IMG/VR virus record: IMGVR_UViG_3300018486_000049
Span: 1-39,903 of that record
Origin: a virus
Lineage: Duplodnaviria; Heunggongvirae; Uroviricota; Caudoviricetes
DNA: 39,903 nt
Reading direction: 5' to 3' (one strand)
In this document: piece after piece, positions 1 to 39,903 of the stretch
How the letters are laid out: every line of letters starts with the position of its first letter
Numbering within the stretch: the stretch's first letter is position 1
The notes under the pieces: generated by a model
Seen by the model: the letters and a program-made list of their open reading frames with translations, nothing else
The model's database searches: none
What the model was told of the DNA's origin: nothing
Program-made: the position numbers and the translations under genes

Positions 1-21
1 AGACGTGTGCTCTTCCGATCT
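1..21. other. Illumina TruSeq adapter remnant at contig end (non-biological)
   Basis: Nt 1-21 AGACGTGTGCTCTTCCGATCT match, from memory, the 3-prime end of the TruSeq read-2 adapter reverse complement; the gpD reading frame continues from nt 22. Confidence 0.8.
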
Positions 22-422
22 GCTATCGAGCTGACGATTGCGCCGAGCGTGGTGTCATGCCATGACTCCTCACGACGGGAATTAAGCGTCCCGCGAAAAT
101 CCGCACCCCGGGCGCGAATGGTTACCGTATCCGGCGCCCCCCGGTGCTCTACCTCATCGACGGTAAATCGCCCCTTGCTGACCAGAGAGAAACCTTTCCA
201 CCCGAGATACAGCGACAGCACCGCACCGCGAATCGGCAATGCGACCAGACCGTCAGTATCGTCGAGCTCGATGTCGAGCTGGTCGGCCTCAAAACCCCGA
301 TTGTCCGTCATCGAGAGGTTAATCAGCCGGTCACTGATATTGCCGGTGATATCTTTGCTTTCCAGTGTCAGCATAAAGTCGGGCGTCAGCGTGGCACCCG
401 CGCCGGTGATAATATCCAGCAT
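22..422 (-). CDS. D: Tail protein D (gpD), N-terminal part only, truncated by contig end
   Basis: Minus-strand ATG at 422-420 overlapping the gpU stop; hand translation MLDIITGAGATL...SMTDNRGFEADQLDIELDD parallels the N-terminus of the complete gpD copy at 32192-33292; not in the ORF track because it has no stop in the window. Confidence 0.75.
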
Positions 423-424
423 GA

Positions 425-889
425 TTACGCCCCCACCATCGACAGCAGATCGCCAGCTTTCCCGACCAGACTTTCGGCCTGTTTTCCAATATCGCCATAC
501 ACCGCGGCGAGCGACTCATCGACACGGGTCAGTGACAGGGTGAAGCTGATTTTTCGTGGCGTCCCATCCTCAAAAAATACCGTGCCGGTCTCCGAGACAT
601 TACTGACAACAAACATCCCGTAAATCCAGCCTGAGCCAGAGATAAGCGGCCATGCGCGCCCCTGTTCAGCCATTGCATAAAGCGCCAGCATCGTGAGCTT
701 ACCGCCGGTCAGCTCAGGATACAGGTCACCGCTCAGGGTGATTTTATCTTCCCCCTCGCCGAGATACTGAAAAGCGTCACGCTTCCCGATGCGAGAGTTT
801 GACGCCCAGCTATAATCCGCGCTGCGCTGCATGCTCTGGTAGGGCAGCGTCTGACGCATAAAAACAAACATACCTAATGCCAGCATCAT
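425..889 (-). CDS. U: Tail protein U (gpU)
   Basis: 154 aa ORF, clearly homologous to the second copy at 33289-33774; sits between tape measure and D as in P2. Confidence 0.85.
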   Translation of the reverse strand: MMLALGMFVFMRQTLPYQSMQRSADYSWASNSRIGKRDAFQYLGEGEDKITLSGDLYPELTGGKLTMLALYAMAEQGRAWPLISGSGWIYGMFVVSNVSETGTVFFEDGTPRKISFTLSLTRVDESLAAVYGDIGKQAESLVGKAGDLLSMVGA

Positions 890-900
890 AATCAGTCTCC

Positions 901-3330
901 TTAGTCATGCATCATGCTTGCGCGGGCTTTGGCGCGCTTCTCGCGCTCATACTTTTCTAATGCATCCTGCAAATCATTACCCAACCGATCTCCCGGCATA
1001 CCATTGCCCGGCACGGTGATTTGATAGATTGGCCGACTCTGGTCGATGTAGGTTTTACCGGCGGGTGCCGTGACCGGCTGATAGCTGTTGTATGCGCTGA
1101 TTGCCGGGCTGTAACCGTTCTGCGTCGCTGCATTGGCTTTCGCCGCTGTCTGGTCAAGTGAGCTGGATTCTTTGTTGATAATGCCGAGTTTTTCGAGCAC
1201 CCAGTCAATCCCGCTTCGCAGCTTGTTAAAGGCGTTAAGCGGCATCAGCAGCGCATCGGCCAGCGTCTGACCGAACATAACCCCAACATCACGACAACTG
1301 TTGAGCGTGTCCTGAGTCGCTTTCACCGGCGCTATCAGGTCTTTAAACCACTGCCAGACGCCGCGAAGTTTTTCGCCGAGACCGTCGAAAATGGGTGCCA
1401 GCGGGGCGAACATTTCCCCGACCGGCGCAAAGGCACTCATGAGCCCCTCGACCACACCGGCAAAGAATGCGCTGACAGGCTCCCAGTATTTACGGATAAG
1501 CAGCGCGCCAGCGACAACAGCCGCCGCTACCGCCACGACAGGCCACGTAATAGCACCAATAGCCGCAATGACCCCGCCACTGATTGTCGTAAAGACCGCA
1601 CCAAGCGCACCAGCCGCCGAAATGATGGCGTTAATGCCAGTAATTACCGGCCACGATACAAGGCCAATGGCACCAATCATCCCCACAATACCGACAGCTG
1701 CCGCCGTAATGACACCCAGCGTGGTGGCAAGAGATTTGTTCTTTTGGATCCAGCTATCGAGCCTCAATACATACCCTGTCGTCGTTTGTACCAGCTTTCT
1801 TAATGATGACTCTTGCTGGTCAAACAGGTCGGTTCCTACCGCTTCATACGCAGACTGAAACTCTTTAAAATCGCCGCCGAGGTTATCCTGCATGACCTTC
1901 ACCAGCTCAGCGGTTTTGCCATCCGATGCTTTAAGGGAAGCGGTAAGCTGGTCTAATTTCCCGCTCGAGGCAGCGGTCATGAGTACCGCAGCCGACGAGC
2001 TGGCCTCTTCACCGAAAATGGTTTTCATATATTCGGCACGCTGGCCGGTGCCGAGGTTGTTTTTATCAAAACTCCGCTGCATTTCTTTCAGGATGGTAAA
2101 TATTGGACGTGTGTTCCCCTTACCATCAGCCGTTTTGACGCCGAGCTCTTTAATGGCGTCATACGCTTTGCCCGTTGGAGCCTGCAGGCGACTTAATACG
2201 GCACGGCTCCCCGTACCCGCCATCGATCCCGTAATTTTGGCGTCATGCAGTGCGCCGACCATTGCGGCTGTTTCTTCGATGCTGACCCCGGCATTTTTCG
2301 CCACCGGCGCGGCATAAGTCAGCGCATCACTCAGGCCGTCAAAGTCGGCGGCGGTTTTGTTCATCGTCATCGACAGAACATCACCGATATGGGCGACCTT
2401 ATCGTTTGAAAGCTGGAAGGCAGAGCGCATCCCCATCAATAACCCGGCGTTCTCTTCCATCGTTCGACGGTTTGCGAGCGCCATATCGAGTGTTACGGGG
2501 GTAGCGGCCTGAATAGCCGCAGCATCGCCGCCAGCCTTTGCAATAATAATCTGAGCACCGGCAGCATCATCAGCCGACGCGGCGGTGTTGTCACCGAGCT
2601 GGCGCGCCTGTTTGCGGAGCGCCACCATATCAGCTGAGTCTTTACCGACACCGAGAACGGCCTGTAACTCAGAGTTTTTCTGAGCAAAATCATAACCGGG
2701 CTTCATCAGTGCAACACCGGCAAGCGCTCCGGTCGTTGCCATGCCTATCCCGGCAGCGCCCATCGATGCCGCATTTCCAGCCAGTGCCTTTCCTGCCTGA
2801 TAGCGTTTTTGTACTGCGCTGAGTTTTGCCTGTTGCGCGCTGACCCGCGCCAGTGCTTCATGCTGGCGGTTAAGTTGTGCGGTAGTTTCATTGATAGAGT
2901 TTTTCAGGCGGCTTTCATCATTCGACAGATTGCGCGTATTAATCCCCGCTTTGCCGAGCTCGGTCTGTTGCCGCTTCACCGATTGGGTGAGGCTGTTATA
3001 TTTTGCCTGTAACCCTTCAGCCGAACGCTTTGCTGATTCCAGCACTCTGGCCTGTGCCGCCGTTGGCCGTTCCGTGTTTTTAAACTGCACCGCCAGCTCG
3101 GCGGCTTCCTGTTTTGCCTTTTCCAGTGCCTGTCCGGTTACCGCCAGTTGTGCGCTGGTTTTGCGAAAACCGTCGATTTTCGATGCCTGACCATTCAAAT
3201 CACGCAGGGATTGCTGAGTCGTGCGGATATCGCCAGACAGCGATTTGCTCGCCGTCTGGATCGCTTTAAAGGGTCGGGTCGCCTGGTCGACAGCTTTCAG
3301 CAGCACTTCGAGTTTGAGGTTATTACTCAT
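901..3330 (-). CDS. T: Tail tape measure protein (gpT), 809 aa
   Basis: Long Ala/Gly-rich protein with coiled-coil N-terminus and hydrophobic C-terminal third, located after E/E-prime as in P2. Confidence 0.9.
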   Translation of the reverse strand: MSNNLKLEVLLKAVDQATRPFKAIQTASKSLSGDIRTTQQSLRDLNGQASKIDGFRKTSAQLAVTGQALEKAKQEAAELAVQFKNTERPTAAQARVLESAKRSAEGLQAKYNSLTQSVKRQQTELGKAGINTRNLSNDESRLKNSINETTAQLNRQHEALARVSAQQAKLSAVQKRYQAGKALAGNAASMGAAGIGMATTGALAGVALMKPGYDFAQKNSELQAVLGVGKDSADMVALRKQARQLGDNTAASADDAAGAQIIIAKAGGDAAAIQAATPVTLDMALANRRTMEENAGLLMGMRSAFQLSNDKVAHIGDVLSMTMNKTAADFDGLSDALTYAAPVAKNAGVSIEETAAMVGALHDAKITGSMAGTGSRAVLSRLQAPTGKAYDAIKELGVKTADGKGNTRPIFTILKEMQRSFDKNNLGTGQRAEYMKTIFGEEASSSAAVLMTAASSGKLDQLTASLKASDGKTAELVKVMQDNLGGDFKEFQSAYEAVGTDLFDQQESSLRKLVQTTTGYVLRLDSWIQKNKSLATTLGVITAAAVGIVGMIGAIGLVSWPVITGINAIISAAGALGAVFTTISGGVIAAIGAITWPVVAVAAAVVAGALLIRKYWEPVSAFFAGVVEGLMSAFAPVGEMFAPLAPIFDGLGEKLRGVWQWFKDLIAPVKATQDTLNSCRDVGVMFGQTLADALLMPLNAFNKLRSGIDWVLEKLGIINKESSSLDQTAAKANAATQNGYSPAISAYNSYQPVTAPAGKTYIDQSRPIYQITVPGNGMPGDRLGNDLQDALEKYEREKRAKARASMMHD

Positions 3331-3756
3331 TCGTGTTTCCGCTTCGCTGTAGCGCTTTTTCGCGCCAGTTGACGAGTTCGGTCAGGCTCATGGGATACAG
3401 GTCTGATGGCGACCAGTGGAAAATTACCGCTATGTCAGCCATCAGGTCATCGACCGAGAGTTTTTGCGGGAAGGTTACGCCGCCTAACTCGGTGACAAAA
3501 AACCGACCACCTTACCGGCAAACGACAGCAGGTCGGGCAGCTCCAGTGCGGCGGCTTCCTGCTCGGTCAGCGACGGCATGGTCATGCGCGGCAGCACTTT
3601 AATCAGCGCATCGACGTCAGAGTTTGCGACAGATGCCAGGCTGACACCGCGAAGGGTTCCGGCACACGGTTTTAACAGGGTGACGTCGGTAATAACCTGC
3701 TCACCGCGCTTAATGGGTTTAATCAGAGTGACGATATTTTCGTTAGTTTTATCCAT
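3323..3756 (-). CDS. Tail assembly chaperone E+E-prime, produced by -1 programmed frameshift
   Basis: Slippery TTTTTTG (plus-strand CAAAAAA at 3496-3502) 10 nt before the E stop; the -1 frame stays open to a TAA at 3323-3325 overlapping the T start codon; same architecture in the second copy. Confidence 0.6.
3484..3756 (-). CDS. E: Tail assembly chaperone gpE
   Basis: 90 aa ORF between FII and T; ends just after a TTTTTTG slippery heptamer. Confidence 0.8.
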   Translation of the reverse strand: MDKTNENIVTLIKPIKRGEQVITDVTLLKPCAGTLRGVSLASVANSDVDALIKVLPRMTMPSLTEQEAAALELPDLLSFAGKVVGFLSPS

Positions 3757-3818
3757 GATATTTCTCGTTAAATTCTGGTTTCAGGATGCCCGGCCAGCCA
3801 TGCTGACCGGGGCATAAA

Positions 3819-4337
3819 TTACAGGCCGATATTTTGTCGGTGCGCCTCGAGCATGTCGGTGCCGTTCACTTTTTCGATGAGGTTCACGGTGTCGATTTCC
3901 ACCAGTTCCGAGCCATTCATCGTCAGCTTGAAATAGGTACACGCGAGAGCGATTTTCGACTCGGTGTCTTCGCCCTGTTTGGCTTCACCGAGGTCGATTT
4001 CTTTCTGACGGCCACGGAGAACAACCTCAACCGGCACGGTCTCGCCGGTGTCATCACGCTGGTAAGACCCGGCAAAACGTAGCGGTACGGAGGCCGCGCC
4101 GGTGGCAGCGTATAACGACCAGATAGCGTCATCGGGGAAGCCGCCGAGAGAGATTTCAGCCGACAGCGCATCGTCATCGAGGCCGAGGTCGACCGGTGCC
4201 GAACCATTCATCCCGCCGCCGCGATAGTTCTCGAGCTTGCGGGTTAATTTCGGCAGCGTGACGGACTGCACGACGCCGAGATAACTCACCCCATCGATAA
4301 ACAGGTTCATGAGTTTGAGCTTGCGCGGTAATGCCAT
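3819..4337 (-). CDS. FII: Tail tube protein FII
   Basis: 172 aa ORF after the sheath gene, homologous to copy at 37332-37847. Confidence 0.9.
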   Translation of the reverse strand: MALPRKLKLMNLFIDGVSYLGVVQSVTLPKLTRKLENYRGGGMNGSAPVDLGLDDDALSAEISLGGFPDDAIWSLYAATGAASVPLRFAGSYQRDDTGETVPVEVVLRGRQKEIDLGEAKQGEDTESKIALACTYFKLTMNGSELVEIDTVNLIEKVNGTDMLEAHRQNIGL

Positions 4338-4349
4338 TTGTCAGGCTCC

Positions 4350-5537
4350 TTATTTGCTGTTGACGGACGAGATAAGATTCGCCAGATATTTATCAGTAAT
4401 GCGCTGGCGTAAGGTCAGGTGTTCGAGTGGCGGCACCGGCGTATAGTCATAATCGATAAACAGTTTCCCGGCTTTCAGGGTTTCTTTACTGTTGGCCTCT
4501 TCGTCAAACCAGCACGTCGCATCGATGATGTAACCGCCGGTTTTCAGCTCGCGGAATTTCGCGTTGATGCCGTCGATAATGTCGCGAATCAACGTCGCGG
4601 TGATGGGCTTATCGTTCGCCCACATATGCCCCTCGGCTATTGTGTCGGCTATGACCTGTGCGGTGCGGGTGTAGTTCTCAAACTGAAACAGCGGGTCATC
4701 GGAGCAATTACGGTTACCCCAGAAGCGGAAACCATCGGCACGAATCAGCGTCGTAACACCGGCCTCATTCAGCAGGTCGGCATCAGTGCCAGATTCCTGC
4801 AAATCCCAGAAGACCGACGCACTGATACCGGTGACGCCATTGATGCCGACGTTTGACAGGGTTTTATGCCAGCCTGTGTCATTGTCGATTTTTGCGCGCA
4901 GTCCCAACGCGATCGCTGTTGCATAACTGGTTGTGGTCGCGTTGGCCGTGGTATCCCACCCGAGGAAGTCAGGCCAGATAATCATGAGCTCACGGGCGCT
5001 GAAGTTTTCGCGGTAGGCGATAACGTCAGCAATGGTTTTACAGCCCCACGCGCTGACATAGGCGAAAGCGCGCAGCTTCTGAGCCACGGAGACAAGCGCG
5101 GTCGCCACCTCCTGAGTATCGAGCCCCGGCACACCGAGAATACGTGGCTTCACGCCGGTGACCGCTTTCGCCGTTAACAGCGCTTTCATCCCGGTATATT
5201 TGCCATTCTCATCCGTGGTGCCGATGATGTTAGAAATGGTTTGCGCCTGTGCCTCTTCGCCGTCGCCGGTACCCTCCGCGACACGCACAACAACGACAAC
5301 CGGTTTTGACTGGTTAGCGATGAGCTGTAAGGATTTTGCCAGGGTACCTTTAGTACCGGCTTTTGCGATGGCGCTTTGTGGGTTGGTAATCAGCACCGGC
5401 TCATTGAGAGGGAAAGCCCCGGCGTCAGCATCACTGGCTGTGCAGACCATGCCAACGACCGCCGTTGATACCGTCGAGATTGTGCGGGTGCCGTCGTTAA
5501 TTTCGACGACCTCGACACCGTGATGATAATCACTCAT
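4350..5537 (-). CDS. FI: Contractile tail sheath protein FI
   Basis: 395 aa, homologous to copy at 37857-39029, classic P2 FI-FII-E-T-U-D order. Confidence 0.9.
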   Translation of the reverse strand: MSDYHHGVEVVEINDGTRTISTVSTAVVGMVCTASDADAGAFPLNEPVLITNPQSAIAKAGTKGTLAKSLQLIANQSKPVVVVVRVAEGTGDGEEAQAQTISNIIGTTDENGKYTGMKALLTAKAVTGVKPRILGVPGLDTQEVATALVSVAQKLRAFAYVSAWGCKTIADVIAYRENFSARELMIIWPDFLGWDTTANATTTSYATAIALGLRAKIDNDTGWHKTLSNVGINGVTGISASVFWDLQESGTDADLLNEAGVTTLIRADGFRFWGNRNCSDDPLFQFENYTRTAQVIADTIAEGHMWANDKPITATLIRDIIDGINAKFRELKTGGYIIDATCWFDEEANSKETLKAGKLFIDYDYTPVPPLEHLTLRQRITDKYLANLISSVNSK

Positions 5538-5601
5538 CCGTTTAACTCCGTTAGTTGAGGTGAGTGATATTGTCTGGTTTACGCCTGTATGCGGCTATTT
5601 G

Positions 5602-6180
5602 TCAGGGTTCGCCGGTGGCTGACACAACGGGATTTGTCGCCGGAAATTTTTTATACAGCGTCGATATGCCCACATCAAAAATCAGTGCAACACGCTGTCG
5701 GGATTCTCCGGCCGCAATCAACCGGCCAGCCTGAGCCCATTCATCAGGCGTCAGCTTCGGCCTACGACCTCCGATCCTGCCTTGTGCCCGGGCTGCATCC
5801 AGCCCGGCGCGGGTTCGTTCGACGATTAACTCGCGTTCCATTTCTGCAAGAGCGCCCATGATGTGAAAGAAAAATCGCCCCATCGGGGTTGAGGTATCAA
5901 TACTGTCGGTCAGGCTTCTGAAATTAACCCCTCGCTGGCGAAGCTCTTCAGTCATAGAGACAAGATGGCGCATGCTACGCCCGAGCCTGTCGAGCTTCCA
6001 GACAACGAGAGTATCACCGGCATTAAGTTGCCTGAGTGCGCGATTTAACCCTGGCCTGTTTGTCGATTTACCGCTGATTTTATCCTCGAAAATTAGCTCA
6101 CATCCCGACCGTTCCAGCGCGTCACGCTGTAGCGCGGTATTTTGTTCATTTGTTGATACGCGCACATAGCCAACCTGCAT
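5602..6180 (-). CDS. Serine recombinase, DNA invertase of the Hin/Gin/Pin/Cin family
   Basis: [13 protein letters not shown]... with catalytic Ser in the RVS motif, conserved [12 protein letters not shown] and C-terminal HTH; ATG at 6180 preferred over the TTG at 6198; adjacent to an invertible segment. Confidence 0.9.
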
Positions 6181-6236
6181 TTGTTTTCCCTCATGCAAAA
6201 GCCCAAATGATGCCAGCTAGGGGGGAAAACTACATT

Positions 6237-6260
6237 TTCTTAAACGTTGGTTTAGGAGAA
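6237..6260. repeat. gix-like inversion crossover site (invertase-proximal)
   Basis: TTCTTAAACGTTGGTTTAGGAGAA; inverted copy of the half-site GGTTT(A/G)GGAGAA also at 8160-8185 and again at 39796-39819; resembles the 12-2-12 gix/hix architecture. Confidence 0.6.
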
Positions 6261-6599
6261 GCGGCTAAAAGGAATGTAGGGACAGGGGCAAATCAGATAC
6301 CTGATATGGGTAGCTTCACGCTTTCTGTTTCAGGTACTGGATATCAAAAATTACCATCAGGTTTTATTCTTCAGTGGGGCTCAATCGGCGCACCAGGCAT
6401 TGCACAGGATGTAGTAACCCATTTCCCGATTGCATTTCCAAACAGATGTCTGCGTGTTTTGGTCTCACAAGACTACACACCAGATAGCGGGGCTGTTGGT
6501 TATATTGCCTGTGCAGGTTTTAGTCCCGACCCGGTTAAATTTATATCCAGAGCCAGTACTCCTGGCCTCGGCGCTTCATTTTTAGCGTTAGGCTGTTAA
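6237..6599 (+). CDS. Alternative tail-fibre C-terminal variable segment (currently silent orientation, no own start)
   Basis: Plus-strand frame open through the crossover site reading [11 protein letters not shown]..., in the same frame relative to the site as LTYLGLGEGSA in H, so inversion would fuse it in frame to the constant part of H. Confidence 0.55.
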
Positions 6600-6620
6600 T
6601 TTAGCTATATGGAGTGAAAA

Positions 6621-7061
6621 ATGAATTACATATATTCCGCGACTACAAACTCTTTCTATCCGCTGGAGATGAAAGAGGATTACACTCAAGCTGACTCATG
6701 GCCAGATGATGCTGTTGAAGTTGATGAGCAAGTGTATATTGCGTTTTCCGGATTACCGCCGAAAGGAAAAATCCGTATCGCTGGAGAAAATGGTTTTCCT
6801 GCATGGTCTGAAATTCCACCACCAACACATGAGGAACAGATTGCTGCAGCCGAACAGGAAAAGCAGCAACTGATTAATCAGGCCAACGATTATATGAACA
6901 GTAAACAATGGCCTGGTAAAGCGGCTATTGGTCGTCTGAAAGGTGAGGAACTGGCGCAATATAATTTGTGGCTGGATTATCTGGACGCACTGGAGCTGGT
7001 CGATACTTCCGGTGCGCCAGATATTGAATGGCCTACGCCTCCGGCAGTTCAGGCCAGATGA
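6621..7061 (+). CDS. Alternative tail-fibre assembly chaperone (silent-orientation partner)
   Basis: 146 aa ORF directly after the alternative fibre segment; its C-terminus converges on that of the minus-strand chaperone. Confidence 0.7.
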   Translation: MNYIYSATTNSFYPLEMKEDYTQADSWPDDAVEVDEQVYIAFSGLPPKGKIRIAGENGFPAWSEIPPPTHEEQIAAAEQEKQQLINQANDYMNSKQWPGKAAIGRLKGEELAQYNLWLDYLDALELVDTSGAPDIEWPTPPAVQAR

Positions 7062-7638
7062 CATCCGGCGCGGTGCTGGTATCTGTTGCCGTCACCGCGT
7101 CAATGTAATCCAGCGCAGCGTTAAGTCGGGCGGTTTCTGCCTGCGTCAGATTCCGTCCGGCCTGCAATTTCAGCTGAATCAGACTAATGGAAGCCATTGC
7201 AGTATCAATCAGTGACTGACGCTGTGCTTCTGCCGCGCCTACTGCGGCGCTATGCTGTGCCACAGTATCTGTTACCCATTTCTCACCATCCCATTCATCG
7301 TATGGCGTTAACGGGGCGATAGTGGTTGTATTTTCAGGATAATCACCCGGAGCTGTGATTTCTTTCGATTCTCCTGTTTCGGTGCTATAGATGATTTCAC
7401 CGCGATGGTCTGACACATATTCCCATGAGTTTAAATCTGCCGAACGGCAGATTGCATAACCCGCCTTATGTGTGCCAGGAGCATCTAAACAGGAATATGC
7501 AGGGATACCGACACCCACAGCAAGATATTCAGTTGATGCAGAAATATACTCCCGTGTCTCACTGTCATAGTTATAAACGGTAATCTCTCCTGCCTTTGTG
7601 GCAATAAATTTACTATTCAAGATGGCGTTATACATCAT
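7033..7638 (-). CDS. G: Tail-fibre assembly chaperone gpG
   Basis: 201 aa ORF immediately after H, start overlapping the H stop. Confidence 0.8.
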   Translation of the reverse strand: MMYNAILNSKFIATKAGEITVYNYDSETREYISASTEYLAVGVGIPAYSCLDAPGTHKAGYAICRSADLNSWEYVSDHRGEIIYSTETGESKEITAPGDYPENTTTIAPLTPYDEWDGEKWVTDTVAQHSAAVGAAEAQRQSLIDTAMASISLIQLKLQAGRNLTQAETARLNAALDYIDAVTATDTSTAPDVIWPELPEA

Positions 7639-9221
7639 GCAGCCCTCACAATGTAATTAAATGAAATATTACGTGGGCGTGTCTCTGCTGCACCGACAAT
7701 ACTGGTACTCAACCCCGTCGCTGTTCGTTTGTTATTTTTATTTCCTTCAATCAGACAGTTGTAATCATCATTACCAATTAACGAATTAGTGGCATCAATA
7801 CCGTCCGGGGACAAGGCATTAGTTGTAGAACTTAAAGTCAGCATCTCGTCTGAACTTGGAAGATTTTTTAATGGTATTTCATTGCGAGAAATACCCGCGT
7901 AAAAAAAGGACTCATGCCTGTGCGCTTCAAAAGAGTCATCCTGAAGACTTAGCAAGGCACGTCCCGCATCCACACCACGCCCGTCATCCCAGCCACGAAT
8001 AAACTCACCACGTAAATCAGGCAATTTATTTGTCGGATAAGCCTTTGCCAGTTCCGGGTATTCTTCAGCAGAAAAAGCGGCACCGTTGCATTTCAGCCAG
8101 CCTGTTGGCGGAGTGGCGGAAGGCCACGGAACAGGCACGCCAACGGGTAATGCCGAACCTTCTCCCAAACCAAGGTATGTGAGAAGACCAGCTACATCCT
8201 TTCCACTCAAATTGGTAAGCGTATTGTCCAGCGGTTGTTTACCTGCCAGCGCATTAAGCATTGTCGTGGCAAAGTTCGGATCATTCCCCAGTGCCGCCGC
8301 CAGTTCGTTCAGTGTATCCAGTGCAGCAGGTGCAGAACCCACCATTCCTGCAATCGCCGATTTCACAAAAGCCGTAGTGGCAATCTGTGTATTGTTGACC
8401 GACTGCGCCGCCGTGGGGGCTGTTGGCGTTCCGGTGAGTGCCGGACTCGACAACGGTGCTTTTAGTGCCAGCGCATTGTTAATGGTGGTACTGAAATTCG
8501 GATCATTGTTAATGGCTGCGGCTATTTCTTTCAGCGTGTCCAGCGTGGCTGGCGCACCATTAATAAGGGCCGTCAGTGCCGCCTGTACAAACGCAGTGGT
8601 CGCAACCTGCGTGGTATTATTCCCCGCCGCTGGCGTTGGCGCTTTGGGGGTTCCGGTAAATGTCGGGCTGGCTTTTGGCGCGTACTGTGAATGCGGGTCC
8701 GGTGCGGCAAGATGTTTTGCCATCTGATCATCCGCGTAAACCTTCAGCTCCAGTGCCTTGTCATCCACATACTTGCGGGTTGCCAGCACTACAGCAGGGT
8801 CGATTTTCAGGGTGATATTGTCCGTGCTGCTGGTAATCAGCACCATGCGCACGGTCTGAGTGCGCCCGCTACCTTCAGCCAGTTGCGGCTTATAGCTTTC
8901 CGGGCAGTTGCCCACGGCAATCAATGCCCCGGACTCATCAAACAAGCCCACTTCACGTATCCACCAACCGCCCTCGTTTTCAGGGATCACCTGTTCGGCA
9001 ATAATCTGGCTGCTGTTCTGCGGGTCGATATAAAGCATATTCAGCGCAGCCCGGCGTTTCTCATTTACCAGTGCCGTCTGCTTTGCGTCCGGCGTTGGCA
9101 ATACTCCACCGCCATCGCCCACCGCCATATGGGTAATTTTTAGCGGCACACCGAGCGCGGCGGCGCTGGCAAGTTTCGCCGCGCCAATATCCGTCAGCAG
9201 GGTATAAAATTTTGTGCTCAT
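7635..9221 (-). CDS. H: Tail fibre protein gpH (constant N-terminal part plus invertible C-terminal part)
   Basis: 528 aa, Ala/Thr/Asn-rich with an internal tandem repeat; crossover site inside the gene at 8160-8185. Confidence 0.85.
   Translation of the reverse strand: MSTKFYTLLTDIGAAKLASAAALGVPLKITHMAVGDGGGVLPTPDAKQTALVNEKRRAALNMLYIDPQNSSQIIAEQVIPENEGGWWIREVGLFDESGALIAVGNCPESYKPQLAEGSGRTQTVRMVLITSSTDNITLKIDPAVVLATRKYVDDKALELKVYADDQMAKHLAAPDPHSQYAPKASPTFTGTPKAPTPAAGNNTTQVATTAFVQAALTALINGAPATLDTLKEIAAAINNDPNFSTTINNALALKAPLSSPALTGTPTAPTAAQSVNNTQIATTAFVKSAIAGMVGSAPAALDTLNELAAALGNDPNFATTMLNALAGKQPLDNTLTNLSGKDVAGLLTYLGLGEGSALPVGVPVPWPSATPPTGWLKCNGAAFSAEEYPELAKAYPTNKLPDLRGEFIRGWDDGRGVDAGRALLSLQDDSFEAHRHESFFYAGISRNEIPLKNLPSSDEMLTLSSTTNALSPDGIDATNSLIGNDDYNCLIEGNKNNKRTATGLSTSIVGAAETRPRNISFNYIVRAA
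8160..8185. repeat. gix-like inversion crossover site inside the fibre gene
   Basis: TTCTCCCAAACCAAGGTATGTGAGAA; inverted partner of 6237-6260. Confidence 0.6.
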
Positions 9222-9823
9222 GGATTCACTCTCATTGTGTCAATAACATGGACCGCCCCGCCTTCATGCGCGGTGCCACCGGAAATAATCGTTTCGTTGA
9301 TATACGGATAGATCGTGATTTCTTCGCCAAGATAGCTGGCGGCTCCCACCCAATGCGGGCCGCTGGTCTGCAGATTGATGGACATGCCGATCATGTGGCG
9401 GCTACATGGTTTGGCATCGCTTATCAGTCGCTCAAGTTCCAGATAGGTATCTTCAGTGATGCCCTGGTCCTGCACGCCGATATCCAGGCGAAACGTGCCC
9501 GGTGTTTCTCCGGTCTGCCACCACTCAATAATGCGGATCAGGAATCCGAACGGCTCCACCACCCGCCGCACGGCACTGGTGGTCCCTTTATGCTGATGAA
9601 TATAAAAAGCATCCTTCACCACCTGGCGCTTGACGCTTTCTGTCCAGCCCTCGTCCCAGCGATCCACAGAGAACGCCCAGGCGAGATAAGGCAGGAAACT
9701 GACCGGACAGGTTGCCGGATTCCACAAGTCACGAAGCGGCACCTGCAGATCAGAAATCCCGCTGCAGGTTTGCGCCAGTCGGCGCTCCAGTGGTGTTGAA
9801 CCCGGTGGCAGCAGACTATTCAT
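9218..9823 (-). CDS. I: Baseplate protein gpI
   Basis: 201 aa ORF in the P2 position between J and H, start overlaps the J stop. Confidence 0.8.
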   Translation of the reverse strand: MNSLLPPGSTPLERRLAQTCSGISDLQVPLRDLWNPATCPVSFLPYLAWAFSVDRWDEGWTESVKRQVVKDAFYIHQHKGTTSAVRRVVEPFGFLIRIIEWWQTGETPGTFRLDIGVQDQGITEDTYLELERLISDAKPCSRHMIGMSINLQTSGPHWVGAASYLGEEITIYPYINETIISGGTAHEGGAVHVIDTMRVNP

Positions 9824-10724
9824 CCGTTCCTCCGTTGGTTACGCTCCACTGCGTACATGATGCCGCCTGTGTTTTGTTCAGGACCACATCCGCCAGAGGA
9901 GAAGCCAGCTCCACACGCTGCACCCCCTCAACATGCAGGGCGGCAAAAATGGCGCTACGGCGAATATCCCGACCAAGACGCGTCTGACTGGCGATGTACT
10001 TCTGCAGGCTGGCTTTTGCCGCTGCCATTACCGGCTCTGCTTCCGGTCCAGGATAGAGAAAAATGGTGGCTTCCACGCGATACGGGATGATTTCTGCGCT
10101 GCGAACCGTAAGACGGTCAGCCACCGGGCGGACGTTCTCACTGTTCAGAGCTTTTTCCACCACGTCCAGCAGGTCTTTTTCTGCAGTTCCATCGCCTTCG
10201 CGGCTAAGGACAGTCAGCACCACCTCTGCAGGTGCCGGGCTGGTTGCACTGGCATCCGCCACCCGACCGTCGGCGCTTCGGGCATGAAATTCATAAGCTG
10301 CAGTTGGCCCCGCAACAGAAAGCCCTTCAAAGGCCGCAGGCACACGCAGGCGCAACGCTTCATCGCTTTCCATCACAGCTGCAACGGGCGGCACAGCATC
10401 ATTATCAGCAGGCGTCACCGTCAGGCGTGTCACGTTGTAGTTGGCAGCGAGCTGGTCAAGATCGCCGCCCATCGCGTAAGCCACCATCACCGCCTGCGCG
10501 GCTTCGTTAATGCGCTGGCGCAGAAGCAACTCACGGTAAGCGTTCTCCTGCAACAATTTAGTGGCGGGTTCAGATTCCAGTTCCAGCGTGCGGATCACTG
10601 CTTCCTGCTCATCTTTCGGATGAAGCGCCACAAATTCTGCCTTGCGTTCGGCAAGCAGCGTCTCAAAGTCCGGCACATCCACAATCTGCGGTGCAGGCAA
10701 CTGCGAAAGGTCAATCACTGCCAT
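9816..10724 (-). CDS. J: Baseplate protein gpJ
   Basis: Track ORF starts at a GTG at 10763; internal ATG at 10724 (MAVIDLSQ...) preferred; P2 order W-J-I. Confidence 0.8.
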   Translation of the reverse strand: MAVIDLSQLPAPQIVDVPDFETLLAERKAEFVALHPKDEQEAVIRTLELESEPATKLLQENAYRELLLRQRINEAAQAVMVAYAMGGDLDQLAANYNVTRLTVTPADNDAVPPVAAVMESDEALRLRVPAAFEGLSVAGPTAAYEFHARSADGRVADASATSPAPAEVVLTVLSREGDGTAEKDLLDVVEKALNSENVRPVADRLTVRSAEIIPYRVEATIFLYPGPEAEPVMAAAKASLQKYIASQTRLGRDIRRSAIFAALHVEGVQRVELASPLADVVLNKTQAASCTQWSVTNGGTDE

Positions 10725-11070
10725 TCTCTGCTCCTGTTGATACGGAAAGGGACACAGGCACACCGTTATTCCGCCGCCCGGTCAGCTCCACCACCATTGA
10801 ACCGTCAAAATTGCTGTTGATGGTGATGGAATCCAGCGTCAACCGTGGCTCCCAGCGACTCAGCGCCACATACACTGCCGACATGACCTGCAGGCGTAAT
10901 GCCGGATTTTGTGGCTGATCTATCAGTGCCGACAGCAGGGAACCATATTCCCGGCGGGCAATACGGCTACCCTGCGGTGTCAGCAGAATGTCCCGCACCG
11001 ACTGGCGCAGATGATCAATATCAGTAATGACTTTGCCGCTGGTATTGTTCATCCCGCTATAAAGCGTCAT
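10711..11070 (-). CDS. W: Baseplate wedge protein gpW
   Basis: 119 aa, resembles P2 gpW as recalled; position between V and J. Confidence 0.8.
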   Translation of the reverse strand: MTLYSGMNNTSGKVITDIDHLRQSVRDILLTPQGSRIARREYGSLLSALIDQPQNPALRLQVMSAVYVALSRWEPRLTLDSITINSNFDGSMVVELTGRRNNGVPVSLSVSTGAENGSD

Positions 11071-11645
11071 ACCGGGCCTCCGGTTGTATCGCCGCCTTTC
11101 AGGACGCCAGTATGCTGATGCGCATCAACCACGATCCCGTTAGAACTCATCGCTCCGCCGCCCTGGGTAACGCCACCATTGATCACCACTTCGCTGTTAA
11201 TGCGCGTGCGGTCAGCCTCCAGTACAAACTCACTGGTTTTCATGGTGATGTTGTCAGCAGCCTCAATGACCATTGATTTGATGCCCCTGACATACCAGCG
11301 CCCGGTGGCGGGTTCGTATTCAAACCAGCCACCGTCAGGATGTTCTGTCACGCAGGCGTCCGCCGACGTCGACGGTGGTGCGAACTGATTCGAATAGACA
11401 GCGGGCAGCGCAAAGGCGGTTTCCAGATTGCCGCCCAGACTCAGCAGCACCACCTGCTCACCTTCCGATGGTCGCCACCATGTACGGGCATTCCCGGCAC
11501 GCAGCGTCAGCCAGCTGATCCAGTTGGTTTCAAGCTCGCCCGTTTTCACCCGGCAAAGCCAGTTTTCCCTGTCCACTTCGGTGACTACCCCTGTGCGGAT
11601 CAGGTTGGTGATAAGGCGCATGATTTCGGTTAATTGTGCGTTCAT
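11067..11645 (-). CDS. V: Baseplate hub/spike protein gpV
   Basis: 192 aa, position and size of P2 V, first gene of the V-W-J-I-H-G operon. Confidence 0.8.
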   Translation of the reverse strand: MNAQLTEIMRLITNLIRTGVVTEVDRENWLCRVKTGELETNWISWLTLRAGNARTWWRPSEGEQVVLLSLGGNLETAFALPAVYSNQFAPPSTSADACVTEHPDGGWFEYEPATGRWYVRGIKSMVIEAADNITMKTSEFVLEADRTRINSEVVINGGVTQGGGAMSSNGIVVDAHQHTGVLKGGDTTGGPV

Positions 11646-11691
11646 AGGGAAAGGTTGCCATCAGGGGAAGAAAGGCGGCAGTGCTGCAACT

Positions 11692-11709
11692 TGTATCAGT
11701 GCTGATACA
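11692..11709. promoter_or_regulatory. Candidate Ogr-type late activator site (TGT-N12-ACA) upstream of V
   Basis: TGTATCAGTGCTGATACA perfect dyad in the S-V intergenic gap. Confidence 0.45.
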
Positions 11710-11713
11710 AAGA

Positions 11714-12160
11714 TCACCCCGCCAGCCATTGCAGAATCATGTCGCGGGTCATTGCCTCAACATCATCATTTACACCCAGAAGGCGACGCTCTGCGTAACG
11801 CACCTCCGGTCCCTTACGACTGACGCGATCTCGCAGGCCGTAATGGTGAACGCGGGCAATGCGCTGCACCTTGCCTTCAAACTGCACGCTGGCAGAGTCG
11901 GTGCTGGCGGCAGTTTTCAGGTATTTTGTGGTGCGCAGCTTTGCAAACATCTGACGTTTGATGCGCCCCTTCTTGCTGCGTGCTGTTACCCTGCGCGGTT
12001 CATAACTGCTGCCATCTGGATTGCGCTGCATCCTGATATTCTGCTGCTGTGTCCGGCGCAGTTCCTGCGCCAGCTGGCGCATCATGCGGCTTCTCGTGGC
12101 TGGTTCCAGATTCGCCAGCAAGGCACTCAGCCAGTCGTCCACCTTCTGCAGTTCAGCCAC
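11714..12160 (-). CDS. S: Tail completion protein gpS
   Basis: 148 aa, P2 order R-S-V. Confidence 0.8.
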   Translation of the reverse strand: MAELQKVDDWLSALLANLEPATRSRMMRQLAQELRRTQQQNIRMQRNPDGSSYEPRRVTARSKKGRIKRQMFAKLRTTKYLKTAASTDSASVQFEGKVQRIARVHHYGLRDRVSRKGPEVRYAERRLLGVNDDVEAMTRDMILQWLAG

Positions 12161-12605
12161 GTTTCACCGTCCACATTTCTTCAGGTTCATCAGGTTCCGC
12201 TATAGCTTCAACACTCGACACACTACCGTCAGTGCTGACCAGCACACGCTCCGTCAGTTGCAGGTTCAGGCTGATATCACAGACATCGTTGCGCAGAATA
12301 TCCACCTCAAAGGTGAATAGTTTTTCCCGTAACGCCGGGTTATTGATGGCATCGGGCTGGTTATCCCTCAGCCACAGCAAAACCGGGGCCATCAGCAGAT
12401 TCTGGTCGCCGCTGAAATCCTCAATCACCGCGTTCAGGGTGTAACGGTACTCCCACGACATGGAGCTGGCCCCCGTGGCAACCAGCGAACCGTTATCCAC
12501 AAACAGATGCAGTTTGTCCGGGTTATTGCGGACATAAGGCACAGCTTTATTGAGGGCGTGGCGCAGGGATTGTGGTTTGTTCACTGTTTTGCTCCTGACA
12601 CGCAA
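12153..12605 (-). CDS. R: Tail completion protein gpR
   Basis: 150 aa, overlaps S start, follows the lysis genes. Confidence 0.8.
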   Translation of the reverse strand: MRVRSKTVNKPQSLRHALNKAVPYVRNNPDKLHLFVDNGSLVATGASSMSWEYRYTLNAVIEDFSGDQNLLMAPVLLWLRDNQPDAINNPALREKLFTFEVDILRNDVCDISLNLQLTERVLVSTDGSVSSVEAIAEPDEPEEMWTVKRG

Positions 12606-12837
12606 TAATCATGTCCACTTTGTCTGCACAGACCGCCCAGGCGGCCTCCGTTTCATCCAACAACGCGTTCAGATCACCGTTAGTGCGCGGCGCTGCCTGA
12701 TCCAGCCGACACGGTGTCACTCGCGGACAACCACTGACGATAAGCTGCACCTCCGGTGAGCGTCGGACGTTCCCGCAGCCGGATAATGTCAGCAGGCAAA
12801 GGAGTATCAGCCCAGCGGCGTAAATCCTCGTTCTCAC
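12547..12837 (-). CDS. lysC: LysC-like outer-membrane spanin (Rz1-like lipoprotein)
   Basis: 96 aa with lipobox LTLSGC, embedded out of frame in the 3-prime end of lysB. Confidence 0.65.
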   Translation of the reverse strand: MRTRIYAAGLILLCLLTLSGCGNVRRSPEVQLIVSGCPRVTPCRLDQAAPRTNGDLNALLDETEAAWAVCADKVDMIIACQEQNSEQTTIPAPRPQ

Positions 12838-13108
12838 GTTTCAGTTCCTCGATCCGGTGTTGCCGTTGTCTCAGCAGCGCGCTGGTCTGTTCTGCTTCGG
12901 CATAGAGCCGCGCCTGCTCCCGGTTATTGGTTTCAGTCAGAATGGACAGGCTGATAAGCTGGCTGTTGCTCTTTGCCAGTGCCTGGCTTTTGCTCTGCAG
13001 CTCGTCTGCCTGCGTGCTAATGGTCTGGCTGGCATCAGCCAGCCGCCACGTCTGCCAGCCCAGCGCCGCCAGTAATAACGCCAGCACAACCAGCAGCAAC
13101 CGGTTCAT
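12680..13108 (-). CDS. lysB: LysB-like inner-membrane spanin (Rz-like)
   Basis: 142 aa, N-terminal TM helix then coiled-coil-like periplasmic domain. Confidence 0.7.
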   Translation of the reverse strand: MNRLLLVVLALLLAALGWQTWRLADASQTISTQADELQSKSQALAKSNSQLISLSILTETNNREQARLYAEAEQTSALLRQRQHRIEELKRENEDLRRWADTPLPADIIRLRERPTLTGGAAYRQWLSASDTVSAGSGSAAH

Positions 13109-13482
13109 GCTGCTACCTGTTGCGCCATCTGATTACGGGTGATCCAGAAGGCAATAACGGTCAGTAGATAAAAGACTAGGGTAATAGCCCACCCCGTCCA
13201 GGCGAGACTTACAACAATCAGCAATCGCATCACCCAACTGATAAATACGTTTTCTTTTCGGGTAATTGTCTTCAGCAAAGATGCCCTTAACTCCTGCCAG
13301 AGCGGGCCATTCTTAATTAACGCAGCCAGTGCTACCGGAATTACCGCCCATGTCAGCAAACAGGCTACCCAAACGCCGGACGCTGCCAGTACCGGAAAAA
13401 TCCCCTGCGGATACACCATTGCTGCGATTAACAGCGCCATCCATAACATCAGAAACAGTCCGCTGATTAATTTCTTTTTCAT
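13105..13482 (-). CDS. lysA: LysA-like membrane protein (lysis timing)
   Basis: Multi-TM small protein between endolysin and spanins; start at MKKK (13482) preferred to avoid a 70 bp overlap with K. Confidence 0.6.
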   Translation of the reverse strand: MKKKLISGLFLMLWMALLIAAMVYPQGIFPVLAASGVWVACLLTWAVIPVALAALIKNGPLWQELRASLLKTITRKENVFISWVMRLLIVVSLAWTGWAITLVFYLLTVIAFWITRNQMAQQVAA

Positions 13483-13483
13483 T

Positions 13484-13996
13484 TCAGTTTGCTCCCTGTA
13501 AACACCAGGCCATCTCCCGCGCACGGCGGTTATCCAGCCCCTGATTAAACACACCTTTTACATAAACCCAGCGCGGCAACTGTCGGCACGCATCCGCCCA
13601 GCGCCGCTGATTGAGCAATTTCACCAGCGTGGAGCTGCAGGCATTGCCCGTCCCCACGTTGAAGGCAAACGACACCGTAGCGTCATACACCTTCTGTGGT
13701 GGCAGTTGCTTCACACACCTTTCCAGTACCCGCTCCACACGCAGCACGTTGGAGATCAGCCCTTCTGCTGCCTGTCGTTCCGTGATTGTTTTGCCGGGAA
13801 TGACGCCCGATGTATTACCAATGCCGTCGGTCCAGACACCCGCGCTGCACTGATACGGCTGCAGACGACAGCCTTCGTAATCAGCAATCAGTTTCAGCCC
13901 CTCCACGGAGGTGTGAAGCTGCTGAAAACCCGGCAGCGTGGCAGCAATAGCCAGCACGGCCCCGACAAGGCAGCGTTTAACGATTGATGGATTCAT
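13484..13996 (-). CDS. K: Endolysin (lysozyme-like gpK), probably SAR-type
   Basis: 170 aa with YEGCRLQPYQC...GVWTDGIGNT lysozyme-like core and a weakly hydrophobic Gly/Ala-rich N-terminus. Confidence 0.85.
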   Translation of the reverse strand: MNPSIVKRCLVGAVLAIAATLPGFQQLHTSVEGLKLIADYEGCRLQPYQCSAGVWTDGIGNTSGVIPGKTITERQAAEGLISNVLRVERVLERCVKQLPPQKVYDATVSFAFNVGTGNACSSTLVKLLNQRRWADACRQLPRWVYVKGVFNQGLDNRRAREMAWCLQGAN

Positions 13997-14192
13997 AGTC
14001 CTCCCGCGAGATCTGCCCGTCGCGCAGAAGCTGGTAGGATTTGTGTTTGTAGTACCAGTTGATAGCCAGCATCAGTACACCAATCATCAGGCCGCCCAGC
14101 GTTGAGGCATCCTTGATGGACAAATCGCCCAGCCAGGCCAGCACGACGGCGATGCAATACGTGATAAAGGCGCTGATTCGCTCAAGCGTCAT
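13977..14192 (-). CDS. Y: Holin (gpY-like)
   Basis: 71 aa, two hydrophobic helices and charged C-terminus, directly upstream of endolysin. Confidence 0.6.
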   Translation of the reverse strand: MTLERISAFITYCIAVVLAWLGDLSIKDASTLGGLMIGVLMLAINWYYKHKSYQLLRDGQISREDYESINR

Positions 14193-14195
14193 AAT

Positions 14196-14399
14196 TCAGT
14201 CCCATAGCTGGACGGTCTGCACGGTGGTGGTGGTCGGAATGTCCGGCAGCTCCACCTGCAGCCCGTGAGGTAAAAAGGGGCCGTATTCGGCAAGCCCCGG
14301 ATTTGCCTTCAGTACCTGCTCCGTGACCCCCTGCGTGCGCCCGTAATGACGCCAGCAAAGCGCGTCCACCGTGTCATACTGATGCGCACGCACTTTCAT
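14196..14399 (-). CDS. X: Tail protein gpX
   Basis: 67 aa in the P2 position between L and the holin. Confidence 0.7.
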   Translation of the reverse strand: MKVRAHQYDTVDALCWRHYGRTQGVTEQVLKANPGLAEYGPFLPHGLQVELPDIPTTTTVQTVQLWD

Positions 14400-14926
14400 C
14401 AGATAAGCTCCACTGTGCAGTGCGGCGCATCCTGCACCCGGCTGATGGCCCAGCGGGCGTCACGCCACAAATCACCGCTTGCTTCCGCCAGTTCCTCGCC
14501 CCGCTTCACACCGGACGCCGTGGCGTCATAGTCCTGGTATCGTTCGTTGAGCATGGCGCGTGCCCAGCAGTAAACCGCGTTGAAATAGTGCTGAATGCGC
14601 TCACTTTTGCCGTCCAGCTGTTCCGCCGGAACTTCTGCCAGCGAGGCATACCCCAGCATCTGCTGGCGTCTGCGAAACTCATACAGCTCTGCGTTGACCT
14701 CCGAAATTGCCGACAGCGCAACCTGCTTTAAACGCGGCTGCGTCACCGTGCCGTCAGTGCGCATCACGCTGCGAAACTCCGACAGGTCCACATCAGGCCA
14801 GAACGGCGTATTCCTGATGATTTCCGCCTGTTCCGGTGCCTGTTCTGGCGCAACAAACTTCATGCTGCTTTCTCCTGAAATAGAGGGCGGTGGACGGGGT
14901 TTTGATGTGGCAGTGCCTTTCGCCAC
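14399..14926 (-). CDS. L: Capsid completion protein gpL
   Basis: Position after M, size about right; true start may be the internal MKFVAPEQ. Confidence 0.75.
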   Translation of the reverse strand: MAKGTATSKPRPPPSISGESSMKFVAPEQAPEQAEIIRNTPFWPDVDLSEFRSVMRTDGTVTQPRLKQVALSAISEVNAELYEFRRRQQMLGYASLAEVPAEQLDGKSERIQHYFNAVYCWARAMLNERYQDYDATASGVKRGEELAEASGDLWRDARWAISRVQDAPHCTVELI

Positions 14927-14958
14927 CCCGTGCCGCCCGTGCGCGGGGGCACGTTCTG

Positions 14959-15609
14959 TCAGCGGCTGTCATTGCGCAGTCTGCGCTCCAGCTGCTGTTT
15001 GTCTTTTTTCACGCCACAGCGAGGATCGAGCTGTAACGCATGGTTGAGATGATTAAGGGCGGAAGCCGGGTTGCTTTCACTCAGGACAGCGCCAATCGCT
15101 TTATGCAGACGCGCCCGTGACTGGTCCGGCATATCCAGACCGTCTGTCAGCTCCAGCGTCTGCAGCAACAGATCGGCATCAAAGCCGGTGGCGGCAAGCA
15201 TTGCGCTCTGCGCCGCGTCTGCCATTTCCTCTGCCAGCACGGTCTGCACGTTGCGGTTACCCAGCGGCATCACCCAGCCATGACGCAGGGCATGACGCCC
15301 GATCTCCAGCGCCCCTGCATAATCTCCGGCATCAATGCGCCACAGCATCACGTACATCAGCACGTCATCCTGTTGAGCGCCTCCGGCAGCCAGAACGCCC
15401 TCCGCCCAGGCGGCATATTTCGGCAGCAGCTCCACCTTGATTTCCGCTTTTTTGACCGTGGACTGAACGCCCTTGAGACGGCGGCGGTCTTCCGCCAGTT
15501 GCAGCAGCATCAGGTCATAGCCCGACGCGTGGCGAACACTGCCACCCTCGCGAGCGGCCTGTTCAGCCTGAACGCGCAGGCGATGCTGCCGTGCGGGACT
15601 CAGGCTCAT
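14959..15609 (-). CDS. M: Terminase small (endonuclease) subunit gpM
   Basis: 216 aa in the P2 O-N-M-L order. Confidence 0.8.
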   Translation of the reverse strand: MSLSPARQHRLRVQAEQAAREGGSVRHASGYDLMLLQLAEDRRRLKGVQSTVKKAEIKVELLPKYAAWAEGVLAAGGAQQDDVLMYVMLWRIDAGDYAGALEIGRHALRHGWVMPLGNRNVQTVLAEEMADAAQSAMLAATGFDADLLLQTLELTDGLDMPDQSRARLHKAIGAVLSESNPASALNHLNHALQLDPRCGVKKDKQQLERRLRNDSR

Positions 15610-15612
15610 GAA

Positions 15613-16671
15613 TTACGCTCCGGTTTCTGCTGCGGCGGCGCTGAAGTCACCAATCTGGATGTTTTCCACCAGTGCAGCGCAGCGATAGTCCTCAACCACA
15701 TAGGCTTCGTTAACGGATTCAAAATTTTCAATCCGGTCACGTTTCGGGTTGTCGATAACTGAACGGCGGCGGGTATCTTCCTGCCAGTAGATGGACAGGT
15801 TATCCAGACGGGTGATCAGCAGCGCATTCGGCGGGAAGAACGGCGCACGCACCGCCTGCAGGCCACCCATGCGTTTCTGACTGATGATCATATCGGCAGC
15901 CAGTTTTTCACTGTTTTCCTGCTCTTTGTTGACCAGCGGGAAATACTTGTCAGACAGCAGTTCACGACCGCAAATCACCACCAGATCGTCATCGTCCTGG
16001 TAGACCACATCGATAAGCTCATTGACGGCATCCATCACTACGGCGTCCAGGTTGGCATATTCGCCACCTTTCCCGACTTTCACCGCGCCCGGTGTGGTTT
16101 CACCGCCCGTGGTGGTGCTGCCCATGACGTGATCCGGTGCATCCTCACGGATTTTCTGCAGCCAGCCTTTGTTCACATCCTGCAGCAGCGGGTTTTCGCT
16201 ACGGTTGGAGGTTTTCGCACGCTTCACGCCGTTAAAGCCGATCATGATGCGGTCCAGTGCCTGACGTTTCACGATGGCGTTACGGATACGCACCTGGAAA
16301 TCCTGAAACTTCGCCCACAGGTCCAGCTTCGCGTAGGTCAGCACCGTGTCAAAGTTGGTCTGTTCGCATTTGTATTCCACATCGACCATCAGCGTCGGAT
16401 CGACAGGTTCTCGCTCTTTCGCGGTGGTATCAGTGGTTCCGGCAATGGTGCTGCCAACACCCAGCCCCAGCAACTGACCAGACTGCTCAGTCACTGGCGT
16501 GATGTTAATCAGCGTCAGGAAAGAGGCGGACTGCTGGATCTGGTCTTCCAGCGTCTGCTGCACGGACGGCTCTACGGTGAACTTGCTGGACAGTTCTTCA
16601 ACTGCCACACCGTTCAGACGCGCCAGCTGCTGCAGGTAAGCGTTAAAAGCAAAGCGGGTATTCTTCTTCAT
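15613..16671 (-). CDS. N: Major capsid protein gpN
   Basis: 352 aa, after the scaffold gene. Confidence 0.9.
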   Translation of the reverse strand: MKKNTRFAFNAYLQQLARLNGVAVEELSSKFTVEPSVQQTLEDQIQQSASFLTLINITPVTEQSGQLLGLGVGSTIAGTTDTTAKEREPVDPTLMVDVEYKCEQTNFDTVLTYAKLDLWAKFQDFQVRIRNAIVKRQALDRIMIGFNGVKRAKTSNRSENPLLQDVNKGWLQKIREDAPDHVMGSTTTGGETTPGAVKVGKGGEYANLDAVVMDAVNELIDVVYQDDDDLVVICGRELLSDKYFPLVNKEQENSEKLAADMIISQKRMGGLQAVRAPFFPPNALLITRLDNLSIYWQEDTRRRSVIDNPKRDRIENFESVNEAYVVEDYRCAALVENIQIGDFSAAAAETGA

Positions 16672-16687
16672 CGGGTTTTGTGCTCCA

Positions 16688-17521
16688 TCAGCAATTGGTC
16701 AGAGTGTCAGCGGGGGCGTTACCGCCTGTTGCACGCTGGCGGTAGTCCTGGCGGCTGTCTTCATGACTCAGCTTGTCCACCAGTTCGTTAAAGGCGGTTT
16801 GCTGTGTCTGCAGGGCAGTCTCCAGCTCAGACAGGCGTTCTTCCTGCTCAGACAGGGATTTTTCGGTGCGTGCGCTCAGGTTCTGCTGCTCAGTGGCGAC
16901 CAGCTCCACGGCCTTATGCACATCAGAGAACCGGGCGTCATCGGACTGCTCTTTTTTGGTAAACAGCGCTGTGACACGGGCAAACAGGGACGGTTTGTCG
17001 TCCTGGATTTCTTCCAGTTCGATCACCGTTTCCTCTGCAGCGGTAAAGAGATTGGCAGGATTCTGCTTGCGGTTTGCCAGTGGGTTATGGGCTGCACTGG
17101 CGCTGAATGTCAGCATTTCAGTGCCCAGACTGGCAGGGTCATCAGTGGCAGCCAGGCCGACCAGGTAGGCTTTGCCCGTATCAGCGAACTTCGGGCTGAC
17201 TTCCATAGAGGTGAATAATTTCTGGCCTTTTTTCACCAGCTCCACCAGGGACTCCGTTGGCTCAACGTCGGCATACAGCGCCATCTTGCCTGCCAGCGGA
17301 CCTTCCGTGATTTCTTCAGCAAACAGCGCCGTCACCTTGCCGTAGCGGTTAAAGGTGCTGTCCGGCAGATAAGACTTGATGTGCTCAAGGTTAATCAGCG
17401 CGGTATACACCGCCGGGTTGTAGCTGGCTGCCATCTGTTCCAGCCATTCACGCTGGATTTCGCGTCCGTCGGTGGTGGCACCTTCCACCCCGATGCGAAA
17501 ACGCTTTGCTTTCACTGTCAT
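16688..17521 (-). CDS. O: Capsid scaffolding protein gpO
   Basis: 277 aa, acidic coiled-coil C-terminal half, divergent from the P-Q operon. Confidence 0.85.
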   Translation of the reverse strand: MTVKAKRFRIGVEGATTDGREIQREWLEQMAASYNPAVYTALINLEHIKSYLPDSTFNRYGKVTALFAEEITEGPLAGKMALYADVEPTESLVELVKKGQKLFTSMEVSPKFADTGKAYLVGLAATDDPASLGTEMLTFSASAAHNPLANRKQNPANLFTAAEETVIELEEIQDDKPSLFARVTALFTKKEQSDDARFSDVHKAVELVATEQQNLSARTEKSLSEQEERLSELETALQTQQTAFNELVDKLSHEDSRQDYRQRATGGNAPADTLTNC

Positions 17522-17599
17522 GAGCCGTGCTCCGTTAGAAAAAACTTACTGGAGCCTTATGGTTGCGGTGATGGGGGCAGTGAAACAATGCGCGGTATT

Positions 17600-17617
17600 T
17601 GTACCGACAACCACACA
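17600..17617. promoter_or_regulatory. Candidate Ogr-type late activator site (TGT-N12-ACA) in the divergent O/P intergenic region
   Basis: TGTACCGACAACCACACA, about 85 bp upstream of the O start codon. Confidence 0.45.
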
Positions 17618-17663
17618 AACCGCAGGCGGGGAAAGCCGTCATTCAAGGCTGTAGGTTTGTGCC

Positions 17664-19430
17664 ATGAACACCACACTGACACCCGCAGATCTCGATCCCC
17701 GTCGGCAGGCCATGCTGCTGTACTTTCAGGGATACCGCGTAGCCCGCATTGCTGAAATGCTGGGCGAGAAAGTTGCAACCGTTCACAGCTGGAAAAAACG
17801 CGACAAGTGGGGTGACTATGGGCCGCTGGATCAGATGCAGCTCACCACCGCCGCACGCTACTGCCAGCTCATTATGAAGGAGCACAAAGAAGGGAAAGAT
17901 TTCAAAGAGATTGACCTGCTGGCGCGCCAGTCTGAGCGCCACGCGCGGATCGGCAAGTTTAACAATGGCGGCAACGAAGCCGACTTAAACCCTAACGTCG
18001 CCAACCGCAATAAAGGCCCACGCCGTCAGCCGGAAAAGAATGTTTTCACCGATGAGCAGATTGAGAAGCTGGAAGAAATCTTCCATTCCTCCATGTTCAA
18101 CTACCAGCGCCACTGGTGGGAAGCCGGAAAAACCAACCGCATCCGCAACCTGCTGAAGTCACGCCAGATCGGCGCGACCTTCTATTTTGCCCGTGAAGCC
18201 CTGATTGACGCCCTGCTTACCGGACGTAACCAGATTTTCCTTTCTGCCAGTAAGGCTCAGGCCCACGTCTTTAAACAATACATCATCGACTTCGCCAAAG
18301 AAGTCGAGGTGGAGCTAAAAGGCGATCCGATGGTGCTTCCTAACGGAGCCACGCTTTACTTCCTCGGCACCAATGCCCGCACGGCCCAGAGTTATCACGG
18401 CAACCTGTATCTGGATGAATATTTCTGGATACCGAAATTCCAGGAGCTGCGCAAAGTGGCTTCCGGGATGGCTATTCACAAAAAATGGCGACAAACCTAT
18501 TTTTCCACGCCATCCAGCCTGACACACAGTGCTTATCCGTTCTGGTCCGGTGCGCTGTTCAACCGTGGACGCAACAAAGCCGACAAGGTGGACATCGACC
18601 TGTCCCACAGCAATCTGGCCCCCGGCCTGCTGTGCGCAGACGGGCAATACCGCCAGATAGTCACCGTGGAAGATGCGGTGCGCGGCGGCTGTAACCTGTT
18701 CGACCTCGACCAGCTACGCATGGAGTACAGCCCGGACGAATACCAGAACCTGCTGATGTGCGAGTTCGTGGACGATCTCGCGTCCGTGTTCCCGCTCAGC
18801 GAACTGCAGGCGTGCATGGTGGACAGTTGGGAAGTCTGGACCGACTTTCATGCACTGGCCCTGCGCCCGTTTGGCTGGCGCGAGGTGTGGATCGGTTATG
18901 ACCCGGCAAAAGGTACGCAGAACGGCGACAGCGCCGGATGCGTGGTGGTGGCACCGCCAGCCGTGCCAGGCGGTAAGTTTCGCATTCTTGAGCGTCACCA
19001 GTGGCGCGGGATGGACTTCCGCGCCCAGGCTGACGCCATCAAAAAACTGACCGAACAGTACAACGTGACCTATATCGGCATCGACTCGACAGGTGTCGGT
19101 CACGGGGTTTACGAGAACGTGAAAGCGTTCTTTCCTGCCGTCCGGGAGTTTGTCTACAACCCCAACGTTAAAAACGCCCTGGTACTCAAAGCCTACGACA
19201 TTATCAGTCACCGTCGTCTGGAGTTTGACGCCGGACACACCGACATAGCGCAGTCATTTATGGCAATCCGTCGCGCCACCACCGCCAGTGGCAACCGCCC
19301 GACCTATGAAGCCAGCCGCAGCGAAGAAGCCAGCCACGCCGATCTGGCCTGGGCAACGATGCACGCACTGTTTAACGAACCGCTGCAGGGCGAGTCCGCC
19401 AATACCAGCAATATTGTGGAGATTTTTTGA
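17664..19430 (+). CDS. P: Terminase large (ATPase) subunit gpP
   Basis: 588 aa, divergent from O, followed by the portal gene with a 4 nt overlap. Confidence 0.9.
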   Translation: MNTTLTPADLDPRRQAMLLYFQGYRVARIAEMLGEKVATVHSWKKRDKWGDYGPLDQMQLTTAARYCQLIMKEHKEGKDFKEIDLLARQSERHARIGKFNNGGNEADLNPNVANRNKGPRRQPEKNVFTDEQIEKLEEIFHSSMFNYQRHWWEAGKTNRIRNLLKSRQIGATFYFAREALIDALLTGRNQIFLSASKAQAHVFKQYIIDFAKEVEVELKGDPMVLPNGATLYFLGTNARTAQSYHGNLYLDEYFWIPKFQELRKVASGMAIHKKWRQTYFSTPSSLTHSAYPFWSGALFNRGRNKADKVDIDLSHSNLAPGLLCADGQYRQIVTVEDAVRGGCNLFDLDQLRMEYSPDEYQNLLMCEFVDDLASVFPLSELQACMVDSWEVWTDFHALALRPFGWREVWIGYDPAKGTQNGDSAGCVVVAPPAVPGGKFRILERHQWRGMDFRAQADAIKKLTEQYNVTYIGIDSTGVGHGVYENVKAFFPAVREFVYNPNVKNALVLKAYDIISHRRLEFDAGHTDIAQSFMAIRRATTASGNRPTYEASRSEEASHADLAWATMHALFNEPLQGESANTSNIVEIF

Positions 19431-20470
19431 TGGGAAAGAGTAAGAAAAACCGCGCTGCGGCGACGAATCAGCTCAAGCATAAAAGCCAAACTTCAGCCGA
19501 AGCATTCAGCTTCGGTGATCCCATTCCAGTACTTGACCGCCGCGAACTGCTGGACTATGTGGAATGCGTACAGACGGATCGCTGGTATGAGCCACCCGTA
19601 AGTTTTGACGGACTGGCGCGAACATTCCGCGCCGCCGTTCACCACAGCTCACCGATTGCAGTAAAGTGCAACATTCTGACCAGCACCTATATCCCTCACC
19701 CGCTGCTCAGCCAGCAGGCTTTTTCGCGTTTTGTGCAGGACTATCTGGTATTTGGTAACGCCTACCTGGAGAAACGCACGAACCGATTCGGTGAAGTTAT
19801 CGCCCTTGAGCCTGCGCTGGCAAAATACACCCGACGCGGGTTAGACCTGGATACCTACTGGTTTGTGCAATACGGTATGACAACCCAGCCGTATCAGTTC
19901 ACGAAAGGCAGCATTTTTCATCTAATGGAACCGGATATTAATCAGGAGATCTACGGCCTGCCCGGTTATCTTTCTGCCATTCCGTCTGCCCTGCTCAACG
20001 AGTCCGCCACGCTGTTCCGTCGAAAGTATTACATTAACGGCAGTCATGCAGGCTTCATCATGTACATGACCGATGCCGCGCAAAACCAGGAGGATGTGAA
20101 CAACCTCCGCAATGCGATGAAAAGCGCCAAAGGACCAGGTAACTTCCGCAATCTGTTTATGTACTCGCCTAACGGCAAAAAGGACGGGCTTCAGATCATC
20201 CCGTTGTCAGAAGTCGCGGCGAAGGATGAGTTTCTGAATATCAAGAACGTGAGCCGGGACGACATGATGGCAGCACACCGAGTGCCGCCGCAGATGATGG
20301 GGATTATGCCTAATAATGTAGGGGGGTTTGGGGATGTGGAGAAAGCCAGCCGGGTATTTGTTCGGAATGAACTGATGCCTTTACAAAAACGCATTGCCGA
20401 AATTAATGAATGGTTAGATGAAGAGGTAGTCAAATTTGAATATTATGGCTTAGAAAATAATCAGTCATAA
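19427..20470 (+). CDS. Q: Portal protein gpQ
   Basis: 347 aa, P2 P-Q arrangement reading toward the cos region. Confidence 0.9.
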   Translation: MMGKSKKNRAAATNQLKHKSQTSAEAFSFGDPIPVLDRRELLDYVECVQTDRWYEPPVSFDGLARTFRAAVHHSSPIAVKCNILTSTYIPHPLLSQQAFSRFVQDYLVFGNAYLEKRTNRFGEVIALEPALAKYTRRGLDLDTYWFVQYGMTTQPYQFTKGSIFHLMEPDINQEIYGLPGYLSAIPSALLNESATLFRRKYYINGSHAGFIMYMTDAAQNQEDVNNLRNAMKSAKGPGNFRNLFMYSPNGKKDGLQIIPLSEVAAKDEFLNIKNVSRDDMMAAHRVPPQMMGIMPNNVGGFGDVEKASRVFVRNELMPLQKRIAEINEWLDEEVVKFEYYGLENNQS

Positions 20471-20477
20471 AAAAGAA

Positions 20478-20508
20478 GTGAACAAGTTGAAATTATCAGC
20501 TTGTTCAC
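20478..20508. terminator. Candidate bidirectional hairpin terminator between convergent genes
   Basis: 9 bp stem GTGAACAAG / CTTGTTCAC with 13 nt loop, 8 nt after the Q stop. Confidence 0.45.
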
Positions 20509-20525
20509 TATTCTCTGTATTATCT

Positions 20526-20795
20526 CTACTGCATCCGTCCGGGTAAATCGCTTTCATTGCGTAAACGCCAAGCTAACTGTTCACGATCCCAAACTATATC
20601 GTCTTTGCTAGCCTTTCTAAAATTTGCTAGCACAGTACTGCTTATAGCGTAATTACCATTCTCATTAGTTTTGATGAACTCGTCCCCAAAGTCATTGATT
20701 AGAAATTCAACAACCTCGGACTGATACAACACACCATTAGAACGAGTGGTATTAACCATCCAGTCAACTATTTTTATCAGAGAATCATTCATCAT
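20526..20795 (-). CDS. Hypothetical small protein (about 89 aa)
   Basis: ORF in the AT-rich region between Q and the cos region; start chosen at MMNDS to limit overlap; no motif recognised. Confidence 0.45.
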   Translation of the reverse strand: MMNDSLIKIVDWMVNTTRSNGVLYQSEVVEFLINDFGDEFIKTNENGNYAISSTVLANFRKASKDDIVWDREQLAWRLRNESDLPGRMQ

Positions 20796-20994
20796 CACTC
20801 TCAGCTTTTGGAACAAATAAAACTAGAGTATCTTCATGAAAAACTCCGCGCTGGTTCTTAGCACCAATAAACCACGTACAAACTGCCATTGTAGCCGATT
20901 GGTAGTGATCAATTACCATGATTGGACCATGTCCTGTTGCATGTTTTACTTTCTGGCCCGGTGTATATTTTGCCACTCTCACGTCTCCTTTCAT
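20785..20994 (-). CDS. DUF2158-like small protein (YodC-like pattern)
   Basis: 69 aa with the G..VK...G.GP.MVI....C.WF pattern I associate with DUF2158. Confidence 0.5.
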   Translation of the reverse strand: MKGDVRVAKYTPGQKVKHATGHGPIMVIDHYQSATMAVCTWFIGAKNQRGVFHEDTLVLFVPKAESDDE

Positions 20995-21061
20995 GTGTAA
21001 GTTATCAATTTCAGAATATATCTACATTAATTGCAAGTAAACATGTTTGCGCGCGCTCGTA

Positions 21062-21074
21062 TCCCCGCCACGCC
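21062..21074. other. Candidate cos (cohesive end) site region
   Basis: Reverse complement GGCGTGGCGGGGA resembles the start of the P2/186 cohesive end as I recall it; lies in the non-coding gap between Q-side and A-side genes. Confidence 0.3.
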
Positions 21075-21453
21075 TGCCCGCTTTATGCAGTGGTTTTCAT
21101 GCACATGCATGACATGAGCAAAAGCCCGCCAGTTCTGGCGGATCTGAGCAAAGACGATCCTCAATCGATCATGCGATTTCATGCAGCATAGTCATGCACT
21201 GTCAAGGAAGTGAAAATCCGTATCTGAATGGCCACTTGAAAAACGGATCATACGGGTTTACAAAGATGAATGTTCGCTGTGAACGGGAAGCGGAAGTTAA
21301 CTTTCAGATAACATAATCCATATGCACGAGAACCTCTAAAATAGAATGGGACACCTAAGCGGGGTACTTACAACGATTCTTTCCATATTCACAGTTAACA
21401 CTCTGTTTGGCGTATTTTTATTCAAATAGCAAACACCAATAAAAGGAGTTTCC

Positions 21454-21789
21454 ATGAACAATATTCCCCCTATACCACAGTTAGGAATTTATGTCTCAAA
21501 AATCGATCCCACCCTACGTATCACTGTAACCGATGTTGATATTGTTGATGGTGAGGATGATTCTCCTGATGATGAATTGTTTTATTTAGTCCACTGGATC
21601 GAGGGGGAAGATGAAAGTGATATGACAGCAATGGGATTTGAGCTAGACCCAGTAGAGTGGCAGGCTTTCGTTGAATCTGAGCAATTAGTGTTTGAGCGTG
21701 ATCCGTACATGGATTCAATCCCCGAAAATTCAAACTTGGCAAAGATTCGGGATTTTCTCATGAAGACTAAACAGAATGATCATTCGTAA
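21454..21789 (+). CDS. Hypothetical strongly acidic protein (111 aa)
   Basis: Good ATG with GGAG upstream; Asp/Glu-rich runs (DGEDDSPDDE, EGEDESD); only plus-strand gene in this region. Confidence 0.55.
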   Translation: MNNIPPIPQLGIYVSKIDPTLRITVTDVDIVDGEDDSPDDELFYLVHWIEGEDESDMTAMGFELDPVEWQAFVESEQLVFERDPYMDSIPENSNLAKIRDFLMKTKQNDHS

Positions 21790-21943
21790 GTGTAAGCATC
21801 CATCAGGAAAATGGTTTTGTAAGTGAATCATCAACTTTTAGAGAGTCTCAGACACTCCCACTTCTGCTTCTGACACAAAGCGGACGATCACTTATCAAAA
21901 TAACCGCCCACCTTACGCCTTATTTCACTCATTGCCCAAACTA

Positions 21944-21973
21944 GCCCCCATCAGAATGAATCCTCCTGGGGGC
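21944..21973. terminator. Candidate bidirectional hairpin terminator
   Basis: GC-rich 7 bp stem GCCCCCA / TGGGGGC with 16 nt loop between convergent genes. Confidence 0.4.
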
Positions 21974-21981
21974 AACATTTC

Positions 21982-22215
21982 TTAATGCAGCCAGCTGTCG
22001 TCCTCCCACACCTTCTGCATAATTTTCATCACTTGTTTTCTTTCTTCATCCAGTTGCAGTCCGGTTAGTTCCACACCGTTAGAGCTACCTTTGCGAATGC
22101 GAATTACCGTTTTGGGATACAGGGGGCGCAGATTGCGGTAAAGCTCGGATTCAAGTGCGTCCAAGGTAGACTGGCTAATCTTCTGCTCTTTATCGATCAT
22201 TATTTCAATGCGCAT
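21982..22215 (-). CDS. DinI-like protein (C-terminal, DinI-like part of a Tum-type antirepressor)
   Basis: MRIEIMIDKEQ...VWEDDSWLH resembles DinI as recalled; SD GAGGTGA before the ATG at 22215; the frame is also open upstream to 22287. Confidence 0.7.
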   Translation of the reverse strand: MRIEIMIDKEQKISQSTLDALESELYRNLRPLYPKTVIRIRKGSSNGVELTGLQLDEERKQVMKIMQKVWEDDSWLH

Positions 22216-22225
22216 AAAAGTCACC

Positions 22226-22414
22226 TCAGCTGATGACATCCATTGAGCGGTTGTATTCGTGGCTTCTGATTTTTGCCATGAGTTCATCAGTCAATTCAGA
22301 AACCCACTGCAGAGCCAGCCCCTTCTCTTCATCACTACACTCACTAGCCGCTACAAGCTTAAGAAAAAAATCAATGCGCTGGAGCTTCAAAGACTCCAAA
22401 AAATAGTCCTGCAT
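22226..22414 (-). CDS. Small protein (62 aa), possible N-terminal part of a split Tum-like antirepressor
   Basis: GGAGG SD before the ATG; overlaps the upstream-open DinI frame out of frame; LexA box in its promoter. Confidence 0.5.
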   Translation of the reverse strand: MQDYFLESLKLQRIDFFLKLVAASECSDEEKGLALQWVSELTDELMAKIRSHEYNRSMDVIS

Positions 22415-22456
22415 CTTTCCTCCTATGACACCAAAACAATACTGTATACATAACCA

Positions 22457-22472
22457 CTGTTTATATTTACAG
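22457..22472. promoter_or_regulatory. LexA (SOS) box overlapping the promoter of the Tum-like module
   Basis: CTGTTTATATTTACAG, a perfect CTGT-N8-ACAG with AT-rich spacer, 43 bp upstream of the ATG at 22414; a half-site-like CTGTATACATAACCAC lies just upstream. Confidence 0.65.
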
Positions 22473-22566
22473 TATATAATAATCTTACTGATGTAAAACG
22501 TTTTTTTACGTTCATCGGCCTGATATGCCTGGTATTATTAAGAGCACGAATTGTTAACCCGCGTAA

Positions 22567-24981
22567 TTAATACAGGTTCCGCCACTTATCATCTTCCTTC
22601 AGACGCTGGTTCCGATAGAAGATACGCAGGCCTGCTCCTGACGGAATACTGCCGCCGCGAAGGAGCAAATCGACTTCTTTCTCGCTGCCATCAAATCCCC
22701 TGGACTTCAGTTCATAGACGAGCTGCTGTCGCTGATGGTCTGTAATTCGCTGTTTGTAGTCTTTACGCCGTTTCGGTTTCACCTGGCGTAACCTTGCAGC
22801 CAGTTCCCGGCGCTCTTTTTTGCTCATACTGTGCAGGTAATCGTGCAACTCCTTGTCATTCATACGGGTAATATCCGTTCTGGAGTCCCCATCAGCTGAT
22901 TTGTCTTTCCCTTGTTGGTTCAAATTTTCAGCAAAGGGACAGTTATTGCCACGAGTCCAAGGGGCGCAAGCGCCCTGGTCGGCTACCGCCTCCTGAACGT
23001 CAACGGCCTTACGAACCATTTTCCACTTCACTGCATGAGTGCAGATCTTGCCCTCTGCAATGGGTGACCAGATGCCATAAATACGAATGCCGTGATCGCC
23101 ATAGGCGGTCGGCTCTTCGTTGATTTCATAAGCGGTTCTGATAAGGTGATATTTACGGGGAACCAGTACGCCGCCCTGCTTCATGATGTAGGTGGCAAAA
23201 CAACCAGCATCAGCAGCAGCCAGGATGGCATCAAGGCGCGGGTCATCCAGTATCGGCGCACCTGCTTTTTTGTCACCCTGTTGCCTTGCCGCCTGACCAG
23301 CCAGCAAGCGAAGTTCACGGTAAGCCTGACGTCCCGGAATACCAAAGAAGCGGAACTGCTGAACACGATGCAGAGACGCCCAGGCATTAACGTATTCGGC
23401 GTTATCACGCAGGGATTTACCCGTTTCCTTGCTGATCTCGCCAGCCAGACCACGCCCGTCAATGTTCTTACTGATGTATTTCGCGATGTAGCTTGTCGGT
23501 GTTCCTTTGCGCGGGTTAATCAGCTCAGACTTAAAGCGTGGCCCCGTGTTGTTGCCCAGCTCCTCGCGGTCTACACGGATGGCAAACTTACGCAGTAATG
23601 CAGTGATGGCGCGGCGGTCTTTTTTACGCATGAAGCACATGAGATGCCAGTGCACAGTACCGTCATGGTGCGGCTCAGCCACCCGCACGCCATACCAGCG
23701 CAACCCGGTTTTGTGCATTGCCTTACGAAATGCAGCAAACATGCCGACCAGATAATCGCTACTTTGTCTTACCGTCGCATTTGTCCAGGTCGGGTTGGGT
23801 CTGCCGTTGTTGAGCGTGGAATGGAAACGTGACGGACAGGTGATAGTGTAGAAAACGGCGCAGTCACCGCGCATTTCCGCGATAAGCTCCAGACCTTTAA
23901 CACAGGCCATCATCTCATTGCGGCGATGCGCAGGGTTGCTGCTGCTGGCGTTTACCACATCCTCCATGTCCAGCGTGTCGCCGTCTTCGTTCACCAGTTC
24001 ATGAGAACGGAAAAACTCCAGCGACTTACGGCGCTGCTCACGTTTATGCATCACGGCTTCATAGCTGACATAGGGAGATGCTTTTTTGCTGACCAGGCAG
24101 ACAGCACGCAACTGCTCTTCCCGCCATTCGCAACGCATCTTCCATAATTTCCGATACCACCAGTCGGCGCACAACATACGCGCCAGCGAACCCGGAATGA
24201 GTTCATAGGGCACGGGTTTACGGCGGTTTCTTTTCCGACGGAGTTGCTCAAACGCAGGTGGGATGACATCCAGACGCAGGGTTTCCGCCGCCACCTTTTC
24301 CCATGTCTTGCGGATTTCTTCTGGCTTAACGTCATCGGTGGCATACAAATCGCCACAAGCTGCATCAAGGCACATGCTCATATGCGCAGCTACCAGGGTG
24401 GACAGGCGTTTCACCTGATCCTGACTCATTTCAGGCAGGATCAGCAGGCCCTCCATCCCTTGATGGCTTGCCATAAAACGGAAAGAAGCAGACAGCTGAC
24501 TGTCACGTACACAATCCAGTCGCTCCAGACATGGCTTAATCGTCTCACGCAAATAGCGGGAATAAGCCTTTGGCCTGCCCAGGCTGCTGAAGTATTCGAT
24601 ACGTTGCATCAGCGGCTTGCTAATATGGGTGGGCTGGGCGCTGACGTCCGCCAGAATGACCATGTCCGGGTTAAAACGCTGCTGTTCATGCGCCAGCTTT
24701 GCCCGGCTAATGAGCTTATCCTGCTCCATTTCGCGCTGGACAGGATCACGAGATTCATTAAAGAAATAACGCTCCCAGACCTGCTCACTCAGTGCATCGC
24801 GGCGCAGCTGTTCCTGCTCATTATCGGCAGCGTACAGAGTGATCAGGTTTGAAAGTGCAGACTCCGGCGCAACTTCCGCCGGGTCCAGATAAGGGTTAAT
24901 GGCCTTTTTCGGGCCGTTCCATGAAAATGCTGCAGCGGCCTCGTTAAAGCCGCTAGAGTTGCTCATATCGTCATGACTCAT
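22567..24981 (-). CDS. A: Replication initiation protein gpA (rolling-circle HUH endonuclease family)
   Basis: 804 aa; HWH (HUH-like) motif followed by YIAKYISK tyrosine motif; P2 A position. Confidence 0.9.
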
Positions 24982-25835
24982 ACACGTACTCCGTACACGG
25001 CAGAACTATCCACGCCACGCGAATAATCAAATCCCATCCAGCAGCACGGCCCGGAAACAGCAATGATTTCTGTTGCTGATTTACCCTCGCCAGCTGCCAC
25101 ACCGATGCTGCGTTTTACCTTGATATAGTGGTGAGTAAAATTGCGATACAGCGAACGGATCAGGGATGTGTCACTGTTAGAAACAATGACTGGATGTCCT
25201 TCTGATGACCGATGTTCAAGAACGGATGCCAGGTGATACTGGTCATCTTCAGTGAAACCATCAGTGTGATAGCCGGAAAACGTACCGTCATACGGCGGAT
25301 CGCAATACACCACATCTCCCGCGTGCAACATTGCCAGCGTTTCATCGAAGCTGGCGCAGATAAATGTTGCCCGCTGGGCTTTTTCTGCAAATGCACGAAT
25401 TTCTTTTTCAGGGAAATACGGATTTTTATAATTACCGTAGGGAATGTTGAAATGCCCGCTCTTGTTATAGCGACATAAACCACGGTAACCGTGACGATTG
25501 AGATACAGGAAATATACCGCTTTCATGAAATCAGTAATTTCAGTGGAGTAATTAAACTCCTGCCTTATGTTGTAATAAGCCACCTCCCTGTTTGCGATCT
25601 CAAATAAAACTCTGGCGCGAGATATAAACGATTCACAATCAGCGGCAACCTTTTTATAGAGGTTGATTAAATCAGGATTAATATCCGCAACCAAATAGCT
25701 GGGGTAATCCGTCTCCATCATCACAGCACAGGAACCCGCGAAAGGTTCAACCAGTCGCGGGCCAGCAGGAAGGTGTTTTTTCAGTTCGGACATAATGGCG
25801 GTTTTATTACCCGCCCATTTCAGGATGGTGCTCAT
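24978..25835 (-). CDS. DNA N6-adenine methyltransferase (Dam-like, orphan)
   Basis: DPPY motif IV and PFAGSCAV motif I; start at [11 protein letters not shown] (ATG 25835) with GGAGG SD, overlapping the upstream stop. Confidence 0.85.
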
Positions 25836-26059
25836 ACAGCACCTCCGTTGTAATGTTTGCCTTTCAGCCCTGCGATTTCCTGACAGGTAATGCAAAGCTG
25901 CACACCTGGAATGGCGCGGCGGCGTGCTGGCGGAATTGGCGCTTCACACTCAATGCAAAGCACGCGGGACACGCCCGGCGTTTTGGCACGGGCAGCACGG
26001 ATATGGCGCTGGCGTTCTTCTTCAACGCGCTGCTGTACGAGATCCATTGCATCAGCCAT
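25832..26059 (-). CDS. TraR/DksA-family C4 zinc-finger protein
   Basis: 75 aa with CIEC-N17-CITC. Confidence 0.7.
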   Translation of the reverse strand: MADAMDLVQQRVEEERQRHIRAARAKTPGVSRVLCIECEAPIPPARRRAIPGVQLCITCQEIAGLKGKHYNGGAV

Positions 26060-26298
26060 TAGTGGATCTCCTGCGCTTCGTTCTGGATTGCTTCAGCAGT
26101 TACACGCAGTAGTTCTGCTGCTTCGACGTGGTTTAGCTGGCGGGATGTGATATGACACGCCAGGCTATCAAGGCGAGCTGCCATTGCTTCAGCCCTTGCC
26201 CGGCGTTCTTCCAGACGAGCCTCTGTCAGTAAAATATTAAGCCCTGCATCATCCGGTCCGGTTTTAGTCGTGAGGGTTTCAATATTACGCATAATCAA
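26059..26298 (-). CDS. Hypothetical early-operon protein (79 aa)
   Basis: ORF packed in the early operon with coupled start/stop; no motif recognised. Confidence 0.5.
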   Translation of the reverse strand: MIMRNIETLTTKTGPDDAGLNILLTEARLEERRARAEAMAARLDSLACHITSRQLNHVEAAELLRVTAEAIQNEAQEIH

Positions 26299-26359
26299 TT
26301 CTCCTGAATTTAGATAAAGGGATACCCGGCGGGTTTACGCCATTAATTTCATTAGTTGG

Positions 26360-26701
26360 TTAATTCGGCATGGTTAGCCGTCTGGGAAATAAGCTCACCA
26401 CTGCACGAAAATGATTCATTGCTTTAATCAACTCCCGCTTTTCGTCAGTGGTCAGCTCATTAATGCTGATGCTATGACGTTCAGCTGGAATTTTTGCCAT
26501 AAAGAATATAGCAGCCAGTGCCCGTTTATTTTGTTCGTTATTGATATCCCGTGGATCACGCATATCTTTAATAAACCGCTCAAGCTCTGACTCAATATTC
26601 AGGCCAAAAACTTTCGCCCTTAGCTCCGCAATGTGATTAAGTCCATTCAGGCGTTCACCGGGGCTTAATGGAACAGTCGCCGCAGCGCCATTAATTGCCA
26701 T
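26360..26701 (-). CDS. Hypothetical early-operon protein (113 aa)
   Basis: ORF in the early operon; no motif recognised. Confidence 0.5.
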   Translation of the reverse strand: MAINGAAATVPLSPGERLNGLNHIAELRAKVFGLNIESELERFIKDMRDPRDINNEQNKRALAAIFFMAKIPAERHSISINELTTDEKRELIKAMNHFRAVVSLFPRRLTMPN

Positions 26702-26723
26702 AATTCATATCCCCAAAACGCAA

Positions 26724-26948
26724 CTATCGTTGTTTGTTATTACGGTAACGTTCAAGAGGAGATACATTTTTTCGTATCGTTTCTTTAACCTGCTCTCCCC
26801 GTAAAAACGTCCCATCCTTTAGCGTGAAAAAGTAACTGCCATCGCCCGACAACGACGGATAACAACAGAGCAAATCATCTTCAGGTACTGAATAACTCTC
26901 CCCTCTGTAACGAAACTGATAAACCACTTCACTTTCCGCTGCATACAT
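26724..26948 (-). CDS. Hypothetical early-operon protein (74 aa)
   Basis: Protein-like composition; overlaps out of frame with a second ORF (26819-27115). Confidence 0.4.
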   Translation of the reverse strand: MYAAESEVVYQFRYRGESYSVPEDDLLCCYPSLSGDGSYFFTLKDGTFLRGEQVKETIRKNVSPLERYRNNKQR

Positions 26949-27122
26949 TTTGACTTTCTCCGTTTCCCCGTGGTCAATTCAGACAGCAATTCATCTTGTG
27001 AATGACACGGATGCCAGCGTTTACCATCCTCACCCATGATCCAGCCGTGACCGTAGTGCATTGCCGGGCTTTGTTTTACCAGCAGCGATGCAAATGATGG
27101 TTCTTTCGTAAGCATAAGCACC

Positions 27123-27632
27123 TCACAGCAAACCGAATGAAGCACCGAGGCCAGTCACGGTATCAACTGCACTCGCCATCGCAGGATTAGTCTGTAAACG
27201 GGCCTGCAATGAAACAGCGGCCAGCGCCATCAGTCGTGTTACAGAGTTAATGCTGCTGATAGCATCACGACGACCTGCACTGGTTTTTACATCGCCAGAT
27301 ACCGCACCTGCAGCAACACGCCCGATCTCTGCGGTTGCACTCATGACGTAATGTGGCAGTTTCTCTTTTGCCACCTCATTAATCGGTACGCATGGCAGGC
27401 AGTGAATCTGAGCCAGAAAACCATCTACCAGCGTTGAATCTTCAGTCAGATCGGTAAGCAGCCAGATTTCTGGTGCGGTTAATAAATGAGGTTGAGCCGG
27501 GTTCAGCTTGTTCCGCAGAATCTGCACATTCATGCCAGCACGTTCTGCCAGTTGCACCAGGTTGTGGCGCAGCGCGAATGCACGACAGGCTTCATCAAAA
27601 TGTGGATGTTTGGAAACTTGGTAATCAAACAT
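27123..27632 (-). CDS. cII: CII-like lysogeny-establishment regulator (186 CII type)
   Basis: 169 aa from [10 protein letters not shown]; HTH-like [19 protein letters not shown]; sits right after the Apl/Cox-like gene, the 186 apl-cII arrangement; assignment by recall only. Confidence 0.55.
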
Positions 27633-27664
27633 AGTCGACACCCCTGATGTATCCCAAAATGGAA

Positions 27665-27886
27665 CTAGTTGAATACAACATTGCAATCAGTAAGTGCATC
27701 AACGGTAAGAGCAGCAAGGTTGATCATTACCTTTTCTCTTTTCTTGTCTTTCCGAAGGCGATGACGAGGGATGCGACCATCAGCCAGCATATCGTTGATT
27801 GTGTCGATAGAAAGACCAGTAAGTTCGCTATAACGCTCAATTGTGACGTGCGGCGTATTCAGAGTTATTGAAATGTTAGGGGTCAT
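27665..27886 (-). CDS. Apl/Cox-like excisionase and switch regulator
   Basis: 73 aa HTH protein from ATG 27886, first gene of the lytic operon, divergent from the repressor. Confidence 0.6.
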
Positions 27887-27974
27887 GATGCAACATCTCC
27901 TATTGGCTTGTGGTGAGCCGGTATTAATCGTGACGAAAACTTCACAAAACGGAGAATAGGTTCGCATAAAGAAT

Positions 27975-28916
27975 ATGTCAACTAATAAAATCACATTTCG
28001 CCATATTGAAGATCATCTGAAAGCCATGGTCATGCAGAATCGAGGAGGGCAAAAAGTCATTGAGAGAATACTCATGGCCTATGGTTTCAAATCACGCCAA
28101 GCATTCTGTAACCACCTTGGTATTTCACAAAGTACAATGGCTAACAGATATGCACGCGATACCTTCCCTGCTGATTGGGTTGTTATATGTTCAATGGAAA
28201 CTGGCGCATCAATCGAATGGTTAGCATTTGGTTTAGATGCTGAAGAAGGAGTGCCAGTTCCTTCGCCAGAACGGCATGCTGAAAAACAGTCTGCAGATGA
28301 ATTTTGCAATGAAGTTCACACCCCCACGATAAAGTTCGATAATGAAAACCACATGGATTTCACTCGAGGGGGTAAAGCAGCAATAGAGCGAATTGTTAAG
28401 GCTTACGGTTACAAAACGCGCCAAGCCTTAGCCGATCACCTTGGCATCTCAAAAAGCACATTAGCTACACGATACATGCGAGACATTTTTCCGGCAGACT
28501 GGATCATCCAATGCTGTTTAGAAACAGGAGTGTCTCTCGAGTGGTTATCTTTTGGTAAGGGGCATTCCAATCAAACAAAGCTAAGTGGGTTGCTTACATT
28601 AGACTGCTATGATCTACGTGACGGCAAACTTACTGATCAAAGAGAATTAATCGTTTCGAGCGAAATTTTACCTCAAAATTTAAAACATCCCTATATAGTT
28701 AATTCCGCAAATGATTCATATATCATTAGCAAAGAGGAGTATCTTAGCGATGGTCTATGGTTAGTATCTATTAACGGAGAATTTACTTTTAGAGACATAT
28801 TTAAACTTCCAAACAATCGCATCCGCGTTGAAAACACAAAATATAGCTTTGAATGCGATAAAGAAGATTTGGAATTTAATAATAAAGTTAAAGGAATAAT
28901 TAGAAAAAGGGTTTAA
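27975..28916 (+). CDS. cI: CI-like immunity repressor with tandemly duplicated N-terminal DNA-binding domain
   Basis: 313 aa; residues about 23-85 and 122-184 are an internal repeat (about 60 percent identical, IERI..AYG.K.RQA...HLGIS.ST.A.RY.RD.FPADW...C.ETG.S.EWL.FG); C-terminal domain SDGLWLVSINGEF...; divergent from Apl/Cox. Confidence 0.8.
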   Translation: MSTNKITFRHIEDHLKAMVMQNRGGQKVIERILMAYGFKSRQAFCNHLGISQSTMANRYARDTFPADWVVICSMETGASIEWLAFGLDAEEGVPVPSPERHAEKQSADEFCNEVHTPTIKFDNENHMDFTRGGKAAIERIVKAYGYKTRQALADHLGISKSTLATRYMRDIFPADWIIQCCLETGVSLEWLSFGKGHSNQTKLSGLLTLDCYDLRDGKLTDQRELIVSSEILPQNLKHPYIVNSANDSYIISKEEYLSDGLWLVSINGEFTFRDIFKLPNNRIRVENTKYSFECDKEDLEFNNKVKGIIRKRV

Positions 28917-28918
28917 CA

Positions 28919-29968
28919 ATGAGCTTTACGAAAACTATTGAATTTGCAAACTATACCTTAAATTTTGGAGAGGACAAAGTTCTCTTAGATGCTTTTGATT
29001 GCATTGTTTTTCCTTCATTTTTCGCACAAAAATACGTTAGAAAATTTAAAGATACAGAATATTTCTTTACTGACACAAAAATTATTACGTTAGATACTAC
29101 AGATTCAGATTTTATTGGTCCTATAGTTCCAACAATTGCATTGTGTGGCCGCATTATAAAAAAGACCATATTTAAACGAGATCAAATATTTCAAGATGGT
29201 CAATTAATTCGAGATCACAGGACGCTAGAAAGTCACCCCAGCTCTATTTTTATTCTTATGCTTAATGAGCACAGATTAATGCTTTGCAAAGAGGTTTCTG
29301 GAGCCCCTACCCTAGAAGAATTTGAAAATACTAGCAAGTATTGCCTTGCACAGCGATATAATTCTTTTGTGGATTACGAAGTAAAAAAAAATAAAAGAAT
29401 TAGAAAGAAAAAATCATACATTGATCGACTGTATAAAAAAGATATTTATCGTAAACTAGGAGCCCCCAAATTACGGGTTACCCCCTTAACAGACCCAAGA
29501 TCATTGAGCAATTTTGTTGAACTCTTTTCTGTTGTTAATAGATTATCAATTGAGTTATTACCAACAAATAGTGAAAATATATCTCTTGATGGCTTCTGGA
29601 GGAAATTTGAACAAGAAAAAGAAGAACTTAATAGTAGTAAAGCTCAATTAGTATACACAAATAAAAATGAAGATGGTTTAAATTCTGATGCCGTCATTCA
29701 AAAAACAACAAGTGCAACCCGAATGGCCAACTCTAAAGTAATTATCAGTGGTAAAGATGAACACGGAGCAAGGCTATCAGGGAATAATGATAGTTTTACT
29801 CTAAAAGCATCAAGGCCACAACTTAGTTCTGATTTGGAAAGAGCTGCTCAAGAGGCGTATTCTGCATTCACAGAATTAAAGGATGAAGGAAATATTATTA
29901 TTCCAGAACGTGAAGATTATACTAAAATTTTTTCCAAGTTAACATCAATAATTTCTAGGTGGCTATAG
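28919..29968 (+). CDS. Cargo protein 1 of repressor-linked cassette, function unknown (349 aa, soluble)
   Basis: ATG 2 nt after the repressor stop; AT-rich; basic patch KKNKRIRKKKSYIDRLYKKDIYRK; no catalytic motif recognised. Confidence 0.7.
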   Translation: MSFTKTIEFANYTLNFGEDKVLLDAFDCIVFPSFFAQKYVRKFKDTEYFFTDTKIITLDTTDSDFIGPIVPTIALCGRIIKKTIFKRDQIFQDGQLIRDHRTLESHPSSIFILMLNEHRLMLCKEVSGAPTLEEFENTSKYCLAQRYNSFVDYEVKKNKRIRKKKSYIDRLYKKDIYRKLGAPKLRVTPLTDPRSLSNFVELFSVVNRLSIELLPTNSENISLDGFWRKFEQEKEELNSSKAQLVYTNKNEDGLNSDAVIQKTTSATRMANSKVIISGKDEHGARLSGNNDSFTLKASRPQLSSDLERAAQEAYSAFTELKDEGNIIIPEREDYTKIFSKLTSIISRWL

Positions 29969-29969
29969 T

Positions 29970-30575
29970 ATGAAATATACATTCAACCCAGAAGATCTGA
30001 CCAAAGAGCGATCTTTGCATGATGTTTACAAATTAACTAAAAAAATAAAGGTCAATTCATTTGACTTTTATTTCACATTATTGTTAGTGATATTATTATC
30101 TATTAATGCTTTTTGTCTATCTTCATCACCAGAGTTAATTTCATCTATTAGACAATGGACACCTTTAGTATTCGGATTCACTACAACAACATTAGGTTTT
30201 TTAATTACTGGATTTACAATATTTGCAACCATAAATAAACCTGAACTTTTCCTTTCATTAATGGAGTATAAGCATCCATTATACGGGATAAGTTACTTAA
30301 AATATGTTTATGGTGTATTTATGAGAGTATTTATATATTTCATATTTTGGTCTGTTATCTATCTTTTAGTCCTTCTTTTCGGGCAAGAAAATGGATTGGC
30401 TACAAAATTACTCAGAGCCTTAATGTTTTCTCATTGCACTAAAGTTGTTGGAGTTCAAATACTATATATACTCGTAGGAAGCAGTGCAGTGTTCCTTGTA
30501 TTAACTTTAAAAACTTTCCTGTTCAATATTTATGCTATGTTAATGCAATCTCTACGCTGGGAAGTAGAAAGATAA
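29970..30575 (+). CDS. Cargo protein 2, small multi-pass membrane protein (201 aa)
   Basis: ATG 1 nt after gene 1 stop with AGGTGG SD; about four hydrophobic helices; AT-rich. Confidence 0.7.
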   Translation: MKYTFNPEDLTKERSLHDVYKLTKKIKVNSFDFYFTLLLVILLSINAFCLSSSPELISSIRQWTPLVFGFTTTTLGFLITGFTIFATINKPELFLSLMEYKHPLYGISYLKYVYGVFMRVFIYFIFWSVIYLLVLLFGQENGLATKLLRALMFSHCTKVVGVQILYILVGSSAVFLVLTLKTFLFNIYAMLMQSLRWEVER

Positions 30576-30611
30576 AATTAACCTCAATGTATGAATCTTA
30601 ATTCATATACA

Positions 30612-30640
30612 TTGACACTGGTTATACATACAGTAAAAAT
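30612..30640 (+). promoter_or_regulatory. Candidate promoter for int downstream of the cargo cassette
   Basis: Perfect TTGACA -35, 17 bp spacer, weak AAAAAT -10, preceded by an AT-rich inverted repeat (30587-30612). Confidence 0.3.
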
Positions 30641-30664
30641 GCTCTCCACTGGAGGGCATTTTTT

Positions 30665-31717
30665 ATGGCAGTACGAAAACTCACCACAGGAAAATGGCTA
30701 TGCGAATGTTACCCCGCGGGACGTAGTGGACGTCGTGTGCGTAAACAATTCGCCACCAAAGGTGAAGCTCTGGCTTTTGAGCGTCACACGATGGAAGAAA
30801 CCGAAGCAAAGCCCTGGCTGGGTGAATCAGTGGATCGTCGAACACTGAAAGACGTGGTTGAGCTATGGTTCAAACTACATGGTAAATCTCTGACAGCTGG
30901 GCAGCATGTCTATGACAAATTGCTGTTGATAGTTGACGCTCTGGGCAATCCCCTTGCAACCGATCTCACCTCTAAAATGTTTGCCCACTATCGAGATAAA
31001 CGCCTGACAGGAGAGATCTACTTCAGCGAAAAATGGAAGAAAGGAGCAAGCCCGGTCACCATTAACCTGGAGCAAAGCTATCTTAGTAGTGTTTTTAGCG
31101 AACTATCCCGCCTGGGCGAATGGTCGTATCCGAACCCACTGGAGAACATGCGAAAATTCACCATCGCAGAAAAAGAGATGGCATGGCTTACCCATGAGCA
31201 GATTGTTGAATTACTGGCTGATTGCAAACGTCAGGACCCAATTCTGGCACTGGTAGTTAAGATATGCTTAAGCACAGGCGCACGCTGGCGAGAAGCCGTA
31301 AATCTTACTCGTTCACAGGTGACCAAATACCGAATTACCTTTGTAAGAACGAAGGGGAAGAAAAACAGAAGCATCCCTATCAGTAAAGAGCTTTACGAAG
31401 AGATCATGGCGCTTGATGGGTTCAATTTCTTCACAGACTGCTATTTTCAATTTTTATCCGTGATGGAAAAAACGTCTATCGTGCTCCCTCGCGGTCAACT
31501 CACACACGTTCTGCGCCATACGTTTGCAGCGCACTTCATGATGTCGGGTGGAAACATCTTGGCCTTACAAAAAATTCTCGGACATCACGATATAAAAATG
31601 ACGATGCGTTACGCACATCTGGCACCGGATCATCTGGAAACGGCGCTCCGTTTCAATCCTCTGGCAACGCTGCCAAGTGGCGACAAAGTGGCGGCAGCGG
31701 TTGGCATTACCCCGTAA
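30665..31717 (+). CDS. int: Tyrosine integrase (P2/186 Int family)
   Basis: 350 aa with C-terminal catalytic signature LRHTFAAH...GHHDIKMTMRYAHL. Confidence 0.9.
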   Translation: MAVRKLTTGKWLCECYPAGRSGRRVRKQFATKGEALAFERHTMEETEAKPWLGESVDRRTLKDVVELWFKLHGKSLTAGQHVYDKLLLIVDALGNPLATDLTSKMFAHYRDKRLTGEIYFSEKWKKGASPVTINLEQSYLSSVFSELSRLGEWSYPNPLENMRKFTIAEKEMAWLTHEQIVELLADCKRQDPILALVVKICLSTGARWREAVNLTRSQVTKYRITFVRTKGKKNRSIPISKELYEEIMALDGFNFFTDCYFQFLSVMEKTSIVLPRGQLTHVLRHTFAAHFMMSGGNILALQKILGHHDIKMTMRYAHLAPDHLETALRFNPLATLPSGDKVAAAVGITP

Positions 31718-31880
31718 TAACCACCACTGACCACCAACCCAACTTATTGTTTTTACTCTAACTTATTGTTTTCATTAACCCGTTTACATAAATGGGTTTT
31801 TTGTTGCCTGAAATTTATGCCGTTTAAAATCATGATGTTAGAAGCACTGTTTTTTAACGATGGCGACAAATTGGCGGCAG
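31678..31880. repeat. att-like junction flanked by an imperfect 20 bp direct repeat
   Basis: TGGCGACAAAGTGGCGGCAG (31678-31697, inside the int 3-prime end) and TGGCGACAAATTGGCGGCAG (31861-31880, next to the ogr stop) flank an AT-rich 160 bp segment. Confidence 0.45.
31741..31772. repeat. Tandem 13 bp direct repeats in the att region (possible Int arm-type sites)
   Basis: AACTTATTGTTTT at 31741-31753 and 31760-31772; followed by a weak hairpin plus T-run (31777-31802). Confidence 0.4.
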
Positions 31881-31882
31881 AG

Positions 31883-32101
31883 TCAAAGAGAGAGCACCAC
31901 CTGTCCTGATTTCATTGGATGCGGCTGAACCGGATTTGACTCTTTTGGCGTTGCAATCGAACGAACAAAAGTTTCATGGGTAACAAAAGTATGGCTGCAG
32001 TTAATGTTCTGGCACTGGTTGTAACGCTCTTTGGTCAATGAAGATACCTGAAAACTGCTGCGAGTATGGGCGGCACTTCCACACAGTGGGCAAATCATCA
32101 T
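31883..32101 (-). CDS. ogr: Late gene activator Ogr/Delta-family zinc-finger protein
   Basis: 72 aa from MMICPLCGSAAH... with CPLC...CQNINCSH zinc-binding pattern matching Ogr as recalled. Confidence 0.85.
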   Translation of the reverse strand: MMICPLCGSAAHTRSSFQVSSLTKERYNQCQNINCSHTFVTHETFVRSIATPKESNPVQPHPMKSGQVVLSL

Positions 32102-32191
32102 TTTTCGAGTTCTCCCCATTTTTGCTAAATTCACAATAATGATACCGCATTATTCCATTTTGAAAACTTAAAAGTTCTCTATTACGAAGAA

Positions 32192-33292
32192 TCATTCCAT
32201 TTCGAAATCATTAATCTTCACTTCAAGCTCCAGACTGGTCGTAAAACCGTTATCCGGATTGACAGTATGCGTCAGGGTGGTAATAGTCCATTCCGCATCA
32301 TCTATCGGCTGTTTAAAGCCTCTGACTTTCACTGGCATTTCCGTGTAGAGATCCGCCCGACCTTCTGCCAGTTGTAGCGAGAATGACGCAACGCCACGTT
32401 GCAGGCGTTCCCACTGCATTTTCGCCGCCCGTTCGGCGTTGCTCCGGTTGGCATAGGTGCGATTAAGTACCAGCACGTTTTCATCTGTACCCACCAGGTA
32501 ATCGCCCTGCTTCGCTTCCGGCTCTTTCTTCTGCTTCTTAGTCCTGCGCTTACGCTTCACCGTGGTGCTTTCTTTCTTCGCGGGTTCGCGGGTATGCAAC
32601 CAGCTGGCAATTACGCCCGTGTAGGCTCCGCGATCTGCCAGGGTAAAGCGGTGACTGTCGCCGTCCTTACGTGTGATAGTGATAACCGGTAGTGGTTTAC
32701 CGCTGGCGCTTTTACCCTGTCCCTGCCGGATGAATAACAGATTGCCATTTTTCACCGACGCAATAGCACCGTACTGGCGCGCCAGCCGCATCAGAAAACT
32801 GCCGTCACTCTCATTGGTCTGGTCTATATGCTCCACAGGTTTATCCGACAGGTCTTCACCCAATGCCATCTTCAGTTTGTGCCGCGCAGCTATTTCCTTC
32901 ACCACTTCCCCAACGGTGGTCTTGTGCCACGATTTTTCACGGCGGGTATTCAGGGTTTCACGAAAATCAGCACTTCGCGCCCGGATAGTCAGGCGGTCCG
33001 GTGCGCCAGTGTGTTCAATCTCGTCCACCGTGAATGCTCCTTTCGGGAAAAGCGACTGCCCCTTCCAGCCCAACGCCAGCGTAATGACCGCACCACGGCG
33101 CGGCAGCACGATTTTTCCGTCGGCGTCGTCCAGCTCCAGATCAAGCTGGTCCGCTTCAAAGCCCCGATTGTCCGTCAGCGTCAGACTCATCAGGCGGTTA
33201 TCCAGCACAGTGGTGATATCCTTACCCTCAATACTGATGCTGAATGCCGGAGTTTTGTTGCCTTTGCTAAGCAGTTCAGAGCTGAAATTCAC
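32192..33292 (-). CDS. D: Tail protein D (gpD), second diverged copy
   Basis: 366 aa, start overlaps the U stop, precedes ogr as in P2. Confidence 0.85.
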   Translation of the reverse strand: MNFSSELLSKGNKTPAFSISIEGKDITTVLDNRLMSLTLTDNRGFEADQLDLELDDADGKIVLPRRGAVITLALGWKGQSLFPKGAFTVDEIEHTGAPDRLTIRARSADFRETLNTRREKSWHKTTVGEVVKEIAARHKLKMALGEDLSDKPVEHIDQTNESDGSFLMRLARQYGAIASVKNGNLLFIRQGQGKSASGKPLPVITITRKDGDSHRFTLADRGAYTGVIASWLHTREPAKKESTTVKRKRRTKKQKKEPEAKQGDYLVGTDENVLVLNRTYANRSNAERAAKMQWERLQRGVASFSLQLAEGRADLYTEMPVKVRGFKQPIDDAEWTITTLTHTVNPDNGFTTSLELEVKINDFEME

Positions 33293-33774
33293 GACAGCAG
33301 CCCTCCCACCGTTTTACTGATATCGCTTAAGGCAGACGTTGTCGTATCCTGCAAATTATTCAGCTGCGCACTGAGATCACCGAACATATCGGACAGGGAT
33401 TCATCCACCCGTTTGAGCGACAGGGTGAACTCAATCCGGCGCGGCATACCATCGCGGAAAAACTCCGTTTTAGTCTGATTCAGTCCCTCAATCACATACA
33501 TGCCGTAAATCGTGCCGCTGCCTTCAATCAGGGGCCATGCTTTCCCCTGTTCTGCCATCTGCTCCAGTGCCAGCAACGACAGCCTGCCGCCTGTTATTTC
33601 CGGCATAAGAACACCGGAAAGCGTCAGCATGTCGTTTTCCGGTCCCAGAAACTGCGTAGACGGACGTCGGTTTACCCGACTGTTTGCCGCATGTCGCCAG
33701 CTGCGTTGATACTGCAGTTCCTGATACGGAACGGTGCGCAGCATAAACACGTACAATCCCAGCACCATCATCAT
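33289..33774 (-). CDS. U: Tail protein U (gpU), second copy
   Basis: 161 aa, homologous but clearly not identical to 425-889. Confidence 0.85.
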   Translation of the reverse strand: MMMVLGLYVFMLRTVPYQELQYQRSWRHAANSRVNRRPSTQFLGPENDMLTLSGVLMPEITGGRLSLLALEQMAEQGKAWPLIEGSGTIYGMYVIEGLNQTKTEFFRDGMPRRIEFTLSLKRVDESLSDMFGDLSAQLNNLQDTTTSALSDISKTVGGLLS

Positions 33775-36700
33775 GCGTCGTATCCCCCCTGATCGCTGTA
33801 GTTACTCCTGGCTTTTGCCTTCAGCCTGCGTTCACGTTCATCAAGCTGGCGTGCCACCTCCCGCGCAATATCCTGCGCACTTTGTCCTGGCTGCGTCTGA
33901 ATGATGATCTGCGTCGGTGCCTCAATCCGTTGAACGAGCGGCACAGTGGCTGCGCGACTCACAATTGCTTCTCCACCTTTCGCGGGAAGTGCCAAAGGGT
34001 GCAACGGTGGAAGCTCTGCTGGCGCGGCAGCAACGCCCATCATTCCGGCAACAACGGCAGCCAGTGCAGCTGTATTTCTCCGGCTGGTCACATTTGCCGG
34101 GCCGTTAACAATTTCCGGCCCGTTTTCACCGACGATGCCAAACTGCCCGCGCGGGATATACCCGCCGCTGTCATACATCCCCGCAAAGCCATATCCCCAT
34201 GATGGAAAACCACCCGATGGCATCATCACTTTACCGTCTGCATTCACCGTCGCAGGTTGCTGACGCGTCACGCTTTCCGGCAGTTTTGCCTTTGCGGCCT
34301 CTTTACTGACAATGCCGAGCTTCTCCAGCAACCAGGAAACGCCGGATTTCAGGGAGTCCAGCGGATGCATGACCATATTCAGCCCTTCCGCCAGTGCCTC
34401 CCCGAATCGCCGCCCCATTGCCGCTGCGCTCTGCAGTTCGGCAGAGGTCGACTTAACGGGCGTCAGCAGATCAGTAAACCAGCCCCACAGCGCCTGCACT
34501 TTGTCGCCAATCCACTGGAACACGGGCTTAAGCGGTTCGAACGCTGCACTGATGGGACCTGCCGCCGCTTTGAATCCTTCCACCACGCCACCGAGAAATG
34601 CGGTGATGGGTTGCCAGTATTTCCAGACAACCAGCGCCACGCCCGCCAGTGCAGTAACCACAAGACCTATCGGACTGAGCAGAGCACCTAACAGACCAGA
34701 TATGGCATACAGGGCAACGCGCAGCATCGCCAGTGGACCAGATGCCAGTACTCGCAGCACCGTGCCTGCGGCGGCCAGTCCACCGCGCAGTACCGCCAGA
34801 GGATTCATAAACATCACAGCAACAGCACGTAAACCGGATAATCCAGACCGCAAAAGTGCAACCGGCGCACCTGCTACAGTTTTCAGGACATTTCCCGTCA
34901 GTGATGCCGTGCGGCGCAAAGACGACAACGGCGCAGTAAGTAAACCTGCGGCGTTGCCCGATGAAGCAAGCCCGCGTCGCAGCAGTGCCAGTGGTGCGCC
35001 AGCCAGCCAGGACAACGCGCTGCTGGTTCGAGTTACTGCTGCCGTAACGGAAGATAACGTTTTGATACCCAACACAGAGAATCCCAGACGGATCACTGCC
35101 AGCGGCCCCAGCACTGCAGCCAGCGCCACCGCTAAGGTGCCGAGGCCGACGGTAACCGCAGCCACAACAGCCGATGCTTTCATCAGTGTGCCTGTCAGTT
35201 CCGGGTTAGCTTCCACCCAGCGACGCAACGCCCCCGTGACGCTTTTCACCGTGTACAGAATATCCATCAGCGGCTGGCGCAGCGTTTCGCCCAGGCTGCT
35301 GAAGGTGTTCTGCGCTCCGGTTTTGACCAGCAACCACTGCGCAGAAAGTGAATCCTTGTTAATGTCGGATTCTTTCTGCATGGAGCCGAGCGCATCATTG
35401 CCCGCTGTCAGTTTTAACTGACGCTGCAGTTCCGGCAGGTTGTTTGCCAGTTTCGCCGCGTCATCGCCAAACTCTTTACCAAACAACATAGTCATGGCAG
35501 ACAGGCGCTTGTCCTGCGGCAGCGCGTTTACCTTCTCCAGCACGCGCTGGATGGTTCCCATCGCATCCTTCGTCATCTGCTTTTCAATCACTTCAGGATT
35601 GAGTTTCAGCAGATTCATCCCTTCAAAGAAACTCTTGCTTTGCATGGTGGCAATGGACAATTCACGCACCATCGCGTTTGCTGCACTGGCTGCAACCTCT
35701 GGCGCAGCGCCCAGTGTCAGGAAGGTGGAACCCAGCGCCGCCGCTTTACGATAATCCAGACGGTCAGCCACACCGCCCAGACGTTGCATCACATCAATGA
35801 TGTCTGCCCCTTTCGACATGGCGTTATCATCCAGATAGTTCAGCGCATCACCGAGCTGTTCAATATTGCGGGTGGGGATTTTGTAGAGCTGGGCGATTTT
35901 CCCCAGACTTTCTGACAGTTCATCCGCTGGCAGCTCAAAGGCTGTTGCCGCCTTTGCTGCCGTACTGGCGAAGGCCAGCAGGTCACGTTTCTGATCTTCC
36001 CAGCTGTCGTCAGGGTTTGCGACGTTCATGCGCGCACCACCTTCAACCAGTGCAGCGAAGTCCACCGCACCGTTTTCCATCGGCAACTGTTCGCTGGCAG
36101 CCTTGATGGCATCCTGCATTTCATAAAAACGTGCAGTGCGGTTGCCATTATCGTCACGCAAACCATTGACCTGCTTTGCCACACCTTTCATGGCATCTTC
36201 CATGCTGGTATAGCTTTTTACTGCCGCCATCACTGGCGCACCCATTGCCAGCCCTGCAGCCGTGGTGGTGGCTCCGGCACCTGCAATACGATCACGCACC
36301 TCCAGCGAACGGGCATAACTGGCACGCGCTGCATTCATCCTGCGCTGAGCTTCCCCCAGTCGCTTCAGCCGCGCCTCCTGTTTCGAAAGTTCCTGGTTAT
36401 AACGTGATGTTTCACGGGCTAAACGGGCAGTTGCTCCCGCATCGTCTTTCGCAGAAATTCCCGCCCGGTACAGTTCAGCACGCACAAGCGCCGTCTGCTG
36501 CTGCAGCTTTTTCTGGCGTTCTTCCAGGCGCTGAACAGCCAGCCGTTGACGGCCCAGAGCAACAACCTGACGTTGCGAAGGCGGCCCCATCGCTCCCAGT
36601 TCCTGACTGAGCAAATTTGCACGCTGGCGGGCATAGTTCAGCCTGTCGCCTAATTTCTGATTTTCTGCCTGCAGCTTTCGGAAGCTGTCCAGACTGCTCC

Positions 36701-36848
36701 CGGCCTGATCAAGCTGCTTTATTGCATCGCGGGATTTTTTGACAGCAGCAGCCAGTTCTCTTGAACTGGCCTGCGCAGATCGAAATGGGCGGGTGAGCTT
36801 GTCAACCGCATTAAGAATGACCTGCAGACGCAGGTTGTTATCACTCAT
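33771..36848 (-). CDS. T: Tail tape measure protein (gpT), second copy, 1025 aa
   Basis: Coiled-coil N-terminus, hydrophobic repeats, 216 aa longer than the first copy. Confidence 0.9.
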   Translation of the reverse strand: MSDNNLRLQVILNAVDKLTRPFRSAQASSRELAAAVKKSRDAIKQLDQAGSSLDSFRKLQAENQKLGDRLNYARQRANLLSQELGAMGPPSQRQVVALGRQRLAVQRLEERQKKLQQQTALVRAELYRAGISAKDDAGATARLARETSRYNQELSKQEARLKRLGEAQRRMNAARASYARSLEVRDRIAGAGATTTAAGLAMGAPVMAAVKSYTSMEDAMKGVAKQVNGLRDDNGNRTARFYEMQDAIKAASEQLPMENGAVDFAALVEGGARMNVANPDDSWEDQKRDLLAFASTAAKAATAFELPADELSESLGKIAQLYKIPTRNIEQLGDALNYLDDNAMSKGADIIDVMQRLGGVADRLDYRKAAALGSTFLTLGAAPEVAASAANAMVRELSIATMQSKSFFEGMNLLKLNPEVIEKQMTKDAMGTIQRVLEKVNALPQDKRLSAMTMLFGKEFGDDAAKLANNLPELQRQLKLTAGNDALGSMQKESDINKDSLSAQWLLVKTGAQNTFSSLGETLRQPLMDILYTVKSVTGALRRWVEANPELTGTLMKASAVVAAVTVGLGTLAVALAAVLGPLAVIRLGFSVLGIKTLSSVTAAVTRTSSALSWLAGAPLALLRRGLASSGNAAGLLTAPLSSLRRTASLTGNVLKTVAGAPVALLRSGLSGLRAVAVMFMNPLAVLRGGLAAAGTVLRVLASGPLAMLRVALYAISGLLGALLSPIGLVVTALAGVALVVWKYWQPITAFLGGVVEGFKAAAGPISAAFEPLKPVFQWIGDKVQALWGWFTDLLTPVKSTSAELQSAAAMGRRFGEALAEGLNMVMHPLDSLKSGVSWLLEKLGIVSKEAAKAKLPESVTRQQPATVNADGKVMMPSGGFPSWGYGFAGMYDSGGYIPRGQFGIVGENGPEIVNGPANVTSRRNTAALAAVVAGMMGVAAAPAELPPLHPLALPAKGGEAIVSRAATVPLVQRIEAPTQIIIQTQPGQSAQDIAREVARQLDERERRLKAKARSNYSDQGGYDA

Positions 36849-37277
36849 CGTTGGCCCCGCTTCTCTGAATCGCTTTATACCGCCATTCCAGCACTTCGGT
36901 CAGCGGCATAACGTCAGTAACGGATGGCGGCCAGTGAAAAATGGTGGCGATATCTGCCACCAGATCGTCAACCGTCAGGCTGTCGGTAAACCGGCAAGCA
37001 CCGACTTCTTCAACAAAAAAGTGACAACCTCAACCGACATGGCAGTGAGATCTGCCGGGTCCATCTCTGCAATTTCCTGTGCAGTCAGTGCCGGACTGGA
37101 GATGCGGGGGATCACGGTCATCATCGCGTTTACATCCATATCCATAATGGCCTGCAGGCGTGTACCGCGCAGCGCACCGGACTGCGGTTTACGCAGCACA
37201 ATTTCGGTGATTTCTGTTTTACCGCGCTTGATGGGGGTATCCAGTTGAATGGTCTTTTCAGTCTGCTTATCGCTCAT
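36841..37277 (-). CDS. E+E-prime -1 frameshift product, second copy
   Basis: Plus-strand CAAAAAA at 37014-37020; -1 frame open to a TGA at 36841-36843 overlapping the T start. Confidence 0.6.
36975..37277 (-). CDS. E: Tail assembly chaperone gpE, second copy
   Basis: 100 aa, ends just after a TTTTTTG slippery site. Confidence 0.8.
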   Translation of the reverse strand: MSDKQTEKTIQLDTPIKRGKTEITEIVLRKPQSGALRGTRLQAIMDMDVNAMMTVIPRISSPALTAQEIAEMDPADLTAMSVEVVTFLLKKSVLAGLPTA

Positions 37278-37331
37278 TTTGCTGTCCTGTCAATTGGGTT
37301 CTGGCGCGGTATCCCGCGCCGTTCAGATATA

Positions 37332-37847
37332 TCAGAGGCCGAGGGCGTTGCGGTGCGCTTCCATCAGGTCCACACCGTCCACAATTTCCACCATGTTGAT
37401 AAGGTCCACTTCATAGAGCACCTCACCATTGATGGTCAGCTTCGCGTAGCTGTTGGTACTGGTCACTTTGGTGGTGTTGCTTTCGCCCGTCTTCCACTCG
37501 CCGGAATCCACTTCTTTGTGACGTCCACGCACGACAAGCTCCACGGCCTGCACTTCCCCGGTATCGTCACGCTGAATAGAGCCGGTAAAGCGCAGCTGGA
37601 TGCCATCCACCGTGGCTTTACCCATCTGTTTAAACAGCAGCAATTCAGTACCACCAATGGAAAATTCTGTGTCCAGCGCACTGTCATCAAGCCCCAGATC
37701 CACATCCACCGCACCCGGCATTCCGCCGCCGCGATACTTCTCATATTTGCGGGTAAATTTCGGCAGCGTCAGCGACTCAACGATCCCCTGCCAGTTGTTC
37801 CCGTCGTTAAACAGGTTCAGGTGTTTTAATTTGCGTGGTAATGCCAT
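37332..37847 (-). CDS. FII: Tail tube protein FII, second copy
   Basis: 171 aa, homologous to 3819-4337. Confidence 0.9.
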   Translation of the reverse strand: MALPRKLKHLNLFNDGNNWQGIVESLTLPKFTRKYEKYRGGGMPGAVDVDLGLDDSALDTEFSIGGTELLLFKQMGKATVDGIQLRFTGSIQRDDTGEVQAVELVVRGRHKEVDSGEWKTGESNTTKVTSTNSYAKLTINGEVLYEVDLINMVEIVDGVDLMEAHRNALGL

Positions 37848-37856
37848 GTTGTCCCC

Positions 37857-39029
37857 TTACGCGCTGACCTGGCTGGCGAAATTCACCAGGTACTGATCGG
37901 TGATGCGCTGACGCAGCATCAGGTTTTCAAGTGGCGGCACTGGCGTGTAGTCGTAGTCGATGGTGAGTTTTCCGGCTTTCAGCGTGTCTTTGTCGTTCAC
38001 CGACTCATCCAGCCAGCAATCACCACCAATGAGATAGCCCTGACTGACCAGGCTGCGCATTTTGGCGCGGATACCTTCGATAATGTCGCGGGCCAGCGAC
38101 GGGTTAAGCGGTTTATCCACCGCCCACATGTGTGCTTCTGCCATCGTGTCCATCAGCACCTGCGCCGTGCGGGTGTAGTTTTCGAAGGCAAAGAGCGGGT
38201 CATCACTCAGGCAGCGGGAACCCCAGAAGCGGAAACCGTCTTTACGCACAAGCGTGGTGACGTCGTTCTGGTTCAGCAGACCTGCATCGGTTGCCGGGTC
38301 CTGCAGATCCCAGAACACATCTGCAGAAATTCCGGTGACACCGTTCACGCCCACGTTGGACAGGCTTTTGTGCCATCCGGTCTGCTCGTCAATTTTGGCG
38401 CGCAGACCAAGCGCACGGGCGGTGGCATATGCCGTTGCTTCGGCATTCAGCACCGTGTCCCAGCCAGTAAAGTCAGGCCAGATCAGCATCCCTTCGCGCT
38501 GGCTGAAGTTTTCGCGGTAAGTGATCGCCTCCTGCACTGTCTTGCAGCCATACGCTGACAGGTAAGCAAATCCACGCAGGCTTTGCGCCACGCTCAGCAA
38601 CTCAGTAGCTACCGCCTTGGTGTCGTGGCCTGGCACGCCGAGAATGCGCGGTTTAACGCCGAGCTGTGACTGGGCAGATAACAGGGCTTTCATACCTGTT
38701 TTTTTACCTTCAGCAGTCACTGCGCCGATGATATTGGTCGTGGTTTCGTCTTCCGTTTCACCCTGCGGCACACGCACAACAATGGTCACGGGTTTTGCCT
38801 GGTCAGCGATGGCATCCAGCGAACGGGCCAGAGTACCTGACTCACCCGCTTTACCGCTGGCAGTCAGCACATCAGTGATCAGCACGGGTTTATTAAGAGG
38901 AAACATTTTTGCATCGGCATCATCGCCCGTGCAGACCATACCCACGATGGCGGTGCTCACCGTGGTAATAGATCGGGTGCCTTCGTTGACTTCAACAACG
39001 CGCACCCCGTGGTGGTAATCCTGAGCCAT
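37857..39029 (-). CDS. FI: Tail sheath protein FI, second copy
   Basis: 390 aa, homologous to 4350-5537. Confidence 0.9.
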
Positions 39030-39105
39030 AGTGGCGAACCTCCTGATTGGATTAGGCTTCGCCCTATGTTGAAGTGATTGTGCCTGACAAACAGCTAAGC
39101 GCAGT

Positions 39106-39123
39106 TGTGTCGTTATTCACACA
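39106..39123. promoter_or_regulatory. Candidate Ogr-type late activator site (TGT-N12-ACA) upstream of FI copy 2
   Basis: TGTGTCGTTATTCACACA, about 85 bp upstream of the FI start codon. Confidence 0.45.
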
Positions 39124-39171
39124 AAATAACGGTATTTGTCTGCTTGCAGGGATAATCAACATAATGCTGAT

Positions 39172-39738
39172 TCAGGGGGATTCATTGATCTTATTTGCCG
39201 GAAATTTTCTATAAATGGTAGAAACGCCTACATCAAAAATCAGTGCAATACGCTGTCTTGATTCTCCGGCCTCGAGTAAACGCCCAATCTGTGCCCACTG
39301 TTCGGTGGTCAACTTAGGACGGCGTCCACCTACTCTGCCTTTGGCACGAGCTGCAGCCAGCCCTGCCCTGGTACGTTCAACTATCAGTTCGCGTTCCATT
39401 TCAGCCAGGGCACCCATGACATGAAAAAAGAAACGGCCCATTGGGGTACTGGTATCAATACTGTCAGTCAGGCTTCTGAAATTCACACCACGCTGGCGCA
39501 ACTCTTCTATCAGCGTAACAAGATGCCGCATACTGCGCCCCAACCTGTCCAGCTTCCAGACAACCAGCGTGTCTCCTGCCGATAGTGTCCTGAGTAGTTT
39601 TTTCAGCCCCGGTCTGTCGGACTTAGTGCCACTGATTTTGTCCTCAAAAATCTGCTCACATCCCGCGCAGTTCAGTGCATTACGTTGCAAATCGGTGTTC
39701 TGGTCATTTGTTGACACGCGTACATAGCCAATAAGCAT
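39172..39738 (-). CDS. Serine recombinase, DNA invertase (Gin/Pin/Cin-like), second copy
   Basis: [22 protein letters not shown]... closely resembles Gin/Pin as recalled; catalytic Ser in RVS. Confidence 0.9.
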   Translation of the reverse strand: MLIGYVRVSTNDQNTDLQRNALNCAGCEQIFEDKISGTKSDRPGLKKLLRTLSAGDTLVVWKLDRLGRSMRHLVTLIEELRQRGVNFRSLTDSIDTSTPMGRFFFHVMGALAEMERELIVERTRAGLAAARAKGRVGGRRPKLTTEQWAQIGRLLEAGESRQRIALIFDVGVSTIYRKFPANKINESP

Positions 39739-39795
39739 GATCATCCCCCTGAATAAAAACCGGAGATGATGCCAGTTAGCTGTTACCTCTGCATT

Positions 39796-39819
39796 TTCTT
39801 AAACGTTGGTTTGGGAGAA
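39796..39819. repeat. gix-like crossover site of the second prophage
   Basis: TTCTTAAACGTTGGTTTGGGAGAA, near-identical to 6237-6260. Confidence 0.55.
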
Positions 39820-39903
39820 GCGGCTAAAATGAATGTAGGCACATTGGCGAATCATATACCTGATATTGGTATCTTCACGCTTTCTTTTTCAGGTACTGGA
39901 TAT
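39796..39903 (+). CDS. Start of alternative tail-fibre variable segment of the second prophage (partial, runs off the window)
   Basis: Frame reads [36 protein letters not shown], parallel to 6237-6360 in copy 1. Confidence 0.5.

Follow-up and report, generated by a model that had tools for sequence, protein, structure and literature searches.

The window, the whole 39,903-nucleotide stretch of viral DNA analyzed here, most likely comprises one complete, circularly permuted genome of an Escherichia coli P2/186-like phage (Y) together with a misassembled foreign tail block from a second phage (X), rather than a tandem array. Both component phages are already described, Y as a 186-like phage integrating at rybB and X as a P2-like prophage adjoining rplS. 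Their lengths account for the window exactly: 21 (adapter) + 6,266 (X) + 33,559 (Y) + 57 (overlap) = 39,903. The first-pass annotation had recognized more than one genome length, and this stands, as a 33,559-bp circle of Y plus the X tail block. Its preferred reading, two tandem prophages joined through an att-like junction, is not supported: the attP is internal to Y, with Y genes on both sides. We favor instead what it had listed as an alternative, a chimeric short-read assembly, on the basis of a Y-only circle, a shared repeat of at least 349 bases and artefactual contig ends.

Table 1. Features of the window (percentages are protein identities between the left, X, and right, Y, tail blocks)
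Feature	Positions	Strand	Remarks
Illumina TruSeq adapter remnant, AGACGTGTGCTCTTCCGATCT	1-21		marks short-read contig end
Prophage X tail module	22-6287	-	P2-like; genes D to invertase
X D, N-terminal 133 codons	22-422	-	65%
X U	425-889	-	55%
X T, 809 aa	901-3330	-	28-41%, local matches only
X GpE'	3323-3442	-	59%
X E	3484-3756	-	43%
X FII	3819-4337	-	54%
X FI	4350-5537	-	67%
X Gin-type invertase	5602-6180	-	81%
X crossover site	6237-6261		
Sv'	6207/6262-6599	+	Gp53-like_C
Invertible (G-type) tail-fibre segment	6262-8158		bounded by sites 6237-6261 and, inverted, 8159-8186
X/Y-identical stretch	6288-6639		inside Sv' (gp53-like C-terminal) coding part
Tail-fibre assembly gene	6621-7061	+	
Tail-fibre assembly gene	7033-7638	-	
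Variable 3' part of fibre gene H	within 6262-8158	-	
Tail-fibre gene H, 528 aa	7635-9221	-	Pfam; constant N-terminal part beyond crossover site 8159-8186
Y baseplate, tail-completion, lysis, head and packaging genes	9218-20470		ORFs and Pfam labels of identical contig
Y I	9218-9823	-	
Y J	9816-10763	-	
Y W	10711-11070	-	
Y V	11067-11645	-	
Y S, R, lysB/lysA, lysozyme, holin, X, L	between V and M	-	
Y M	14959-15609	-	
Y N	15613-16671	-	
Y O	16688-17521	-	
Y P	17664-19430	+	
Y Q	19427-20470	+	
Y variable cargo, portal gene Q to replication gene A	20526-22287		DUF6953, small DUF2158-like, DUF8087, DinI-like gene; G+C 43%
Y early operon	22567-27994	-	Pfam PF05840, PF02086, PF06892 and others
Y replication endonuclease A, 804 aa	22567-24981	-	PF05840
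Y Dam methylase, TraR/DksA-like, DUF2732, DUF5347, Fil-like	within 22567-27994	-	early operon
Y CII	27123-27632	-	
Y small Apl-position gene	27665-27886	-	
Y lysogeny module	27975-31717	+	
Y CI repressor, 313 aa	27975-28916	+	two HTH domains
Y DUF4747-like protein, 349 aa	28919-29968	+	low-GC cargo
Y membrane protein, 201 aa	29970-30575	+	low-GC cargo
Y tyrosine integrase	30665-31717	+	
Y attP: P arm, core, P' arm	31718-31882		between int (+) and ogr (-)
Y tail module	31883-39829	-	identical to Y circle contig
Y ogr, 72 aa	31883-32101	-	PF04606
Y D	32192-33292	-	
Y U	33289-33774	-	
Y T, 1025 aa	33771-36848	-	
Y GpE'	36841-36960	-	
Y E	36975-37277	-	
Y FII	37332-37847	-	
Y FI	37857-39029	-	
Y invertase	39172-39738	-	
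Y crossover site	39796-39820		
Error-rich terminal read	39830-39903		homologous to 6271-6344

Two tail modules

The ORF map reveals the P2 late gene order, with Q/P divergent from O N M L X, followed by lysis, R S V W J I H, fibre assembly, FI FII E/E' T U D and ogr. A contig identical in sequence carries Pfam labels for portal, terminase, GPO, P2 capsid, GpR, tail S, baseplate V/W/J and Tail_P2_I and, among the tail and late genes, for sheath, tube, TAC_7, GpE, tape measure, GpU, GPD and Ogr_Delta. Two further traits of P2-like phages (Peduoviridae) are present: a rolling-circle replication endonuclease, GpA, and the zinc-finger late activator Ogr. For the single cos site expected between Q and the early region, a cos consensus that may itself be wrong gave no match. 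Host DNA is absent from the window.

As previously claimed, the D-U-T-E-FII-FI-invertase block occurs twice. The copies are homologous but diverged, at 28–81% protein identity, and stem from different phages rather than from a collapsed repeat; their tape measures are indeed 809 and 1025 aa long. At the DNA level only three stretches can be aligned, at 67–76% identity.

The left block belongs to prophage X. From 22 to 6639 the window has no differences over 6,618 bases from a prophage of E. coli FORC 064, with differences starting at 6640, and the X block of E2348/69 and other complete genomes is 99.7–99.9% identical. The FORC 064 copy adjoins rplS and has its own baseplate and head genes. P2-like prophages of this rplS-adjacent type (FORC 064, E2348/69 and others) have the 809-aa tape measure and the invertase of the left block, but past the invertible segment they continue into their own fibre, baseplate and head genes, whereas the window continues into phage Y. 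In E2348/69, X is accompanied by a Y-type prophage 2.1 Mb away, which shows that poly-lysogeny involving distinct sites occurs naturally.

The right block belongs to Y. It is 99.4–99.8% identical to prophages in which the ogr end abuts rybB/ybjL and the invertase end leads into Y-type H, I and J. This module is found in thousands of public contigs; some 30 were inspected, and in all of them (∼30/∼30) it is linked to Y-type I, J, W and V. In nearly all public contigs inspected, the module and its integrase are sited at rybB; at the other end, the identical integrase leads to rcdA. The foreign piece is the left tail module rather than the right, attached within the invertible tail-fibre segment.

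Circle closure and the rybB attachment site

Positions 6288–39846 hold the entire 33,559-bp genome of Y, a phage that is 186-like and belongs to the P2 family. A MEGAHIT contig, ERZ27272478 k141_10022 (33,700 bp), which may derive from another sample than the window, matches 6291–19221 and 18919–39829 without mismatch. Over the 119 bases compared, the end of this contig is an exact copy of its start, making it circular with a period of 33,559, equal to 39903 minus 6344; 33,700 is this period plus k = 141. The circle closes without the first (X) tail block. A related contig, 33,463 bp long and built by metaSPAdes, also has int-attP-ogr followed by the invertase, the G segment and H without interruption, and in independent contigs from both assemblers the Y backbone closes on the second tail module.

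P2 packages unit-length, cos-delimited genomes, and its head is sized for ∼33 kb. A genuine ∼39.8-kb genome of one phage with two tail modules would be difficult to reconcile with this mode of packaging, with the 33.4–35.6 kb of related packaged or complete genomes, with closure of Y at 33,559 bp lacking the extra module or with the adapter that truncates the left D gene. Only the contiguity of the contig speaks for such a genome, and we consider it highly improbable.

The ogr/att/int junction proposed at first pass to be attP-like is an exact P-core-P' structure. Its left part is identical to the int-side ends, and its right part to the ogr-side ends, of prophages in other genomes (attR and attL of single prophages, aligned), and the two parts overlap in a 19-bp core, ATGGGTTTTTTGTTGCCTG, at 31792–31810. 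This core has the same sequence as the 3' end of rybB, a host sRNA gene, and Rfam identifies RybB at attL with 103 bits. Y integrates by its tyrosine integrase at this 3' end, with rcdA/ybjK on one side and ybjL on the other. The same int-attP-ogr junction is present in three other assemblies. It is a real junction, of a kind expected of a free circular phage genome as well as of a tandem array, and it reflects either circular Y or Y in tandem with itself. With attP intact, Y is thus seen here either as a circle that replicates after excision or as a prophage duplicated in tandem.

Could the junction nonetheless separate two different prophages? Such an array would read rybB, ogr1-D1 to int1, attP, ogr2-D2 to int2, rcdA, with the first phage combining the X tail with a Y backbone. 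The P-core-P' structure is what this arrangement predicts, and the site does hold tandems in two complete genomes (FDAARGOS_1248 and CFSAN061772), and in no others of 5,426 complete E. coli genomes is int-attP-ogr uninterrupted. Their int-attP-ogr-D junctions resemble that of the window at 96.5–97% identity; however, both are copies of the same prophage, with the same protein accessions in each unit and host genes flanking them, unlike the two diverged modules of the window. Y genes at 6288–31717 continue past attP into 31883–39846, so the att site does not join two phages. Nor do X and Y share an attachment site, as an array demands: relatives of X integrate elsewhere (rplS in FORC 064) and Y at rybB. 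The left unit is likewise incoherent, since the link from X FI through the invertase to the Y baseplate genes occurs in 0 of the 5,426 genomes, where the best matches start only inside the invertase gene. From a tandem with both units equally abundant, a different assembler would not be expected to produce a clean circle of Y alone, and the window has neither flanking host DNA nor, at its adapter-derived left end, attL. We therefore hold a tandem of this kind to be quite improbable.

The invertible segment and the X-to-Y switch

The segment that follows the X block is of the Gin/Hin type, with a serine invertase (PF00239 and PF02796), inverted crossover sites and both orientations found among relatives, whose matches end at 39820 or start at 8159. 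Pfam domains within it are Gp53-like_C, Phage_tail_fib and Collar. Gin of Mu, Cin of P1 and Hin likewise comprise a serine invertase beside a ∼1.9 kb segment with two opposed fibre C termini and assembly genes, and the sites of the window resemble gix, are inverted and lie, for one of them, inside the fibre gene. Set against these systems the segment shows nothing unusual; it matters here as an assembly repeat, running through sequence that is partly identical in two co-occurring phages.

X and Y each possess a Gin-type invertase and an invertible tail-fibre segment, and they agree fully in its first part. The FORC 064 copy of X and the Y circle overlap in at least 349 identical bases (6291–6639), and the alignments place the switch from X to Y within 6288–6639, not at att. 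Bases and half-sites beside each invertase are parental, with the X-specific A at 6254 and 6287 and the Y-specific G at the equivalent positions 39813 and 39846, so the join was not made by an invertase at its own crossover site.

Both ends of the contig are read artefacts. The first 21 nucleotides are AGACGTGTGCTCTTCCGATCT, the 3' end of the TruSeq adapter. BLAST matches to X begin only past position 21, and the left D is just the 5' third of the gene, cut by the adapter; hence the left block starts at 22, as first annotated. At the other end, the last 74 bases contain eight mismatches to the Y circle contig, at 39830–39886, seven of them G>T, and these are the only mismatches in 20,985 bases. 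Here 39847–39903 re-enters sequence already present at 6288–6344.

These features are consistent with a model in which the contig is a lollipop-shaped path through the assembly graph, with Y as the loop and 6.27 kb of the X tail module (22–6287) as the stick. The assembler, unable to phase the shared repeat, would have run from the X invertase into the Y fibre genes, circled Y and halted on an erroneous read on meeting the repeat again. The source switches inside an identical stretch (at least 349 bases) longer than the k-mer, and one component, Y, closes on itself in an independent assembly. The best fit is thus a chimera assembled from a sample that was mixed or poly-lysogenic, and we infer that X and Y were probably unlinked in that sample. 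Against this, a simple-path assembler should break at a two-entry repeat, passage through which needs uneven coverage or greedy traversal, and real tandem prophages do exist at the rybB att site.

The same order would also result from a physical cointegrate, in which circular Y recombined with prophage or circular X through the shared fibre segment by RecA-dependent homologous recombination. The predicted arrangement is X tail, G segment, whole Y, G segment and remaining X; the window follows it exactly, and the switch lies inside the identical bases as expected. X and Y types can share one cell, as in E2348/69, and modules are exchanged among P2-like phages (PMC13586616). However, a repeat-crossing assembler yields this order too, both contig ends are artefactual, identical sequence forms a closed Y lacking X in an independent assembly, no complete genome holds the link from X FI to the Y baseplate, and the parental half-sites exclude an invertase-made join at its own crossover site. 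We regard a cointegrate as unlikely. If true, it would be a prophage within a prophage that could generate new tail and backbone combinations, and a real join would provide a small, concrete example of tail-module swapping between co-resident prophages.

Under the favored chimeric assembly, the window carries a caution: invertible tail-fibre cassettes common to co-occurring P2-like phages can fuse two phages into one over-length short-read genome. Where a contig of this sort contains an intact attP, it points to one phage in circular or tandem form rather than to a place where two phages meet.

Gene content of phage Y

The region from I to Q is 96–99.7% identical to Y-type prophages. The cargo between Q and A lies at a position described as a defence hotspot in P2-like phages (PMC13586616); PADLOC returned no matches within 20526–22287. 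The lysogeny switch is of the 186 type, with a CI (Phage_CI_repr and CI_C) divergent from the Apl-position gene, a CII (Phage_CP76) and Fil. The lysogeny module includes a low-GC two-gene cargo (G+C 33–39%), and in other genomes the position between cI and int is occupied by a KAP NTPase or an ATP-dependent nuclease.

The closest described relatives of Y are P2-like prophages of E. coli with the same att site, at the rybB 3' end between rcdA and ybjL: those of strains W, B and Crooks (Rybb*W, Rybb*B and Rybb*Cr), the Felsduovirus-type prophages of 'hotspot #29' and Escherichia phage Cartapus (Elveevirus) (PMC3032704, PMC10121019). Gene order and the 186-type CI/CII/Apl-position switch are alike, with 96–99.8% identity over most of the genome. 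These prophages are integrated, whereas Y is seen in its attP form. Only the cargo differs: Y has the DUF4747-like and membrane-protein genes between cI and int, a CI of 313 aa that contains two HTH domains, and tail-fibre alleles of its own. The exact H protein is found in one public contig only, the 33.7-kb Y circle.

Tail modules and the rybB attachment site

Genes of the P2 family run throughout the window, as judged from an ORF map and comparison with annotated relatives, and the block D-U-T-E'-E-FII-FI-invertase occurs twice on the minus strand, with the left D gene reduced to its first 133 codons. Because of the protein identities tabulated below, and because DNA-level alignment of the two blocks yields only three stretches (67–76%), the first-pass annotation was correct in describing a duplicated, diverged tail block.

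Features of the window and divergence between the two copies of the tail block
Feature	Window position	Protein identity between copies	Remark
Left tail module, from prophage X	22–6287
gix-like site, left	6237–6261
Invertible tail-fiber (G) segment	6262–8158
Phage Y	6288–39846		186-like
H, fiber gene of Y	7635–9221
Inverted partner of gix-like site	8159–8186		inside H
Q–A cargo	20526–22287
CI repressor	27975–28916		313 aa
cI–int cargo	28919–30575		GC 33–39%
att core	31792–31810		ATGGGTTTTTTGTTGCCTG
Tail module 2, of Y	31883–39829
gix-like site, right	39796–39820
D		65%
U		55%
T		28–41%	local matches only; 809 vs 1025 aa
GpE'		59%
E		43%
FII		54%
FI		67%
Invertase		81%

When window 31680–31960 is aligned with single-prophage ends, the int side (P arm) matches as far as a core and the ogr side (P' arm) from that core onward, the core being the overlap of the two ends. 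In the genomes read, an identical integrase leads to rcdA/ybjK, ybjJ, and ybjI, while the ogr end of tail module 2 adjoins ybjL, ybjM, and grxA in nearly all contigs read. In the host, integration takes place at the 3′ end of the sRNA gene rybB (Rfam RF00110, 103 bits), an insertion site of P2-like prophages already described in the literature (PMC3032704; PMC10121019). From the alignment of arms and core, the flanking host genes, and the rybB site, the int/ogr junction, first noted as att-like, is therefore a genuine attP. The core corresponds to the terminator end of rybB, and rybB at attL after integration retains a full-length Rfam match (79/79 positions), so the new 3′ end is provided by the phage. 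Within the window, no Rfam family reached its gathering score.

The arrangement int-attP-ogr-D is found in one piece in two complete genomes, FDAARGOS_1248 (NZ_CP069542.1), with one rybB prophage repeated in tandem, and CFSAN061772 (NZ_CP042893.1), with a tandem of two copies of the same deleted rybB prophage. Both CFSAN061772 copies lack the same internal stretch, from T to X, which means that the prophage was already defective when it was duplicated. The first-pass annotation had preferred tandem prophages, with chimeric assembly as the alternative. Tandems of two different phages did not turn up; each of the two complete genomes with int-attP-ogr-D carries copies of a single prophage. We regard such a mixed tandem as very improbable. 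Since the known tandems are copies of the same prophage, either a free circle or a same-phage tandem could be the source of the attP in the window; monomeric circles are the replication and packaging substrate of P2-family phages. The exact attP gave no match in scans of the viral_contigs or genome_contigs collections and one match in metagenome_contigs. A candidate tandem remnant, CP091832.1 (ogr beside invertase), was unusable because a stretch of Ns falls precisely on the junction, at a gix half-site.

A circular genome and its neighbor

The exact H protein is encoded by one public contig only, ENA ERZ27272478 k141_10022 (33,700 bp). The first 12,931 bases of this contig equal window 6291–19221 with no mismatch, and its bases 12,629–33,678 equal window 18919–39903 bar 8 positions. 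The end of the contig repeats its start exactly from contig position 33,560 (119/119 readable bases), which makes it a circle of 33,559 bp. The two copies in the window are offset by the same number (39903 minus 6344), and 33,700 is 33,559 + 141. On the circle lie the backbone, attP, and tail module 2, but not the left module; the path from invertase 2 to H across the invertible segment closes it. The window length resolves as 21 + 6,266 + 33,559 + 57 = 39,903. The same Y strain is integrated (int then rcdA) in Logan SRR21840004_47 and present with attP in Logan SRR6869079_342, and in a related Y (96% identity) a 33,463-bp metaSPAdes contig holds int-attP-ogr, invertase, the G segment, and H contiguously.

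In all of the approximately 30 public contigs read, beyond the invertase of tail module 2 come the same I, J, W, and V genes as at window 9218–11645, and some contigs with this module match at 99.3–99.7%. Look-ups of its T and invertase (T2 and invertase 2) returned common prophage contexts only, and as the exact H protein is in one other contig only, the window itself seems to be missing from the index searched. In 583 complete E. coli genomes, a single prophage of ∼34–35 kb covers at least 80% of window 15000–39903 in permuted order.

The left module (22–7000) is instead 99.7–99.9% identical to a different prophage, X, in FORC 064, E2348/69, and other strains; in FORC 064, the counterpart adjoins rplS and has its own fiber, baseplate, and head genes. 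Base by base, window 22–6639 shows no differences from FORC 064, with differences appearing from 6640 on and rising after 7000. In E2348/69, X lies at 2.98 Mb, and a Y-type prophage occupies the rcdA–ybjL interval at 0.85 Mb; with both types present there, a mixed X and Y source is plausible.

The switch from X to Y

Both phages encode a Gin-type invertase (PF00239, PF02796) and carry a gix-like site, TTCTTAAACGTTGGTTT[A/G]GGAGAAG. Two positions just inside this site distinguish X from Y (A at 6254 and 6287, G at 39813 and 39846), and X and Y are identical over 6288–6639. Judged from these markers and this identity, the switch lies within a repeat common to X and Y, at least 349 bases long, and not at att, where the two tail modules had been thought to join, or at the invertase crossover dinucleotide. 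The repeat exceeds common k-mers and typical 150-base short reads. Invertase crossover at the gix-like site was rejected as the maker of the join for the invertase-adjacent site, at which the site-proximal polymorphisms are parental. The matches of many relatives that start at 8159 reflect different fiber alleles or orientation, and an invertible segment in opposite orientation at the right window end was tested and ruled out.

A real recombinant cointegrate of X and Y would join the FI gene of X, through an invertase, to the Y baseplate. This link is present in 0 of 5,426 complete E. coli genomes, and the best complete-genome matches to it start inside the invertase gene; we consider a cointegrate unlikely, if slightly less so than the mixed tandem.

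The contig ends carry signs of an assembly artifact. Bases 1–21, AGACGTGTGCTCTTCCGATCT, are the terminal part of an Illumina TruSeq adapter; the reads behind the source assembly had not been trimmed. The 8 positions at which the window departs from the circle all lie in its last 74 bases, within 39830–39886; 7 of them are G>T, and their spacing leaves no clean 31-mer. They look like the product of a single low-quality read forming a contig tip off the graph. The last 250 bases share one 21-mer only with the rest of the window; this scarcity was dropped as an argument against a path re-entering a repeat, as sequencing errors in the terminal read account for it.

We thus favor, with good confidence, a repeat-crossing contig, in which a complete circular 186-like genome that integrates at rybB carries a spur of a second P2-like prophage. 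As a feature, the X/Y composite is probably not real; its components belong to kinds already known.

Cargo and repressor genes

The low-GC cargo between cI and int comprises two genes, for a 349-aa DUF4747-like protein and a 201-aa multi-pass membrane protein; PADLOC gave no match for it, nor did Pfam at gathering score. This version occurs in only 11 of 5,426 complete genomes. At this position, other E. coli prophages have either a KAP P-loop NTPase or an ATP-dependent nuclease, so the slot is variable and probably defense related. The second cargo sits between portal gene Q and gene A, a known hotspot, and comprises DUF6953, a small DUF2158-like protein, DUF8087, and a DinI-like gene, none with a PADLOC match. 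A search with a candidate cos consensus gave no match.

The CI repressor has two Phage_CI_repr HTH copies before the CI C-terminal domain; CI in related prophages is 189 aa, and E2348/69 has two adjacent CI genes in its place. In the rybB prophage of E2348/69 (NC_011601.1 873731–877216), V-W-J-I-H lies in inverted orientation with respect to the remaining late genes, and the adjoining S gene is truncated; this may reflect an aberrant large inversion involving the tail-fiber invertase.

Follow-up and report, generated by a model that had tools for sequence, protein, structure and literature searches.

The closest described systems to the locus considered here are the Gin/gix/sis switch of phage Mu and the Cin/cix switch of P1. 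In both, a small serine invertase acts at 26-bp sites, each composed of two 12-bp half-sites and a 2-bp core, and the invertible segment bears alternative tail-fibre C-termini together with their chaperones; all of these features recur here. Several prophages with such switches can occupy one chromosome, as in EC958, where Phi1, Phi2 and Phi4 each have a tail-fibre invertible segment with 26-bp sites; the Phi4 invertase is truncated, so the near-identical sites of Phi1 and Phi4 were taken to reflect one invertase acting in trans (PMC4134206). Trans-action of this kind, in which the invertase of one prophage flips another element, has been documented for PinQ and PinE on the P segment of e14 and for Fin (Fels-2) on the Hin (H) segment of Salmonella (PMC12529663).

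The window (the whole stretch of 39,903 nucleotides that was analysed) is, judged from its sequence, made up of two different P2-like (Peduoviridae-type) prophages arranged head-to-tail at one attachment site. Two gene sets in the same orientation are joined, int to ogr, via a shared att core, and the outer ends of both prophages lie beyond the window. The integrase gene of prophage 1 (30665-31717, plus strand; Pfam Int_N and Phage_integrase) is followed by the 27-bp att core ATGGGTTTTTTGTTGCCTGAAATTTAT at 31792-31818 and then by the first gene of prophage 2, encoding an ogr-type late activator (31883-32134, minus strand; Pfam Ogr_Delta). The integrase region is 99.9% identical in E. coli WWCOL-315, where it adjoins rcdA, and the attachment site in E. 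coli relatives is flanked by ybjL and rcdA. In single lysogens of prophage 1 the match to the window stops at 31818, and in relatives of prophage 2 it begins at 31792. The exact pair of prophages was found in no complete E. coli genome searched, which would be expected if the tandem arrangement were an assembly chimera formed via the 27-bp att core and the two modules did not truly lie 33.5 kb apart. Tandem P2 double lysogens are, however, classical, the join is exactly as tandem site-specific integration predicts, and the same int-ogr junction is present at 95.6% identity in the closed genome FDAARGOS_1248. We therefore consider a chimera highly improbable. The preliminary description of this DNA had supposed that both modules might be on one molecule, and this is borne out by the contiguous stretch running through the int-ogr join.

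Each prophage encodes an invertase on the minus strand. Invertase 1 (5602-6180, 192 aa) is a serine recombinase of the Gin/Cin/Pin/Hin family and shares 146 of 181 residues (81%) with invertase 2 (39172-39738, 188 aa); both match Pfam Resolvase (E 5e-51 and 2e-53, respectively) and HTH_7, in agreement with the earlier assignment of the two proteins to one family. Invertase 1 aligns over its full length with the PDB structure of Gin (3uj3; residues 1-183, E 1e-86), is 70% identical to Mu Gin by alignment and 76.5% identical to a P1-like Cin, and has a 100% identical counterpart in a prophage of E. coli FORC 064. The exact invertase 2 protein is listed by 5,469 blocks of a public collection. The catalytic S9 (YVRVST motif) is invariant in an alignment of both invertases with Gin, as are Q150, R153 and L154, which correspond to the Fis-contacting Q151, R154 and L155 of Hin. 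Together with a basic helix B (Hin residues 47, 48 and 51) these residues are marks of enhancer-dependent invertases; Q151, R154 and L155 are not conserved in resolvases, and residue 47 was always Lys among 15 aligned invertases (PMC3798978). Helix B of invertase 2 contains K46, K47 and R50, and all of the Gin-family signature residues are conserved in this protein; helix B of invertase 1 has N46, R47 and R50, position 46 being non-basic where Gin has K. Both proteins keep H106 and M114, and neither has a hyperactivating (Fis-independent) change at the positions of Hin H107 or Gin M114, of which the former is altered in the Fis-independent Hin mutant H107Y (PMC4817059) and the latter is V in the PDB Gin variants. 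At the sequence level this argues for two invertases of the ordinary, enhancer-dependent type.

Just upstream of each invertase gene lies a crossover site, site A of prophage 1 at 6235-6260 (TTTTCTTAAACG TT GGTTTAGGAGAA, core at 6247-6248) and site A' of prophage 2 at 39794-39819 (TTTTCTTAAACG TT GGTTTGGGAGAA, core at 39806-39807). The 24-mer at 6237-6260 recurs only once in the window, at 39796-39819 with one mismatch, and gave 0 matches in 100 shuffles; over the full 26 bp A and A' are identical at 25 positions, and the two sites do indeed differ at a single position as had been claimed. The two sites are directly oriented, since the asymmetric core of each reads TT on the plus strand and each lies upstream of an invertase gene on the minus strand; their centres are 33,559 bp apart, so the orientation and the distance of about 33.5 kb first given both stand. 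The centre of site A is 67 bp from the ATG of invertase 1, the same spacing as between gixR and gin in Mu, and the range for both modules is 67-68 bp. Similarity is not confined to the sites (76% over 711 bp, 39197-39903 against 5639-6344), which indicates that A and A' belong to homologous modules and are not isolated motifs; within the window the two prophages have no exact match longer than the 21 bp at the site. We read the near-identity of A and A' as inherited through shared ancestry, the sites encoding the conserved fibre peptide LGLGE.

Exactly three 26-mers in the window reach at least 18/24 against the site consensus, where 20 shuffles gave 0-1, and the third of them is site B of prophage 1 at 8160-8185 (TTCTCCCAAACC AA GGTATGTGAGAA), which is inverted relative to A and A'. 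This partner site had been missed in the preliminary description. It lies within tail-fibre gene H (7635-9221, minus strand) at codons for ...TYLGLGEG... and divides the gene into a constant part (8173-9221) and a variable part (7635-8172). Prophage 1 therefore has two inverted, imperfectly palindromic 26-bp sites around an invertible segment of approximately 1.9 kb containing two opposed Caudo_TAP genes: a tail-fibre assembly chaperone in the expressed orientation (7033-7638, minus strand; E 4e-31) and an alternative chaperone in the silent orientation (6621-7061, plus strand; E 2e-38), the latter preceded by a silent alternative fibre C-terminus, Hv' (6248-6599, plus strand). When a flip between A and B was simulated the constant part was joined in frame to Hv' as an uninterrupted ORF, with ...LTYLGLGE running into AAKRNVGTG... 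and ending in GC before the stop codon. In prophage 2 only A' is within the window, together with the start of a silent alternative fibre C-terminus (39807-39903, plus strand, frame 1) that is homologous to Hv' and is cut off by the window edge; from an SCU-204 prophage that is 98.6% identical, the partner site B' is predicted to lie near 41.67 kb, past the window end. FDAARGOS_1248 has two tandem prophage copies (99.99-100% identical) in which one 1,842-bp segment is the exact reverse complement of the other, and both cassette orders are found among loci encoding the exact invertase 2 protein, indicating that the switch is active in relatives. Flipping in culture has been described for the P2-like loci of E. 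coli E2348/69 (PMC4272514).

A Fis enhancer is probably present inside the first ~90 coding bases of each invertase gene. Candidate enhancer 1 (6096-6159, minus strand) comprises Fis-type 15-mers at 6145-6159 and 6096-6110 and candidate enhancer 2 (39654-39717, minus strand) comprises 15-mers at 39703-39717 and 39654-39668, both of the form G-N13-C; both candidates are proposed from homology to Mu gin. The 15-mers are centred at +96 and +145 (invertase 1) and +97 and +146 (invertase 2) from the crossover centre, positions homologous to those of the Mu gin 15-mers, and one of the four, the proximal one of invertase 1, is missing the terminal C. The spacing of candidate enhancer 1 agrees with that of the hin enhancer, which is 65 bp long and lies ~100 bp from the site (PMC3798978). 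Each switch would then consist of a small serine invertase, an upstream 26-bp site, a probable Fis enhancer and an inverted second site in the fibre gene, and a flip of the ~1.9-kb segment would swap the C-terminal receptor-binding end of the fibre along with its chaperone. By these features both modules are to be classed as canonical Gin/Cin-type tail-fibre host-range switches of a kind already described. It is also very plausible that either invertase could act on the sites of the other prophage, given the almost identical half-sites and the published trans-action of prophage invertases. What co-residence may realistically be expected to bring is trans-complementation, with either invertase flipping either segment.

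The preliminary description went further and proposed that recombination between A and A' could delete or circularise the intervening DNA. Such an event, in which an invertase would recombine the direct sites and delete 33.5 kb, would join the tail-shaft genes and invertase of prophage 1 to the fibre, head and replication genes of prophage 2 and release a P2-sized circle bearing the reciprocal chimera; by gene order each product would be a complete and collinear P2-like genome, and with 25/26 identity and identical cores the exchanged ends could, chemically, be ligated. A natural precedent is provided by E2348/69, which contains a remnant of a prophage 1 relative from which 21,073 bp have been lost between site B and a look-alike in the integrase gene. 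The breakpoint coincides with the core in site B as well as in a directly oriented 17/24 quasi-site Q in int, the junction, TTCTCCCAAACC AA GGGAAAGAAGAA, combines the left half of site B with the right half of quasi-site Q, and the invertase of the intact relative of this remnant is 100% identical to invertase 1. Evidently a 21-kb deletion between directly oriented sites took place in this relative of prophage 1, and Cin recombination at quasi-sites has been cited in connection with EC958 (PMC4134206, refs 50 and 51). Against this, the enhancer governs orientation-specific synapsis (PMC3798978), and recombination between A and A' is disfavoured because the synapse is enhancer-dependent and orientation-selective; wild-type invertases "only efficiently catalyze inversion" in cis (PMC4513852; see also PMC3798978), and both proteins here are wild-type at H106 and M114. 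FDAARGOS_1248 keeps both copies despite identical direct sites 33,429 bp apart and evident flipping. Searches of 5,426 E. coli genomes (best match 97.4%, compared with 100% for the parental junction) and of the genome, metagenome and viral contig collections (three searched) did not find the exact deletion hybrid junction, and the reciprocal combination appeared in two IMG/VR contigs, there only as patchy variation among alleles. As an outcome of any weight the proposed deletion is thus not well supported, although the 21-kb direct-site deletion in a relative speaks for it; we regard it as unlikely and, at 33.5 kb between A and A', as at most a rare side reaction.

The complete site map shows instead that the inter-prophage pair permitted by orientation within the window is the inverted pair B and A' (8160 and 39794, 31.6 kb apart), and enzyme rules would permit both this pair and A with B'. 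An inversion between B and A' (~31.6 kb), or between A and B', would fuse the constant part of the prophage 1 fibre to the silent cassette of prophage 2 and leave both prophages scrambled. The orientation and cores of B (AA) and A' (TT) are compatible with this, the enhancer is effective many kb away from the site (PMC3798978), and in one public contig that encodes the exact invertase 2 protein a 3.6-kb off-target inversion has recombined site B with a weak quasi-site of the sheath gene, the two reciprocal junctions both being seen; the same sheath-gene quasi-site is found in the window at 38064-38089. No inter-prophage inversion was seen, however, in the window or in FDAARGOS_1248, in which gene order is canonical apart from the segment flip, and a whole-genome inversion screen with ~1% sensitivity in E2348/69, where three Gin-family modules are present, detected no invertible loci beyond the three local ones (PMC4272514). 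Moreover, the inverted product would inactivate both prophages, and such inversion appears very unlikely. If the intervening DNA is lost or circularised at all, it is rather likely that this would be brought about not by the invertases but by integrase and Cox at att cores or by RecA at longer homologies. The prophages share a perfect 27-bp att core and, with SCU-204 as proxy, 3.7 kb of prophage 2 past the window end is 94.9% identical to window 7939-11645 and in direct orientation; against this, the portions of the two prophages inside the window are only 67-76% identical and their longest exact match is 21 bp, and the rest of prophage 2 lies outside the window.

The explanation that we hold with considerable confidence is that of tandem P2-like prophages with ordinary switches, whose sites derive from shared ancestry and between which cross-talk is to be expected, deletion between A and A' being at most rare. 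Annotation of the region should record a tandem P2-like double lysogen bearing two standard tail-fibre switches, and alternative segment orientations should be expected by assemblers and annotators. The E2348/69 remnant is a natural example that shows the module to be capable, on rare occasions, of deleting ~21 kb between directly oriented sites, which gives the earlier speculation a measurable, low-frequency basis. A doubtful but wider idea is that the conserved sites of co-resident P2-like prophages serve as rare points of invertase-catalysed exchange. Were this so, a single recombination between A and A' would swap the whole tail-shaft module and generate two chimeric but complete phage genomes, prophages would also be pruned by this side activity, as in the 21-kb deletion of E2348/69, and the role of DNA invertases would extend beyond host-range switching to phage mosaicism and prophage decay.

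Compared with the switches of Mu and P1, the modules described here differ in their host phage, which is P2-like, and in their position, with the fibre genes on one side and the sheath gene on the other. The segment is also shorter (1.9 kb, against 3 kb in Mu and 4.2 kb in P1) and the site core is AA/TT where Mu gix has GA/TC. Rare Cin recombination at quasi-cix look-alike sites that share the central dinucleotide was reportedly described by Iida and Hiestand-Nauer (1986/1987). Quasi-site recombination of this type would explain both the E2348/69 deletion and the sheath-gene inversion in relatives; the Cin case uses a look-alike site, whereas recombination between A and A' would pair two bona fide sites and no product of it was observed. 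The EC958 prophages occupy distant positions on their chromosome, whereas the present two are tandem neighbours, and neither inter-prophage deletion nor inversion was reported in EC958; the right half-sites of EC958 Phi2, GGTTTAGGAGAA and GGTTTGGGGGAA, match or closely resemble half-sites found here (PMC4134206). The trans-action of PinQ, PinE and Fin was shown experimentally (PMC12529663), whereas cross-action between the present prophages is inferred; the e14 site TTGGTTTGGGAGAAGG and the corresponding part of A', TTGGTTTGGGAGAAGC, match at 15 of 16 positions.

Two P2-type gene sets lie in the same orientation on the minus strand, prophage 1 extending from before position 1 to the integrase gene (30665-31717) and prophage 2 from ogr (31883-32134) past the right end of the window. 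Single lysogens of prophage 1 match the window up to 31818, and relatives of prophage 2 match it from 31792 onward; the 27-bp overlap (31792-31818) is the att core, ATGGGTTTTTTGTTGCCTGAAATTTAT, and the integration site in E. coli lies between ybjL and rcdA. An equivalent int-ogr junction is present at 95.6% identity in the closed genome of E. coli FDAARGOS_1248. This shared junction, together with the att overlap, places both modules on one replicon as a tandem double lysogen, an arrangement that the preliminary description had treated as conditional. The 80-nt int-ogr junction of the window was not found in species-representative genomes, and this particular prophage pair is in no complete E. 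coli genome searched. Two other strains were considered as further tandem lysogens and rejected: TUM10008 carries a single deleted prophage, and CFSAN061772 a tandemly amplified defective one. The latter (NZ_CP042893.1 2995423-3036423) is P2-like and occupies the same att site as at least two identical tandem units, in each of which the tape-measure gene is truncated; the region from sheath to lysis is absent, and the invertase module with it.

Some other genes of prophage 1 were also noted. The CI repressor (27975-28916, 313 aa) has two Phage_CI_repr HTH matches, and comparison with the 570-nt CI genes of relatives suggests that its N-terminal domain is duplicated. Two genes between cI and int (28919-29968, 349 aa, and 29970-30575, 201 aa) have no match in Pfam or PADLOC. 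E. coli annotations call them hypothetical, and some genomes list a DUF4747 label for the region, a known variable spot of P2-like phages; the two may be cargo or defence genes. A variable region of small ORFs between the portal and replication genes (20526-22287), which gave 0 PADLOC matches, includes genes for a DUF6953 protein (20526-20816) and a DinI-like protein (21982-22287).

The preliminary description rested on a 24-mer that was said to recur in near-identical form and in the same orientation about 33.5 kb away. This was borne out: the 24-mer occurs at two places in the window, 6237-6260 and, with one mismatch, 39796-39819, and matches were seen in 0 of 100 dinucleotide-preserving shuffles. 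The complete 26-bp crossover sites are A in prophage 1 (6235-6260, TTTTCTTAAACG TT GGTTTAGGAGAA) and A' in prophage 2 (39794-39819, TTTTCTTAAACG TT GGTTTGGGAGAA). The plus-strand central dinucleotide, which is asymmetric, is TT in both, and each site lies just upstream of its own minus-strand invertase gene; they are therefore direct repeats, with centres 33,559 bp apart. The likeness is not limited to the sites, with 39197-39903 showing 76% identity to 5639-6344, and the two sites belong to homologous modules and are not a chance motif. Missing from the earlier list was the inverted partner of A. No such partner was found in the window with three or fewer mismatches or by inverted-repeat seeding; a search by core pattern and a consensus scorer for 26-mers recovered it as site B (8160-8185, TTCTCCCAAACC AA GGTATGTGAGAA), which lies within the tail-fibre gene H (7635-9221). 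The scorer gives exactly three crossover sites in the window, A, B and A'. Phage matches that start at 8159 place a mosaic boundary at B, but this was rejected as a sign of past exchange, since a subject with a flipped cassette, or with another one, would account for it just as well.

The two invertases (invertase 1, 5602-6180, and invertase 2, 39172-39738, both on the minus strand) are, as had been proposed, of one family. They are identical at 146 of 181 positions (81%), and both pair a Resolvase catalytic domain with an HTH_7 DNA-binding domain; no specific NCBIfam model was found for the family, all matches being under the cut-offs. Invertase 1 aligns from end to end with the sequence of the Gin crystal structure (E 1e-86), and its identity is 70% to Mu Gin, 76.5% to a P1-like Cin and 100% to the invertase of the FORC 064 prophage. 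Alignment showed that the catalytic S9 is kept in both enzymes, as are H106 and M114. Hin H107Y is a Fis-independent enzyme (PMC4817059), and the Gin structures carry V114, a change that gives Fis-independence. The Fis-contact residues Q150/R153/L154 are also retained in both, and their Hin equivalents, Q151/R154/L155, are conserved in invertases and not in resolvases (PMC3798978). With these residues in place, both enzymes appear to be ordinary invertases of the enhancer-dependent kind. In invertase 2 the basic triad of helix B (K46/K47/R50) is present. Invertase 1, like the identical FORC 064 enzyme, has N46 at the equivalent of Hin Lys47, a position in the enhancer-contacting helix B that is lysine in 15/15 invertases aligned (PMC3798978); from the alignment this appears to be a small oddity.

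From the centre of A to the ATG of invertase 1 is 67 bp, the same distance as that from the gixR centre to the gin start in Mu; between A' and the ATG of invertase 2, again measured from the site centre, it is 68 bp. A simple scan for Fis motifs was uninformative, and positional homology to Mu gin was used instead. The comparison of the invertase 5' ends that had been called for showed that both carry 15-mers homologous to Mu gin, at +96/+145 from the crossover centre in invertase 1 and +97/+146 in invertase 2; the terminal C is missing from one of the four (the proximal one of invertase 1). The hin enhancer spans 65 bp, is flanked at both ends by Fis sites that form part of it, and lies about 100 bp away from hixL (PMC3798978). 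The 15-mer positions fit this arrangement, making them candidate enhancers by positional homology only.

The segment between A and B in prophage 1 is 1,925 bp long. One strand carries the fibre C-terminus that is expressed, together with its chaperone (7033-7638), and the opposite strand a silent C-terminus (6248-6599) with a second chaperone (6621-7061), both chaperones being of the Caudo_TAP type. A simulated flip joins the constant part of the fibre in frame to the silent cassette. FDAARGOS_1248 (NZ_CP069542.1) is itself a tandem double lysogen at ybjL/rcdA with two prophage-2-like copies that are 99.99-100% identical, and 33,429 bp separate its equivalent direct sites. Between the two copies the 1,842-bp segments (L004 14814-16681 and L002 23856-25723) are exact reverse complements and the remainder is collinear. 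The segment therefore flips, and a tandem with direct sites persists; this genome is a natural snapshot of both switch states on one chromosome. The exact invertase-2 protein was found in 5,469 blocks of a public collection, with both cassette orders among the encoding loci, and nine E. coli genomes carry a junction with 100% identity to 6000-6345.

Recombination between A and A' would be predicted to give a deletion hybrid lacking 33.5 kb and a circle carrying the reciprocal hybrid. The deletion junction (6000-6247 joined to 39807-39903) had no match above 97.4% in 5,426 complete E. coli genomes, the best matches at that level being parental prophage-1-type junctions, for which the parental query reaches 100%. 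As a 79-nt pattern it was not found in genome, metagenome or viral contig collections. The reciprocal junction reached at most 98.0% in E. coli genomes and was not found in metagenome contigs; as a 78-mer it was matched exactly in two IMG/VR contigs (L020 5565-5977 and L021 1582-1659). These combine a prophage-2-type region upstream of the invertase with a prophage-1-type first 36 nt past the crossover site and are otherwise prophage-2-like (98.1% to 39491-39903). They were rejected as a trace of the 33.5-kb event, being ordinary prophage-2-type modules with patchy variation beside the site. Such site-hugging variation recalls the 'localized conversion at crossover sequences' of P1.

Inversion is the only reaction in cis at which invertases of this class are efficient (PMC4513852). 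On direct repeats, wild-type Gin and Hin yield mainly knotted, unrecombined DNA. Orientation-specific synapsis at a supercoil branch is imposed by the Fis/enhancer complex (PMC3798978), and deletion is as frequent as inversion only in hyperactive mutants such as Hin-H107Y (PMC4817059). The permitted inter-prophage pairs are the inverted ones, B with A' (31,634 bp, both within the window) and A with B', the partner of A' beyond the window, and the products of either would scramble both prophages. Invertase-mediated A x A' deletion or B x A' inversion is unlikely, though either might occur at very low frequency.

Two relatives bear on events outside these rules. A remnant in E. coli E2348/69 (NC_011601.1 2972578-2985714, reverse complement) is 99.1% identical to window positions 13-7687, and its homology ends at site B (8122-8147 of the locus) in a junction, TTCTCCCAAACC AA GGGAAAGAAGAA, that leads straight to the 3' part of an integrase gene beside yfiB. 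In the intact relative in FORC 064 (NZ_CP022664.1), site B is at 8857-8882 and int holds a quasi-site, Q (29930-29955, TTCACTAAAACG AA GGGAAAGAAGAA, also given as TTCACTAAAACGAAGGGAAAGAAGAA), which is one of only two non-cognate 26-mers scoring 17/24 in 33 kb and which has the same AA core and orientation as B. The remnant is exactly the left part of B, AA and the right part of Q, with 21,073 bp lost. Loss through a 4-bp microhomology (AAGG) is formally conceivable, although the double coincidence with the site centres argues against it, and the most economical reading of the sequence is an invertase-mediated deletion between directly oriented sites that pruned the prophage. Cin recombination at quasi-sites, as cited in PMC4134206, is the same kind of event. 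The second case, L019 (GCA_028498695.1 DANFSC010000044.1), encodes the exact invertase-2 protein and has a 3.6-kb inversion relative to locus L011. Its bounds (8057-8082 and 11650-11675) are site B and a weak (12/24) sheath quasi-site, GCGACATTATCG AA GGTATCCGCGCC, whose sequence is also found in the prophage 2 sheath gene of the window (38064-38089). Besides the invertible segment, the inversion takes in the invertase gene and the 5' portion of the sheath gene. The contig has both of the reciprocal junctions, and the inversion may be either a genuine off-target event or an artefact of assembly. Together these cases keep A x A' recombination alive as a rare event on an evolutionary timescale. 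It is nonetheless quite doubtful that invertases now and then drive the exchange of modules between phages and the pruning of prophages.

Loss or exchange may also arise by other routes. Either prophage circularises normally by Int/Cox recombination at the att cores. Homology of a size suited to RecA had been expected between the prophages within the window and was refuted by identities of 67-76% and a longest exact match of 21 bp. The SCU-204 prophage (98.6% identical), taken as a proxy for the unseen part of prophage 2, has 3.7 kb at 94.9% identity to 7939-11645 in direct orientation, and RecA recombination in this tract would likewise yield a hybrid prophage.

Within a single E. coli strain, tail-fibre switching at 26-bp sites has been described for several prophages, and near-identical sites in two of these were taken as a sign of trans-action (PMC4134206). 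E2348/69 has three invertible prophage loci (PMC4272514), and it has been shown that PinQ and PinE act across prophages and that Fin acts on the Hin segment (PMC12529663). The proposal that each invertase could act on the sites of the other has good support from such precedent and from half-sites that are nearly identical, and mutual trans-complementation is the likely consequence of co-residence. The accompanying suggestion of deletion or circularisation has little support as an outcome of any weight, given orientation-specific synapsis and the lack of a deletion-hybrid junction in the genomes and contig collections searched. Both switches are of the already-known Gin-family tail-fibre type, and together they sit in a tandem P2-like double lysogen.

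Follow-up and report, generated by a model that had tools for sequence, protein, structure and literature searches.

The P segment of the cryptic E. coli prophage e14 (stfP-tfaP / tfaE-stfE, with the invertase gene pinE) runs from a constant fibre part and a crossover site through a C-terminus with its chaperone, and then through a convergent chaperone and C-terminus, to a second site and the invertase. Inversion of this segment was demonstrated experimentally, and the invertase of another prophage inverts it as well (PMC12529663). The G segment of phage Mu (S/U vs. S'/U', with the invertase Gin) has a similar layout: the constant N-terminus of the fibre lies outside the segment, there are two C-termini that each have a chaperone, and the invertase is just outside the segment. 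In the P2-like prophages of EPEC E2348/69, inversion of tail-fibre genes was shown by sequencing and PCR (PMC4272514). More broadly, P2-like phages often have a DNA invertase at their Z/fun hotspot, with inversion of the neighbouring genes (bioRxiv 10.1101/2024.10.15.618418).

We examined a stretch of 39,903 nucleotides from a viral sequence record (IMGVR_UViG_3300018486_000049), which we will call the window. Judging from its genes and sites, positions 5602-9221 are very probably a Pin/Gin-type site-specific inversion switch in the tail-fibre operon of a P2-like prophage (Table 1). The system itself is already known: it has the design of e14, Mu, and P1, and it has been reported in P2-like prophages (PMC4272514; bioRxiv 10.1101/2024.10.15.618418).

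Table 1. Features of the invertible segment and its surroundings (positions in the window).
Feature	Position	Strand	Description	Evidence
Gin/Pin-family serine DNA invertase	5602..6180	-	192 aa from ATG at 6180	Pfam and PDB matches
Putative recombinational enhancer	6096..6158	.	Within the invertase gene, at its 5' end	Motif
Left crossover site	6235-6260		26 bp, TTTTCTTAAACG TT GGTTTAGGAGAA, core 6247-6248; invertase-proximal	
Silent alternative fibre C-terminus	6249..6599	+	GLGE + 112 aa	Pfam Gp53-like_C 3.7e-15
Silent alternative tail-fibre assembly chaperone	6621..7061	+	146 aa	Pfam Caudo_TAP 2e-38
Current-orientation tail-fibre assembly chaperone	7033..7638	-	201 aa, TfaE-like, equivalent of P2 G	Pfam Caudo_TAP 4e-31
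Current variable C-terminus of H	7635..8171	-	178 aa including GE, tail-collar	Pfam Collar 4.6e-15
Right (distal) crossover site, inside H	8160-8185		26 bp, TTCTCCCAAACC AA GGTATGTGAGAA, core 8172-8173	
Constant N-terminal part of tail fibre H	8172..9221	-	~350 aa, outside the segment	Pfam Phage_tail_fib N-terminal 7e-65

A P2-like prophage

The tail genes that flank the segment are of the P2 type. According to Pfam, they include GpU, the tape measure, the E-type chaperone, the tube protein FII, and the sheath, with further matches to Tail_P2_I, Baseplate_J, GPW_gp25, and Phage_base_V, and the tail module has the order V-W-J-I-H-G ... FI-FII-E-T-U, with the domains of these families. We also found genes for the GPA replication protein, CI, CII, and an integrase. 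By these genes, the element is a P2-like (186-type) myovirus prophage of E. coli, and it looks complete: H is full-length, and genes for the baseplate, sheath, tube, capsid, terminase, replication, and integrase are present. None of the PADLOC models matched the unannotated cargo open reading frames of the prophage.

Phage P2 itself (H-G-fun(Z)-FI) shares the tail operon, the gene order, and, ahead of FI, the conserved pF activator region. However, H and G are fixed in P2, and the place of the second fibre end, the second chaperone, and the invertase is taken there by fun(Z), a gene for T5 exclusion. An earlier note on this DNA had placed the segment in the slot where P2 carries Z/fun, within a P2-type tail operon, and the P2 record does have fun(Z) between G and FI.

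Crossover sites

We scanned the window with the consensus for Gin/Pin/Cin crossover sites (TTCTCNNAAACCNNGGTTTNNGAGAA), allowing up to 3 mismatches. There were 3 matches in the 39.9-kb window, versus 0.00 expected (100 shuffles), and the same consensus pattern recovers the annotated boundaries of the Mu G segment (gix) as well as the e14 sites. The consensus search was needed because repeat statistics alone do not pick out the pair of sites: the region has 264 inverted pairs, and as a plain repeat this one is unremarkable among them. Two of the matches bound the segment and are inverted relative to each other. In both, a 2-bp core is flanked by half-sites of 12 bp, and the two cores agree (TT/AA). 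If one of the two sites is read inverted, they are identical at 20 of 26 positions, and the TT core is common to both. The third match adjoins a second invertase, at the other end of the window. A third site for this segment, as in a shufflon, was not found at positions 5500-9300 with up to 6 mismatches.

On the minus strand, the right site codes for L-T-Y-L-G-L-G-E, and the inner half-sites (GGTTTAGGAGAA and GGTTTGGGAGAA) encode G-L-G-E in both fibre frames: the plus-strand frame reads ..NVGLGEAAK.. at the left site and the frame of H reads ..TYLGLGEGSA.. at the right site. The earlier note had claimed that the half-sites carry G-L-G-E in both alternative frames, as is seen in the translations, and it had put the sites at 6237-6260 and 8160-8185. 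The right site is exact, while the left site begins 2 nt earlier, at 6235, where the 26-bp consensus match begins.

The segment and the invertase

Between the sites are two convergent pairs of genes, each with a fibre C-terminus and a Caudo_TAP chaperone, and all four open reading frames are intact. The plus-strand pair is the alternative fibre end and chaperone that had been described before: a Gp53-like_C domain and then a Caudo_TAP domain. The silent C-terminus lacks a start codon of its own, and it would be expressed only after inversion. We also compared the two fibre ends to known receptor-binding tips, as had been suggested. The end of H is collar- or gp37-like, with partial matches to a phage short tail fibre (PDB 9cuy, 8e-19) and to the tip of T4 gp37 (2xgf, 3e-18); the silent end is gp53- or R-pyocin-like, with weak PDB matches to the tips of R-pyocin and phage tail fibres.

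The invertase gene is intact and lies just outside the segment, between the segment and the sheath gene FI. The protein matches the Pfam families Resolvase (5e-51) and HTH_7 (1e-12), and its residues 1-183 match the structure of Gin (3uj3, E = 1e-86). In an alignment with PinE and Gin, the catalytic Ser9 is present within the motif VRVSTNEQ. The motif for contacting Fis is also present, as Q150-A-G-R153-L154, with numbering one below that of Hin, whose Fis-contact residues in the DNA-binding domain are Gln151, Arg154, and Leu155 (PMC3798978).

The enhancer described for such invertases spans about 65 bp, is bounded on both sides by a Fis site, and normally lies within the invertase gene, about 100 bp from one crossover site (hix; PMC3798978). 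We found two Fis-like 15-mers (6144-6158 and 6096-6110) at the 5' end of the gene in the window; their centres are separated by 48 bp, and the distances to the centre of the crossover site are about 97 and 145 bp. The motif is degenerate and the 15-mers are in conserved coding sequence; a consensus scan of this invertase, the second invertase, e14 pinE, and Mu gin placed such a pair at matching points of the alignment in all four. The size of this element and its distance from the site are consistent with a Fis enhancer. When we scanned positions 5400-9400 for sigma-70 promoters and terminators, there was no enrichment over shuffled sequences and no obvious promoter for the invertase.

Both orientations in related genomes

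When we simulated the inversion, the constant part of H was joined in frame to the silent C-terminus, which yields an H of 466 aa, versus 528 aa now. The product is 97% identical to annotated 466-aa H proteins of flipped loci in E. coli prophages (453/466 and 456/466 residues), and in its variable part the identity is complete (114/114). This agrees with the earlier note's claim that the end of H and its chaperone would be replaced in frame. The note had also given the swapped part of H as the last ~170 residues. The swap and the in-frame fusion stand, but in the current orientation GLGE is followed by 176 residues, and the alternative has 114.

The arrangement in the window occurs in 32 complete E. 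coli genomes, and the flipped arrangement in 27. Two near-identical isolates from yak, NQ3 and LS4, differ only in this way: 3363 identical bp are followed by 1872 bp that are exactly reverse-complemented and by another 3342 identical bp, and the breakpoints fall inside the crossover sites. Strain 160-11H1 has a segment of 99.1% identity in the opposite orientation, and the constant part of H (95.7% nucleotide identity) is joined there to the other C-terminus. Over the full length, there was no match of at least 99% in complete E. coli genomes (the best was 95%). In the phage collection, no record spans at least 80% of positions 5500-9300, and the matches are mosaic, to parts of H and the chaperone only.

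Comparison to the known systems

The locus has the same layout as the e14 P segment, including a 29-bp tail-to-tail overlap of the two chaperone genes. Positions 8158-8173 (CCTTCTCCCAAACCAA) are identical to the published inverted repeat of e14 (PMC12529663), and the pin-proximal site of e14 is 2 nt off the left site in the window. The TfaE-like chaperone and the collar-type C-terminus have 88-89% nucleotide identity to e14 (88% between the chaperone and the e14 tfaE region). But e14 is a defective lambdoid prophage, while the window contains a complete P2/186-type myovirus prophage. Furthermore, nucleotide identity between the invertase gene and K-12 pinE is only about 70%, the gp53-like end and the 146-aa chaperone do not align to K-12 stfP (at an E-value cut-off of 1e-5), and the segment is 1925 bp instead of 1797 bp. 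In ETEC H10407, a locus that is annotated with pinE is about 95% identical over the invertase and the segment.

Besides the layout, the locus has 26-bp sites with the same consensus in common with Mu, and the putative enhancer would have the same position. It differs from Mu in the length of the segment (~3 kb in Mu), the fibre sequences, the phage background, the core dinucleotide, and the outer half-sites. The earlier note's description of the locus as having the logic of the Mu G segment is apt: the crossover is within the fibre gene, there are two convergent pairs of C-terminus and chaperone, and the invertase is outside. The EPEC prophages, which we compared by their publication, are of the same phage type and have the inversion in the same slot, between the tail-fibre genes and FI. 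However, one of the EPEC loci has three repeats and four variants, while the segment in the window has two sites.

Proposed mechanism and alternatives

We propose that dimers of the invertase would bind both 26-bp sites, presumably with host Fis on the putative enhancer within the 5' end of the invertase gene. Both central TT/AA dinucleotides would be cut and one pair of half-sites would be rotated by 180 degrees, and in this copy, the 1925 bp between the cores would be inverted. The constant 350-aa part of H would stay with its late promoter. In the current orientation, it would be fused to the 176-aa collar-type C-terminus and assembled with the TfaE-like chaperone (H of 528 aa); in the flipped orientation, it would have the 114-aa gp53-like C-terminus and the second chaperone (H of 466 aa). 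Since the segment supplies either tip, a population of lysogens would release particles with two receptor-binding tips. The two tips would probably give different host ranges.

It seems unlikely to us that this copy is instead a fossil that has kept its parts but no longer inverts and always makes the 528-aa fibre. The invertase might not be expressed, as no clear promoter was found for it, or the difference between A and G in the inner half-sites might weaken synapsis: the left inner half-site has an A for a G, which is one base off every related locus that we examined. Also, the window is a single assembled sequence in which just one orientation is visible. However, the four open reading frames of the segment and the invertase are all intact, the core dinucleotides match, and the outer half-sites recur unchanged at loci with documented inversion (two such loci for the left site). 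The second intact invertase, 33 kb away, could act in trans; there is a precedent in e14 (PMC12529663).

Another idea, which we think has a small chance of being correct, is that inversion is mainly a defence of the host against other phages, with fibre fragments or chimeras that block the receptors of those phages, as with StfE2 of e14. After inversion of e14, adsorption of T2 is blocked (PMC12529663), and the module is close to the e14 P segment, as the identical repeat at the right site and the locus in ETEC H10407 illustrate. But the orphan fragment lacks both its own start codon and its own promoter, whichever way the segment points. Alternative fibres for the virion are the simpler reading because the segment sits within a seemingly complete P2-like prophage.

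Finally, it is hardly conceivable that the inverted repeats are a by-product of common coding sequence (the conserved G-L-G-E) and not recombination sites: the conserved half-sites do fall in coding sequence, and the region has many comparable inverted repeats, but the sites have the full 12-2-12 architecture of invertase sites and adjoin an invertase, the consensus had 0 chance matches, and we ruled out a mere coding coincidence because the natural flips in relatives break exactly within the sites.

A second prophage in tandem

At its end, the window enters a second P2-like prophage in tandem, with its own invertase, which is intact, and its own crossover site (39794-39819). In other words, near-identical sites begin at 6235, 8160, and 39794, and a fourth is presumably beyond the window.

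As the two prophages are head-to-tail, each with its own Pin-type invertase and with near-identical sites, their switches might act as one distributed system, in which either invertase flips either segment and the prophages recombine with each other. We view this as speculative and rather improbable. If it is true, recombination between the sites at 8160 and 39794, which are inverted at a distance of 31.6 kb and are in frame via GLGE, could give a third or fourth C-terminus for each H, or else recombination across the prophages could scramble both of them. In E. coli FDAARGOS_1287, a segment has an invertase gene on both sides and lacks the N-terminus of H, which may be the product of recombination between elements.

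Implications

Returning to the inversion switch as the preferred explanation, its importance beyond annotation is small. H, the fragment with a "gp53-like domain," and the two chaperones should be annotated as one phase-variable unit, because assemblies may carry either orientation. For work on phage typing, phage therapy, or tailocins with P2-like elements, the 26-bp sites can be used to predict both variants of the fibre. With the tandem prophages, cross-talk of two invertase systems could be tested in a natural setting. And the fact that a 99% identical segment lies beside a 75% identical invertase shows that such cassettes move between prophages as modules that are bounded by the crossover sites.

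A probable inversion module of a known kind in a P2-like prophage

The leftmost genes of the window encode the expected tail families (see the table), and to their right are capsid and terminase ORFs, a GPA replication protein, CII, a CI repressor and an integrase, so the first element is a 186-type P2-like prophage. In the record for P2, H and G are followed by a terminator, then by fun(Z), which is encoded on the other strand, and then by the pF activator site and FI. In the window, the interval from the equivalent of G to FI holds a second chaperone, a second fibre end, and an invertase. This confirms the suggestion, in an earlier note on this DNA, that the module sits in the Z/fun slot. 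A survey of hotspots in P2-like phages also remarked that a DNA invertase is frequent in the Z/fun locus, with the adjacent genes inverted (10.1101/2024.10.15.618418). The same design has already been published for P2-like prophages, so the module is of a known kind. At their 3' ends, the two convergent chaperone genes share 29 bp (7033-7061), and tfaP and tfaE of e14 have an overlap of the same length.

Features of the two prophages
Feature	Position	Strand	Comment
U	425-889	minus	expected Pfam family
Tape measure	901-3330	minus	expected Pfam family
E	3484-3756	minus	expected Pfam family
Tube FII	3819-4337	minus	expected Pfam family
Sheath FI	4350-5537	minus	expected Pfam family
Serine recombinase, 192 aa	5602-6180	minus	between FI and H
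Left crossover site	6235-6260		TTTTCTTAAACG TT GGTTTAGGAGAA
Fibre C-terminal fragment	6249-6599	plus	Gp53-like_C
Chaperone, 146 aa	6621-7061	plus	Caudo_TAP
Chaperone, TfaE-like	7033-7638	minus	Caudo_TAP
H C-terminus		minus	tail-collar domain; between FI and constant H part
H	7635-9221	minus	expected Pfam family
Right crossover site	8160-8185		TTCTCCCAAACC AA GGTATGTGAGAA
I	9218-9823	minus	expected Pfam family
J	9816-10763	minus	expected Pfam family
W	10711-11070	minus	expected Pfam family
V	11067-11645	minus	expected Pfam family
ORFs of 349 and 201 aa	28919-30575	plus	between CI repressor and integrase
Ogr-like zinc-finger ORF, second prophage	~31.9-32.1 kb	minus	
D, second prophage	32192-33292		
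U, second prophage	33289-33774		
T, second prophage	33771-36848		
E, second prophage	36975-37277		
FII, second prophage	37332-37847		
FI, second prophage	37857-39029		
Intact Pin-type invertase, second prophage	39172-39744		
Crossover site, second prophage	39794-39819		TTTTCTTAAACG TT GGTTTGGGAGAA

The early region of the first prophage matches E. coli chromosomes at 99.9% identity, a similarity that ends at about 31818. A second P2-like prophage (31819-39903) follows head to tail; it also includes the beginning of a gp53-like fibre end, and the remainder lies beyond the end of the window. The junction of the two prophages was covered by no complete E. coli genome that we searched.

In the CI repressor ORF (27975-28916; 313 aa), Pfam identifies two separate Phage_CI_repr helix-turn-helix stretches and one CI C-terminal domain. 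Either the N-terminal domain is duplicated, or the start of the ORF was placed too far upstream. Pfam and PADLOC searches gave no match for the 349-aa and 201-aa ORFs. In related genomes, the matching region is annotated with a DUF4747 protein and hypothetical proteins, and these ORFs may be the cargo of a variable locus.

Crossover sites and invertase

Each crossover site is an imperfect dyad, with 12-bp half-sites flanking a 2-bp core. In inverted orientation, the left and right sites agree at 20/26 positions and have the TT core in common. The inner half-sites encode G-L-G-E in both fibre frames. The sites and this shared peptide were both pointed out in the earlier note, whose analysis was accurate overall. 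Positions 8158-8173 of the window have exactly the sequence of the inverted repeat published for e14, CCTTCTCCCAAACCAA (PMC12529663). A generic search for repeats found 264 inverted pairs in the region and did not single out the crossover pair. The invertase-site consensus, however, had 3 matches in 39.9 kb, versus 0.00 expected (100 shuffles); the third match adjoins the second invertase. This pattern was composed partly from the window's own sites. As a guard against circularity, the same pattern recovers both e14 sites and, in the Mu record, the boundaries annotated for the G segment.

The invertase aligns over its full length with PinE and Gin (1e-86 to the sequence of the Gin crystal structure), and it retains Ser9, in a VRVSTNEQ motif. 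Its chemistry is presumably that of these enzymes. Its Q150, R153, and L154 correspond to the residues through which Hin contacts Fis (PMC3798978). Two Fis-like 15-mers, at 6144-6158 and 6096-6110, are spaced 48 bp centre to centre and lie ~97 and 145 bp from the centre of the crossover site. The second invertase gene, e14 pinE, and Mu gin have Fis-like 15-mers at the corresponding positions of the alignment. Their spacing and distance fit the Hin enhancer, which is 65 bp long and ~100 bp from hix (PMC3798978). The motif is a degenerate one in conserved coding sequence, so the recombinational enhancer within the invertase gene is putative.

The interval from the crossover site to the invertase start codon contains a 9-mer, TGGCATCAT (6207-6215), that is conserved in the same place for both invertases of the window and for e14 pinE (Mu gin has TGGCATGAT). 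This 9-mer could belong to the invertase promoter or be a regulatory site. At the other end of the gene, only 64 bp separate the invertase stop (5602) from the FI start (5537). The final codons of this first invertase gene contain a 35-nt sequence, TTGTG..GACAAATAGCC (5600-5634), that agrees in both sequence and length with the region annotated in P2 as binding the pF activator, so the late F-operon promoter overlaps the invertase 3' end. This overlap may explain the C-terminal extension of the invertase relative to PinE.

Inversion product and relatives

We simulated inversion by reverse-complementing 6248-8172. The resulting H reads '..LLTYLGLGE|AAKRNVGTG..' and continues to a stop, giving 466 aa instead of 528 aa; the exchange point is the Leu/Val codon directly before GLGE. 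In the simulation, 176 residues and the TfaE-like chaperone are replaced by 114 residues and the 146-aa chaperone, in frame, which bears out the proposed swap of the last ~170 residues of H and its chaperone. The 466-aa protein is not hypothetical. E. coli 160-11H1 and GmM062 have the flipped arrangement, also in a P2-like context, and their annotated H proteins are 466 aa long (453/466 and 456/466 identical to the predicted protein). The variable part is identical in 160-11H1 (114/114).

We compared native and inverted 2.6-kb queries to 5,426 complete E. coli genomes, and counted a genome if at least 80% of the query was covered in one co-linear place. The native arrangement was found in 32 genomes and the inverted arrangement in 27. 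The yak isolates NQ3 and LS4 (chromosomes of 5,196,957 and 5,196,956 bp, with identical protein accessions around the locus) differ across the 8577-bp locus only in orientation: 3363 bp are identical, 1872 bp are exact reverse complements, and 3342 bp are identical. The breakpoints fall within the 26-bp sites, and the invertase-proximal site has the same outer half as in the window. RefSeq genomes also contain loci that are 94-95% identical to the window's module. Inversion has been shown directly for the e14 P segment (PMC12529663) and for two P2-like prophages of EPEC E2348/69 (PMC4272514).

Window 6244-8185 is 99.1% identical, in opposite orientation, to 4337-6278 of the 160-11H1 locus; in the flanks, the adjacent invertase is only ~75% identical and the constant part of H is 95.7% identical. 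The edges of this mosaic fall at the crossover sites, and this suggests that the segment is a cassette exchanged between prophages as a unit. In E. coli FDAARGOS_1287 (NZ_CP070071.1, 5715-8896), the same segment lies between two invertase genes, and the N-terminal part of H is absent. A P2-like 'recombinase family protein' adjoins FI, and 'pinE' adjoins ssrA. It looks as if crossover sites of two different elements had recombined, unless the arrangement is an assembly artefact.

Interpretation

The module is closely related to the e14 P segment, appears to work like the Mu G segment, and fits the Hin/Gin/Cin/Pin systems in its serine recombinase, its Fis-contact residues, and its paired 26-bp sites. 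With the tail Pfam families and the in-frame alternative H, the earlier proposal of Mu G-segment logic in a P2-type tail operon stands. The module is not a three-site shufflon. Very likely, Pin/Gin-type inversion, probably Fis-dependent, alternates two ends of H that would bind different receptors, each with its chaperone. For the window copy, there is just one sequence, and it might be a locked fossil that no longer inverts, but we consider this improbable. Slightly less probable is a role in defending the host, as reported for StfE2 of e14, which blocks the receptors of other phages; this is less parsimonious, as the prophage is apparently complete. Chance repeats are excluded as the source of the sites by the consensus matches and by the breakpoints of the natural flips. 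Alternating the ends of H would let a population of lysogens hedge its bets on host range.

Follow-up and report, generated by a model that had tools for sequence, protein, structure and literature searches.

A conserved DUF2158-DUF6953 gene pair in the cos-proximal hotspot of a 186-like prophage, a possible non-enzymatic conflict module

Introduction

The interval between gpA and gpQ of P2-like phages, close to cos, is a hotspot known for anti-phage genes (Rousset et al. 2022, PMC9122126), and many of the uncharacterised genes in such hotspots have been predicted or shown to be antiviral (PMC13586616). Several new defence systems have already come from this hotspot, and much of what it carries is still labelled 'hypothetical'. 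One such locus is the subject of this work: a cassette of two small genes, whose products (WP_024169233 and WP_096997786) are listed in Table S5 of PMC9122126 solely as 'hypothetical'. The cassette occupies the same slot as the P2 hotspot cargo represented by old and tin, i.e., between A and Q and beside cos (PMC9122126), and like such cargo it is AT-rich, self-contained, swappable, and rare among otherwise near-identical prophages. Unlike old and tin of P2, which are on the A side of cos, it is on the portal side. It also has no homology to old, tin, or the catalogued hotspot systems, and it consists of two proteins of less than 100 aa without an enzymatic domain.

Four other groups of described systems are close enough to be compared. 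With type II toxin-antitoxin (TA) systems, either in the MazEF/PemIK order or in that of HigBA and HicAB with a downstream HTH antitoxin, the cassette shares small overlapping genes, probable coupling, mobile carriage, and patchy spread, but it has no TA-family match and no recognisable toxin fold, and a natural IS1 knockout of its upstream gene is found beside an intact downstream gene. It resembles acr-aca operons in that a small phage protein is followed by a conserved HTH-class protein and a palindrome is found upstream, while it differs from them in that the upstream gene belongs to one conserved family, the reading surface of the winged helix is conserved, and the downstream family (DUF6953) is also found in fusions with effector-type domains. 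The N-terminal winged helix-turn-helix (wHTH) domains of BrxR and CapW, the WYL-type regulators of BREX and CBASS, are alike at the level of fold only, with 8–16% identity and scores typical of any winged helix; DUF6953, unlike them, has no WYL and WCX domains and carries an extra beta-hairpin between H2 and H3 with the motif N-x-N-G-N-x-A-I. Finally, YodC of E. coli and Salmonella belongs to the Pfam family of the upstream protein and has the same conserved pattern G-D-x-V...G-G-P...W-F-x-G-x-K. YodC is encoded by a solo chromosomal DUF2158 gene of the sigma-S regulon (PMC5437024). It has no DUF6953 neighbour, whereas the protein analysed here is in a DUF6953-linked subfamily, has a one-residue insertion (GHGP), and scores below the Pfam cutoff.

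Results

Layout and setting of the cassette

The window, i.e., the whole analysed stretch of 39,903 nucleotides, is a 186/P2-like prophage in the orientation opposite to the standard P2 map. On the minus strand, gpA is accompanied by genes for a Dam methylase and CII, and a 186-type CI and an integrase lie beyond on the plus strand. The features around the cassette are as follows.

17664–19430, plus strand: terminase large subunit.
19427–20470, plus strand: portal gene, a gpQ/W homologue that converges on the cassette and forms one border of the hotspot (Pfam Phage_portal, E 3e-18; RefSeq annotation of near-identical loci).
20477–20509: hairpin terminator separating the portal gene from the cassette, which are convergent; 14-bp stem, and a U-run on the minus-strand RNA.
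20526–20795, minus strand: gene 2, coding for a DUF6953 winged-helix protein of 89 aa (ATG at 20795), stop codon at 20526–20528.
20785–20795, minus strand: 11-nt overlap of genes 1 and 2, ATGATGAATGA (sequence and ORF list).
20785–20976 (63 aa, GTG start) or 20785–20994 (69 aa, ATG start), minus strand: gene 1, small DUF2158-family protein, stop codon at 20785–20787 (ORF list, profiles, RefSeq).
20985–20990, minus strand: Shine-Dalgarno sequence AAGGAG, 8 nt 5' of the GTG of gene 1 (sequence; kept in the Klebsiella and E. coli copies).
20995–21045, minus strand: cassette-specific upstream region, presumed to bear the promoter (similarity to cassette-less prophages resumes only at about 21045–21047).
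21057–21075, minus strand: cos cohesive end, 19 nt, reading GGCGTGGCGGGGATACGAG (aligned with the annotated cosL of P2, NC_001895 1–19, and of 186, NC_001317 1–19).
22567–24981, minus strand: gpA homologue, 804-aa ORF (by position, from the RefSeq label 'replication endonuclease' at near-identical loci).

An earlier reading made from the sequence alone (the sequence-only reading) had described two small genes overlapping by about 11 nt in an AT-rich island, bordered by a hairpin terminator and located between the portal gene and cos. All these points hold. The overlap is exactly 11 nt with the 89-aa form of gene 2, whose ORF extends further to 20816, giving 96 aa from a TTG start. The GC content is 0.34–0.42 over 20400–20999, compared with 0.50–0.63 in the terminase and portal genes. 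The hairpin, which is followed by CUUCUUUUUU on the minus-strand RNA, has a folding energy of -20.2 kcal/mol (z -4.1), with none of 200 shuffles equally stable, and according to the alignment with P2 and 186 it stands in place of their tQ/tW. For gene 1, an ORF of the claimed length of 69 aa from the ATG at 20994 does exist, but the 63-aa form is the more likely one because of the spacing from AAGGAG, the RefSeq annotation (192 nt, 63 aa in identical E. coli copies), and the family alignments of the protein, which all point to the GTG at 20976.

The overlap is 8 nt in the Klebsiella copy, and in other phyla the position of the DUF2158 stop varies between 17 nt inside the DUF6953 domain and 31 nt upstream of its start. 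The 11-nt overlap suggests that the two genes may be translationally coupled. In addition, from the overlap and the single downstream terminator we infer that they are probably transcribed together. Between cos and the portal stop there are 586 nt here versus ~170 nt of non-coding sequence in P2 and 186, that is, the cassette replaces this spacer. In virion DNA, its start would be located about 63–81 nt from the cos end. Overall, genes 1 and 2 form a self-contained bicistronic cassette with its own short upstream region, Shine-Dalgarno sequence, overlap, and intrinsic terminator.

The downstream gene encodes a DUF6953 winged-helix protein

The sequence-only reading had called the 89-aa protein unknown. 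It is in fact a member of Pfam DUF6953 (PF22266), far above the cutoff (84.5 bits versus 27, E 5.9e-24, profile positions 4–73 of 74). Identical proteins in RefSeq are named 'DUF6953 family protein', and phrog_10782 is the PHROG match. An AF2 model from an alignment of 69 homologues reached a pLDDT of 93.8, while the single-sequence model reached only 61. The predicted structure is a winged helix, with the topology H1-(b)-H2-H3-b-b and matches to solved wHTH domains, and the conserved N-x-N-G-N-x-A-I motif is borne by the extra beta-hairpin between H2 and H3. Its top structural matches are BrxR and CapW, which are transcriptional regulators of defence systems. When the model was searched with Foldseek against viral structures (BFVD), no match reached E ≤ 0.001, and profile searches of PDB sequences gave nothing significant for DUF6953 or DUF2158.

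Across the 69 homologues, DUF6953 is polarised in charge: a charge of about +2 is found in H3 and again in the wing, and the remainder is acidic. The residues R60, K61, R71, R77, R79, and R87 are basic in 67–97% of these homologues. The window protein as a whole is not basic, with a net charge of -4 and a pI of 4.65; it is basic only in H3 and the wing.

An exhaustive HMMER search found 639 representative clusters of DUF6953 with E up to 1e-3. Among them is a natural fusion of DUF2158 (39.9 bits) and DUF6953 (91.3 bits) in a single protein, P0145. Another protein, P0015, is a fusion of TIR_2 and DUF6953 (70 bits), and in P0158 a weak HEPN_Swt1-like region (17.3 bits versus a cutoff of 27.5, with an R-x4-H motif) is N-terminal to DUF6953; the TIR and HEPN-like fusions are one example each among the 150 matches listed. 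Other long DUF6953 proteins bear zinc ribbons or long acidic repeats. In every listed fusion with an N-terminal domain or extension DUF6953 is C-terminal, which mirrors the gene order in the window, and only a few matches (P0045, P0106, and P0129) have a C-terminal extension.

The upstream gene encodes a divergent DUF2158-type protein

The product of gene 1 had been described as DUF2158-like. Against Pfam DUF2158 (PF09926) it scores 19.5 bits (E 8e-4), below the gathering cutoff of 22.3 bits, so that it is no DUF2158 member by Pfam's own rule. A second, independent profile was built from 22 DUF6953-linked DUF2158 proteins of other phyla, three of which were checked with Pfam (25–65 bits); on this profile the protein reaches 39.1 bits (E 2e-14). 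The protein also matches phrog_3261 (E 1e-7), and it has in common with the DUF2158 family the pattern G...G-P...W-F-x-G-x-K, with no variation in the columns G, P, W-F, G, and K. From the profile and pattern matches, we file it as a divergent member of a DUF2158 subfamily. A word-indexed homologue search with this protein returned near-identical sequences only.

With a mean net charge of -1, the tails of DUF2158 partners tend to be mildly acidic. We have considered an acidic tail acting as a DNA mimic that masks DUF6953, which is weakly supported by such a mean, as several tails are neutral or basic.

Searches against known families and the literature

For neither cassette protein did the PADLOC-DB v2.0.0 profiles give a match at E up to 1, and beyond DUF2158 and DUF6953 themselves no toxin, antitoxin, defence, or enzyme family was matched in Pfam, NCBIfam, or PADLOC. 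A tblastn search of both proteins against 50,697 GenBank phage records gave no match, and megablast of the cassette region against phages matched the cos block and nothing else. An Rfam scan of 20300–21500 gave only a chance sub-threshold snoRNA match, so an RNA antitoxin or other non-coding RNA is without support.

The earlier statement that no function is known for the family agrees with the literature, where our search found no mention of DUF6953, PF22266, or PF09926, and where the mentions of DUF2158 or yodC are incidental only (YodC annotation and one weak structural match). The cassette, its conserved pairing, and its fusions appear to be undescribed, while the cargo of the P2 hotspot as such is already known.

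The two genes are paired across phyla and phages

In order to sample DUF6953 in genomes, the GTDB species genomes were scanned with a degenerate DNA pattern for N-G-N-x-A-I-x3-V-L-x2-F-R, which takes in motif-keeping members only. The scan gave 56 loci, 51 of them with true DUF6953 genes. In 21 of these 51 sampled loci (41%), a DUF2158 ORF is located directly upstream on the same strand, and the paired loci include Acidobacteriota, Alphaproteobacteria, Gammaproteobacteria, Nitrosomonas, Verrucomicrobiota, Planctomycetota, Atribacterota, and Neomarinimicrobiota. Of eight distant DUF6953 homologues whose context was looked up, three, in metagenome loci, have a bona fide DUF2158 gene (Pfam 25–65 bits) directly upstream. 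In IMG/VR, all four complete non-enterobacterial DUF6953 copies are paired with DUF2158. Seen from the other side, DUF6953 is directly downstream of 15 of 123 DUF2158 genes, from at least 119 IMG/VR loci, and is the commonest downstream neighbour among the matches listed; the paired copies are also the best-scoring DUF2158 subfamily among the IMG/VR matches listed. In one viral locus the pair is found between an integrase and a CI-like repressor, and in another it follows the major head gene in convergent orientation, much like the cassette here and the portal gene.

On the other hand, the partner is absent in ~59% of the sampled DUF6953 genes, and DUF6953 is absent beside most of the listed phage DUF2158 genes. 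DUF6953 genes without DUF2158 often have another small upstream gene within a few nt, and some have no close upstream partner. Together with the solo YodC, these unpaired copies of both families mean that neither family is dedicated to the pairing. Overall, given the 41% pairing, the viral pairs, and the fusion, the pair is a conserved functional unit that is not obligatory for either family. Judging from its adjacency across many phyla and phages and its occasional fusion, this unit is ancient. The tight pairing seen in the sequence-only reading is thus repeated across phyla and in the natural fusion P0145.

The surroundings of DUF6953 loci are heterogeneous. Among 148 neighbour ORFs from 50 genomic loci, a minority are integrases, a resolvase, QatB/C/D, AbiU, AIPR, and type I and II restriction-modification genes, and in ~10% of the 50 loci recognisable defence genes are among the three nearest ORFs. 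In a Nitrosomonas locus, an AIPR gene of the same orientation precedes the pair by 5 nt, and GmrSD, Mrr, and DUF4145 are neighbours of DUF6953 in metagenome loci. Such neighbours are suggestive, and at this sample size they are too weak and too poorly controlled to demonstrate enrichment.

The paired arrangement bears on the possibility of a type II TA system, in which the DUF2158 protein, small, rich in beta structure, and charged in its C-terminal tail, would serve as antitoxin and DUF6953 as toxin, or in which, with an order like that of HigBA and HicAB, a small toxin would be followed by a wHTH antitoxin and autorepressor. Two small overlapping genes of the same orientation with their own terminator would fit such a system, and so would the patchy spread across phyla on prophages and integrative elements, and the mildly acidic average of the partner tails (mean net charge -1). 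Furthermore, the alternative small upstream genes beside DUF2158-less DUF6953 resemble the mix-and-match of TA modules. Nevertheless, neither protein shows similarity to a TA family in Pfam, NCBIfam, or PADLOC or matches an enzyme or toxin family, and DUF6953 is modelled as a plain winged helix. Solo DUF2158 genes, including yodC, are common, and a close upstream partner is missing for some DUF6953 genes, which makes it awkward to assign the toxin to either family. In addition, in E. coli KL53 the DUF2158 gene is interrupted by an IS1 (at the window equivalent of 20864–20873) next to an intact and identical DUF6953 gene. This disruption speaks mildly against a strict dependency of toxin on antitoxin, though a polar loss of expression could reconcile it. 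Overall, we consider a TA system unlikely.

The upstream region

The cassette-specific region at 20995–21045 is nearly identical in the Klebsiella copy. As a sigma-70 consensus scan upstream of gene 1 called no promoter, the promoter is placed in this region by presumption. The manual candidates upstream of gene 1, TTGCAA-17-TGAAAT and TTTACT-15-TATATT, are both weak. An imperfect palindrome, TTACTTGCAATTAA, is found at 21027–21040; it is centred on the -35-like TTGCAA and largely conserved in Klebsiella.

A palindrome at such a site, largely kept in Klebsiella, is what an anti-defence operon of the acr-aca type may show, where DUF2158 would inhibit a defence of the host or of a competitor, and DUF6953 would be the wHTH autorepressor of the cassette promoter. 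The layout, a small protein followed by a conserved HTH-type protein, fits this reading. DUF2158 is abundant in viral contigs (at least 119 loci), and the best structural matches of DUF6953, BrxR and CapW, are regulators of defence systems. However, the residues of H3 and the wing that presumably read DNA are nearly invariant across phyla, which is unexpected if each copy had its own operator. The upstream partner, instead of being hypervariable, belongs to one family in 41% of loci, and fusions of DUF6953 to TIR, to acidic repeats, to zinc ribbons, and (once) to a weak HEPN-like region are not aca-like contexts. Moreover, the slot is best known for defence genes and not for anti-defence genes (PMC9122126). 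An acr-aca-type role is therefore, in our opinion, quite unlikely.

Selection, distribution, and the hotspot

We have compared the cassette with the Klebsiella copy, to which the protein identity is 86–88%. At a dS of about 1, the dN/dS values are 0.047 for gene 1 and 0.077 for gene 2. According to these ratios, both cassette genes are under strong purifying selection. The possibility that the two genes are chance ORFs has been ruled out by the dN/dS values and the profile matches.

Of 5426 complete E. coli genomes, 8 carry the cassette; all copies are at least 99.4% identical and always lie between the portal gene and cos. The adjoining cos block occurs in about 1260 of these genomes. With 8 among about 1263 genomes bearing the block, the cassette is missing from more than 99% of the related E. 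coli prophages with the same cos and packaging genes. The genes across cos from the cassette vary among the cassette-bearing E. coli strains. Klebsiella 186-like prophages have the same pair in the same slot, and five IMG/VR contigs encode the identical DUF6953 protein, each with a small partner ORF just upstream.

Being located between gpA and the gpQ portal gene, beside cos, and variable among related prophages, the cassette agrees with the published definition of the hotspot (PMC9122126). In this 186-like prophage it belongs to the mobile cargo carried at the cos-proximal gpA-gpQ hotspot, and the accessory slot proposed earlier proves to be right, as judged from the 8 of 5426 E. coli genomes with the cassette versus about 1260 with the cos block. 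As rare cargo in this hotspot, variable among related P2-like prophages, the two genes are not morphogenetic; the sequence-only reading had named an essential morphogenetic role as a result that would speak against it.

The same distribution is relevant to another explanation, a plain regulatory moron, i.e., a wHTH factor with a small cofactor that would tune host or prophage expression, or packaging near cos, and would have no role in conflict. The predicted winged-helix fold of DUF6953 and the position of the cassette about 60–80 nt from cos are consistent with it. Eight IMG/VR DUF2158 genes, among the matches listed, are directly 5' of proteins that by eye resemble the terminase small subunit, and the solo homologue YodC is a stress-regulon protein (PMC5437024). 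Against this, the absence of the cassette from more than 99% of the related prophages that share cos and packaging genes means that it is not needed for packaging or for the lysis-lysogeny decision. The pair has also spread among unrelated phages and chromosomal islands, and the TIR and HEPN-like fusions of DUF6953 also disagree with a plain regulator. We regard this explanation as very unlikely.

Discussion

Based on the above analyses, we tentatively prefer the reading that the cassette is a nucleic-acid-binding, non-enzymatic conflict module expressed from the prophage, for superinfection exclusion or anti-phage defence, and we hold it with less than even confidence. According to this reading, the cassette would be expressed in the lysogen and would serve the prophage in conflict with other phages. 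The DUF6953 and DUF2158 proteins would act as a complex, in which DUF6953 may offer a nucleic-acid-binding surface made of the near-invariant Arg and Lys residues of the recognition helix H3 and the wing, and the DUF2158 protein may be its partner, modulator, or adaptor. The target of DUF6953 would be a generic feature of nucleic acid or protein, not a specific promoter; we favour such a target over a private operator since the H3 and wing residues are conserved across phyla and since the family has TIR and HEPN-like fusions. By binding or sequestering its target, rather than by enzymatic attack, the module might exclude other phages or defend against them, possibly in an abortive manner.

Several observations are in favour of a conflict module, namely the purifying selection, the carriage as cargo of a defence hotspot, the conserved pair, the TIR and HEPN-like partners, the moron-type positions, and the defence neighbours in a minority of loci. 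There are also observations against it: PADLOC gives no match, the neighbourhoods are heterogeneous, and the pair has no recognisable effector domain. In addition, a small wHTH protein could be a mere transcription factor. The unpaired copies of both families, the lack of a consensus promoter in the sigma-70 scan, and the TIR and HEPN-like fusions being one example each, the latter below threshold, also count against it.

A broader claim can be made from the same data, i.e., that DUF2158-DUF6953 is a new and widespread anti-phage or exclusion system of two small proteins without enzymatic activity, and that DUF6953 is a portable sensor or targeting domain which elsewhere is wired to TIR- or HEPN-type effectors. 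At present this broader claim is doubtful.

With ~575 bp and two proteins of less than 100 aa, the cassette is among the smallest units of the hotspot. The cross-phylum pairing and the natural fusion indicate that it is not an orphan, and with them two Pfam DUFs gain a concrete hypothesis that can be tested cheaply. If the cassette proves to be inactive, it would be ordinary unexplained cargo. Should it turn out to be active, prophage-encoded immunity would gain a mechanism of a non-enzymatic type, and a function would be provided for DUF6953, with its 639 clusters, and for the DUF2158 subfamily linked to it.

Boundaries of the cassette and the region beyond cos

The GC content begins to fall within the last ~100 nt of the portal gene (window 20300–20470), and the portal C-terminus differs between the window and the Klebsiella copy. 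These two observations suggest that the recombination junction of the cassette, which consists of the DUF2158-type gene and its DUF6953 winged-helix partner, falls within the 3'-terminal part of the portal gene. Around cos, the following features have been found:

21125–21142, minus strand: terminator-like GC-rich hairpin, TCCGCCAGAACTGGCGGG then CTTTTGC, just upstream of cos
21454–21789 (plus strand) and 21982–22414 (minus strand): gene of a 111-aa protein (phrog_17127), a DinI-like gene and a 62-aa phrog_698 gene, on the opposite side of cos from the cassette

With this hairpin in place, transcription arriving from the gpA/DinI side would be kept out of the cassette. Beyond cos, the 111-aa protein has no Pfam match, and the gene content at its position differs among E. 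coli strains sharing the cassette: strain 300709 has a 141-aa hypothetical protein there, COL60J two genes of 260 aa and 66 aa, and KL53 a DUF4145 gene.

The cassette itself is interrupted in KL53 (locus L092), where an IS1B, bordered on each side by one and the same 10-nt sequence, lies inside the DUF2158-type gene (window-equivalent 20864–20873), while the DUF6953 gene is intact and identical. In this strain, the upstream partner of the cassette is naturally knocked out.

Other accessory and phage regions in the window

Further along the window, three other regions are of note:

27975–28916: CI repressor ORF, 313 aa, with two separate Phage_CI_repr HTH stretches and a CI C-terminal domain
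28919–30575: consecutive ORFs of 349 and 201 aa in the interval that separates the 186-type CI repressor from the integrase
32192–39029: a second P2-like tail gene set, comprising a gpD hub, a 1025-aa tape measure and a sheath, directly after the integrase

The interval 28919–30575 forms another accessory slot in the prophage that carries the cassette. Neither of its ORFs has a match in Pfam or PADLOC, and the pair is a candidate for another cargo cassette. In P2-like phages, defence genes have been reported between integrase and primase (PMC13586616). The neighbouring CI ORF looks longer than expected for a 186-type CI, which could stem from a duplication or a fusion, or from a start called too far upstream. 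Since the first prophage in the window has its own tape measure at 901–3330, the second tail set suggests that tandem or adjacent P2-like elements are present.

The two families in other genomes

In Nitrosomonas (L044 549–2243), an AIPR (abortive-infection) gene stops 5 nt before a DUF2158–DUF6953 pair on the same strand. A near-identical pair in Nitrincola tibetensis (L028 1058–4055) adjoins three large ORFs, which are probably the QatB/C/D matches, these matches being pooled over loci rather than assigned per locus.

Among the matches listed, we have also observed a DUF6953 subfamily with long N-terminal acidic, repeat-rich regions (P0070, P0080, P0091, P0104, P0108, P0124, P0137, P0139, P0140 and P0147), most members of which conserve a P-(E/P)-P-D-P-N-L-T motif right before the winged-helix domain.

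As for DUF2158, another protein of this family, WP_001547483, is mentioned 17 times in the E. coli P2-type hotspot arrangements of Table S5, where its partners are other 'hypothetical' proteins (PMC9122126). In addition, 8 viral contigs among the IMG/VR matches listed (L114, L126, L146, L164, L194, L198, L123 and L195) carry a DUF2158 gene immediately 5' of a gene whose product, judged by eye, looks like a terminase small subunit with an N-terminal HTH. This repeated placement, where the packaging module begins, resembles the cos-adjacent position of the cassette in the window.

Follow-up and report, generated by a model that had tools for sequence, protein, structure and literature searches.

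The window analysed here is a stretch of 39,903 nucleotides of DNA from a virus of the Caudoviricetes (positions 1 to 39,903 of IMG/VR record IMGVR_UViG_3300018486_000049), which carries a P2/186-like prophage. Between its cos site and replication gene A (gpA, 22567-24981, minus strand) lies one credible plus-strand gene, which points toward gpA and belongs to the family DUF8087 (Table 1). The open reading frame has an ATG start and 111 codons, and the sequence AAGGAG ends 5 nt ahead of the start codon; the frame is real and looks expressed, its ribosome-binding site being a good one. The product contains 15 Asp and 11 Glu (26 residues, or 23%) and 7 Lys and Arg taken together. The other plus-strand frames between cos and gpA are only 40-64 aa long and either run antisense to annotated genes or lie in non-coding DNA. 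The GC content is 0.40-0.43 over positions 20501-22500, against 0.53-0.61 for the structural genes. A preliminary description, made from the letters of this DNA, had reported an Asp/Glu-rich protein of 111 aa as the only plus-strand gene of an AT-rich region between a putative cos site and gene A; composition, uniqueness and base content all agree with what we find.

Table 1. Coordinates of the features at the DUF8087 locus of the window.
Feature	Position	Strand	Description or basis
DUF8087 / PHROG 17127 gene	21454..21789	+	111 aa, pI 4.05, net charge -19; predicted SH3-like beta-barrel and C-terminal helix
Leader, 55 nt, nearly invariant	21399..21453	+	Contains Shine-Dalgarno AAGGAG (21443-21448); alignment of 8 cassettes
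Candidate shared terminator, GC-rich hairpin	21944..21973		Between the convergent DUF8087 and DinI-like genes; inverted repeat I5
Mobile DUF8087 cassette, ~550 bp	21283..21825	+	Same edges in unrelated islands and phages, 83-90% nucleotide identity
Decayed 5' stub of tyrosine-integrase gene (MIIRKCKHPSGKWFCK, then stop), 16-codon ORF	21776..21826	+	Overlaps the DUF8087 stop codon
Probable decayed 3' remnant of upstream Flk_N-like gene, hydrophobic tail (...HLSGVLTTILSIFTVNTLFGVFLFK, then stop)	21355..21430	+	Syntenic position
cos cohesive-end 19-mer, reverse complement GGCGTGGCGGGGATACGAG	21056..21074	-	Alignment with annotated cosL of P2 and cos of 186
Insert, 771 bp, in old/tin-type cargo slot on the gpA side of cos	21201..21971	+	Comparison with 'empty-site' relatives

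The leader is almost unchanged across the 8 aligned cassettes, although dS in the reading frame itself is about 0.3. A sigma-70 scan of 20900-22600 found no consensus promoter, and an Rfam scan of 20400-22600 found no match to an RNA family. A promoter candidate picked by hand (TTCACA, 19 nt, TATTTT; 21388/21413) was rejected: its spacer is poor and its -35 element, the only candidate for one, is deleted in one of the cassettes (L043). Downstream of the gene, the GC-rich hairpin folds at -15.7 kcal/mol (z = -2.1) and has no strong U-tract; it is possibly a terminator shared by the DUF8087 and DinI-like genes, an assignment that we make tentatively.

The 19-mer GGCGTGGCGGGGATACGAG can be aligned to the 19-nt cohesive ends annotated in P2 (GGCGAGGCGGGGAAAGCAC) and 186 (GGCGTGGCGGGGAAAGCAT); its first 13 nt are the same as in 186, and a shared GCGCGC then follows. 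The cos site, putative in the preliminary description, is thereby borne out, and by this alignment the mature genome has its right end here, on the side of DUF8087. With a genuine cos at this position, the DUF8087 gene starts 380 bp inside that end. In the P2 reference record the old-tin mRNA begins about 150 nt from cosR and runs toward gene A, and both genes are annotated as lysogenic-conversion genes. Slot and orientation in the window agree with this record, as had been supposed: transcription runs from the cos side toward A, through AT-rich DNA whose content varies between related phages. The protein itself is unlike those of P2, since it has no homology to Old (an ATPase/nuclease) or Tin and is a single product of 111 aa without enzymatic domains. 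Phage vB_EcoM-813R9 and Fels-2 share with the window only 21047-21200 and 21972-22600; at the position of the insert vB_EcoM-813R9 has 68 bp and Fels-2 a different gene, of 243 aa.

No Flk_N-like gene (see below) or other co-directional partner was found at the window locus, which is bounded by cos and by a convergent DinI-like operon. A sequence in perfect agreement with the LexA-box consensus (CTGT-N8-ACAG) stands at 22457-22472 with an adjoining imperfect half-palindrome (inverted repeat I1; region 22440-22475), upstream of a minus-strand frame of 62 aa (22226-22414, phrog_698) and the DinI-like gene (21982-22215/22287). The arrangement looks like the SOS-controlled tum-type operon of phage 186.

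Across 28 E. coli loci the cassette stays the same, and beyond cos, toward gpQ, the cargo takes at least 17 different forms, among them retrons, ATPases, and SIR2-like and TIR-like proteins; in this constancy it differs from the swapped gpQ-side cargo of the P2 hotspot. In the window the space between portal gene Q and cos (20526-20994, minus strand) holds two small overlapping genes, one for a DUF6953 protein (96 aa, E = 6e-24) and one for a DUF2158-like protein (69 aa, a sub-threshold match), and neither matched PADLOC. Retron Ec86 fills exactly this position in BL21. A functional link between DUF8087 and this retron was considered and dropped, because the cassette is found with 17 or more unrelated cargos and there is no retron in the window. 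The gpQ-gpA interval is a documented defence hotspot, in which more than one third of the cloned systems were active (PMC9122126). In Table S5A of that study (Rousset et al. 2022) the E. coli version of the protein, WP_001059831.1, appears about 50 times, only as an accompanying 'hypothetical' in this hotspot, and its gene lies outside the systems that were cloned and tested (PMC9122126).

The preliminary description had called the protein an orphan and recognised no family. Both statements are overturned: phrog_17127 covers the entire window protein (E = 2e-70, positions 1-111 of 111), and in a search of 5.8 billion proteins all 61 of the 61 homologue clusters, all from Enterobacterales, carry the label PF26332 (DUF8087), a label that rests on precomputed annotation and whose model our local Pfam copy does not report. 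Pfam and NCBIfam scans of the window protein gave no match, and a PADLOC scan returned 0 families at E <= 1. With the core residues P8, G11, Y13 and W69 and the motif E.D..DM.A.G.ELD..EW it is an ordinary member, without difference from the rest of a family that has no assigned function. Among 5,426 complete E. coli genomes 132 carry the gene. BL21(DE3) and REL606 are two of them, and there the product (WP_001059831.1, locus tag ECD_RS04420) is annotated as 'hypothetical protein'; over this locus BL21(DE3), REL606 and E. coli C have exactly the DNA sequence of the window (100% identity). A profile search of 1.84 billion representative proteins yielded only 35 matches, including relatives of 68-132 aa that share residues 1-80; tblastn against INPHARED found the gene in 0 of 50,697 deposited phage records, and it occurs in 1 of 72,556 plasmids. 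Within the searches made, the distribution is thus narrow, comprising P2-like prophages and islands of Enterobacterales only. A DUF1292 label attached in UniRef to two divergent members was dropped after Pfam scans recovered it in 0/30 and 0/6 proteins.

Acidity is a property of the whole family: net charge ranges from -8 to -22 and pI from 4.05 to 4.53 in all 69 of the sequences examined, the median charge is -0.15 to -0.16 per residue, and the extreme acidity is kept even in relatives at 30-45% identity. One distant member, which has a basic N-terminal extension (MGEAKRRG...), heads a co-directional gene cluster (L060, 4001-8160) that continues with a 444-aa protein (phrog_9592), a Dam-type methyltransferase and a Ser/Thr protein kinase; such a setting resembles neither the operon type nor the orphan type of locus described below.

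An AlphaFold2 model built from a 39-sequence alignment (pLDDT 77.8, pTM 0.63) places strands at residues 11-15, 22-31, 43-50, 61-64 and 78-82 and helices at 66-76 and 94-108, with low pLDDT in the acidic loop 31-42. As predicted, the fold would be a five-stranded SH3-like beta-barrel with acidic loops. P8, G11 and W69 are invariant throughout the superfamily and the segment E.D..DM.A.G.ELD..EW is conserved. The acidic loop between beta2 and beta3 varies from 0 to 10 residues across the superfamily, and some distant relatives do without it; function may therefore depend on more than charge. The pattern of conservation suggests a specific protein-protein interface within the acidic surface rather than a purely generic DNA-like array of charges. 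The model has no structural match to any solved DNA mimic, and a profile search of PDB chains with DUF8087 gave zero matches at E <= 10. Small beta-barrels of the DUF1653, FeoA and Tudor types scored in the range expected for any SH3-like barrel and show no relationship at the sequence level (the Pfam scans being negative).

In divergent members of the family the gene stands in a different setting: a CI-type HTH repressor is followed by a Flk_N-like protein, DUF8087 and a tyrosine integrase. This order is found in at least 8 divergent sequence types, comprising Klebsiella aerogenes, K. variicola, E. coli (for instance GCA_040141365.1) and metagenomic contigs, whose DUF8087 proteins are 30-77% identical to that of the window. 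Intergenic gaps in the operon are 9-25 nt, the Flk_N/DUF8087 pair is strictly conserved (10-25 nt apart), and in most of these loci the DUF8087 stop overlaps the int start. More distant members likewise adjoin integrase genes or fragments at prophage edges. The Flk_N-like protein (about 210 aa, with a Flk_N domain and a C-terminal membrane anchor) belongs to phrog_5825 (function unknown) and gave no significant match to a Pfam family in our scan; it is weakly similar to Ant anti-repressors (phrog_245, E = 7e-7).

An NRxAGRD[FY]xE motif is common to the N-terminus of the Flk_N-like protein and the C-terminus of CI in 7/7 operon loci checked. In its wider form, [NH]R.[AS]GRD[FY].E, it occurs twice per locus (L008, L047, L048, L050, L052, L054 and L058): the first copy is the extreme C-terminus of CI and the second lies near the N-terminus of the Flk_N-like protein. 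It could be a shared binding or degradation signal, and together with the Ant-like similarity it hints at a regulatory network of protein-protein contacts. In the window prophage we found neither a Flk_N gene nor the NRxAGRD motif, and the DUF8087 protein must therefore work there without its ancestral neighbour.

The lysogeny region of the window has peculiarities of its own. Its CI frame (27975-28916, 313 aa) has two separate matches to the Phage_CI_repr HTH domain, and tblastn with the CI of BL21 also matches the window twice (28041-28232 and 28353-28913); the repressor may carry a tandem duplication or fusion of its N-terminal domain, or its start may be mis-called. The interval between cI and int (28919-30575) contains two co-directional frames of 349 and 201 aa at a GC content of 30-33%, both without a match in Pfam or PADLOC. 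This interval may be a second cargo slot, the one that in the other P2-like lineage is the native slot of DUF8087.

The DNA around the window gene shows where it came from. The integrase stub matches the N-termini of the integrases that overlap DUF8087 in operon-type loci (VTVRKLPSGKWLCQC... in L009), as well as the 71-aa stubs of island loci. On the other side, nucleotide homology between the window and an operon-type locus (L047) begins inside the 3' end of the Flk_N gene of the latter. At the protein level the match of this remnant is weak in the window (E about 1.6) and clearer in a related locus (L046, E = 0.004), and we tentatively regard it as the probable remainder of a gene for a Flk_N-like membrane protein. 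Comparison of these sequences indicates that the window acquired its copy secondarily, as a piece of some 550 bp from the repressor-integrase operon of related P2-like prophages. Only DUF8087 stayed intact after the capture; the flanking int and Flk_N fragments are broken by stop codons. A longer form exists in three E. coli prophages (L039-L041), where DUF8087 is followed by the 71-aa int stub, a 127-aa protein and a GNAT acetyltransferase, and the window form is derived from it by deletion. At the left edge of the cassette a GCGGAA hexanucleotide is present in about seven copies in these prophages (L039, ~7800-7850) and about two in the window (21276-21290); the expansion yields a spurious '(SA)n' frame on the opposite strand.

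The cassette recurs in islands that are not P2-like, in Morganella, Serratia, Symbiopectobacterium, Lonsdalea and Proteus, and also in another phage type and viral loci. In Morganella a full-length Mokosh type II gene (MkoC, PADLOC E = 0) precedes the DUF8087 gene by 250 bp. The Mokosh gene is directly upstream of the cassette at the edge of the island (L004, 2242-5751), which also carries genes for ArdB-type Antirestrict, DUF932 and IrmA. Residence in the hotspot and the Mokosh type II neighbour fit a role in defence and one in anti-defence equally.

Retention of the gene is matched by the pattern of its substitutions. The frame is intact in 15/15 orthologues compared (at least 6 genera, three types of context), and dN/dS is 0.10-0.22 against the window copy, with a median of 0.14 over all pairs (dS 0.15 to >1). 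By these ratios the gene is under purifying selection and is more than a chance reading frame. One gene that is kept intact and spread over at least 6 genera under such selection implies that the protein is beneficial on its own, and we conclude that DUF8087 is a selected, stand-alone accessory gene of this P2/186-like prophage.

As to what the protein does, a precedent is offered by CarS of Myxococcus xanthus, an acidic (pI 4.1) antirepressor of SH3 topology that mimics operator DNA and grips the recognition helix of a repressor in an acid-lined pocket (PMC2926617). Both proteins are small, with a pI of about 4.1; the five-stranded SH3-like fold of CarS, with acidic residues concentrated in loops, may be shared by DUF8087 if its predicted structure is right, and the ancestral context of DUF8087 is a repressor operon. 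Taxon and biology differ, and the PDB profile search (E <= 10, with the CarS1 NMR structure assumed to be deposited) found no sequence similarity; the likeness is one of mechanism by analogy, not of homology or membership. By that analogy DUF8087 might be a prophage-expressed acidic decoy that sequesters a basic DNA-binding protein, which is the reading we infer and prefer, though we hold it with less than even confidence. Its original place is the lysogeny operon of a related P2-like lineage, between the tail-anchored Flk_N-like protein downstream of CI and the integrase. Its position in that operon implies co-transcription with the repressor, and this structure and the analogy with P2 old and tin suggest that it would be made in lysogens. 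The fragment of about 550 bp was later captured, both into the old/tin slot beside cos and into further islands. With its conserved acidic surface and the ELDxxEW segment the protein would bind and sequester the basic, nucleic-acid-binding surface of another protein, as a decoy or inhibitor of the CarS type that is deployed when mobile elements compete. Its target could be a DNA-binding protein of a related or superinfecting phage, for instance a repressor or an anti-repressor, and the effect might be exclusion, anti-immunity or anti-defence.

The preliminary description had instead pointed to a DNA mimic or an anti-defence factor, on the ground that small acidic proteins at early-entering genome ends are often of these kinds. 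Mimicry or sequestration as such remains viable, in view of the family-wide acidity and the CarS precedent; the more specific case for an Ocr/ArdA-like anti-defence factor at an early-entering end is not supported. The ancestral and still widespread home of the gene is the CI-Int lysogeny operon rather than an early-expressed leading region, and the window copy, with its integrase stub, is a secondary capture. In P2 this position is occupied by old and tin, which are expressed from the prophage and serve exclusion, not anti-defence. An anti-restriction protein of the Ocr/ArdA type, or another anti-defence protein (possibly an anti-CRISPR) that shields the phage or prophage genome, would account for the very high and conserved charge density (net -19 in 111 aa), the small size without an enzymatic domain, and the carriage in accessory regions of mobile elements, with an ArdB-type Antirestrict gene at a distance of about 4 kb in one island. 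A place in a lysogeny operon would also suit inhibitors made by the prophage, such as anti-CRISPRs. Against this, ArdA and Ocr are widespread and are elongated helical or mixed dimers, while DUF8087 is narrowly distributed (0/50,697 phage genomes and 1/72,556 plasmids, in contrast to anti-restriction genes with a broad distribution) and is predicted to be a beta-barrel. Structure prediction, to which the preliminary description had looked for a DNA-mimic surface, gave a putative SH3-like barrel that resembles no solved DNA mimic in fold or sequence, and ELDxxEW with the invariant W69 suggests a dedicated partner over a generic DNA-like surface. Anti-defence genes were moreover detected in only 28 of 1,511 P2-like prophages in a large survey (PMC13586616). 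No confident homology to a structural or regulatory phage protein was found. With the rationale unsupported and such homology lacking, the anti-defence idea is weakened but not refuted, and we rate it as unlikely.

Two further readings seem to us rather less probable still, and equally so. In one, the protein is an orphaned neutraliser, of the antitoxin or immunity type, of the Flk_N-like tail-anchored protein, a possible effector of exclusion or abortive infection that DUF8087 would hold in check within the native operon; present alone on the cassette, DUF8087 would shield whatever carries it from the Flk_N systems of rival P2-like phages. The strict conservation of the pair across divergent loci, the placing of a small acidic protein beside a larger membrane-anchored one in a repressor operon (lambda cI-rexA-rexB is an analogous arrangement) and the retention of the small gene alone after capture, under strong purifying selection, would all follow. 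However, the Flk_N-like proteins offer only a match to a group of unknown function and no significant Pfam family, the cassette also occurs in genera and islands without demonstrated Flk_N-carrying phages, the order of a large gene before a small one is not diagnostic, and no adjacent, co-transcribed toxin partner, as in a type II toxin-antitoxin system, was found at the window locus. In the other, DUF8087 is a stand-alone exclusion factor that works as P2 Tin does, by poisoning a DNA-binding protein that superinfecting phages cannot do without. We know of no precedent for an acidic cytosolic protein of 111 aa as the sole effector of a defence, and there is no PADLOC match. The slot and orientation are nevertheless those of P2 old/tin, and the Morganella copy follows a Mokosh type II gene. 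The surrounding interval is the documented hotspot, in which the protein has figured only as an accompanying 'hypothetical' (PMC9122126).

The translational coupling to int, with overlapping stop and start codons in most operon-type loci, and the position of distant members next to integrase genes or fragments at prophage edges could point to an accessory factor of integration or excision, either a directionality factor or a modulator of Int. We consider this very improbable: the captured cassette is selected without a functional integrase beside it, 9 kb from the int of the prophage (30665-31672), and the directionality factors known to us are basic DNA-binding proteins rather than acidic ones. 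Least credible of all is a non-functional remnant that hitch-hiked on illegitimate recombination. The cassette is visibly a fragment between two broken genes, and the promoter scan was empty; but a median dN/dS of 0.14 at dS up to 0.4 and beyond, the 15/15 intact frames and a nearly invariant leader and ribosome-binding site run counter to it, and on these selection data an inert remnant is disfavoured.

Part of this is known already: the family is catalogued, as a Pfam DUF and a PHROG, and the locus is a well-known hotspot. In the searchable literature we found no publication naming DUF8087/PF26332, its PHROG or WP_001059831, and nothing relevant for Flk_N; the evolutionary reconstruction, the conserved CI/Flk_N/DUF8087/Int operon and the autonomous spread of DUF8087 appear to be undescribed there. 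The gene sits in the best-studied prophage defence hotspot of E. coli and in the widely used BL21, REL606 and E. coli C, where it has only ever been 'hypothetical', and its history is unusually legible: a fragment of a lysogeny operon, 550 bp, one intact gene, at least 6 genera. A bolder extension of the decoy reading, which we offer as speculation and think improbable, is that DUF8087 represents an unrecognised class of prophage acidic SH3-fold decoys, which arose in a repressor-integrase operon beside a membrane-tethered Ant-like protein and has repeatedly been co-opted by heteroimmune phages and islands as a trans-acting weapon against the immunity or exclusion of rival P2-like phages or against a host defence protein. 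If there is no phenotype, DUF8087 would be an ordinary uncharacterised moron (an accessory gene carried by a prophage). If it turns out to inhibit a repressor, or an exclusion or defence system, the few acidic mimic proteins known would be joined by a new fold family, and a conserved module of three proteins (CI, Flk_N-like and DUF8087) in the control of lysogeny by P2-like phages would come to light.

What the first reader, a model, noticed from the sequence alone, without database searches (positions are those of the whole stretch)
21982..22472. SOS-controlled Tum-like antirepressor module that appears split by a frameshift in an A5 run
A perfect LexA box (CTGTTTATATTTACAG, 22457-22472) overlaps a promoter driving a 62 aa ORF followed by a DinI-like ORF. 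The DinI frame is open upstream and overlaps the last 20 codons of the small ORF out of frame. Removing one A from the A5 run (plus-strand T5 at 22270-22274) would fuse them into one protein of about 140 aa, the size and architecture (N-terminal antirepressor part, DinI-like C-terminus) I recall for 186 Tum. The CI-like repressor shows no obvious LexA-type autocleavage motif, so induction via an antirepressor is coherent. The split could be a sequencing error, a pseudogene (non-inducible prophage) or a real two-protein variant.
Basis: partly seen in the sequence, partly recalled or inferred. Interest (0 to 1): 0.6.

Follow-up and report, generated by a model that had tools for sequence, protein, structure and literature searches.

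The report
Naturally split Tum antirepressor operon
This is the ordinary, already described DNA-damage switch of a Fels-2/186-like prophage: a LexA-repressed promoter drives a small antirepressor gene (tumA) and a separate DinI-like gene (tumB), and the apparent frameshift between them is the normal working arrangement, not an error or a dead gene.

Summary
The functional idea also holds. This is an SOS-controlled, Tum-type antirepressor module next to a 186-type CI that has no autocleavage domain.

The "split by a frameshift" reading is wrong. The two-gene layout is the natural state:
- It is identical in 160/160 related viral contigs.
- It is present in 1,125 of 5,426 complete E. coli genomes, and PGAP called two genes in all 24 full-length sampled rows.
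- It is annotated as tumA/tumB in phage PsP3 and as two genes in Fels-2, and the literature describes it.

Downstream of the A-run, substitutions are mostly synonymous in ORF1's own frame (270:122). They are almost all non-synonymous in the DinI frame (21:393), which carries stop codons in some relatives. Close relatives have A4 instead of A5. The tumA–tumB spacing varies from 8 to 12 nt, so all three frame offsets occur. That rules out conserved recoding.

The E. coli HS prophage DuoHS encodes 100% identical TumA and TumB. A published deletion of exactly the 62-aa ORF, leaving the DinI gene intact, abolishes mitomycin C induction.

Verdict: already known, low interest.

Side observation: this invariant TumA travels with very diverse CI repressors.

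The parts
22492..22497 (-). -35 hexamer TTTACA of the p95-like SOS promoter (predicted)
   Evidence: Read. It lies 17 nt upstream of the TACTGT -10, parallel to the annotated 186 p95 (TTCACA-18-TACTGT). The generic scan does not call it.
22455..22474 (-). LexA box, 20-mer TACTGTAAATATAAACAGTG (core CTGT-N8-ACAG at 22457-22472). Its first six bases (22469-22474) are the predicted -10.
   Evidence: 17/20 match to the consensus, scored on the identical Fels-2 20-mer. Conserved in 76/80 close loci and in every divergent clade.
22440..22459 (-). Degenerate second LexA-like site, CAGTGGTTATGTATACAGTA (15/20 by my count; left half-site GTG instead of CTG)
   Evidence: One search scored the Fels-2 equivalent at 15/20. 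In the MAFFT alignment it aligns with the single LexA box of 186 and PsP3. Function not tested.
22419..22424 (-). Ribosome-binding site AGGAGG of tumA
   Evidence: Sequence; it ends 4 nt before the ATG at 22414.
22226..22414 (-). tumA: 62-aa stand-alone antirepressor (ORF1), homologous to the N-terminal part of 186 Tum
   Evidence: phrog_698; profile against Tum, E=3.3e-10; two-helix hairpin, pLDDT 87. 100% identical to E. coli HS ECHS_RS04495, the gene deleted as 'tum' in PMC12055606.
22270..22274 (-). A5 run (T5 on the + strand) = Ala47(GCA)-Lys48(AAA)-Ile49(ATC). An ordinary coding sequence, not a frameshift site.
   Evidence: A5 in 80/80 loci. In relatives Ala47 is GCG or GCT, giving A4 with the same protein. 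Frame test.
22221..22227 (-). Ribosome-binding site GAGGTGA of tumB, overlapping the tumA stop codon TGA (22226-22228)
   Evidence: junction conserved. The hairpin around it is not significant (z=-0.40).
21982..22215 (-). tumB: 77-aa DinI-like protein (true start MRIEIM, not the 101-aa mechanical ORF)
   Evidence: Pfam DinI 6.6e-23. phrog_189 positions 71-148 of 151. Same length as PsP3 TumB and Fels-2 STM2726.1. 100% identical to E. coli HS ECHS_RS04500.
21944..21973 (-). Possible weak terminator hairpin GCCCCCA...TGGGGGC after tumB
   Evidence: MFE -23.7 kcal/mol for the 71-nt stretch, z=-1.28, poor U-tract. Weak evidence only.
22567..24981 (-). Context: gpA replication endonuclease immediately upstream of the module
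   Evidence: Pfam Phage_GPA 7.7e-127. Same gene order as in 186, PsP3, Fels-2 and DuoHS.
27975..28916 (+). Context: presumed target, a 186-type CI repressor (313 aa) with tandem HTH domains plus the CI C-terminal domain and no S24 domain

Best explanation
The locus is the SOS-induction operon of a Fels-2/186-like (Peduoviridae) prophage in its natural two-cistron form, tumA-tumB.

In a lysogen, host LexA binds the box that overlaps the -10 and start site of a p95-like promoter and keeps the operon off. This step is inferred from sequence and from the 186 precedent. DNA damage activates RecA, LexA cleaves itself, and the operon is transcribed.

TumA is a 62-aa two-helix protein homologous to the N-terminal half of 186 Tum. 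It is the antirepressor. It inactivates the non-cleavable 186-type CI, which derepresses the early lytic promoter and induces the prophage. The requirement of this exact protein for mitomycin C induction has been shown genetically in E. coli HS. Direct CI binding is inferred from 186 Tum.

TumB is a separately translated 77-aa DinI-like protein with its own ribosome-binding site, which overlaps the tumA stop codon. By analogy with DinI and with the short forms of 186 Tum, it probably modulates RecA and the SOS response. This is inferred.

The A5 run is simply the codons Ala-Lys-Ile. Nothing is broken.
For: 1. **Homology.** The ORF1-family profile hits 186 Tum residues ~6-48 (E=3.3e-10 against 688 decoys). 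ORF2 is DinI. The hypothetical fusion is collinear with Tum.
2. **Same genomic slot and promoter design** as 186 p95. The LexA box is conserved in all clades.
3. **The split is natural.**
   - 80/80 and 80/80 loci carry the intact 62-aa ORF.
   - 1,125 of 5,426 complete E. coli genomes carry the module, BL21 among them. PGAP called two genes in all 24 full-length rows of the 25 sampled.
   - PsP3 is annotated tumA ('UV induction of prophage') plus tumB. Fels-2 carries two CDS.
   - PMC3121763 states that Fels-2 and PSP3 have tum split in two and that the upstream PSP3 gene carries the antirepressor activity.
4. **Selection.** In the tail after the A-run, differences are 270 synonymous to 122 non-synonymous in frame 0. 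In the +1 frame they are 21:393, and that frame has stop codons in some relatives.
5. **A stand-alone family.** 67 cluster representatives are nearly all 55-75 aa and none is fused to DinI. Three divergent clades carry tumA after gpA with a LexA box and no DinI gene at all.
6. **Experiment on identical proteins.** DuoHS TumA is 62/62 and TumB 77/77 identical to the window's. Primers NHR24 and NHR28 show that the published delta-tum fuses the ATG of the 62-aa ORF to its own TGA and leaves the DinI gene intact. Both delta-tum and lexA(Ind-) abolish mitomycin C-induced lysis and virion foci.
7. **CI.** It is of the 186 type with no S24 domain.
Against: - No LexA binding, transcript or protein data exist for this particular strain.
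- The generic promoter scan finds nothing.
- This prophage's CI is an unusual tandem-HTH form. It is only 48% identical to DuoHS CI and 36% to Fels-2 CI. That this TumA inactivates this CI is therefore inferred, not shown.
- PsP3 TumA itself is too divergent to be detected by the ORF1-family profile (E=2.7).
- Direct TumA-CI binding has been published only for full-length 186 Tum. The PSP3 result is a cited personal communication.
Confidence: 0.9

Rival explanations
1. Frameshift artefact or pseudogene. An ancestral fused tum gene of ~143 aa was broken by a +1A insertion or a sequencing error in the A-run, leaving a non-inducible prophage.
For: Deleting one A gives a 143-aa ORF collinear with the 146-aa 186 Tum. 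The DinI frame is open for 25 codons upstream. Homopolymer indels do occur: one cluster, P0126, carries a shifted tail after ...ELMAK.
Against: - A5 is present in 80/80 independent close assemblies and in the DuoHS module of E. coli HS.
- The module occurs in 1,125 complete E. coli genomes. PGAP called two genes in all 24 full-length sampled rows.
- Frame 0 is under purifying selection after the run and the +1 frame is not.
- The frame-0 tail motif K-[IVL]-[RD]-x-[HY]-[ED] is shared with distant stand-alone homologues that have no DinI gene.
- None of 120 + 67 homologue clusters is fused.
- DuoHS, with identical sequence, is inducible and makes infectious virions.
Confidence: 0.02
2. Programmed recoding. 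A fraction of ribosomes (+1 slip of tRNA-Lys on A-AAA-A) or of RNA polymerase (slippage on A5) produces a minor Tum-like TumA-TumB fusion alongside the two separate proteins.
For: - tRNA-Lys could re-pair perfectly after a +1 slip on GCA-AAA-ATC, and the product would be collinear with 186 Tum.
- The P0141 clade also has an A5 run and an upstream-open DinI frame of 23 codons, at offset +2.
- PsP3 has an in-frame TAG only two codons before the tumB ATG.
Against: - No feature is conserved. In relatives with ~87-90% identical TumA the run is A4 (GCG/GCT-AAA-AT).
- In those relatives the intercistronic gap is 8-12 nt, so the offset is 0, +1 or +2.
- The DinI frame is open for only 2-25 codons upstream.
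- The +1 frame contains stop codons in some relatives and shows no synonymous bias.
- A5 is short for transcriptional slippage (general knowledge).
- An open stretch of about 25 codons is not unusual by chance; my own estimate is roughly 0.3.
Confidence: 0.03
3. Same operon, different target. In this prophage TumA does not act on the resident tandem-HTH CI. Either it acts on another conserved factor, or the module mainly serves to induce other co-resident prophages in trans.
For: TumA is 98-100% identical across prophages whose CIs are 152-318 aa long and only 41-93% identical to the window or Fels-2 CI. Their C-terminal domains have a median pairwise identity of 27%.
Against: - The second half of the CI HTH domain is strongly conserved among all these partners (median 71% for the domain; >=90% consensus A.R..RD.FPA.W.IQCALETG.SL.WL.TG.G). 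That offers a common docking surface.
- 186 Tum is annotated as inhibiting CI DNA binding and is reported to bind its repressor and block operator binding (PMC3121763).
- Delta-tum in DuoHS blocks induction of its own prophage.
Confidence: 0.05

Closest known systems
tum of the E. coli HS prophage DuoHS (ECHS_RS04495 + ECHS_RS04500; PMC12055606)
   Same: TumA is 62/62 and TumB 77/77 identical, with the same A5 run, LexA box and junction. Gene order is the same: gpA-tumA-tumB. Deleting the 62-aa gene alone, or making lexA(Ind-), abolishes mitomycin C induction.
   Different: DuoHS has a single-HTH CI of 189 aa, 48% identical to the window's 313-aa tandem-HTH CI. The cargo genes downstream of tumB also differ.
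Fels-2 STM2728 / STM2726.1 (Salmonella LT2)
   Same: The module DNA is 96.6% identical. It has two CDS of 62 and 77 aa at the same +1 offset with a 10-nt gap. Fels-2 is described as regulated like 186 by an antirepressor, with tum split in two (PMC3121763, citing Bunny et al. 2002).
   Different: Fels-2 carries an orf97-like 243-aa gene after the DinI gene; the window does not. Fels-2 CI is 210 aa and 36% identical to the window's.
PsP3 tumA / tumB
   Same: The same concept, already named: tumA is annotated 'similar to 5' end 186 tum; UV induction of prophage', and tumB 'similar to dinI and 3' end of 186 tum'. It has a LexA box matching 19/20 and lies downstream of gpA. By inspection of the two sequences, TumB is very similar to the window's TumB.
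   Different: PsP3 TumA (60 aa) is highly divergent and not significantly matched by the ORF1-family profile (E=2.7). Its two genes are in the same frame, separated by a TAG and one codon, rather than at +1.
Coliphage 186 Tum (146 aa) and the p95 SOS operon
   Same: - The promoter and LexA design match.
- It sits after gene A.
- The N-terminal region is homologous to TumA (E=3.3e-10) and the C-terminal half is DinI-like.
- The CI is non-cleavable, and the window CI matches PDB 2FJR.

   Different: In 186 the two parts are one polypeptide, with internal starts that yield DinI-like short forms. orf97 follows. The N-terminal parts share only about 20% identity, and BLASTP finds nothing with ORF1 alone.
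Gifsy-1/2/3 and Fels-1 LexA-controlled antirepressors (GfoA, GftA, FsoA) and N15 AntC
   Same: They work the same way. A small LexA-repressed antirepressor inactivates a non-cleavable repressor. Gifsy operons also contain a dinI homologue as a separate gene (PMC3121763).
   Different: The proteins and repressors are unrelated, and the gene order is reversed, with dinI first. I tested no sequence relationship to these proteins.

Membership tests
Tum / TumA antirepressor of 186-like (Peduoviridae) phages | Sequence homology to the N-terminal (non-DinI) part of 186 Tum | tested here: met
   A profile of 29 family members (window ORF1 plus 28 divergent homologues) hits 186 Tum residues ~6-48 at E=3.3e-10 (35 bits). 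The next best of 688 decoy ORFs scores E=0.53. Pairwise BLASTP alone finds nothing.
Tum / TumA antirepressor of 186-like (Peduoviridae) phages | First gene of an operon immediately downstream of replication gene A | tested here: met
   gpA lies at 22567-24981(-) and tumA at 22226-22414(-). The order is the same in 186, PsP3, Fels-2, DuoHS and seven divergent loci.
Tum / TumA antirepressor of 186-like (Peduoviridae) phages | LexA operator overlapping the promoter (SOS control) | tested here: met
   Met at the sequence level only. The box matches 17/20 and overlaps the predicted -10, and it is conserved across clades. LexA binding cannot be tested here. LexA dependence has been shown for the DuoHS module, whose LexA box and both proteins are identical to the window's.
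Tum / TumA antirepressor of 186-like (Peduoviridae) phages | Partner is a 186-type CI repressor that lacks RecA-stimulated autocleavage | tested here: met
   Phage_CI_repr and Phage_CI_C domains, no Peptidase_S24. Matches the 186 CI structure 2FJR at 1.8e-28.
Tum / TumA antirepressor of 186-like (Peduoviridae) phages | Required for SOS induction; binds CI and blocks operator binding | not testable with these tools
   Genetic requirement is published for the 100% identical protein in E. coli HS. CI binding is known only for 186 Tum.
186 Tum proper (single fused polypeptide) | Antirepressor and DinI-like parts in one ~146-aa reading frame | tested here: not met
   A stop codon lies at 22226-22228 and tumB is at +1 with its own ribosome-binding site. 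The split is conserved and under selection. The locus is therefore a TumA/TumB-type variant, not a fused Tum.
DinI family (PF06183) | Full-length match to the DinI domain above the curated threshold | tested here: met
   Pfam DinI scores 81.3 bits against a cutoff of 24.2, covering profile positions 1-63 of 63. The NCBIfam chromosomal DinI equivalog scores only 42.7 bits against a cutoff of 111. It is therefore a DinI-like paralogue, not host DinI itself.
DinI family (PF06183) | Binds RecA filaments and modulates SOS | not testable with these tools
   Inferred from family membership and from the 186 annotation 'modulates SOS induction'.

The most novel reading that the evidence does not exclude
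The essentially invariant 62-aa TumA is a broad-spectrum antirepressor. It would recognise the conserved second half of the CI HTH domain (A.R..RD.FPA.W.IQCALETG.SL.WL.TG.G), not any immunity-specific surface.

One SOS-induced TumA could then inactivate many heteroimmune Fels-2-like CIs, including tandem-HTH forms like this window's. It would also co-induce heteroimmune P2-like prophages in trans.

Immunity specificity and induction specificity would be uncoupled in this phage group.
Probability: 0.3. Interest if true: 0.45.

Novelty: already known. Interest (0 to 1): 0.12.

Why it matters
Scientifically it adds little. The split tumA/tumB organisation, its LexA control and the requirement of the small gene for induction are already published for PsP3, Fels-2 and DuoHS.

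The practical value is in annotation. This 62-aa protein is present in about a fifth of complete E. coli genomes, including BL21. It has no Pfam, NCBIfam or PADLOC family, sits in a PHROG of 'unknown function', and is labelled 'hypothetical protein' or, oddly, 'levan regulatory protein'. A prophage carrying it should be predicted to be SOS-inducible and should not be flagged as defective.

The side observation, one invariant TumA paired with many different CIs, could matter for understanding cross-induction in polylysogens if it holds up.

Tried and rejected
- BLASTP of ORF1 alone against 186 Tum gave no alignment. Only a family profile shows the homology.
- The generic sigma-70 scan found no promoter. 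I defined the promoter by analogy with the annotated 186 p95.
- Alignment-driven locus searches in genome contigs failed twice for lack of a conserved 7-10-column block. I used look-ups of individual divergent members instead.
- Bunny et al. 2002 (PMC151935) is not held. Its content is cited only second-hand through PMC3121763.
- PMC3448106 on P2-like regulatory genes does not mention tum.
- A profile search of PDB sequences with the TumA family gave no hit. The AlphaFold model is a simple two-helix hairpin, and Foldseek against PDB gave only generic hairpins with E>=0.4. This says nothing about mechanism.
- The stem-loop over the tumA stop and tumB ribosome-binding site, which the scan called terminator-like, is no more stable than shuffled sequence (z=-0.40). 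I rejected it as evidence for attenuation or coupling.
- The hairpin after tumB is weak (z=-1.28).
- Rfam and tRNA scans of the window found nothing.
- I considered programmed +1 frameshifting or slippage because two clades have an A5 run within an overlap. I rejected it because the run, the offset and the open frame are all unconserved.

Full report
**1. What is in the sequence**

All features lie on the minus strand, immediately downstream of an 804-aa gpA replication endonuclease (22567-24981; Pfam Phage_GPA 7.7e-127). In order they are:
- a TTTACA -35 hexamer (22492-22497);
- a 17-nt spacer;
- TACTGT (22469-22474), which is both a -10-like hexamer and the start of the 20-mer LexA box TACTGTAAATATAAACAGTG (22455-22474; core CTGT-N8-ACAG at 22457-22472);
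- an AGGAGG ribosome-binding site;
- a 62-aa ORF (22226-22414);
- its TGA stop, which overlaps a GAGGTGA ribosome-binding site;
- ten bases after the stop, a 77-aa ORF starting MRIEIM (21982-22215).

The 77-aa ORF is a full-length DinI domain (6.6e-23). The plus-strand T5 run lies at 22270-22274. Deleting one base gives a 143-aa ORF. The DinI frame is open for 25 codons upstream of its ATG and overlaps 21 codons of ORF1 at +1.

**2. Is the LexA box more than chance?**

Taken alone it is not. One CTGT-N8-ACAG in 40 kb is found where 0.42 are expected, and 34 of 100 shuffles have at least one. Context changes that.

The arrangement reproduces the annotated p95 promoter of coliphage 186: TTCACA-18-TACTGT, with the LexA site starting at the -10. 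A box matching the consensus at 16-19 of 20 positions, with both CTG and CAG half-sites intact, lies 35-61 nt upstream of the start codon of every homologue I examined. These include clades whose protein is only ~35-48% identical. Among close relatives the box is present in 76 of 80 loci.

The generic sigma-70 scan reports nothing here, because TACTGT matches TATAAT at only 3 of 6 positions. A degenerate second site (22440-22459; 15/20 by my count, as one search scored the Fels-2 equivalent) is the one that aligns with the single LexA box of 186 and PsP3. I did not pursue it.

**3. What the two ORFs are**

ORF1 alone gives no BLASTP alignment with 186 Tum. It has no family in Pfam, NCBIfam or PADLOC and falls in PHROG 698, 'unknown function'.

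An exhaustive search of 1.84 billion cluster representatives found 67 relatives. Nearly all are 55-75 aa, and the few longer ones are upstream or downstream read-throughs. None is fused to DinI. The family has a conserved core, M-x-D-[FL]-[FL]-x-E-...-L-Q-R-I-...-C-...-[DE]-K-x-L-A-x-x-W-x-x-E-L-...-L. The core ends near residue 48, which is exactly where the A-run sits, and a variable tail follows.

A profile of 29 members (window ORF1 plus 28 divergent homologues) hits residues ~6-48 of 186 Tum at E=3.3e-10. The best of 688 decoy ORFs scores E=0.53. ORF1 is therefore a true homologue of the N-terminal, non-DinI part of Tum. ORF2 corresponds to Tum's DinI-like C-terminal half: it matches positions 71-148 of the 151-position PHROG 189, and the hypothetical fusion aligns collinearly with Tum.

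AlphaFold predicts TumA as a two-helix hairpin (helices 2-23 and 28-61, pLDDT 87), with the conserved Cys26 in the turn. Structure searches add nothing.

**4. Is the split an error, a pseudogene, a recoding site or the natural state?**

Five lines of evidence agree that it is the natural state.

- *Ubiquity.* The 80 closest viral contigs all have A5, the same stop and the same +1 DinI start. The module occurs in 1,125 of 5,426 complete E. coli genomes, including BL21 at 99.6% identity. PGAP called two genes in all 24 full-length rows of the 25 sampled. Fels-2 carries two CDS, and PsP3 carries genes actually named tumA ('similar to 5' end 186 tum; UV induction of prophage') and tumB.
- *Selection.* Across 71 unique DNA sequences, codon differences in the 14-codon tail after the A-run are 270 synonymous to 122 non-synonymous in ORF1's frame. 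In the DinI frame they are 21:393, and that frame contains stop codons in some relatives.
- *No conserved recoding signal.* In relatives with ~87-90% identical TumA and the same tail, Ala47 is GCG or GCT, so the run is A4. The intercistronic gap is 8-12 nt, so tumB sits at offset 0, +1 or +2. The DinI frame is open for only 2-25 codons upstream. PsP3 has offset 0 and the P0141 clade has +2.
- *Independence of the two genes.* Three divergent P2-like clades carry the LexA-boxed tumA after gpA with no DinI gene at all; the next gene is the convergent ogr/delta. A Pantoea prophage has an intact tumA and a frameshifted DinI remnant.
[quoted passage not shown] In the Phollow study (PMC12055606), the E. 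coli HS prophage DuoHS is induced by mitomycin C, and both delta-tum and lexA(Ind-) abolish lysis and virion formation. The supplementary primers NHR24 and NHR28 read ...ATAGGAGGAAAG-ATG-TGA-GGTGACTTTTATGCGCATTG. That is the start codon of the small ORF fused to its own stop, with the DinI gene left intact. These primers map to ECHS_RS04495 in E. coli HS and to 22412-22434 and 22206-22228 in the window. DuoHS TumA and TumB are 62/62 and 77/77 identical to the window's, with the same A5 run.

The pseudogene and sequencing-error reading is therefore refuted. Programmed frameshifting is very unlikely.

**5. How it most likely works**

Shown, by sequence, comparison, or published genetics on identical proteins:
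- The operon has a LexA box over its promoter.
- TumA alone is needed for SOS induction of a Fels-2-like prophage.
- The resident repressor is a 186-type CI with no S24 autocleavage domain.

Inferred from the 186 precedent (annotation; PMC3121763):
- LexA occupies the box in the lysogen.
- After DNA damage, TumA is made and binds CI, which prevents operator binding and derepresses the early lytic promoter.
- TumB acts on RecA filaments, as DinI does, to tune the SOS signal.

tumB has its own ribosome-binding site overlapping the tumA stop. The small hairpin there is not significant, so I make no claim about translational coupling.

**6. Comparison with what is known, and novelty**

The locus is a member of the TumA/TumB (split Tum) type already described for PsP3, Fels-2 and DuoHS. 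It works like 186 Tum but is not a fused Tum, because that defining feature was tested and not met. It is mechanistically analogous to the Gifsy and Fels-1 antirepressor operons, which also carry a separate dinI gene, in the reverse order. Novelty: already known. The remaining value is in annotation, since the protein is unnamed or misnamed in the databases.

**7. Side observation with some potential**

The window's CI is 313 aa, with two tandem CI-type HTH domains (residues ~22-86 and ~132-196) followed by the CI C-terminal domain. It is only 36% identical to Fels-2 CI and 48% to DuoHS CI, although TumA is 98-100% identical in all three.

Among 80 contigs with this same TumA, 69 include a CI gene. 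There are 42 distinct CI sequences, 152-318 aa long, with single or tandem HTH domains. Their HTH domains are 71% identical in the median pair, with a near-invariant second half. Their C-terminal domains are only 27% identical.

If TumA binds CI, it probably contacts that conserved patch, and it could act across immunity types. This is an inference only. I give it a probability of about 0.3.

Noticed in passing
window 27975-28916 (+): The CI repressor is 313 aa with two tandem CI-type HTH domains (residues ~22-86 and ~132-196; 57% and ~60% identical to the single Fels-2 HTH) followed by one CI C-terminal domain. 186 CI is 192 aa, Fels-2 CI 210 aa and DuoHS CI 189 aa. About eight of 69 related contigs carry similar 308-318-aa tandem forms.
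   Followed up: partly
window 22226-22414 versus 27975-28916; loci L177-L256: TumA is 98-100% identical across prophages whose CIs are very different: 42 distinct sequences, with a median pairwise identity of 27% in the C-terminal domain. Only the second half of the HTH domain is conserved (>=90% consensus A.R..RD.FPA.W.IQCALETG.SL.WL.TG.G). This suggests a common docking site and possible cross-induction of heteroimmune prophages.
   Followed up: partly
window 28919-29968 (+) and 29970-30575 (+): Two back-to-back ORFs (349 and 201 aa) lie between cI and the integrase (30665-31717). Neither has a hit in Pfam, PHROGs, NCBIfam or PADLOC. In DuoHS and Fels-2 this position holds nothing or only a tiny ORF. 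They are candidate cargo or defence genes at the cI-int junction.
   Followed up: no
window 20526-21980: The slot after tumB holds orf97 in 186 and an orf97-sized gene in Fels-2. Here it holds different cargo: a 111-aa ORF on the opposite strand (21454-21789, phrog_17127, unknown function) and a DUF6953 protein (20526-20816, minus strand), just before the portal and terminase genes. Homology to Fels-2 stops right after the tumB stop codon.
   Followed up: no
loci L084, L086/L087, L090/L091: Divergent P2-like prophages carry a LexA-boxed tumA homologue directly after gpA with no DinI gene at all. Several of these distant homologues end in a glycine-rich tail...KNPQxGGxxxGGxxLQ, whose role is unknown.
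   Followed up: partly
locus L092 (Pantoea, CP001875) 2190-2430: A tumA 74% identical to the window's is intact. The DinI-like gene behind it is broken into two frames, a pseudogene remnant, so tumB can be lost while tumA is kept.
   Followed up: partly
protein cluster P0126: One homologue cluster reads ...ELMAKNQNPRIQPLNGCHQLR, a shift into the third frame right at the A-run. Indels at this homopolymer do therefore occur sporadically, by mutation or assembly error, but they are rare: one cluster among about 190.
   Followed up: no
window 22226-22414 (annotation in public records): Homologues of TumA are annotated 'hypothetical protein', or in some Klebsiella phage and UniRef records 'levan regulatory (domain) protein'. 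Some gene callers extend them to 84-109 aa through the promoter and LexA box. The protein has no Pfam, NCBIfam or PADLOC model, despite the published function.
   Followed up: partly
window 22440-22459 (-): A degenerate second LexA-like site (CAGTGGTTATGTATACAGTA) abuts the perfect box. It is the one positionally homologous to the single LexA box of 186 and PsP3, which suggests that the perfect box in the Fels-2 clade is an added or shifted operator.
   Followed up: no

Follow-up and report, generated by a model that had tools for sequence, protein, structure and literature searches.

Organization of the immunity region and domain architecture of its repressor

The window, that is, the whole 39,903-nucleotide stretch of viral DNA that was analyzed, carries the gene order cII (− strand), apl (−), cI (+), and int (+), which is the arrangement of phage 186, with two cargo genes between cI and int. 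The lytic operon starts with an apl-like gene (27665..27887, − strand) coding for an excisionase/Cro-like protein of 73 amino acids, which has no Pfam match but whose open reading frame corresponds to the same 73-aa gene annotated in relatives. The neighboring cII gene (27123..27632, − strand) encodes a lysogeny-establishment activator of the CP76 family (PF06892, E 4.5e-42), with an ATG start (169 aa) inferred from homologs. On the opposite strand, the integrase gene (30665..31717, + strand; PF24624 and PF00589) is the last gene of the lysogenic operon. PADLOC and Pfam searches of the two cI–int cargo genes gave zero matches. Elsewhere in the window, a LexA-box consensus (22457–22472) lies upstream of an open reading frame (21982–22287) that is predicted from its sequence to be DinI-like and Tum-like.

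The only CI-type gene within the window, cI (27975..28916 including the stop codon, + strand), encodes a protein of 313 aa, which was identified as a two-headed 186-type immunity repressor from the open reading frame list, Pfam, and alignment to PDB entry 2fjr_A. Pfam finds two copies of PF07022 (Phage_CI_repr; whole-protein E 2.5e-57) and one of PF16452 (Phage_CI_C). These searches and BLASTP agree with the initial annotation, which described two helix–turn–helix (HTH) domains before a single C-terminal domain; its identification of a CI-like immunity repressor is likewise borne out by the position of the gene, which faces apl–cII and lies upstream of int. It also correctly gave 186-type CI repressors as single-headed proteins of less than 200 aa (186 CI has 192 aa and one head).

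All parts of the protein are encoded on the + strand. An N-terminal extension typical of type-A heads (residues 1–22, 27975..28040; MST.K.TFRH..LK..IMQN) is kept in two-headed and ~207-aa CIs, and its residues 13–21 form a predicted helix. It is followed by the first head, N1 (residues 23–86, 28041..28232), a type-A HTH domain with the recognition helix SQSTMANRYAR, for which structure prediction of the CI monomer gives five helices at a pLDDT of about 80. The inter-head linker (residues 87–130, ~44 residues, 28233..28364) is fast-evolving and predicted to be disordered (pLDDT 25–34). The second head, N2 (residues 131–194, 28365..28556), is a type-B HTH domain with the recognition helix SKSTLATRYMR and the same predicted five-helix fold; like N1, it was delimited and typed by Pfam, BLASTP, and a tree of heads. 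The C-terminal oligomerization domain (residues 213–313, 28611..28913; PF16452 match 213–305, E 1.3e-19) superimposes in Foldseek on 2fkd_A, the C-terminal domain of 186 CI (TM 0.92, rmsd 1.7 Å, 110 residues). Residues 10–185 of 186 CI (2fjr_A) align contiguously to residues 136–309, and N2 and the C-terminal domain (residues 127–313) make up a complete 186-type CI.

When the N-terminal part of the protein was compared with the rest by BLASTP, residues 23–86 aligned to 131–194 without gaps (41/64 identical, 64%, E 3e-33). The first copy was thus correctly placed in the initial annotation (23–85), but the second had been put about nine residues too early (122–184); the identity of about 60 percent given there comes to 64% over the 64 residues. 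A single-headed isoform starting at the internal M127 (28353) was considered and rejected, as this ATG has no evident ribosome-binding site and, although present in the clade of the window, is not conserved in other alleles.

Distribution and selection of two-headed CI proteins

The 313-aa protein is present at 98–100% identity in 11 complete E. coli genomes, which share the whole 4.2-kb neighborhood. It is also found in 13 records of Klebsiella phages, 4LV2017 among them, and, at 100% identity, on six IMG/VR contigs; its cluster has 215 member sequences. Two-headed CIs account for 46 of the best 120 clusters formed at 90% identity, and at least two heads are found in 39 of the best 150 family representatives at 50% identity (about a quarter). 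The window CI fits a subfamily defined by two PF07022 domains followed by PF16452, a length of 285–330 aa, and residence in P2/186-like prophages, and nine distant representatives share this domain architecture. Most two-headed clusters (35/46, including that of the window) belong to an A–B subtype, in which the first head, preceded by the 22-residue extension, is of type A and the second of type B. The two-headed loci came from the IMG/VR scan, while a scan of representative genomes returned almost only single-headed CIs. A search via the E. coli genomes for the immunity region of a second prophage yielded no more than a strain that carries an ordinary single-headed phage twice. Among forms of the phage 186 CI repressor, the two-headed one is old and widespread but as yet uncharacterized; the classical phage PSP3 and, by the length of its CI, the E. 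coli CFT073 prophage are further examples. The initial annotation had considered that a length of this kind might be the norm among homologs, and the 46 two-headed clusters among the best 120 go part of the way toward this; the two-headed CI is nevertheless a common minority form and not the norm.

Sequence comparison of the DNA encoding the two heads (28041–28232 and 28365–28556) gave an identity of 65.6%, with a longest exact shared run of 8 nt and identities of 0.73, 0.83, and 0.41 at the three codon positions. This pattern points to an old divergence under protein-level constraint and not to a repeat that would confuse an assembler. An assembly or annotation artifact, whether a collapsed or expanded repeat or two neighboring genes read as one, would account for the presence of an internal repeat, but for nothing more, and we give it virtually no credence: numerous complete genomes and phage records of independent origin contain the gene, the repeat copies have no exact run beyond 8 nt, the reading frame stays open across 44 distinct alleles whose dN/dS is well below 1 for either head, and the internal ATG at M127 is not kept in other alleles. 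The assembly duplication that the initial annotation had envisaged is thus contradicted by the independent genomes and the short shared run. For annotation, this means that "CI" proteins of 285–330 aa are genuine, and neither fused nor misassembled genes.

Across the 44 distinct alleles, dN/dS is low in N1 (0.064) and N2 (0.121) and higher in the linker (0.57) and the C-terminal domain (0.44). Strong purifying selection acts on both heads, with N1 the most conserved part of CI and both recognition helices nearly invariant; the linker has a mean identity of 27% among alleles.

Origin from two repressor lineages

In the tree of heads, N1 and N2 fall on either side of the deepest split. N1 groups with the heads of single-headed CIs of ~207 aa, and N2 with those of CIs of ~186–198 aa, including 186 (bootstrap 194/200 for the type-A/type-B split as taken from the full tree). 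Among two-headed CIs, the identity is 74% between N1 heads and 78% between N2 heads, while N1 and N2 are 60% identical, the same within one protein as between proteins. The heads of ~207-aa CIs have a mean identity of 71% to N1, and those of 187–198-aa CIs one of 74% to N2.

The flanking DNA shows a related division. The phage L070, which has a 198-aa CI, is 98.1% identical to the window over 27665–27934, but only 45% over 27935–28040. The reverse holds for phages with ~207-aa CIs, which are 46% identical over the first interval and 63–66% over the second. The switch DNA is thus a mosaic of two phage lineages with a sharp breakpoint at about 27934/27935. In addition, the end of the linker and the start of N2 in the window resemble the N-termini of single-headed CIs (MDFTRGGK versus MDFNSGGK, and KFDNE versus KYPNE).

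The initial annotation had interpreted the two heads as a tandem duplication of one DNA-binding domain. The copies are indeed tandem members of one Pfam family with 64% identity, which a recent in situ duplication of the head-coding segment with subsequent divergence would produce. Such an event is, however, very improbable, because the heads are two old paralogous types, each with its own single-headed relatives across the deepest split of the tree, because N1 and N2 are no more alike within a protein than between proteins while each resembles its own kind more closely, and because the flanking switch DNA has a mosaic breakpoint. These comparisons indicate that the two-headed CI arose by the joining of heads from two repressor lineages and not by recent duplication. 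A type-A module, consisting of the 22-residue extension, the HTH head, and the flexible linker of ~44 residues, is fused in frame to the N-terminus of a 186-type CI. This module derives from the ~207-aa CI lineage and arrived together with that lineage's predicted pR and three 11-bp direct repeats of the form WTCACAnnnCG. The A–B and B–B forms point to at least two separate fusions.

Predicted promoters and candidate operators of the switch region

A predicted lytic promoter resembling pR (27953..27981, − strand; 10/12 in a consensus scan) consists of a −35 hexamer TTGACA (27981..27976), a 17-nt spacer, and a −10 hexamer TATTCT (27958..27953). Its −35 hexamer overlaps the cI ATG, its position relative to cI is that of pR in 186, and ATGTCAA is kept in 37/42 distinct switch sequences. 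A putative lysogenic promoter resembling pL (27868..27896, + strand; −35 TTGAAA at 27868–73, −10 CAACAT at 27891–96) faces pR. It is a weak consensus match below the scan threshold and was assigned from the 186 annotation, in which the pL −35 lies inside apl and the −10 just outside the apl start, and from the conservation of TTGAAA-17-CAAYAT across 186-like loci.

Three candidate operators, all given on the + strand, lie at pR. O1 (TTCACAAAACG, 27941..27951) lies over the pR start site, with its WTCACA core at −34 from the cI ATG in 42/42 switch sequences; O2 (TTCGCATAAAG, 27961..27971) lies in the pR spacer, with its core at −14 in 40/42; and O3 (ATCACATTTCG, 27990..28000) lies upstream of the pR −35 within cI codons 6–9 (ITFR), at +16 in 42/42. 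Among the 42 distinct switch sequences they form direct repeats WTCACAnnnCG with fixed positions and a variable 3-nt center. A scan of the whole window for WTCACANNNCG with one mismatch gave 51 matches against 70 expected, with no enrichment; the case for O1–O3 therefore comes from their position and their conservation across phages, and not from counts.

Synonymous divergence is low in the codons of the N-terminal extension, which overlap the pR −35 hexamer and O3: pS is 0.25 there and about 0.55 in the rest of the gene. With cI codons 1–9 overlapping the predicted pR −35 and a candidate operator, this would be a case of compact dual coding, for which nature offers a control: where cI has been moved away from pR, in four alleles that lack the upstream switch, O3 has decayed to TTAAAATTTAG.

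The O1–O3 repeats are also present in phages with type-A single-headed CIs of ~207 aa. More generally, the operator type at pR tracks the type of N1 and not that of N2, and two-headed phages of the B–B type carry CTCAC-N5-GTGAG palindromes. The candidate sites are spaced 20 and 29 bp apart in a three-site layout as in single-headed relatives and 186. A doubling of operators as a signature of two-headed repressors was not seen; A–B, B–B, and single-headed phages all have three promoter-proximal sites. Given this usual layout and the co-inheritance of the sites with N1, we found no changed operator geometry, contrary to what the initial annotation had expected of a double-headed repressor.

A nested palindrome that could accommodate a four-headed dimer was also considered (TTGTGG 27908, TCGTGA 27928, TCACAA 27942, and TCGCAT 27962, symmetric about 27937.5) and mostly rejected. 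Its left elements occur without the right partner in phages with 198-aa single-headed CIs and follow the type of apl, so that Apl sites or a portion of pL are the likelier reading.

Across the window, neither the B-type operators of 186 (ATTCAC-N5-GTGAAT) nor the palindromes of phages with 198-aa CIs (CCCAAATGGG, TCCCCAAWTGRGAWC) occur beyond chance. The search of the window thus turned up no cognate type-B palindrome of either kind that could serve N2 as a target. At the linker/N2 junction, a palindromic operator-like site is retained by most two-headed cI genes. Alleles whose N2 helix reads ...ANRY retain CCCAAWTGAGA there (10–11/11 positions in 22/23 alleles; the remaining one, L118, has CCGAAATGAGT, 9/11). 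The ...ATRY clade of the window lacks this motif, and allele comparison suggests that GTTCGATAATGAAAAC (28334..28349, + strand; codons KFDNEN) is a degenerate relic of the junction site.

Proposed roles of the two heads

Taken as a whole, the explanation that we favor and regard as probable is that this CI serves a 186-like (P2-family) prophage as its only and functional immunity repressor and is a natural chimera, in which N1 reads O1–O3 while N2 and the C-terminal domain assemble the protein. N2 and the C-terminal domain would provide 186-like dimerization and higher-order assembly. The tethered N1 heads would read O1–O3 at the pR start, in the spacer, and upstream of the −35, which would switch off apl–cII transcription. 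N2 may be a working second DNA reader, either adding avidity on sites with a TCAC core or recognizing type-B operators. O1–O3 were assigned to N1 by co-inheritance and co-variation, a pattern that phylogenetic linkage could also produce. Since the recognition helices of type-A and type-B heads differ at few positions, N2 could bind the same TCAC cores or even be the main reader. Furthermore, operator sequences in the CI family are very diverse while recognition helices are nearly constant, so that assigning sites to heads from sequence is weak.

A different division of labor is possible but doubtful: N1 would control the phage's own pR, and N2 would mainly repress incoming phages with type-B operators, such as the very common ones with 187–198-aa CIs. 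This would suit the lack of a type-B palindrome in the window, and an abundant 189-aa E. coli CI has exactly the recognition helix of N2 (SKSTLATRYMRD). It would also suit four prophages (L082, L084, L086, and L097) in which an ordinary 191-aa cI is followed, 50 bp downstream, by a second, two-headed cI that is 62% identical; L083, which matches L082 exactly in its switch region, has the same arrangement. There, the second cI occupies the cargo slot between cI and int and lacks its own switch, so it can act only in trans or as an accessory; the cluster of this allele has 98 member sequences. On the other hand, the argument is inferential, as helix sequence does not reveal operator specificity in this family, and most genes of the ANRY clade keep a junction site resembling the palindromes of 198-aa-CI phages, which suggests that N2 has targets in its own genome. 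Should bispecific immunity apply after all, which we hold only tentatively, the graft of one 186-like immunity group's head and operators onto another group's entire repressor would give a phage in which one head runs its own switch while the other silences incoming phages of a second, very common immunity group. A 186-type wheel would then bear up to 28 heads of two specificities, and the second cI alleles in the cargo slot would be the same device in the form of a gene purely for superinfection immunity.

We consider it unlikely that N1 is a regulatory or decoy head, for example a docking site for, or a shield against, an SOS-induced Tum-like antirepressor, with N2 binding all operators. N2 and the C-terminal domain would suffice as a complete 186 CI, N1 sits on a long flexible tether in the predicted structure, and the LexA box upstream of the DinI-like, Tum-like open reading frame would supply the SOS link. 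However, N1 is the most conserved part of CI and its recognition helix is invariant; it shows 86–90% likeness to the only head of ~207-aa CIs, to which DNA binding must fall in those proteins; and the pR-proximal repeats are co-inherited with it.

Comparison with known repressors

The CI of phage 186 is among the best-studied alternatives to lambda CI and forms a seven-dimer wheel that wraps operator DNA. This wheel of seven dimers has its three strong sites at pR, with FL and FR as flanking sites (bioRxiv 10.1101/2021.10.29.466366). The window CI shares with 186 CI (PDB 2FJR, 2FKD) the Pfam head and C-terminal domain and the gene order, and face-to-face promoters, three sites, and a Tum-like SOS module are predicted in the window prophage as well. 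It differs by an extra 130 residues (N-terminal extension, head, and linker). Moreover, its candidate operators take the form of 11-bp direct repeats around a TCACA core, whereas 186 has palindromes at pR, and the predicted distance between the pR and pL start sites is about 43 nt compared with about 63 in 186. A natural 186-type CI whose subunits each carry a second head on a flexible tether is widespread yet uncharacterized. If both heads bind DNA, it would provide natural material for testing what head number and tethering do to cooperative wrapping and looping, would show how immunity specificities are made or combined through module shuffling, and may explain cross-immunity among the P2/186-like prophages that are very common in E. 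coli, Klebsiella, and Salmonella.

The closest relatives of the two modules are single-headed. CIs of ~207 aa (MST..ITxRH) share the N-terminal extension, the type-A head, and the O1–O3/pR DNA with the window, and CIs of 187–198 aa from Enterobacterales prophages share the type-B head and the C-terminal domain, the 198-aa group also the apl–pL side of the switch; the window gene joins both modules in one chain.

Two linked DNA-reading modules per polypeptide are also found in eukaryotic POU domains and engineered single-chain 434 repressors. A mycobacteriophage repressor is a monomer with two DNA-binding domains (PMC9283540). In all of these, as in the window CI, a linker joins two DNA-reading modules in a chain; however, they belong to other folds and families and act as monomers on one composite site, whereas the window heads are carried by a predicted oligomerizing scaffold of the 186 type.

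The P2 C protein is an immunity repressor of the same phage family and is reported to act on directly repeated operators at the early promoter (PMC2995052, PMC1904268), which would resemble the direct repeats of the window. It is, however, an unrelated protein of half the size that has one head and functions as a dimer. It has no sequence similarity to CI (PMC3448106).

Among described phages, the same architecture is found in the CI of Salmonella phage PSP3, a protein of 286 aa with two PF07022 domains and PF16452 at the same genomic position of a P2/186-like phage. The CI of the E. coli CFT073 prophage PhiECO3 (289 aa, same genomic position) is probably similar, being assigned to this form by its annotated length. 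Both proteins were described only as having "a longer C-terminal domain" (Nilsson et al, 2011; PMC3448106); as the extra length was placed in that domain, the doubling of the head was not recognized there. PSP3 differs from the window in that the tree places both heads of its CI with type B, in that their identity to the window heads is only 32–46%, and in that an unrelated gene takes the place of apl.

Two-headed architecture of the window CI

The only CI-type gene in the window (27975-28916, plus strand; ORF list) encodes a protein of 313 aa. Pfam placed two stretches of PF07022 (Phage_CI_repr, E 2.5e-57) and a single PF16452 match (Phage_CI_C, residues 213-305) on it, and a BLASTP comparison of its N-terminal third with the rest aligned residues 23-86 (N1, the first HTH head) with residues 131-194 (N2, the second) without gaps, at 41 of 64 identical positions (E 3e-33). 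Both results confirm the two HTH copies before one C-terminal domain described in the initial annotation; the position given there for the first copy also stands, whereas the second was placed about nine residues too early, at 122-184. DNA identity between the copies is 65.6%, falling to only 41% at third codon positions, and their longest exact run measures 8 nt.

The AlphaFold2 model (mean pLDDT 74.9, pTM 0.38) contains a short helix (residues 13-21), a first five-helix domain (26-85), an inter-head segment (90-130, pLDDT 25-34), a second five-helix domain (133-193) and a beta-rich C-terminal domain (206-310). Because residues 136-309 align without interruption to 186 CI (2fjr_A) and 2fkd_A superposes on the C-terminal domain (TM 0.92, rmsd 1.7 A), N2 and the C-terminal domain together correspond to the whole of 186 CI. 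The first 130 residues appear in the model as a flexibly tethered add-on.

The two heads derive from different lineages

N1 and N2 are 60% identical, within and between proteins alike, and mean identities are 74% among N1 and 78% among N2 domains. The deepest split of a neighbour-joining tree of 162 heads separates a type A side (35 N1 domains and 47 heads of ~207-aa single-headed CIs) from a type B side (all 46 N2 domains, 22 heads of 186-198-aa CIs and 11 N1 domains). This split had a bootstrap of 194/200 in a 77-taxon subset, where the single head of 186 and the two of PSP3 lie on the type B side. Most two-headed CIs, including the window CI, have the head order A-B and a minority B-B; since both forms exist, head doubling must have occurred at least twice.

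Type A heads share a conserved 22-residue N-terminal extension (MST.K.TFRH..LK..IMQN). The residues directly before N2 recall the N-terminus of single-headed type B CIs: the window has HMDFTRGGK where 187-aa CIs begin with MDFNSGGK, and KFDNE where 198-aa CIs have KYPNE. The flanking switch DNA is mosaic as well. L070, a phage with a 198-aa CI, matches the window at 98.1% identity from apl to position 27934 but at 45% across 27935-28040; in phages with ~207-aa CIs, identity to the window instead rises at this breakpoint, from 46% to 63-66%. The imported module is thus contiguous, running from the pR-proximal DNA through the extension into N1.

The tree split, the identities and the switch mosaic indicate a fusion of two head lineages rather than the tandem duplication initially proposed. 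It is well supported that the window CI is a chimera of two CI lineages with fused heads, and that it is the functional, sole repressor of its prophage. A recent duplication is essentially excluded by the N1-N2 identity, which is the same regardless of protein, and by the position of the heads on opposite sides of the tree.

Distribution of two-headed CIs

Eleven complete E. coli genomes contain the entire 4.2-kb neighbourhood, from cII to int, with 97.9-99.9% identity. The CI protein has 98-99% matches in 13 Klebsiella phage records (e.g. 4LV2017) and 100% matches in six IMG/VR contigs, and a second CI clade with ~52% identity to it has equal length. The reading frame is open in all 44 distinct alleles. 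An assembly duplication, which the initial annotation had considered, is not borne out, as the gene recurs in independent complete genomes and phage records. An artefact is essentially excluded by these independent genomes, the lack of any exact run above 8 nt and the 44 open alleles.

Two full heads are present in 46 of the 120 best 90%-identity clusters (lengths 291-330 aa). An exhaustive single-head query against 1.84 billion 50%-identity representatives recovered only 194 members of the CI head family at E <= 1e-3; among the best 150 of these 194, 39 have at least two matched stretches. All nine two-stretch representatives scanned (285-358 aa; from Hafnia, Pantoea, Citrobacter, Enterobacter, Edwardsiella and Shewanella) carry two PF07022 domains and PF16452. 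The expectation that 186-type CIs are single-headed and below 200 aa thus needs qualification: the two-headed length is recurrent, yet a minority and not the norm.

The CI of the classical Salmonella phage PSP3 (286 aa) has two heads and a C-terminal domain like the window CI, and that of the CFT073 prophage PhiECO3 (289 aa) can be likened to it by length alone. For the CIs of PsP3 and PhiECO3, Nilsson et al. (2011) noted the greater length and explained it by "a longer C-terminal domain" (PMC3448106). Contrary to that Discussion, Pfam identifies the extra length of PSP3 CI as a second N-terminal HTH domain. No description of a two-headed 186-type CI came up in full-text literature searches. 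Based on the cluster and representative counts, the PSP3 and CFT073 examples and this literature result, the architecture is a common minority form that has been in databases for two decades, uncharacterised. The two-headed CI is therefore neither rare nor new to databases, but a real, selected and recurrent variant of the 186 CI family that is experimentally unstudied.

Selection on the heads

Across the 44 alleles, dN/dS is 0.064 in N1 (mean amino acid identity 88%), 0.121 in N2 (79%), 0.57 in the linker between them (27%) and 0.44 in the C-terminal domain (39%); at the sequence level, both heads are maintained. Their recognition helices are nearly invariant (N1 SQSTMANRYAR, N2 SKSTLA(N/T)RYMR). 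Alignment A1 shows heads and switch DNA far better conserved than the C-terminal domain and linker, which reverses the usual picture, as immunity repressors normally diverge in their recognition helices. Fast change in the C-terminal domain might serve to avoid mixed oligomers between co-resident prophages, or reflect an arms race with antirepressors.

Predicted switch and candidate operators

A strong pR-like (lytic) promoter is predicted on the minus strand (-35 TTGACA at 27981-27976, -10 ending at 27953), with its -35 overlapping the cI start codon. A pL-like (lysogenic) promoter (TTGAAA at 27868-73, 17-nt spacer, CAACAT at 27891-96) is predicted from analogy with the annotated 186 switch and conservation across 186-like loci. 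The two would be face to face, with start sites ~43 nt apart in the window compared with ~63 in 186.

Three 11-bp direct repeats, WTCACAnnnCG, lie at -34, -14 and +16 relative to the cI ATG. These candidate operators are O1 (27941-51), which covers the predicted pR start, O2 (27961-71), which covers the pR spacer, and O3 (27990-28000), upstream of the pR -35; their cores are present in 42, 40 and 42 of 42 distinct switch sequences, respectively, and the three central bases vary. Type A single-headed phages share these repeats and their positions, while B-B phages instead carry three CTCAC-N5-GTGAG-type palindromes at similar spacing (22 and 29 bp), which suggests that operator type follows N1 type. 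Phage 186 has three strong CI sites at pR (bioRxiv 10.1101/2021.10.29.466366). The three-site candidate layout of the window matches that of 186 and of its single-headed relatives. It thus gives no sign of a new operator geometry, and the altered geometry anticipated in the initial annotation is not seen.

Window 27975-28000 is dual coding: the cI ATG and codons 2-3 overlap the pR -35 (ATGTCAA / TTGACAT), and O3 sits in codons 6-9 (ITFR). Synonymous divergence is unusually low in codons 1-22: with a pS of 0.25, it stays below half the level seen elsewhere in the gene (~0.55). In four alleles without a switch of their own (L082, L084, L086 and L097), O3 has decayed to TTAAAATTTAG, with changes in the residues it encodes; this natural control supports a DNA-level function for O3.

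We consider it fairly probable that N2 and the C-terminal domain form a 186-like oligomer whose tethered N1 heads would read O1-O3 and thereby shut off pR, with N2 acting as a second active DNA reader. That N1 is instead a decoy or a docking head for an antirepressor seems improbable, as it is near-identical to the sole head of ~207-aa CIs. For 186 specialists, the interest of the protein lies in how a repressor that builds a wheel can function when each subunit has two heads.

Possible targets of N2

For N2 as a second DNA reader, neither the 186 B-type operator nor the palindromes of 198-aa-CI phages occur in the window beyond chance. A CCCAAWTGAGA-like site at the linker/N2 junction (cI nt 344-365) is kept in all 23 alleles with an ...ANRY helix, matching at 10-11 of 11 positions in 22 of them and at 9 of 11 in L118. 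The site is similar to palindromes P1 and P2 of 198-aa-CI phages and, on the other strand, to the central 186 pR operator (TCTCAATTGGG). The 21 ...ATRY alleles, which form the window's clade, lack the site (window position 28334-28349). Thus, the N/T residue in SKSTLA[N/T]RY co-varies perfectly with the site across the 44 alleles (L003-L133); as this probably reflects a single evolutionary event, it is suggestive only. The N2 helix of the window is identical to that of a 189-aa CI abundant in E. coli. N2 may contribute avidity by binding the TCAC cores as well, may have distal targets, or may act on other phages.

Five 186-like prophages (L082, at 2375-3924, and L083, L084, L086 and L097) contain two cI genes in tandem. 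The first is ordinary (191 aa) and faces apl; the second, starting 50 bp downstream, is two-headed (307 aa, 62% identical to the window's) and lacks a promoter/operator region. This arrangement suggests use of the two-headed cI as an accessory gene, possibly for superinfection immunity. This context favours bispecific immunity, the main rival to, or a refinement of, the 186-like oligomer model; we regard bispecific immunity as possible, if rather unlikely. A repressor that combines two immunity specificities would be of further interest.

Other features of the window

Two low-GC genes lie between cI and int (28919-30575; GC 0.33-0.36 vs ~0.55 in the phage). Their products of 349 and 201 aa, the latter apparently membrane-bound from its hydrophobic sequence, had no match in Pfam or PADLOC; for some genomes, the RefSeq annotation of this region includes a "DUF4747 family protein". 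Relatives have other cargo in this slot: L156 has an AAA_15/AAA_21 ATPase and DUF4276, L082 has a 505-aa protein, and other E. coli strains have an ATP-dependent nuclease. The slot appears to be a hot spot for variable cargo or defence genes.

Between the portal gene and replication gene A, window 20000-22500 has a lower GC (0.43). It includes an unassigned 111-aa ORF (21454-21789, plus strand) without a match in Pfam or PADLOC. A 100-aa ORF on the minus strand (21982-22287) has a DinI-like domain, and upstream of this ORF lies a perfect LexA-box consensus, CTGTTTATATTTACAG (22457-22472). The box and the DinI-like ORF together recall the Tum antirepressor module that the SOS response controls in phage 186, an analogy that would imply induction via an antirepressor, not repressor self-cleavage.

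Directly after int, the window carries a second P2-type tail gene set (31718-39903), with D (32192-33292), U (33289-33774), a 1025-aa tape measure (33771-36848) and FII and FI (up to 39029). The left-end tail genes (1-5540) have the same order and orientation and a tape measure of 809 aa (901-3330). This second set of the same order, with a tape measure of different length, suggests tandem integration of two distinct P2-like prophages; the immunity region of the second lies beyond the window ends. E. coli CFSAN061772 likewise has tandem arrangements at the rcdA-adjacent site.
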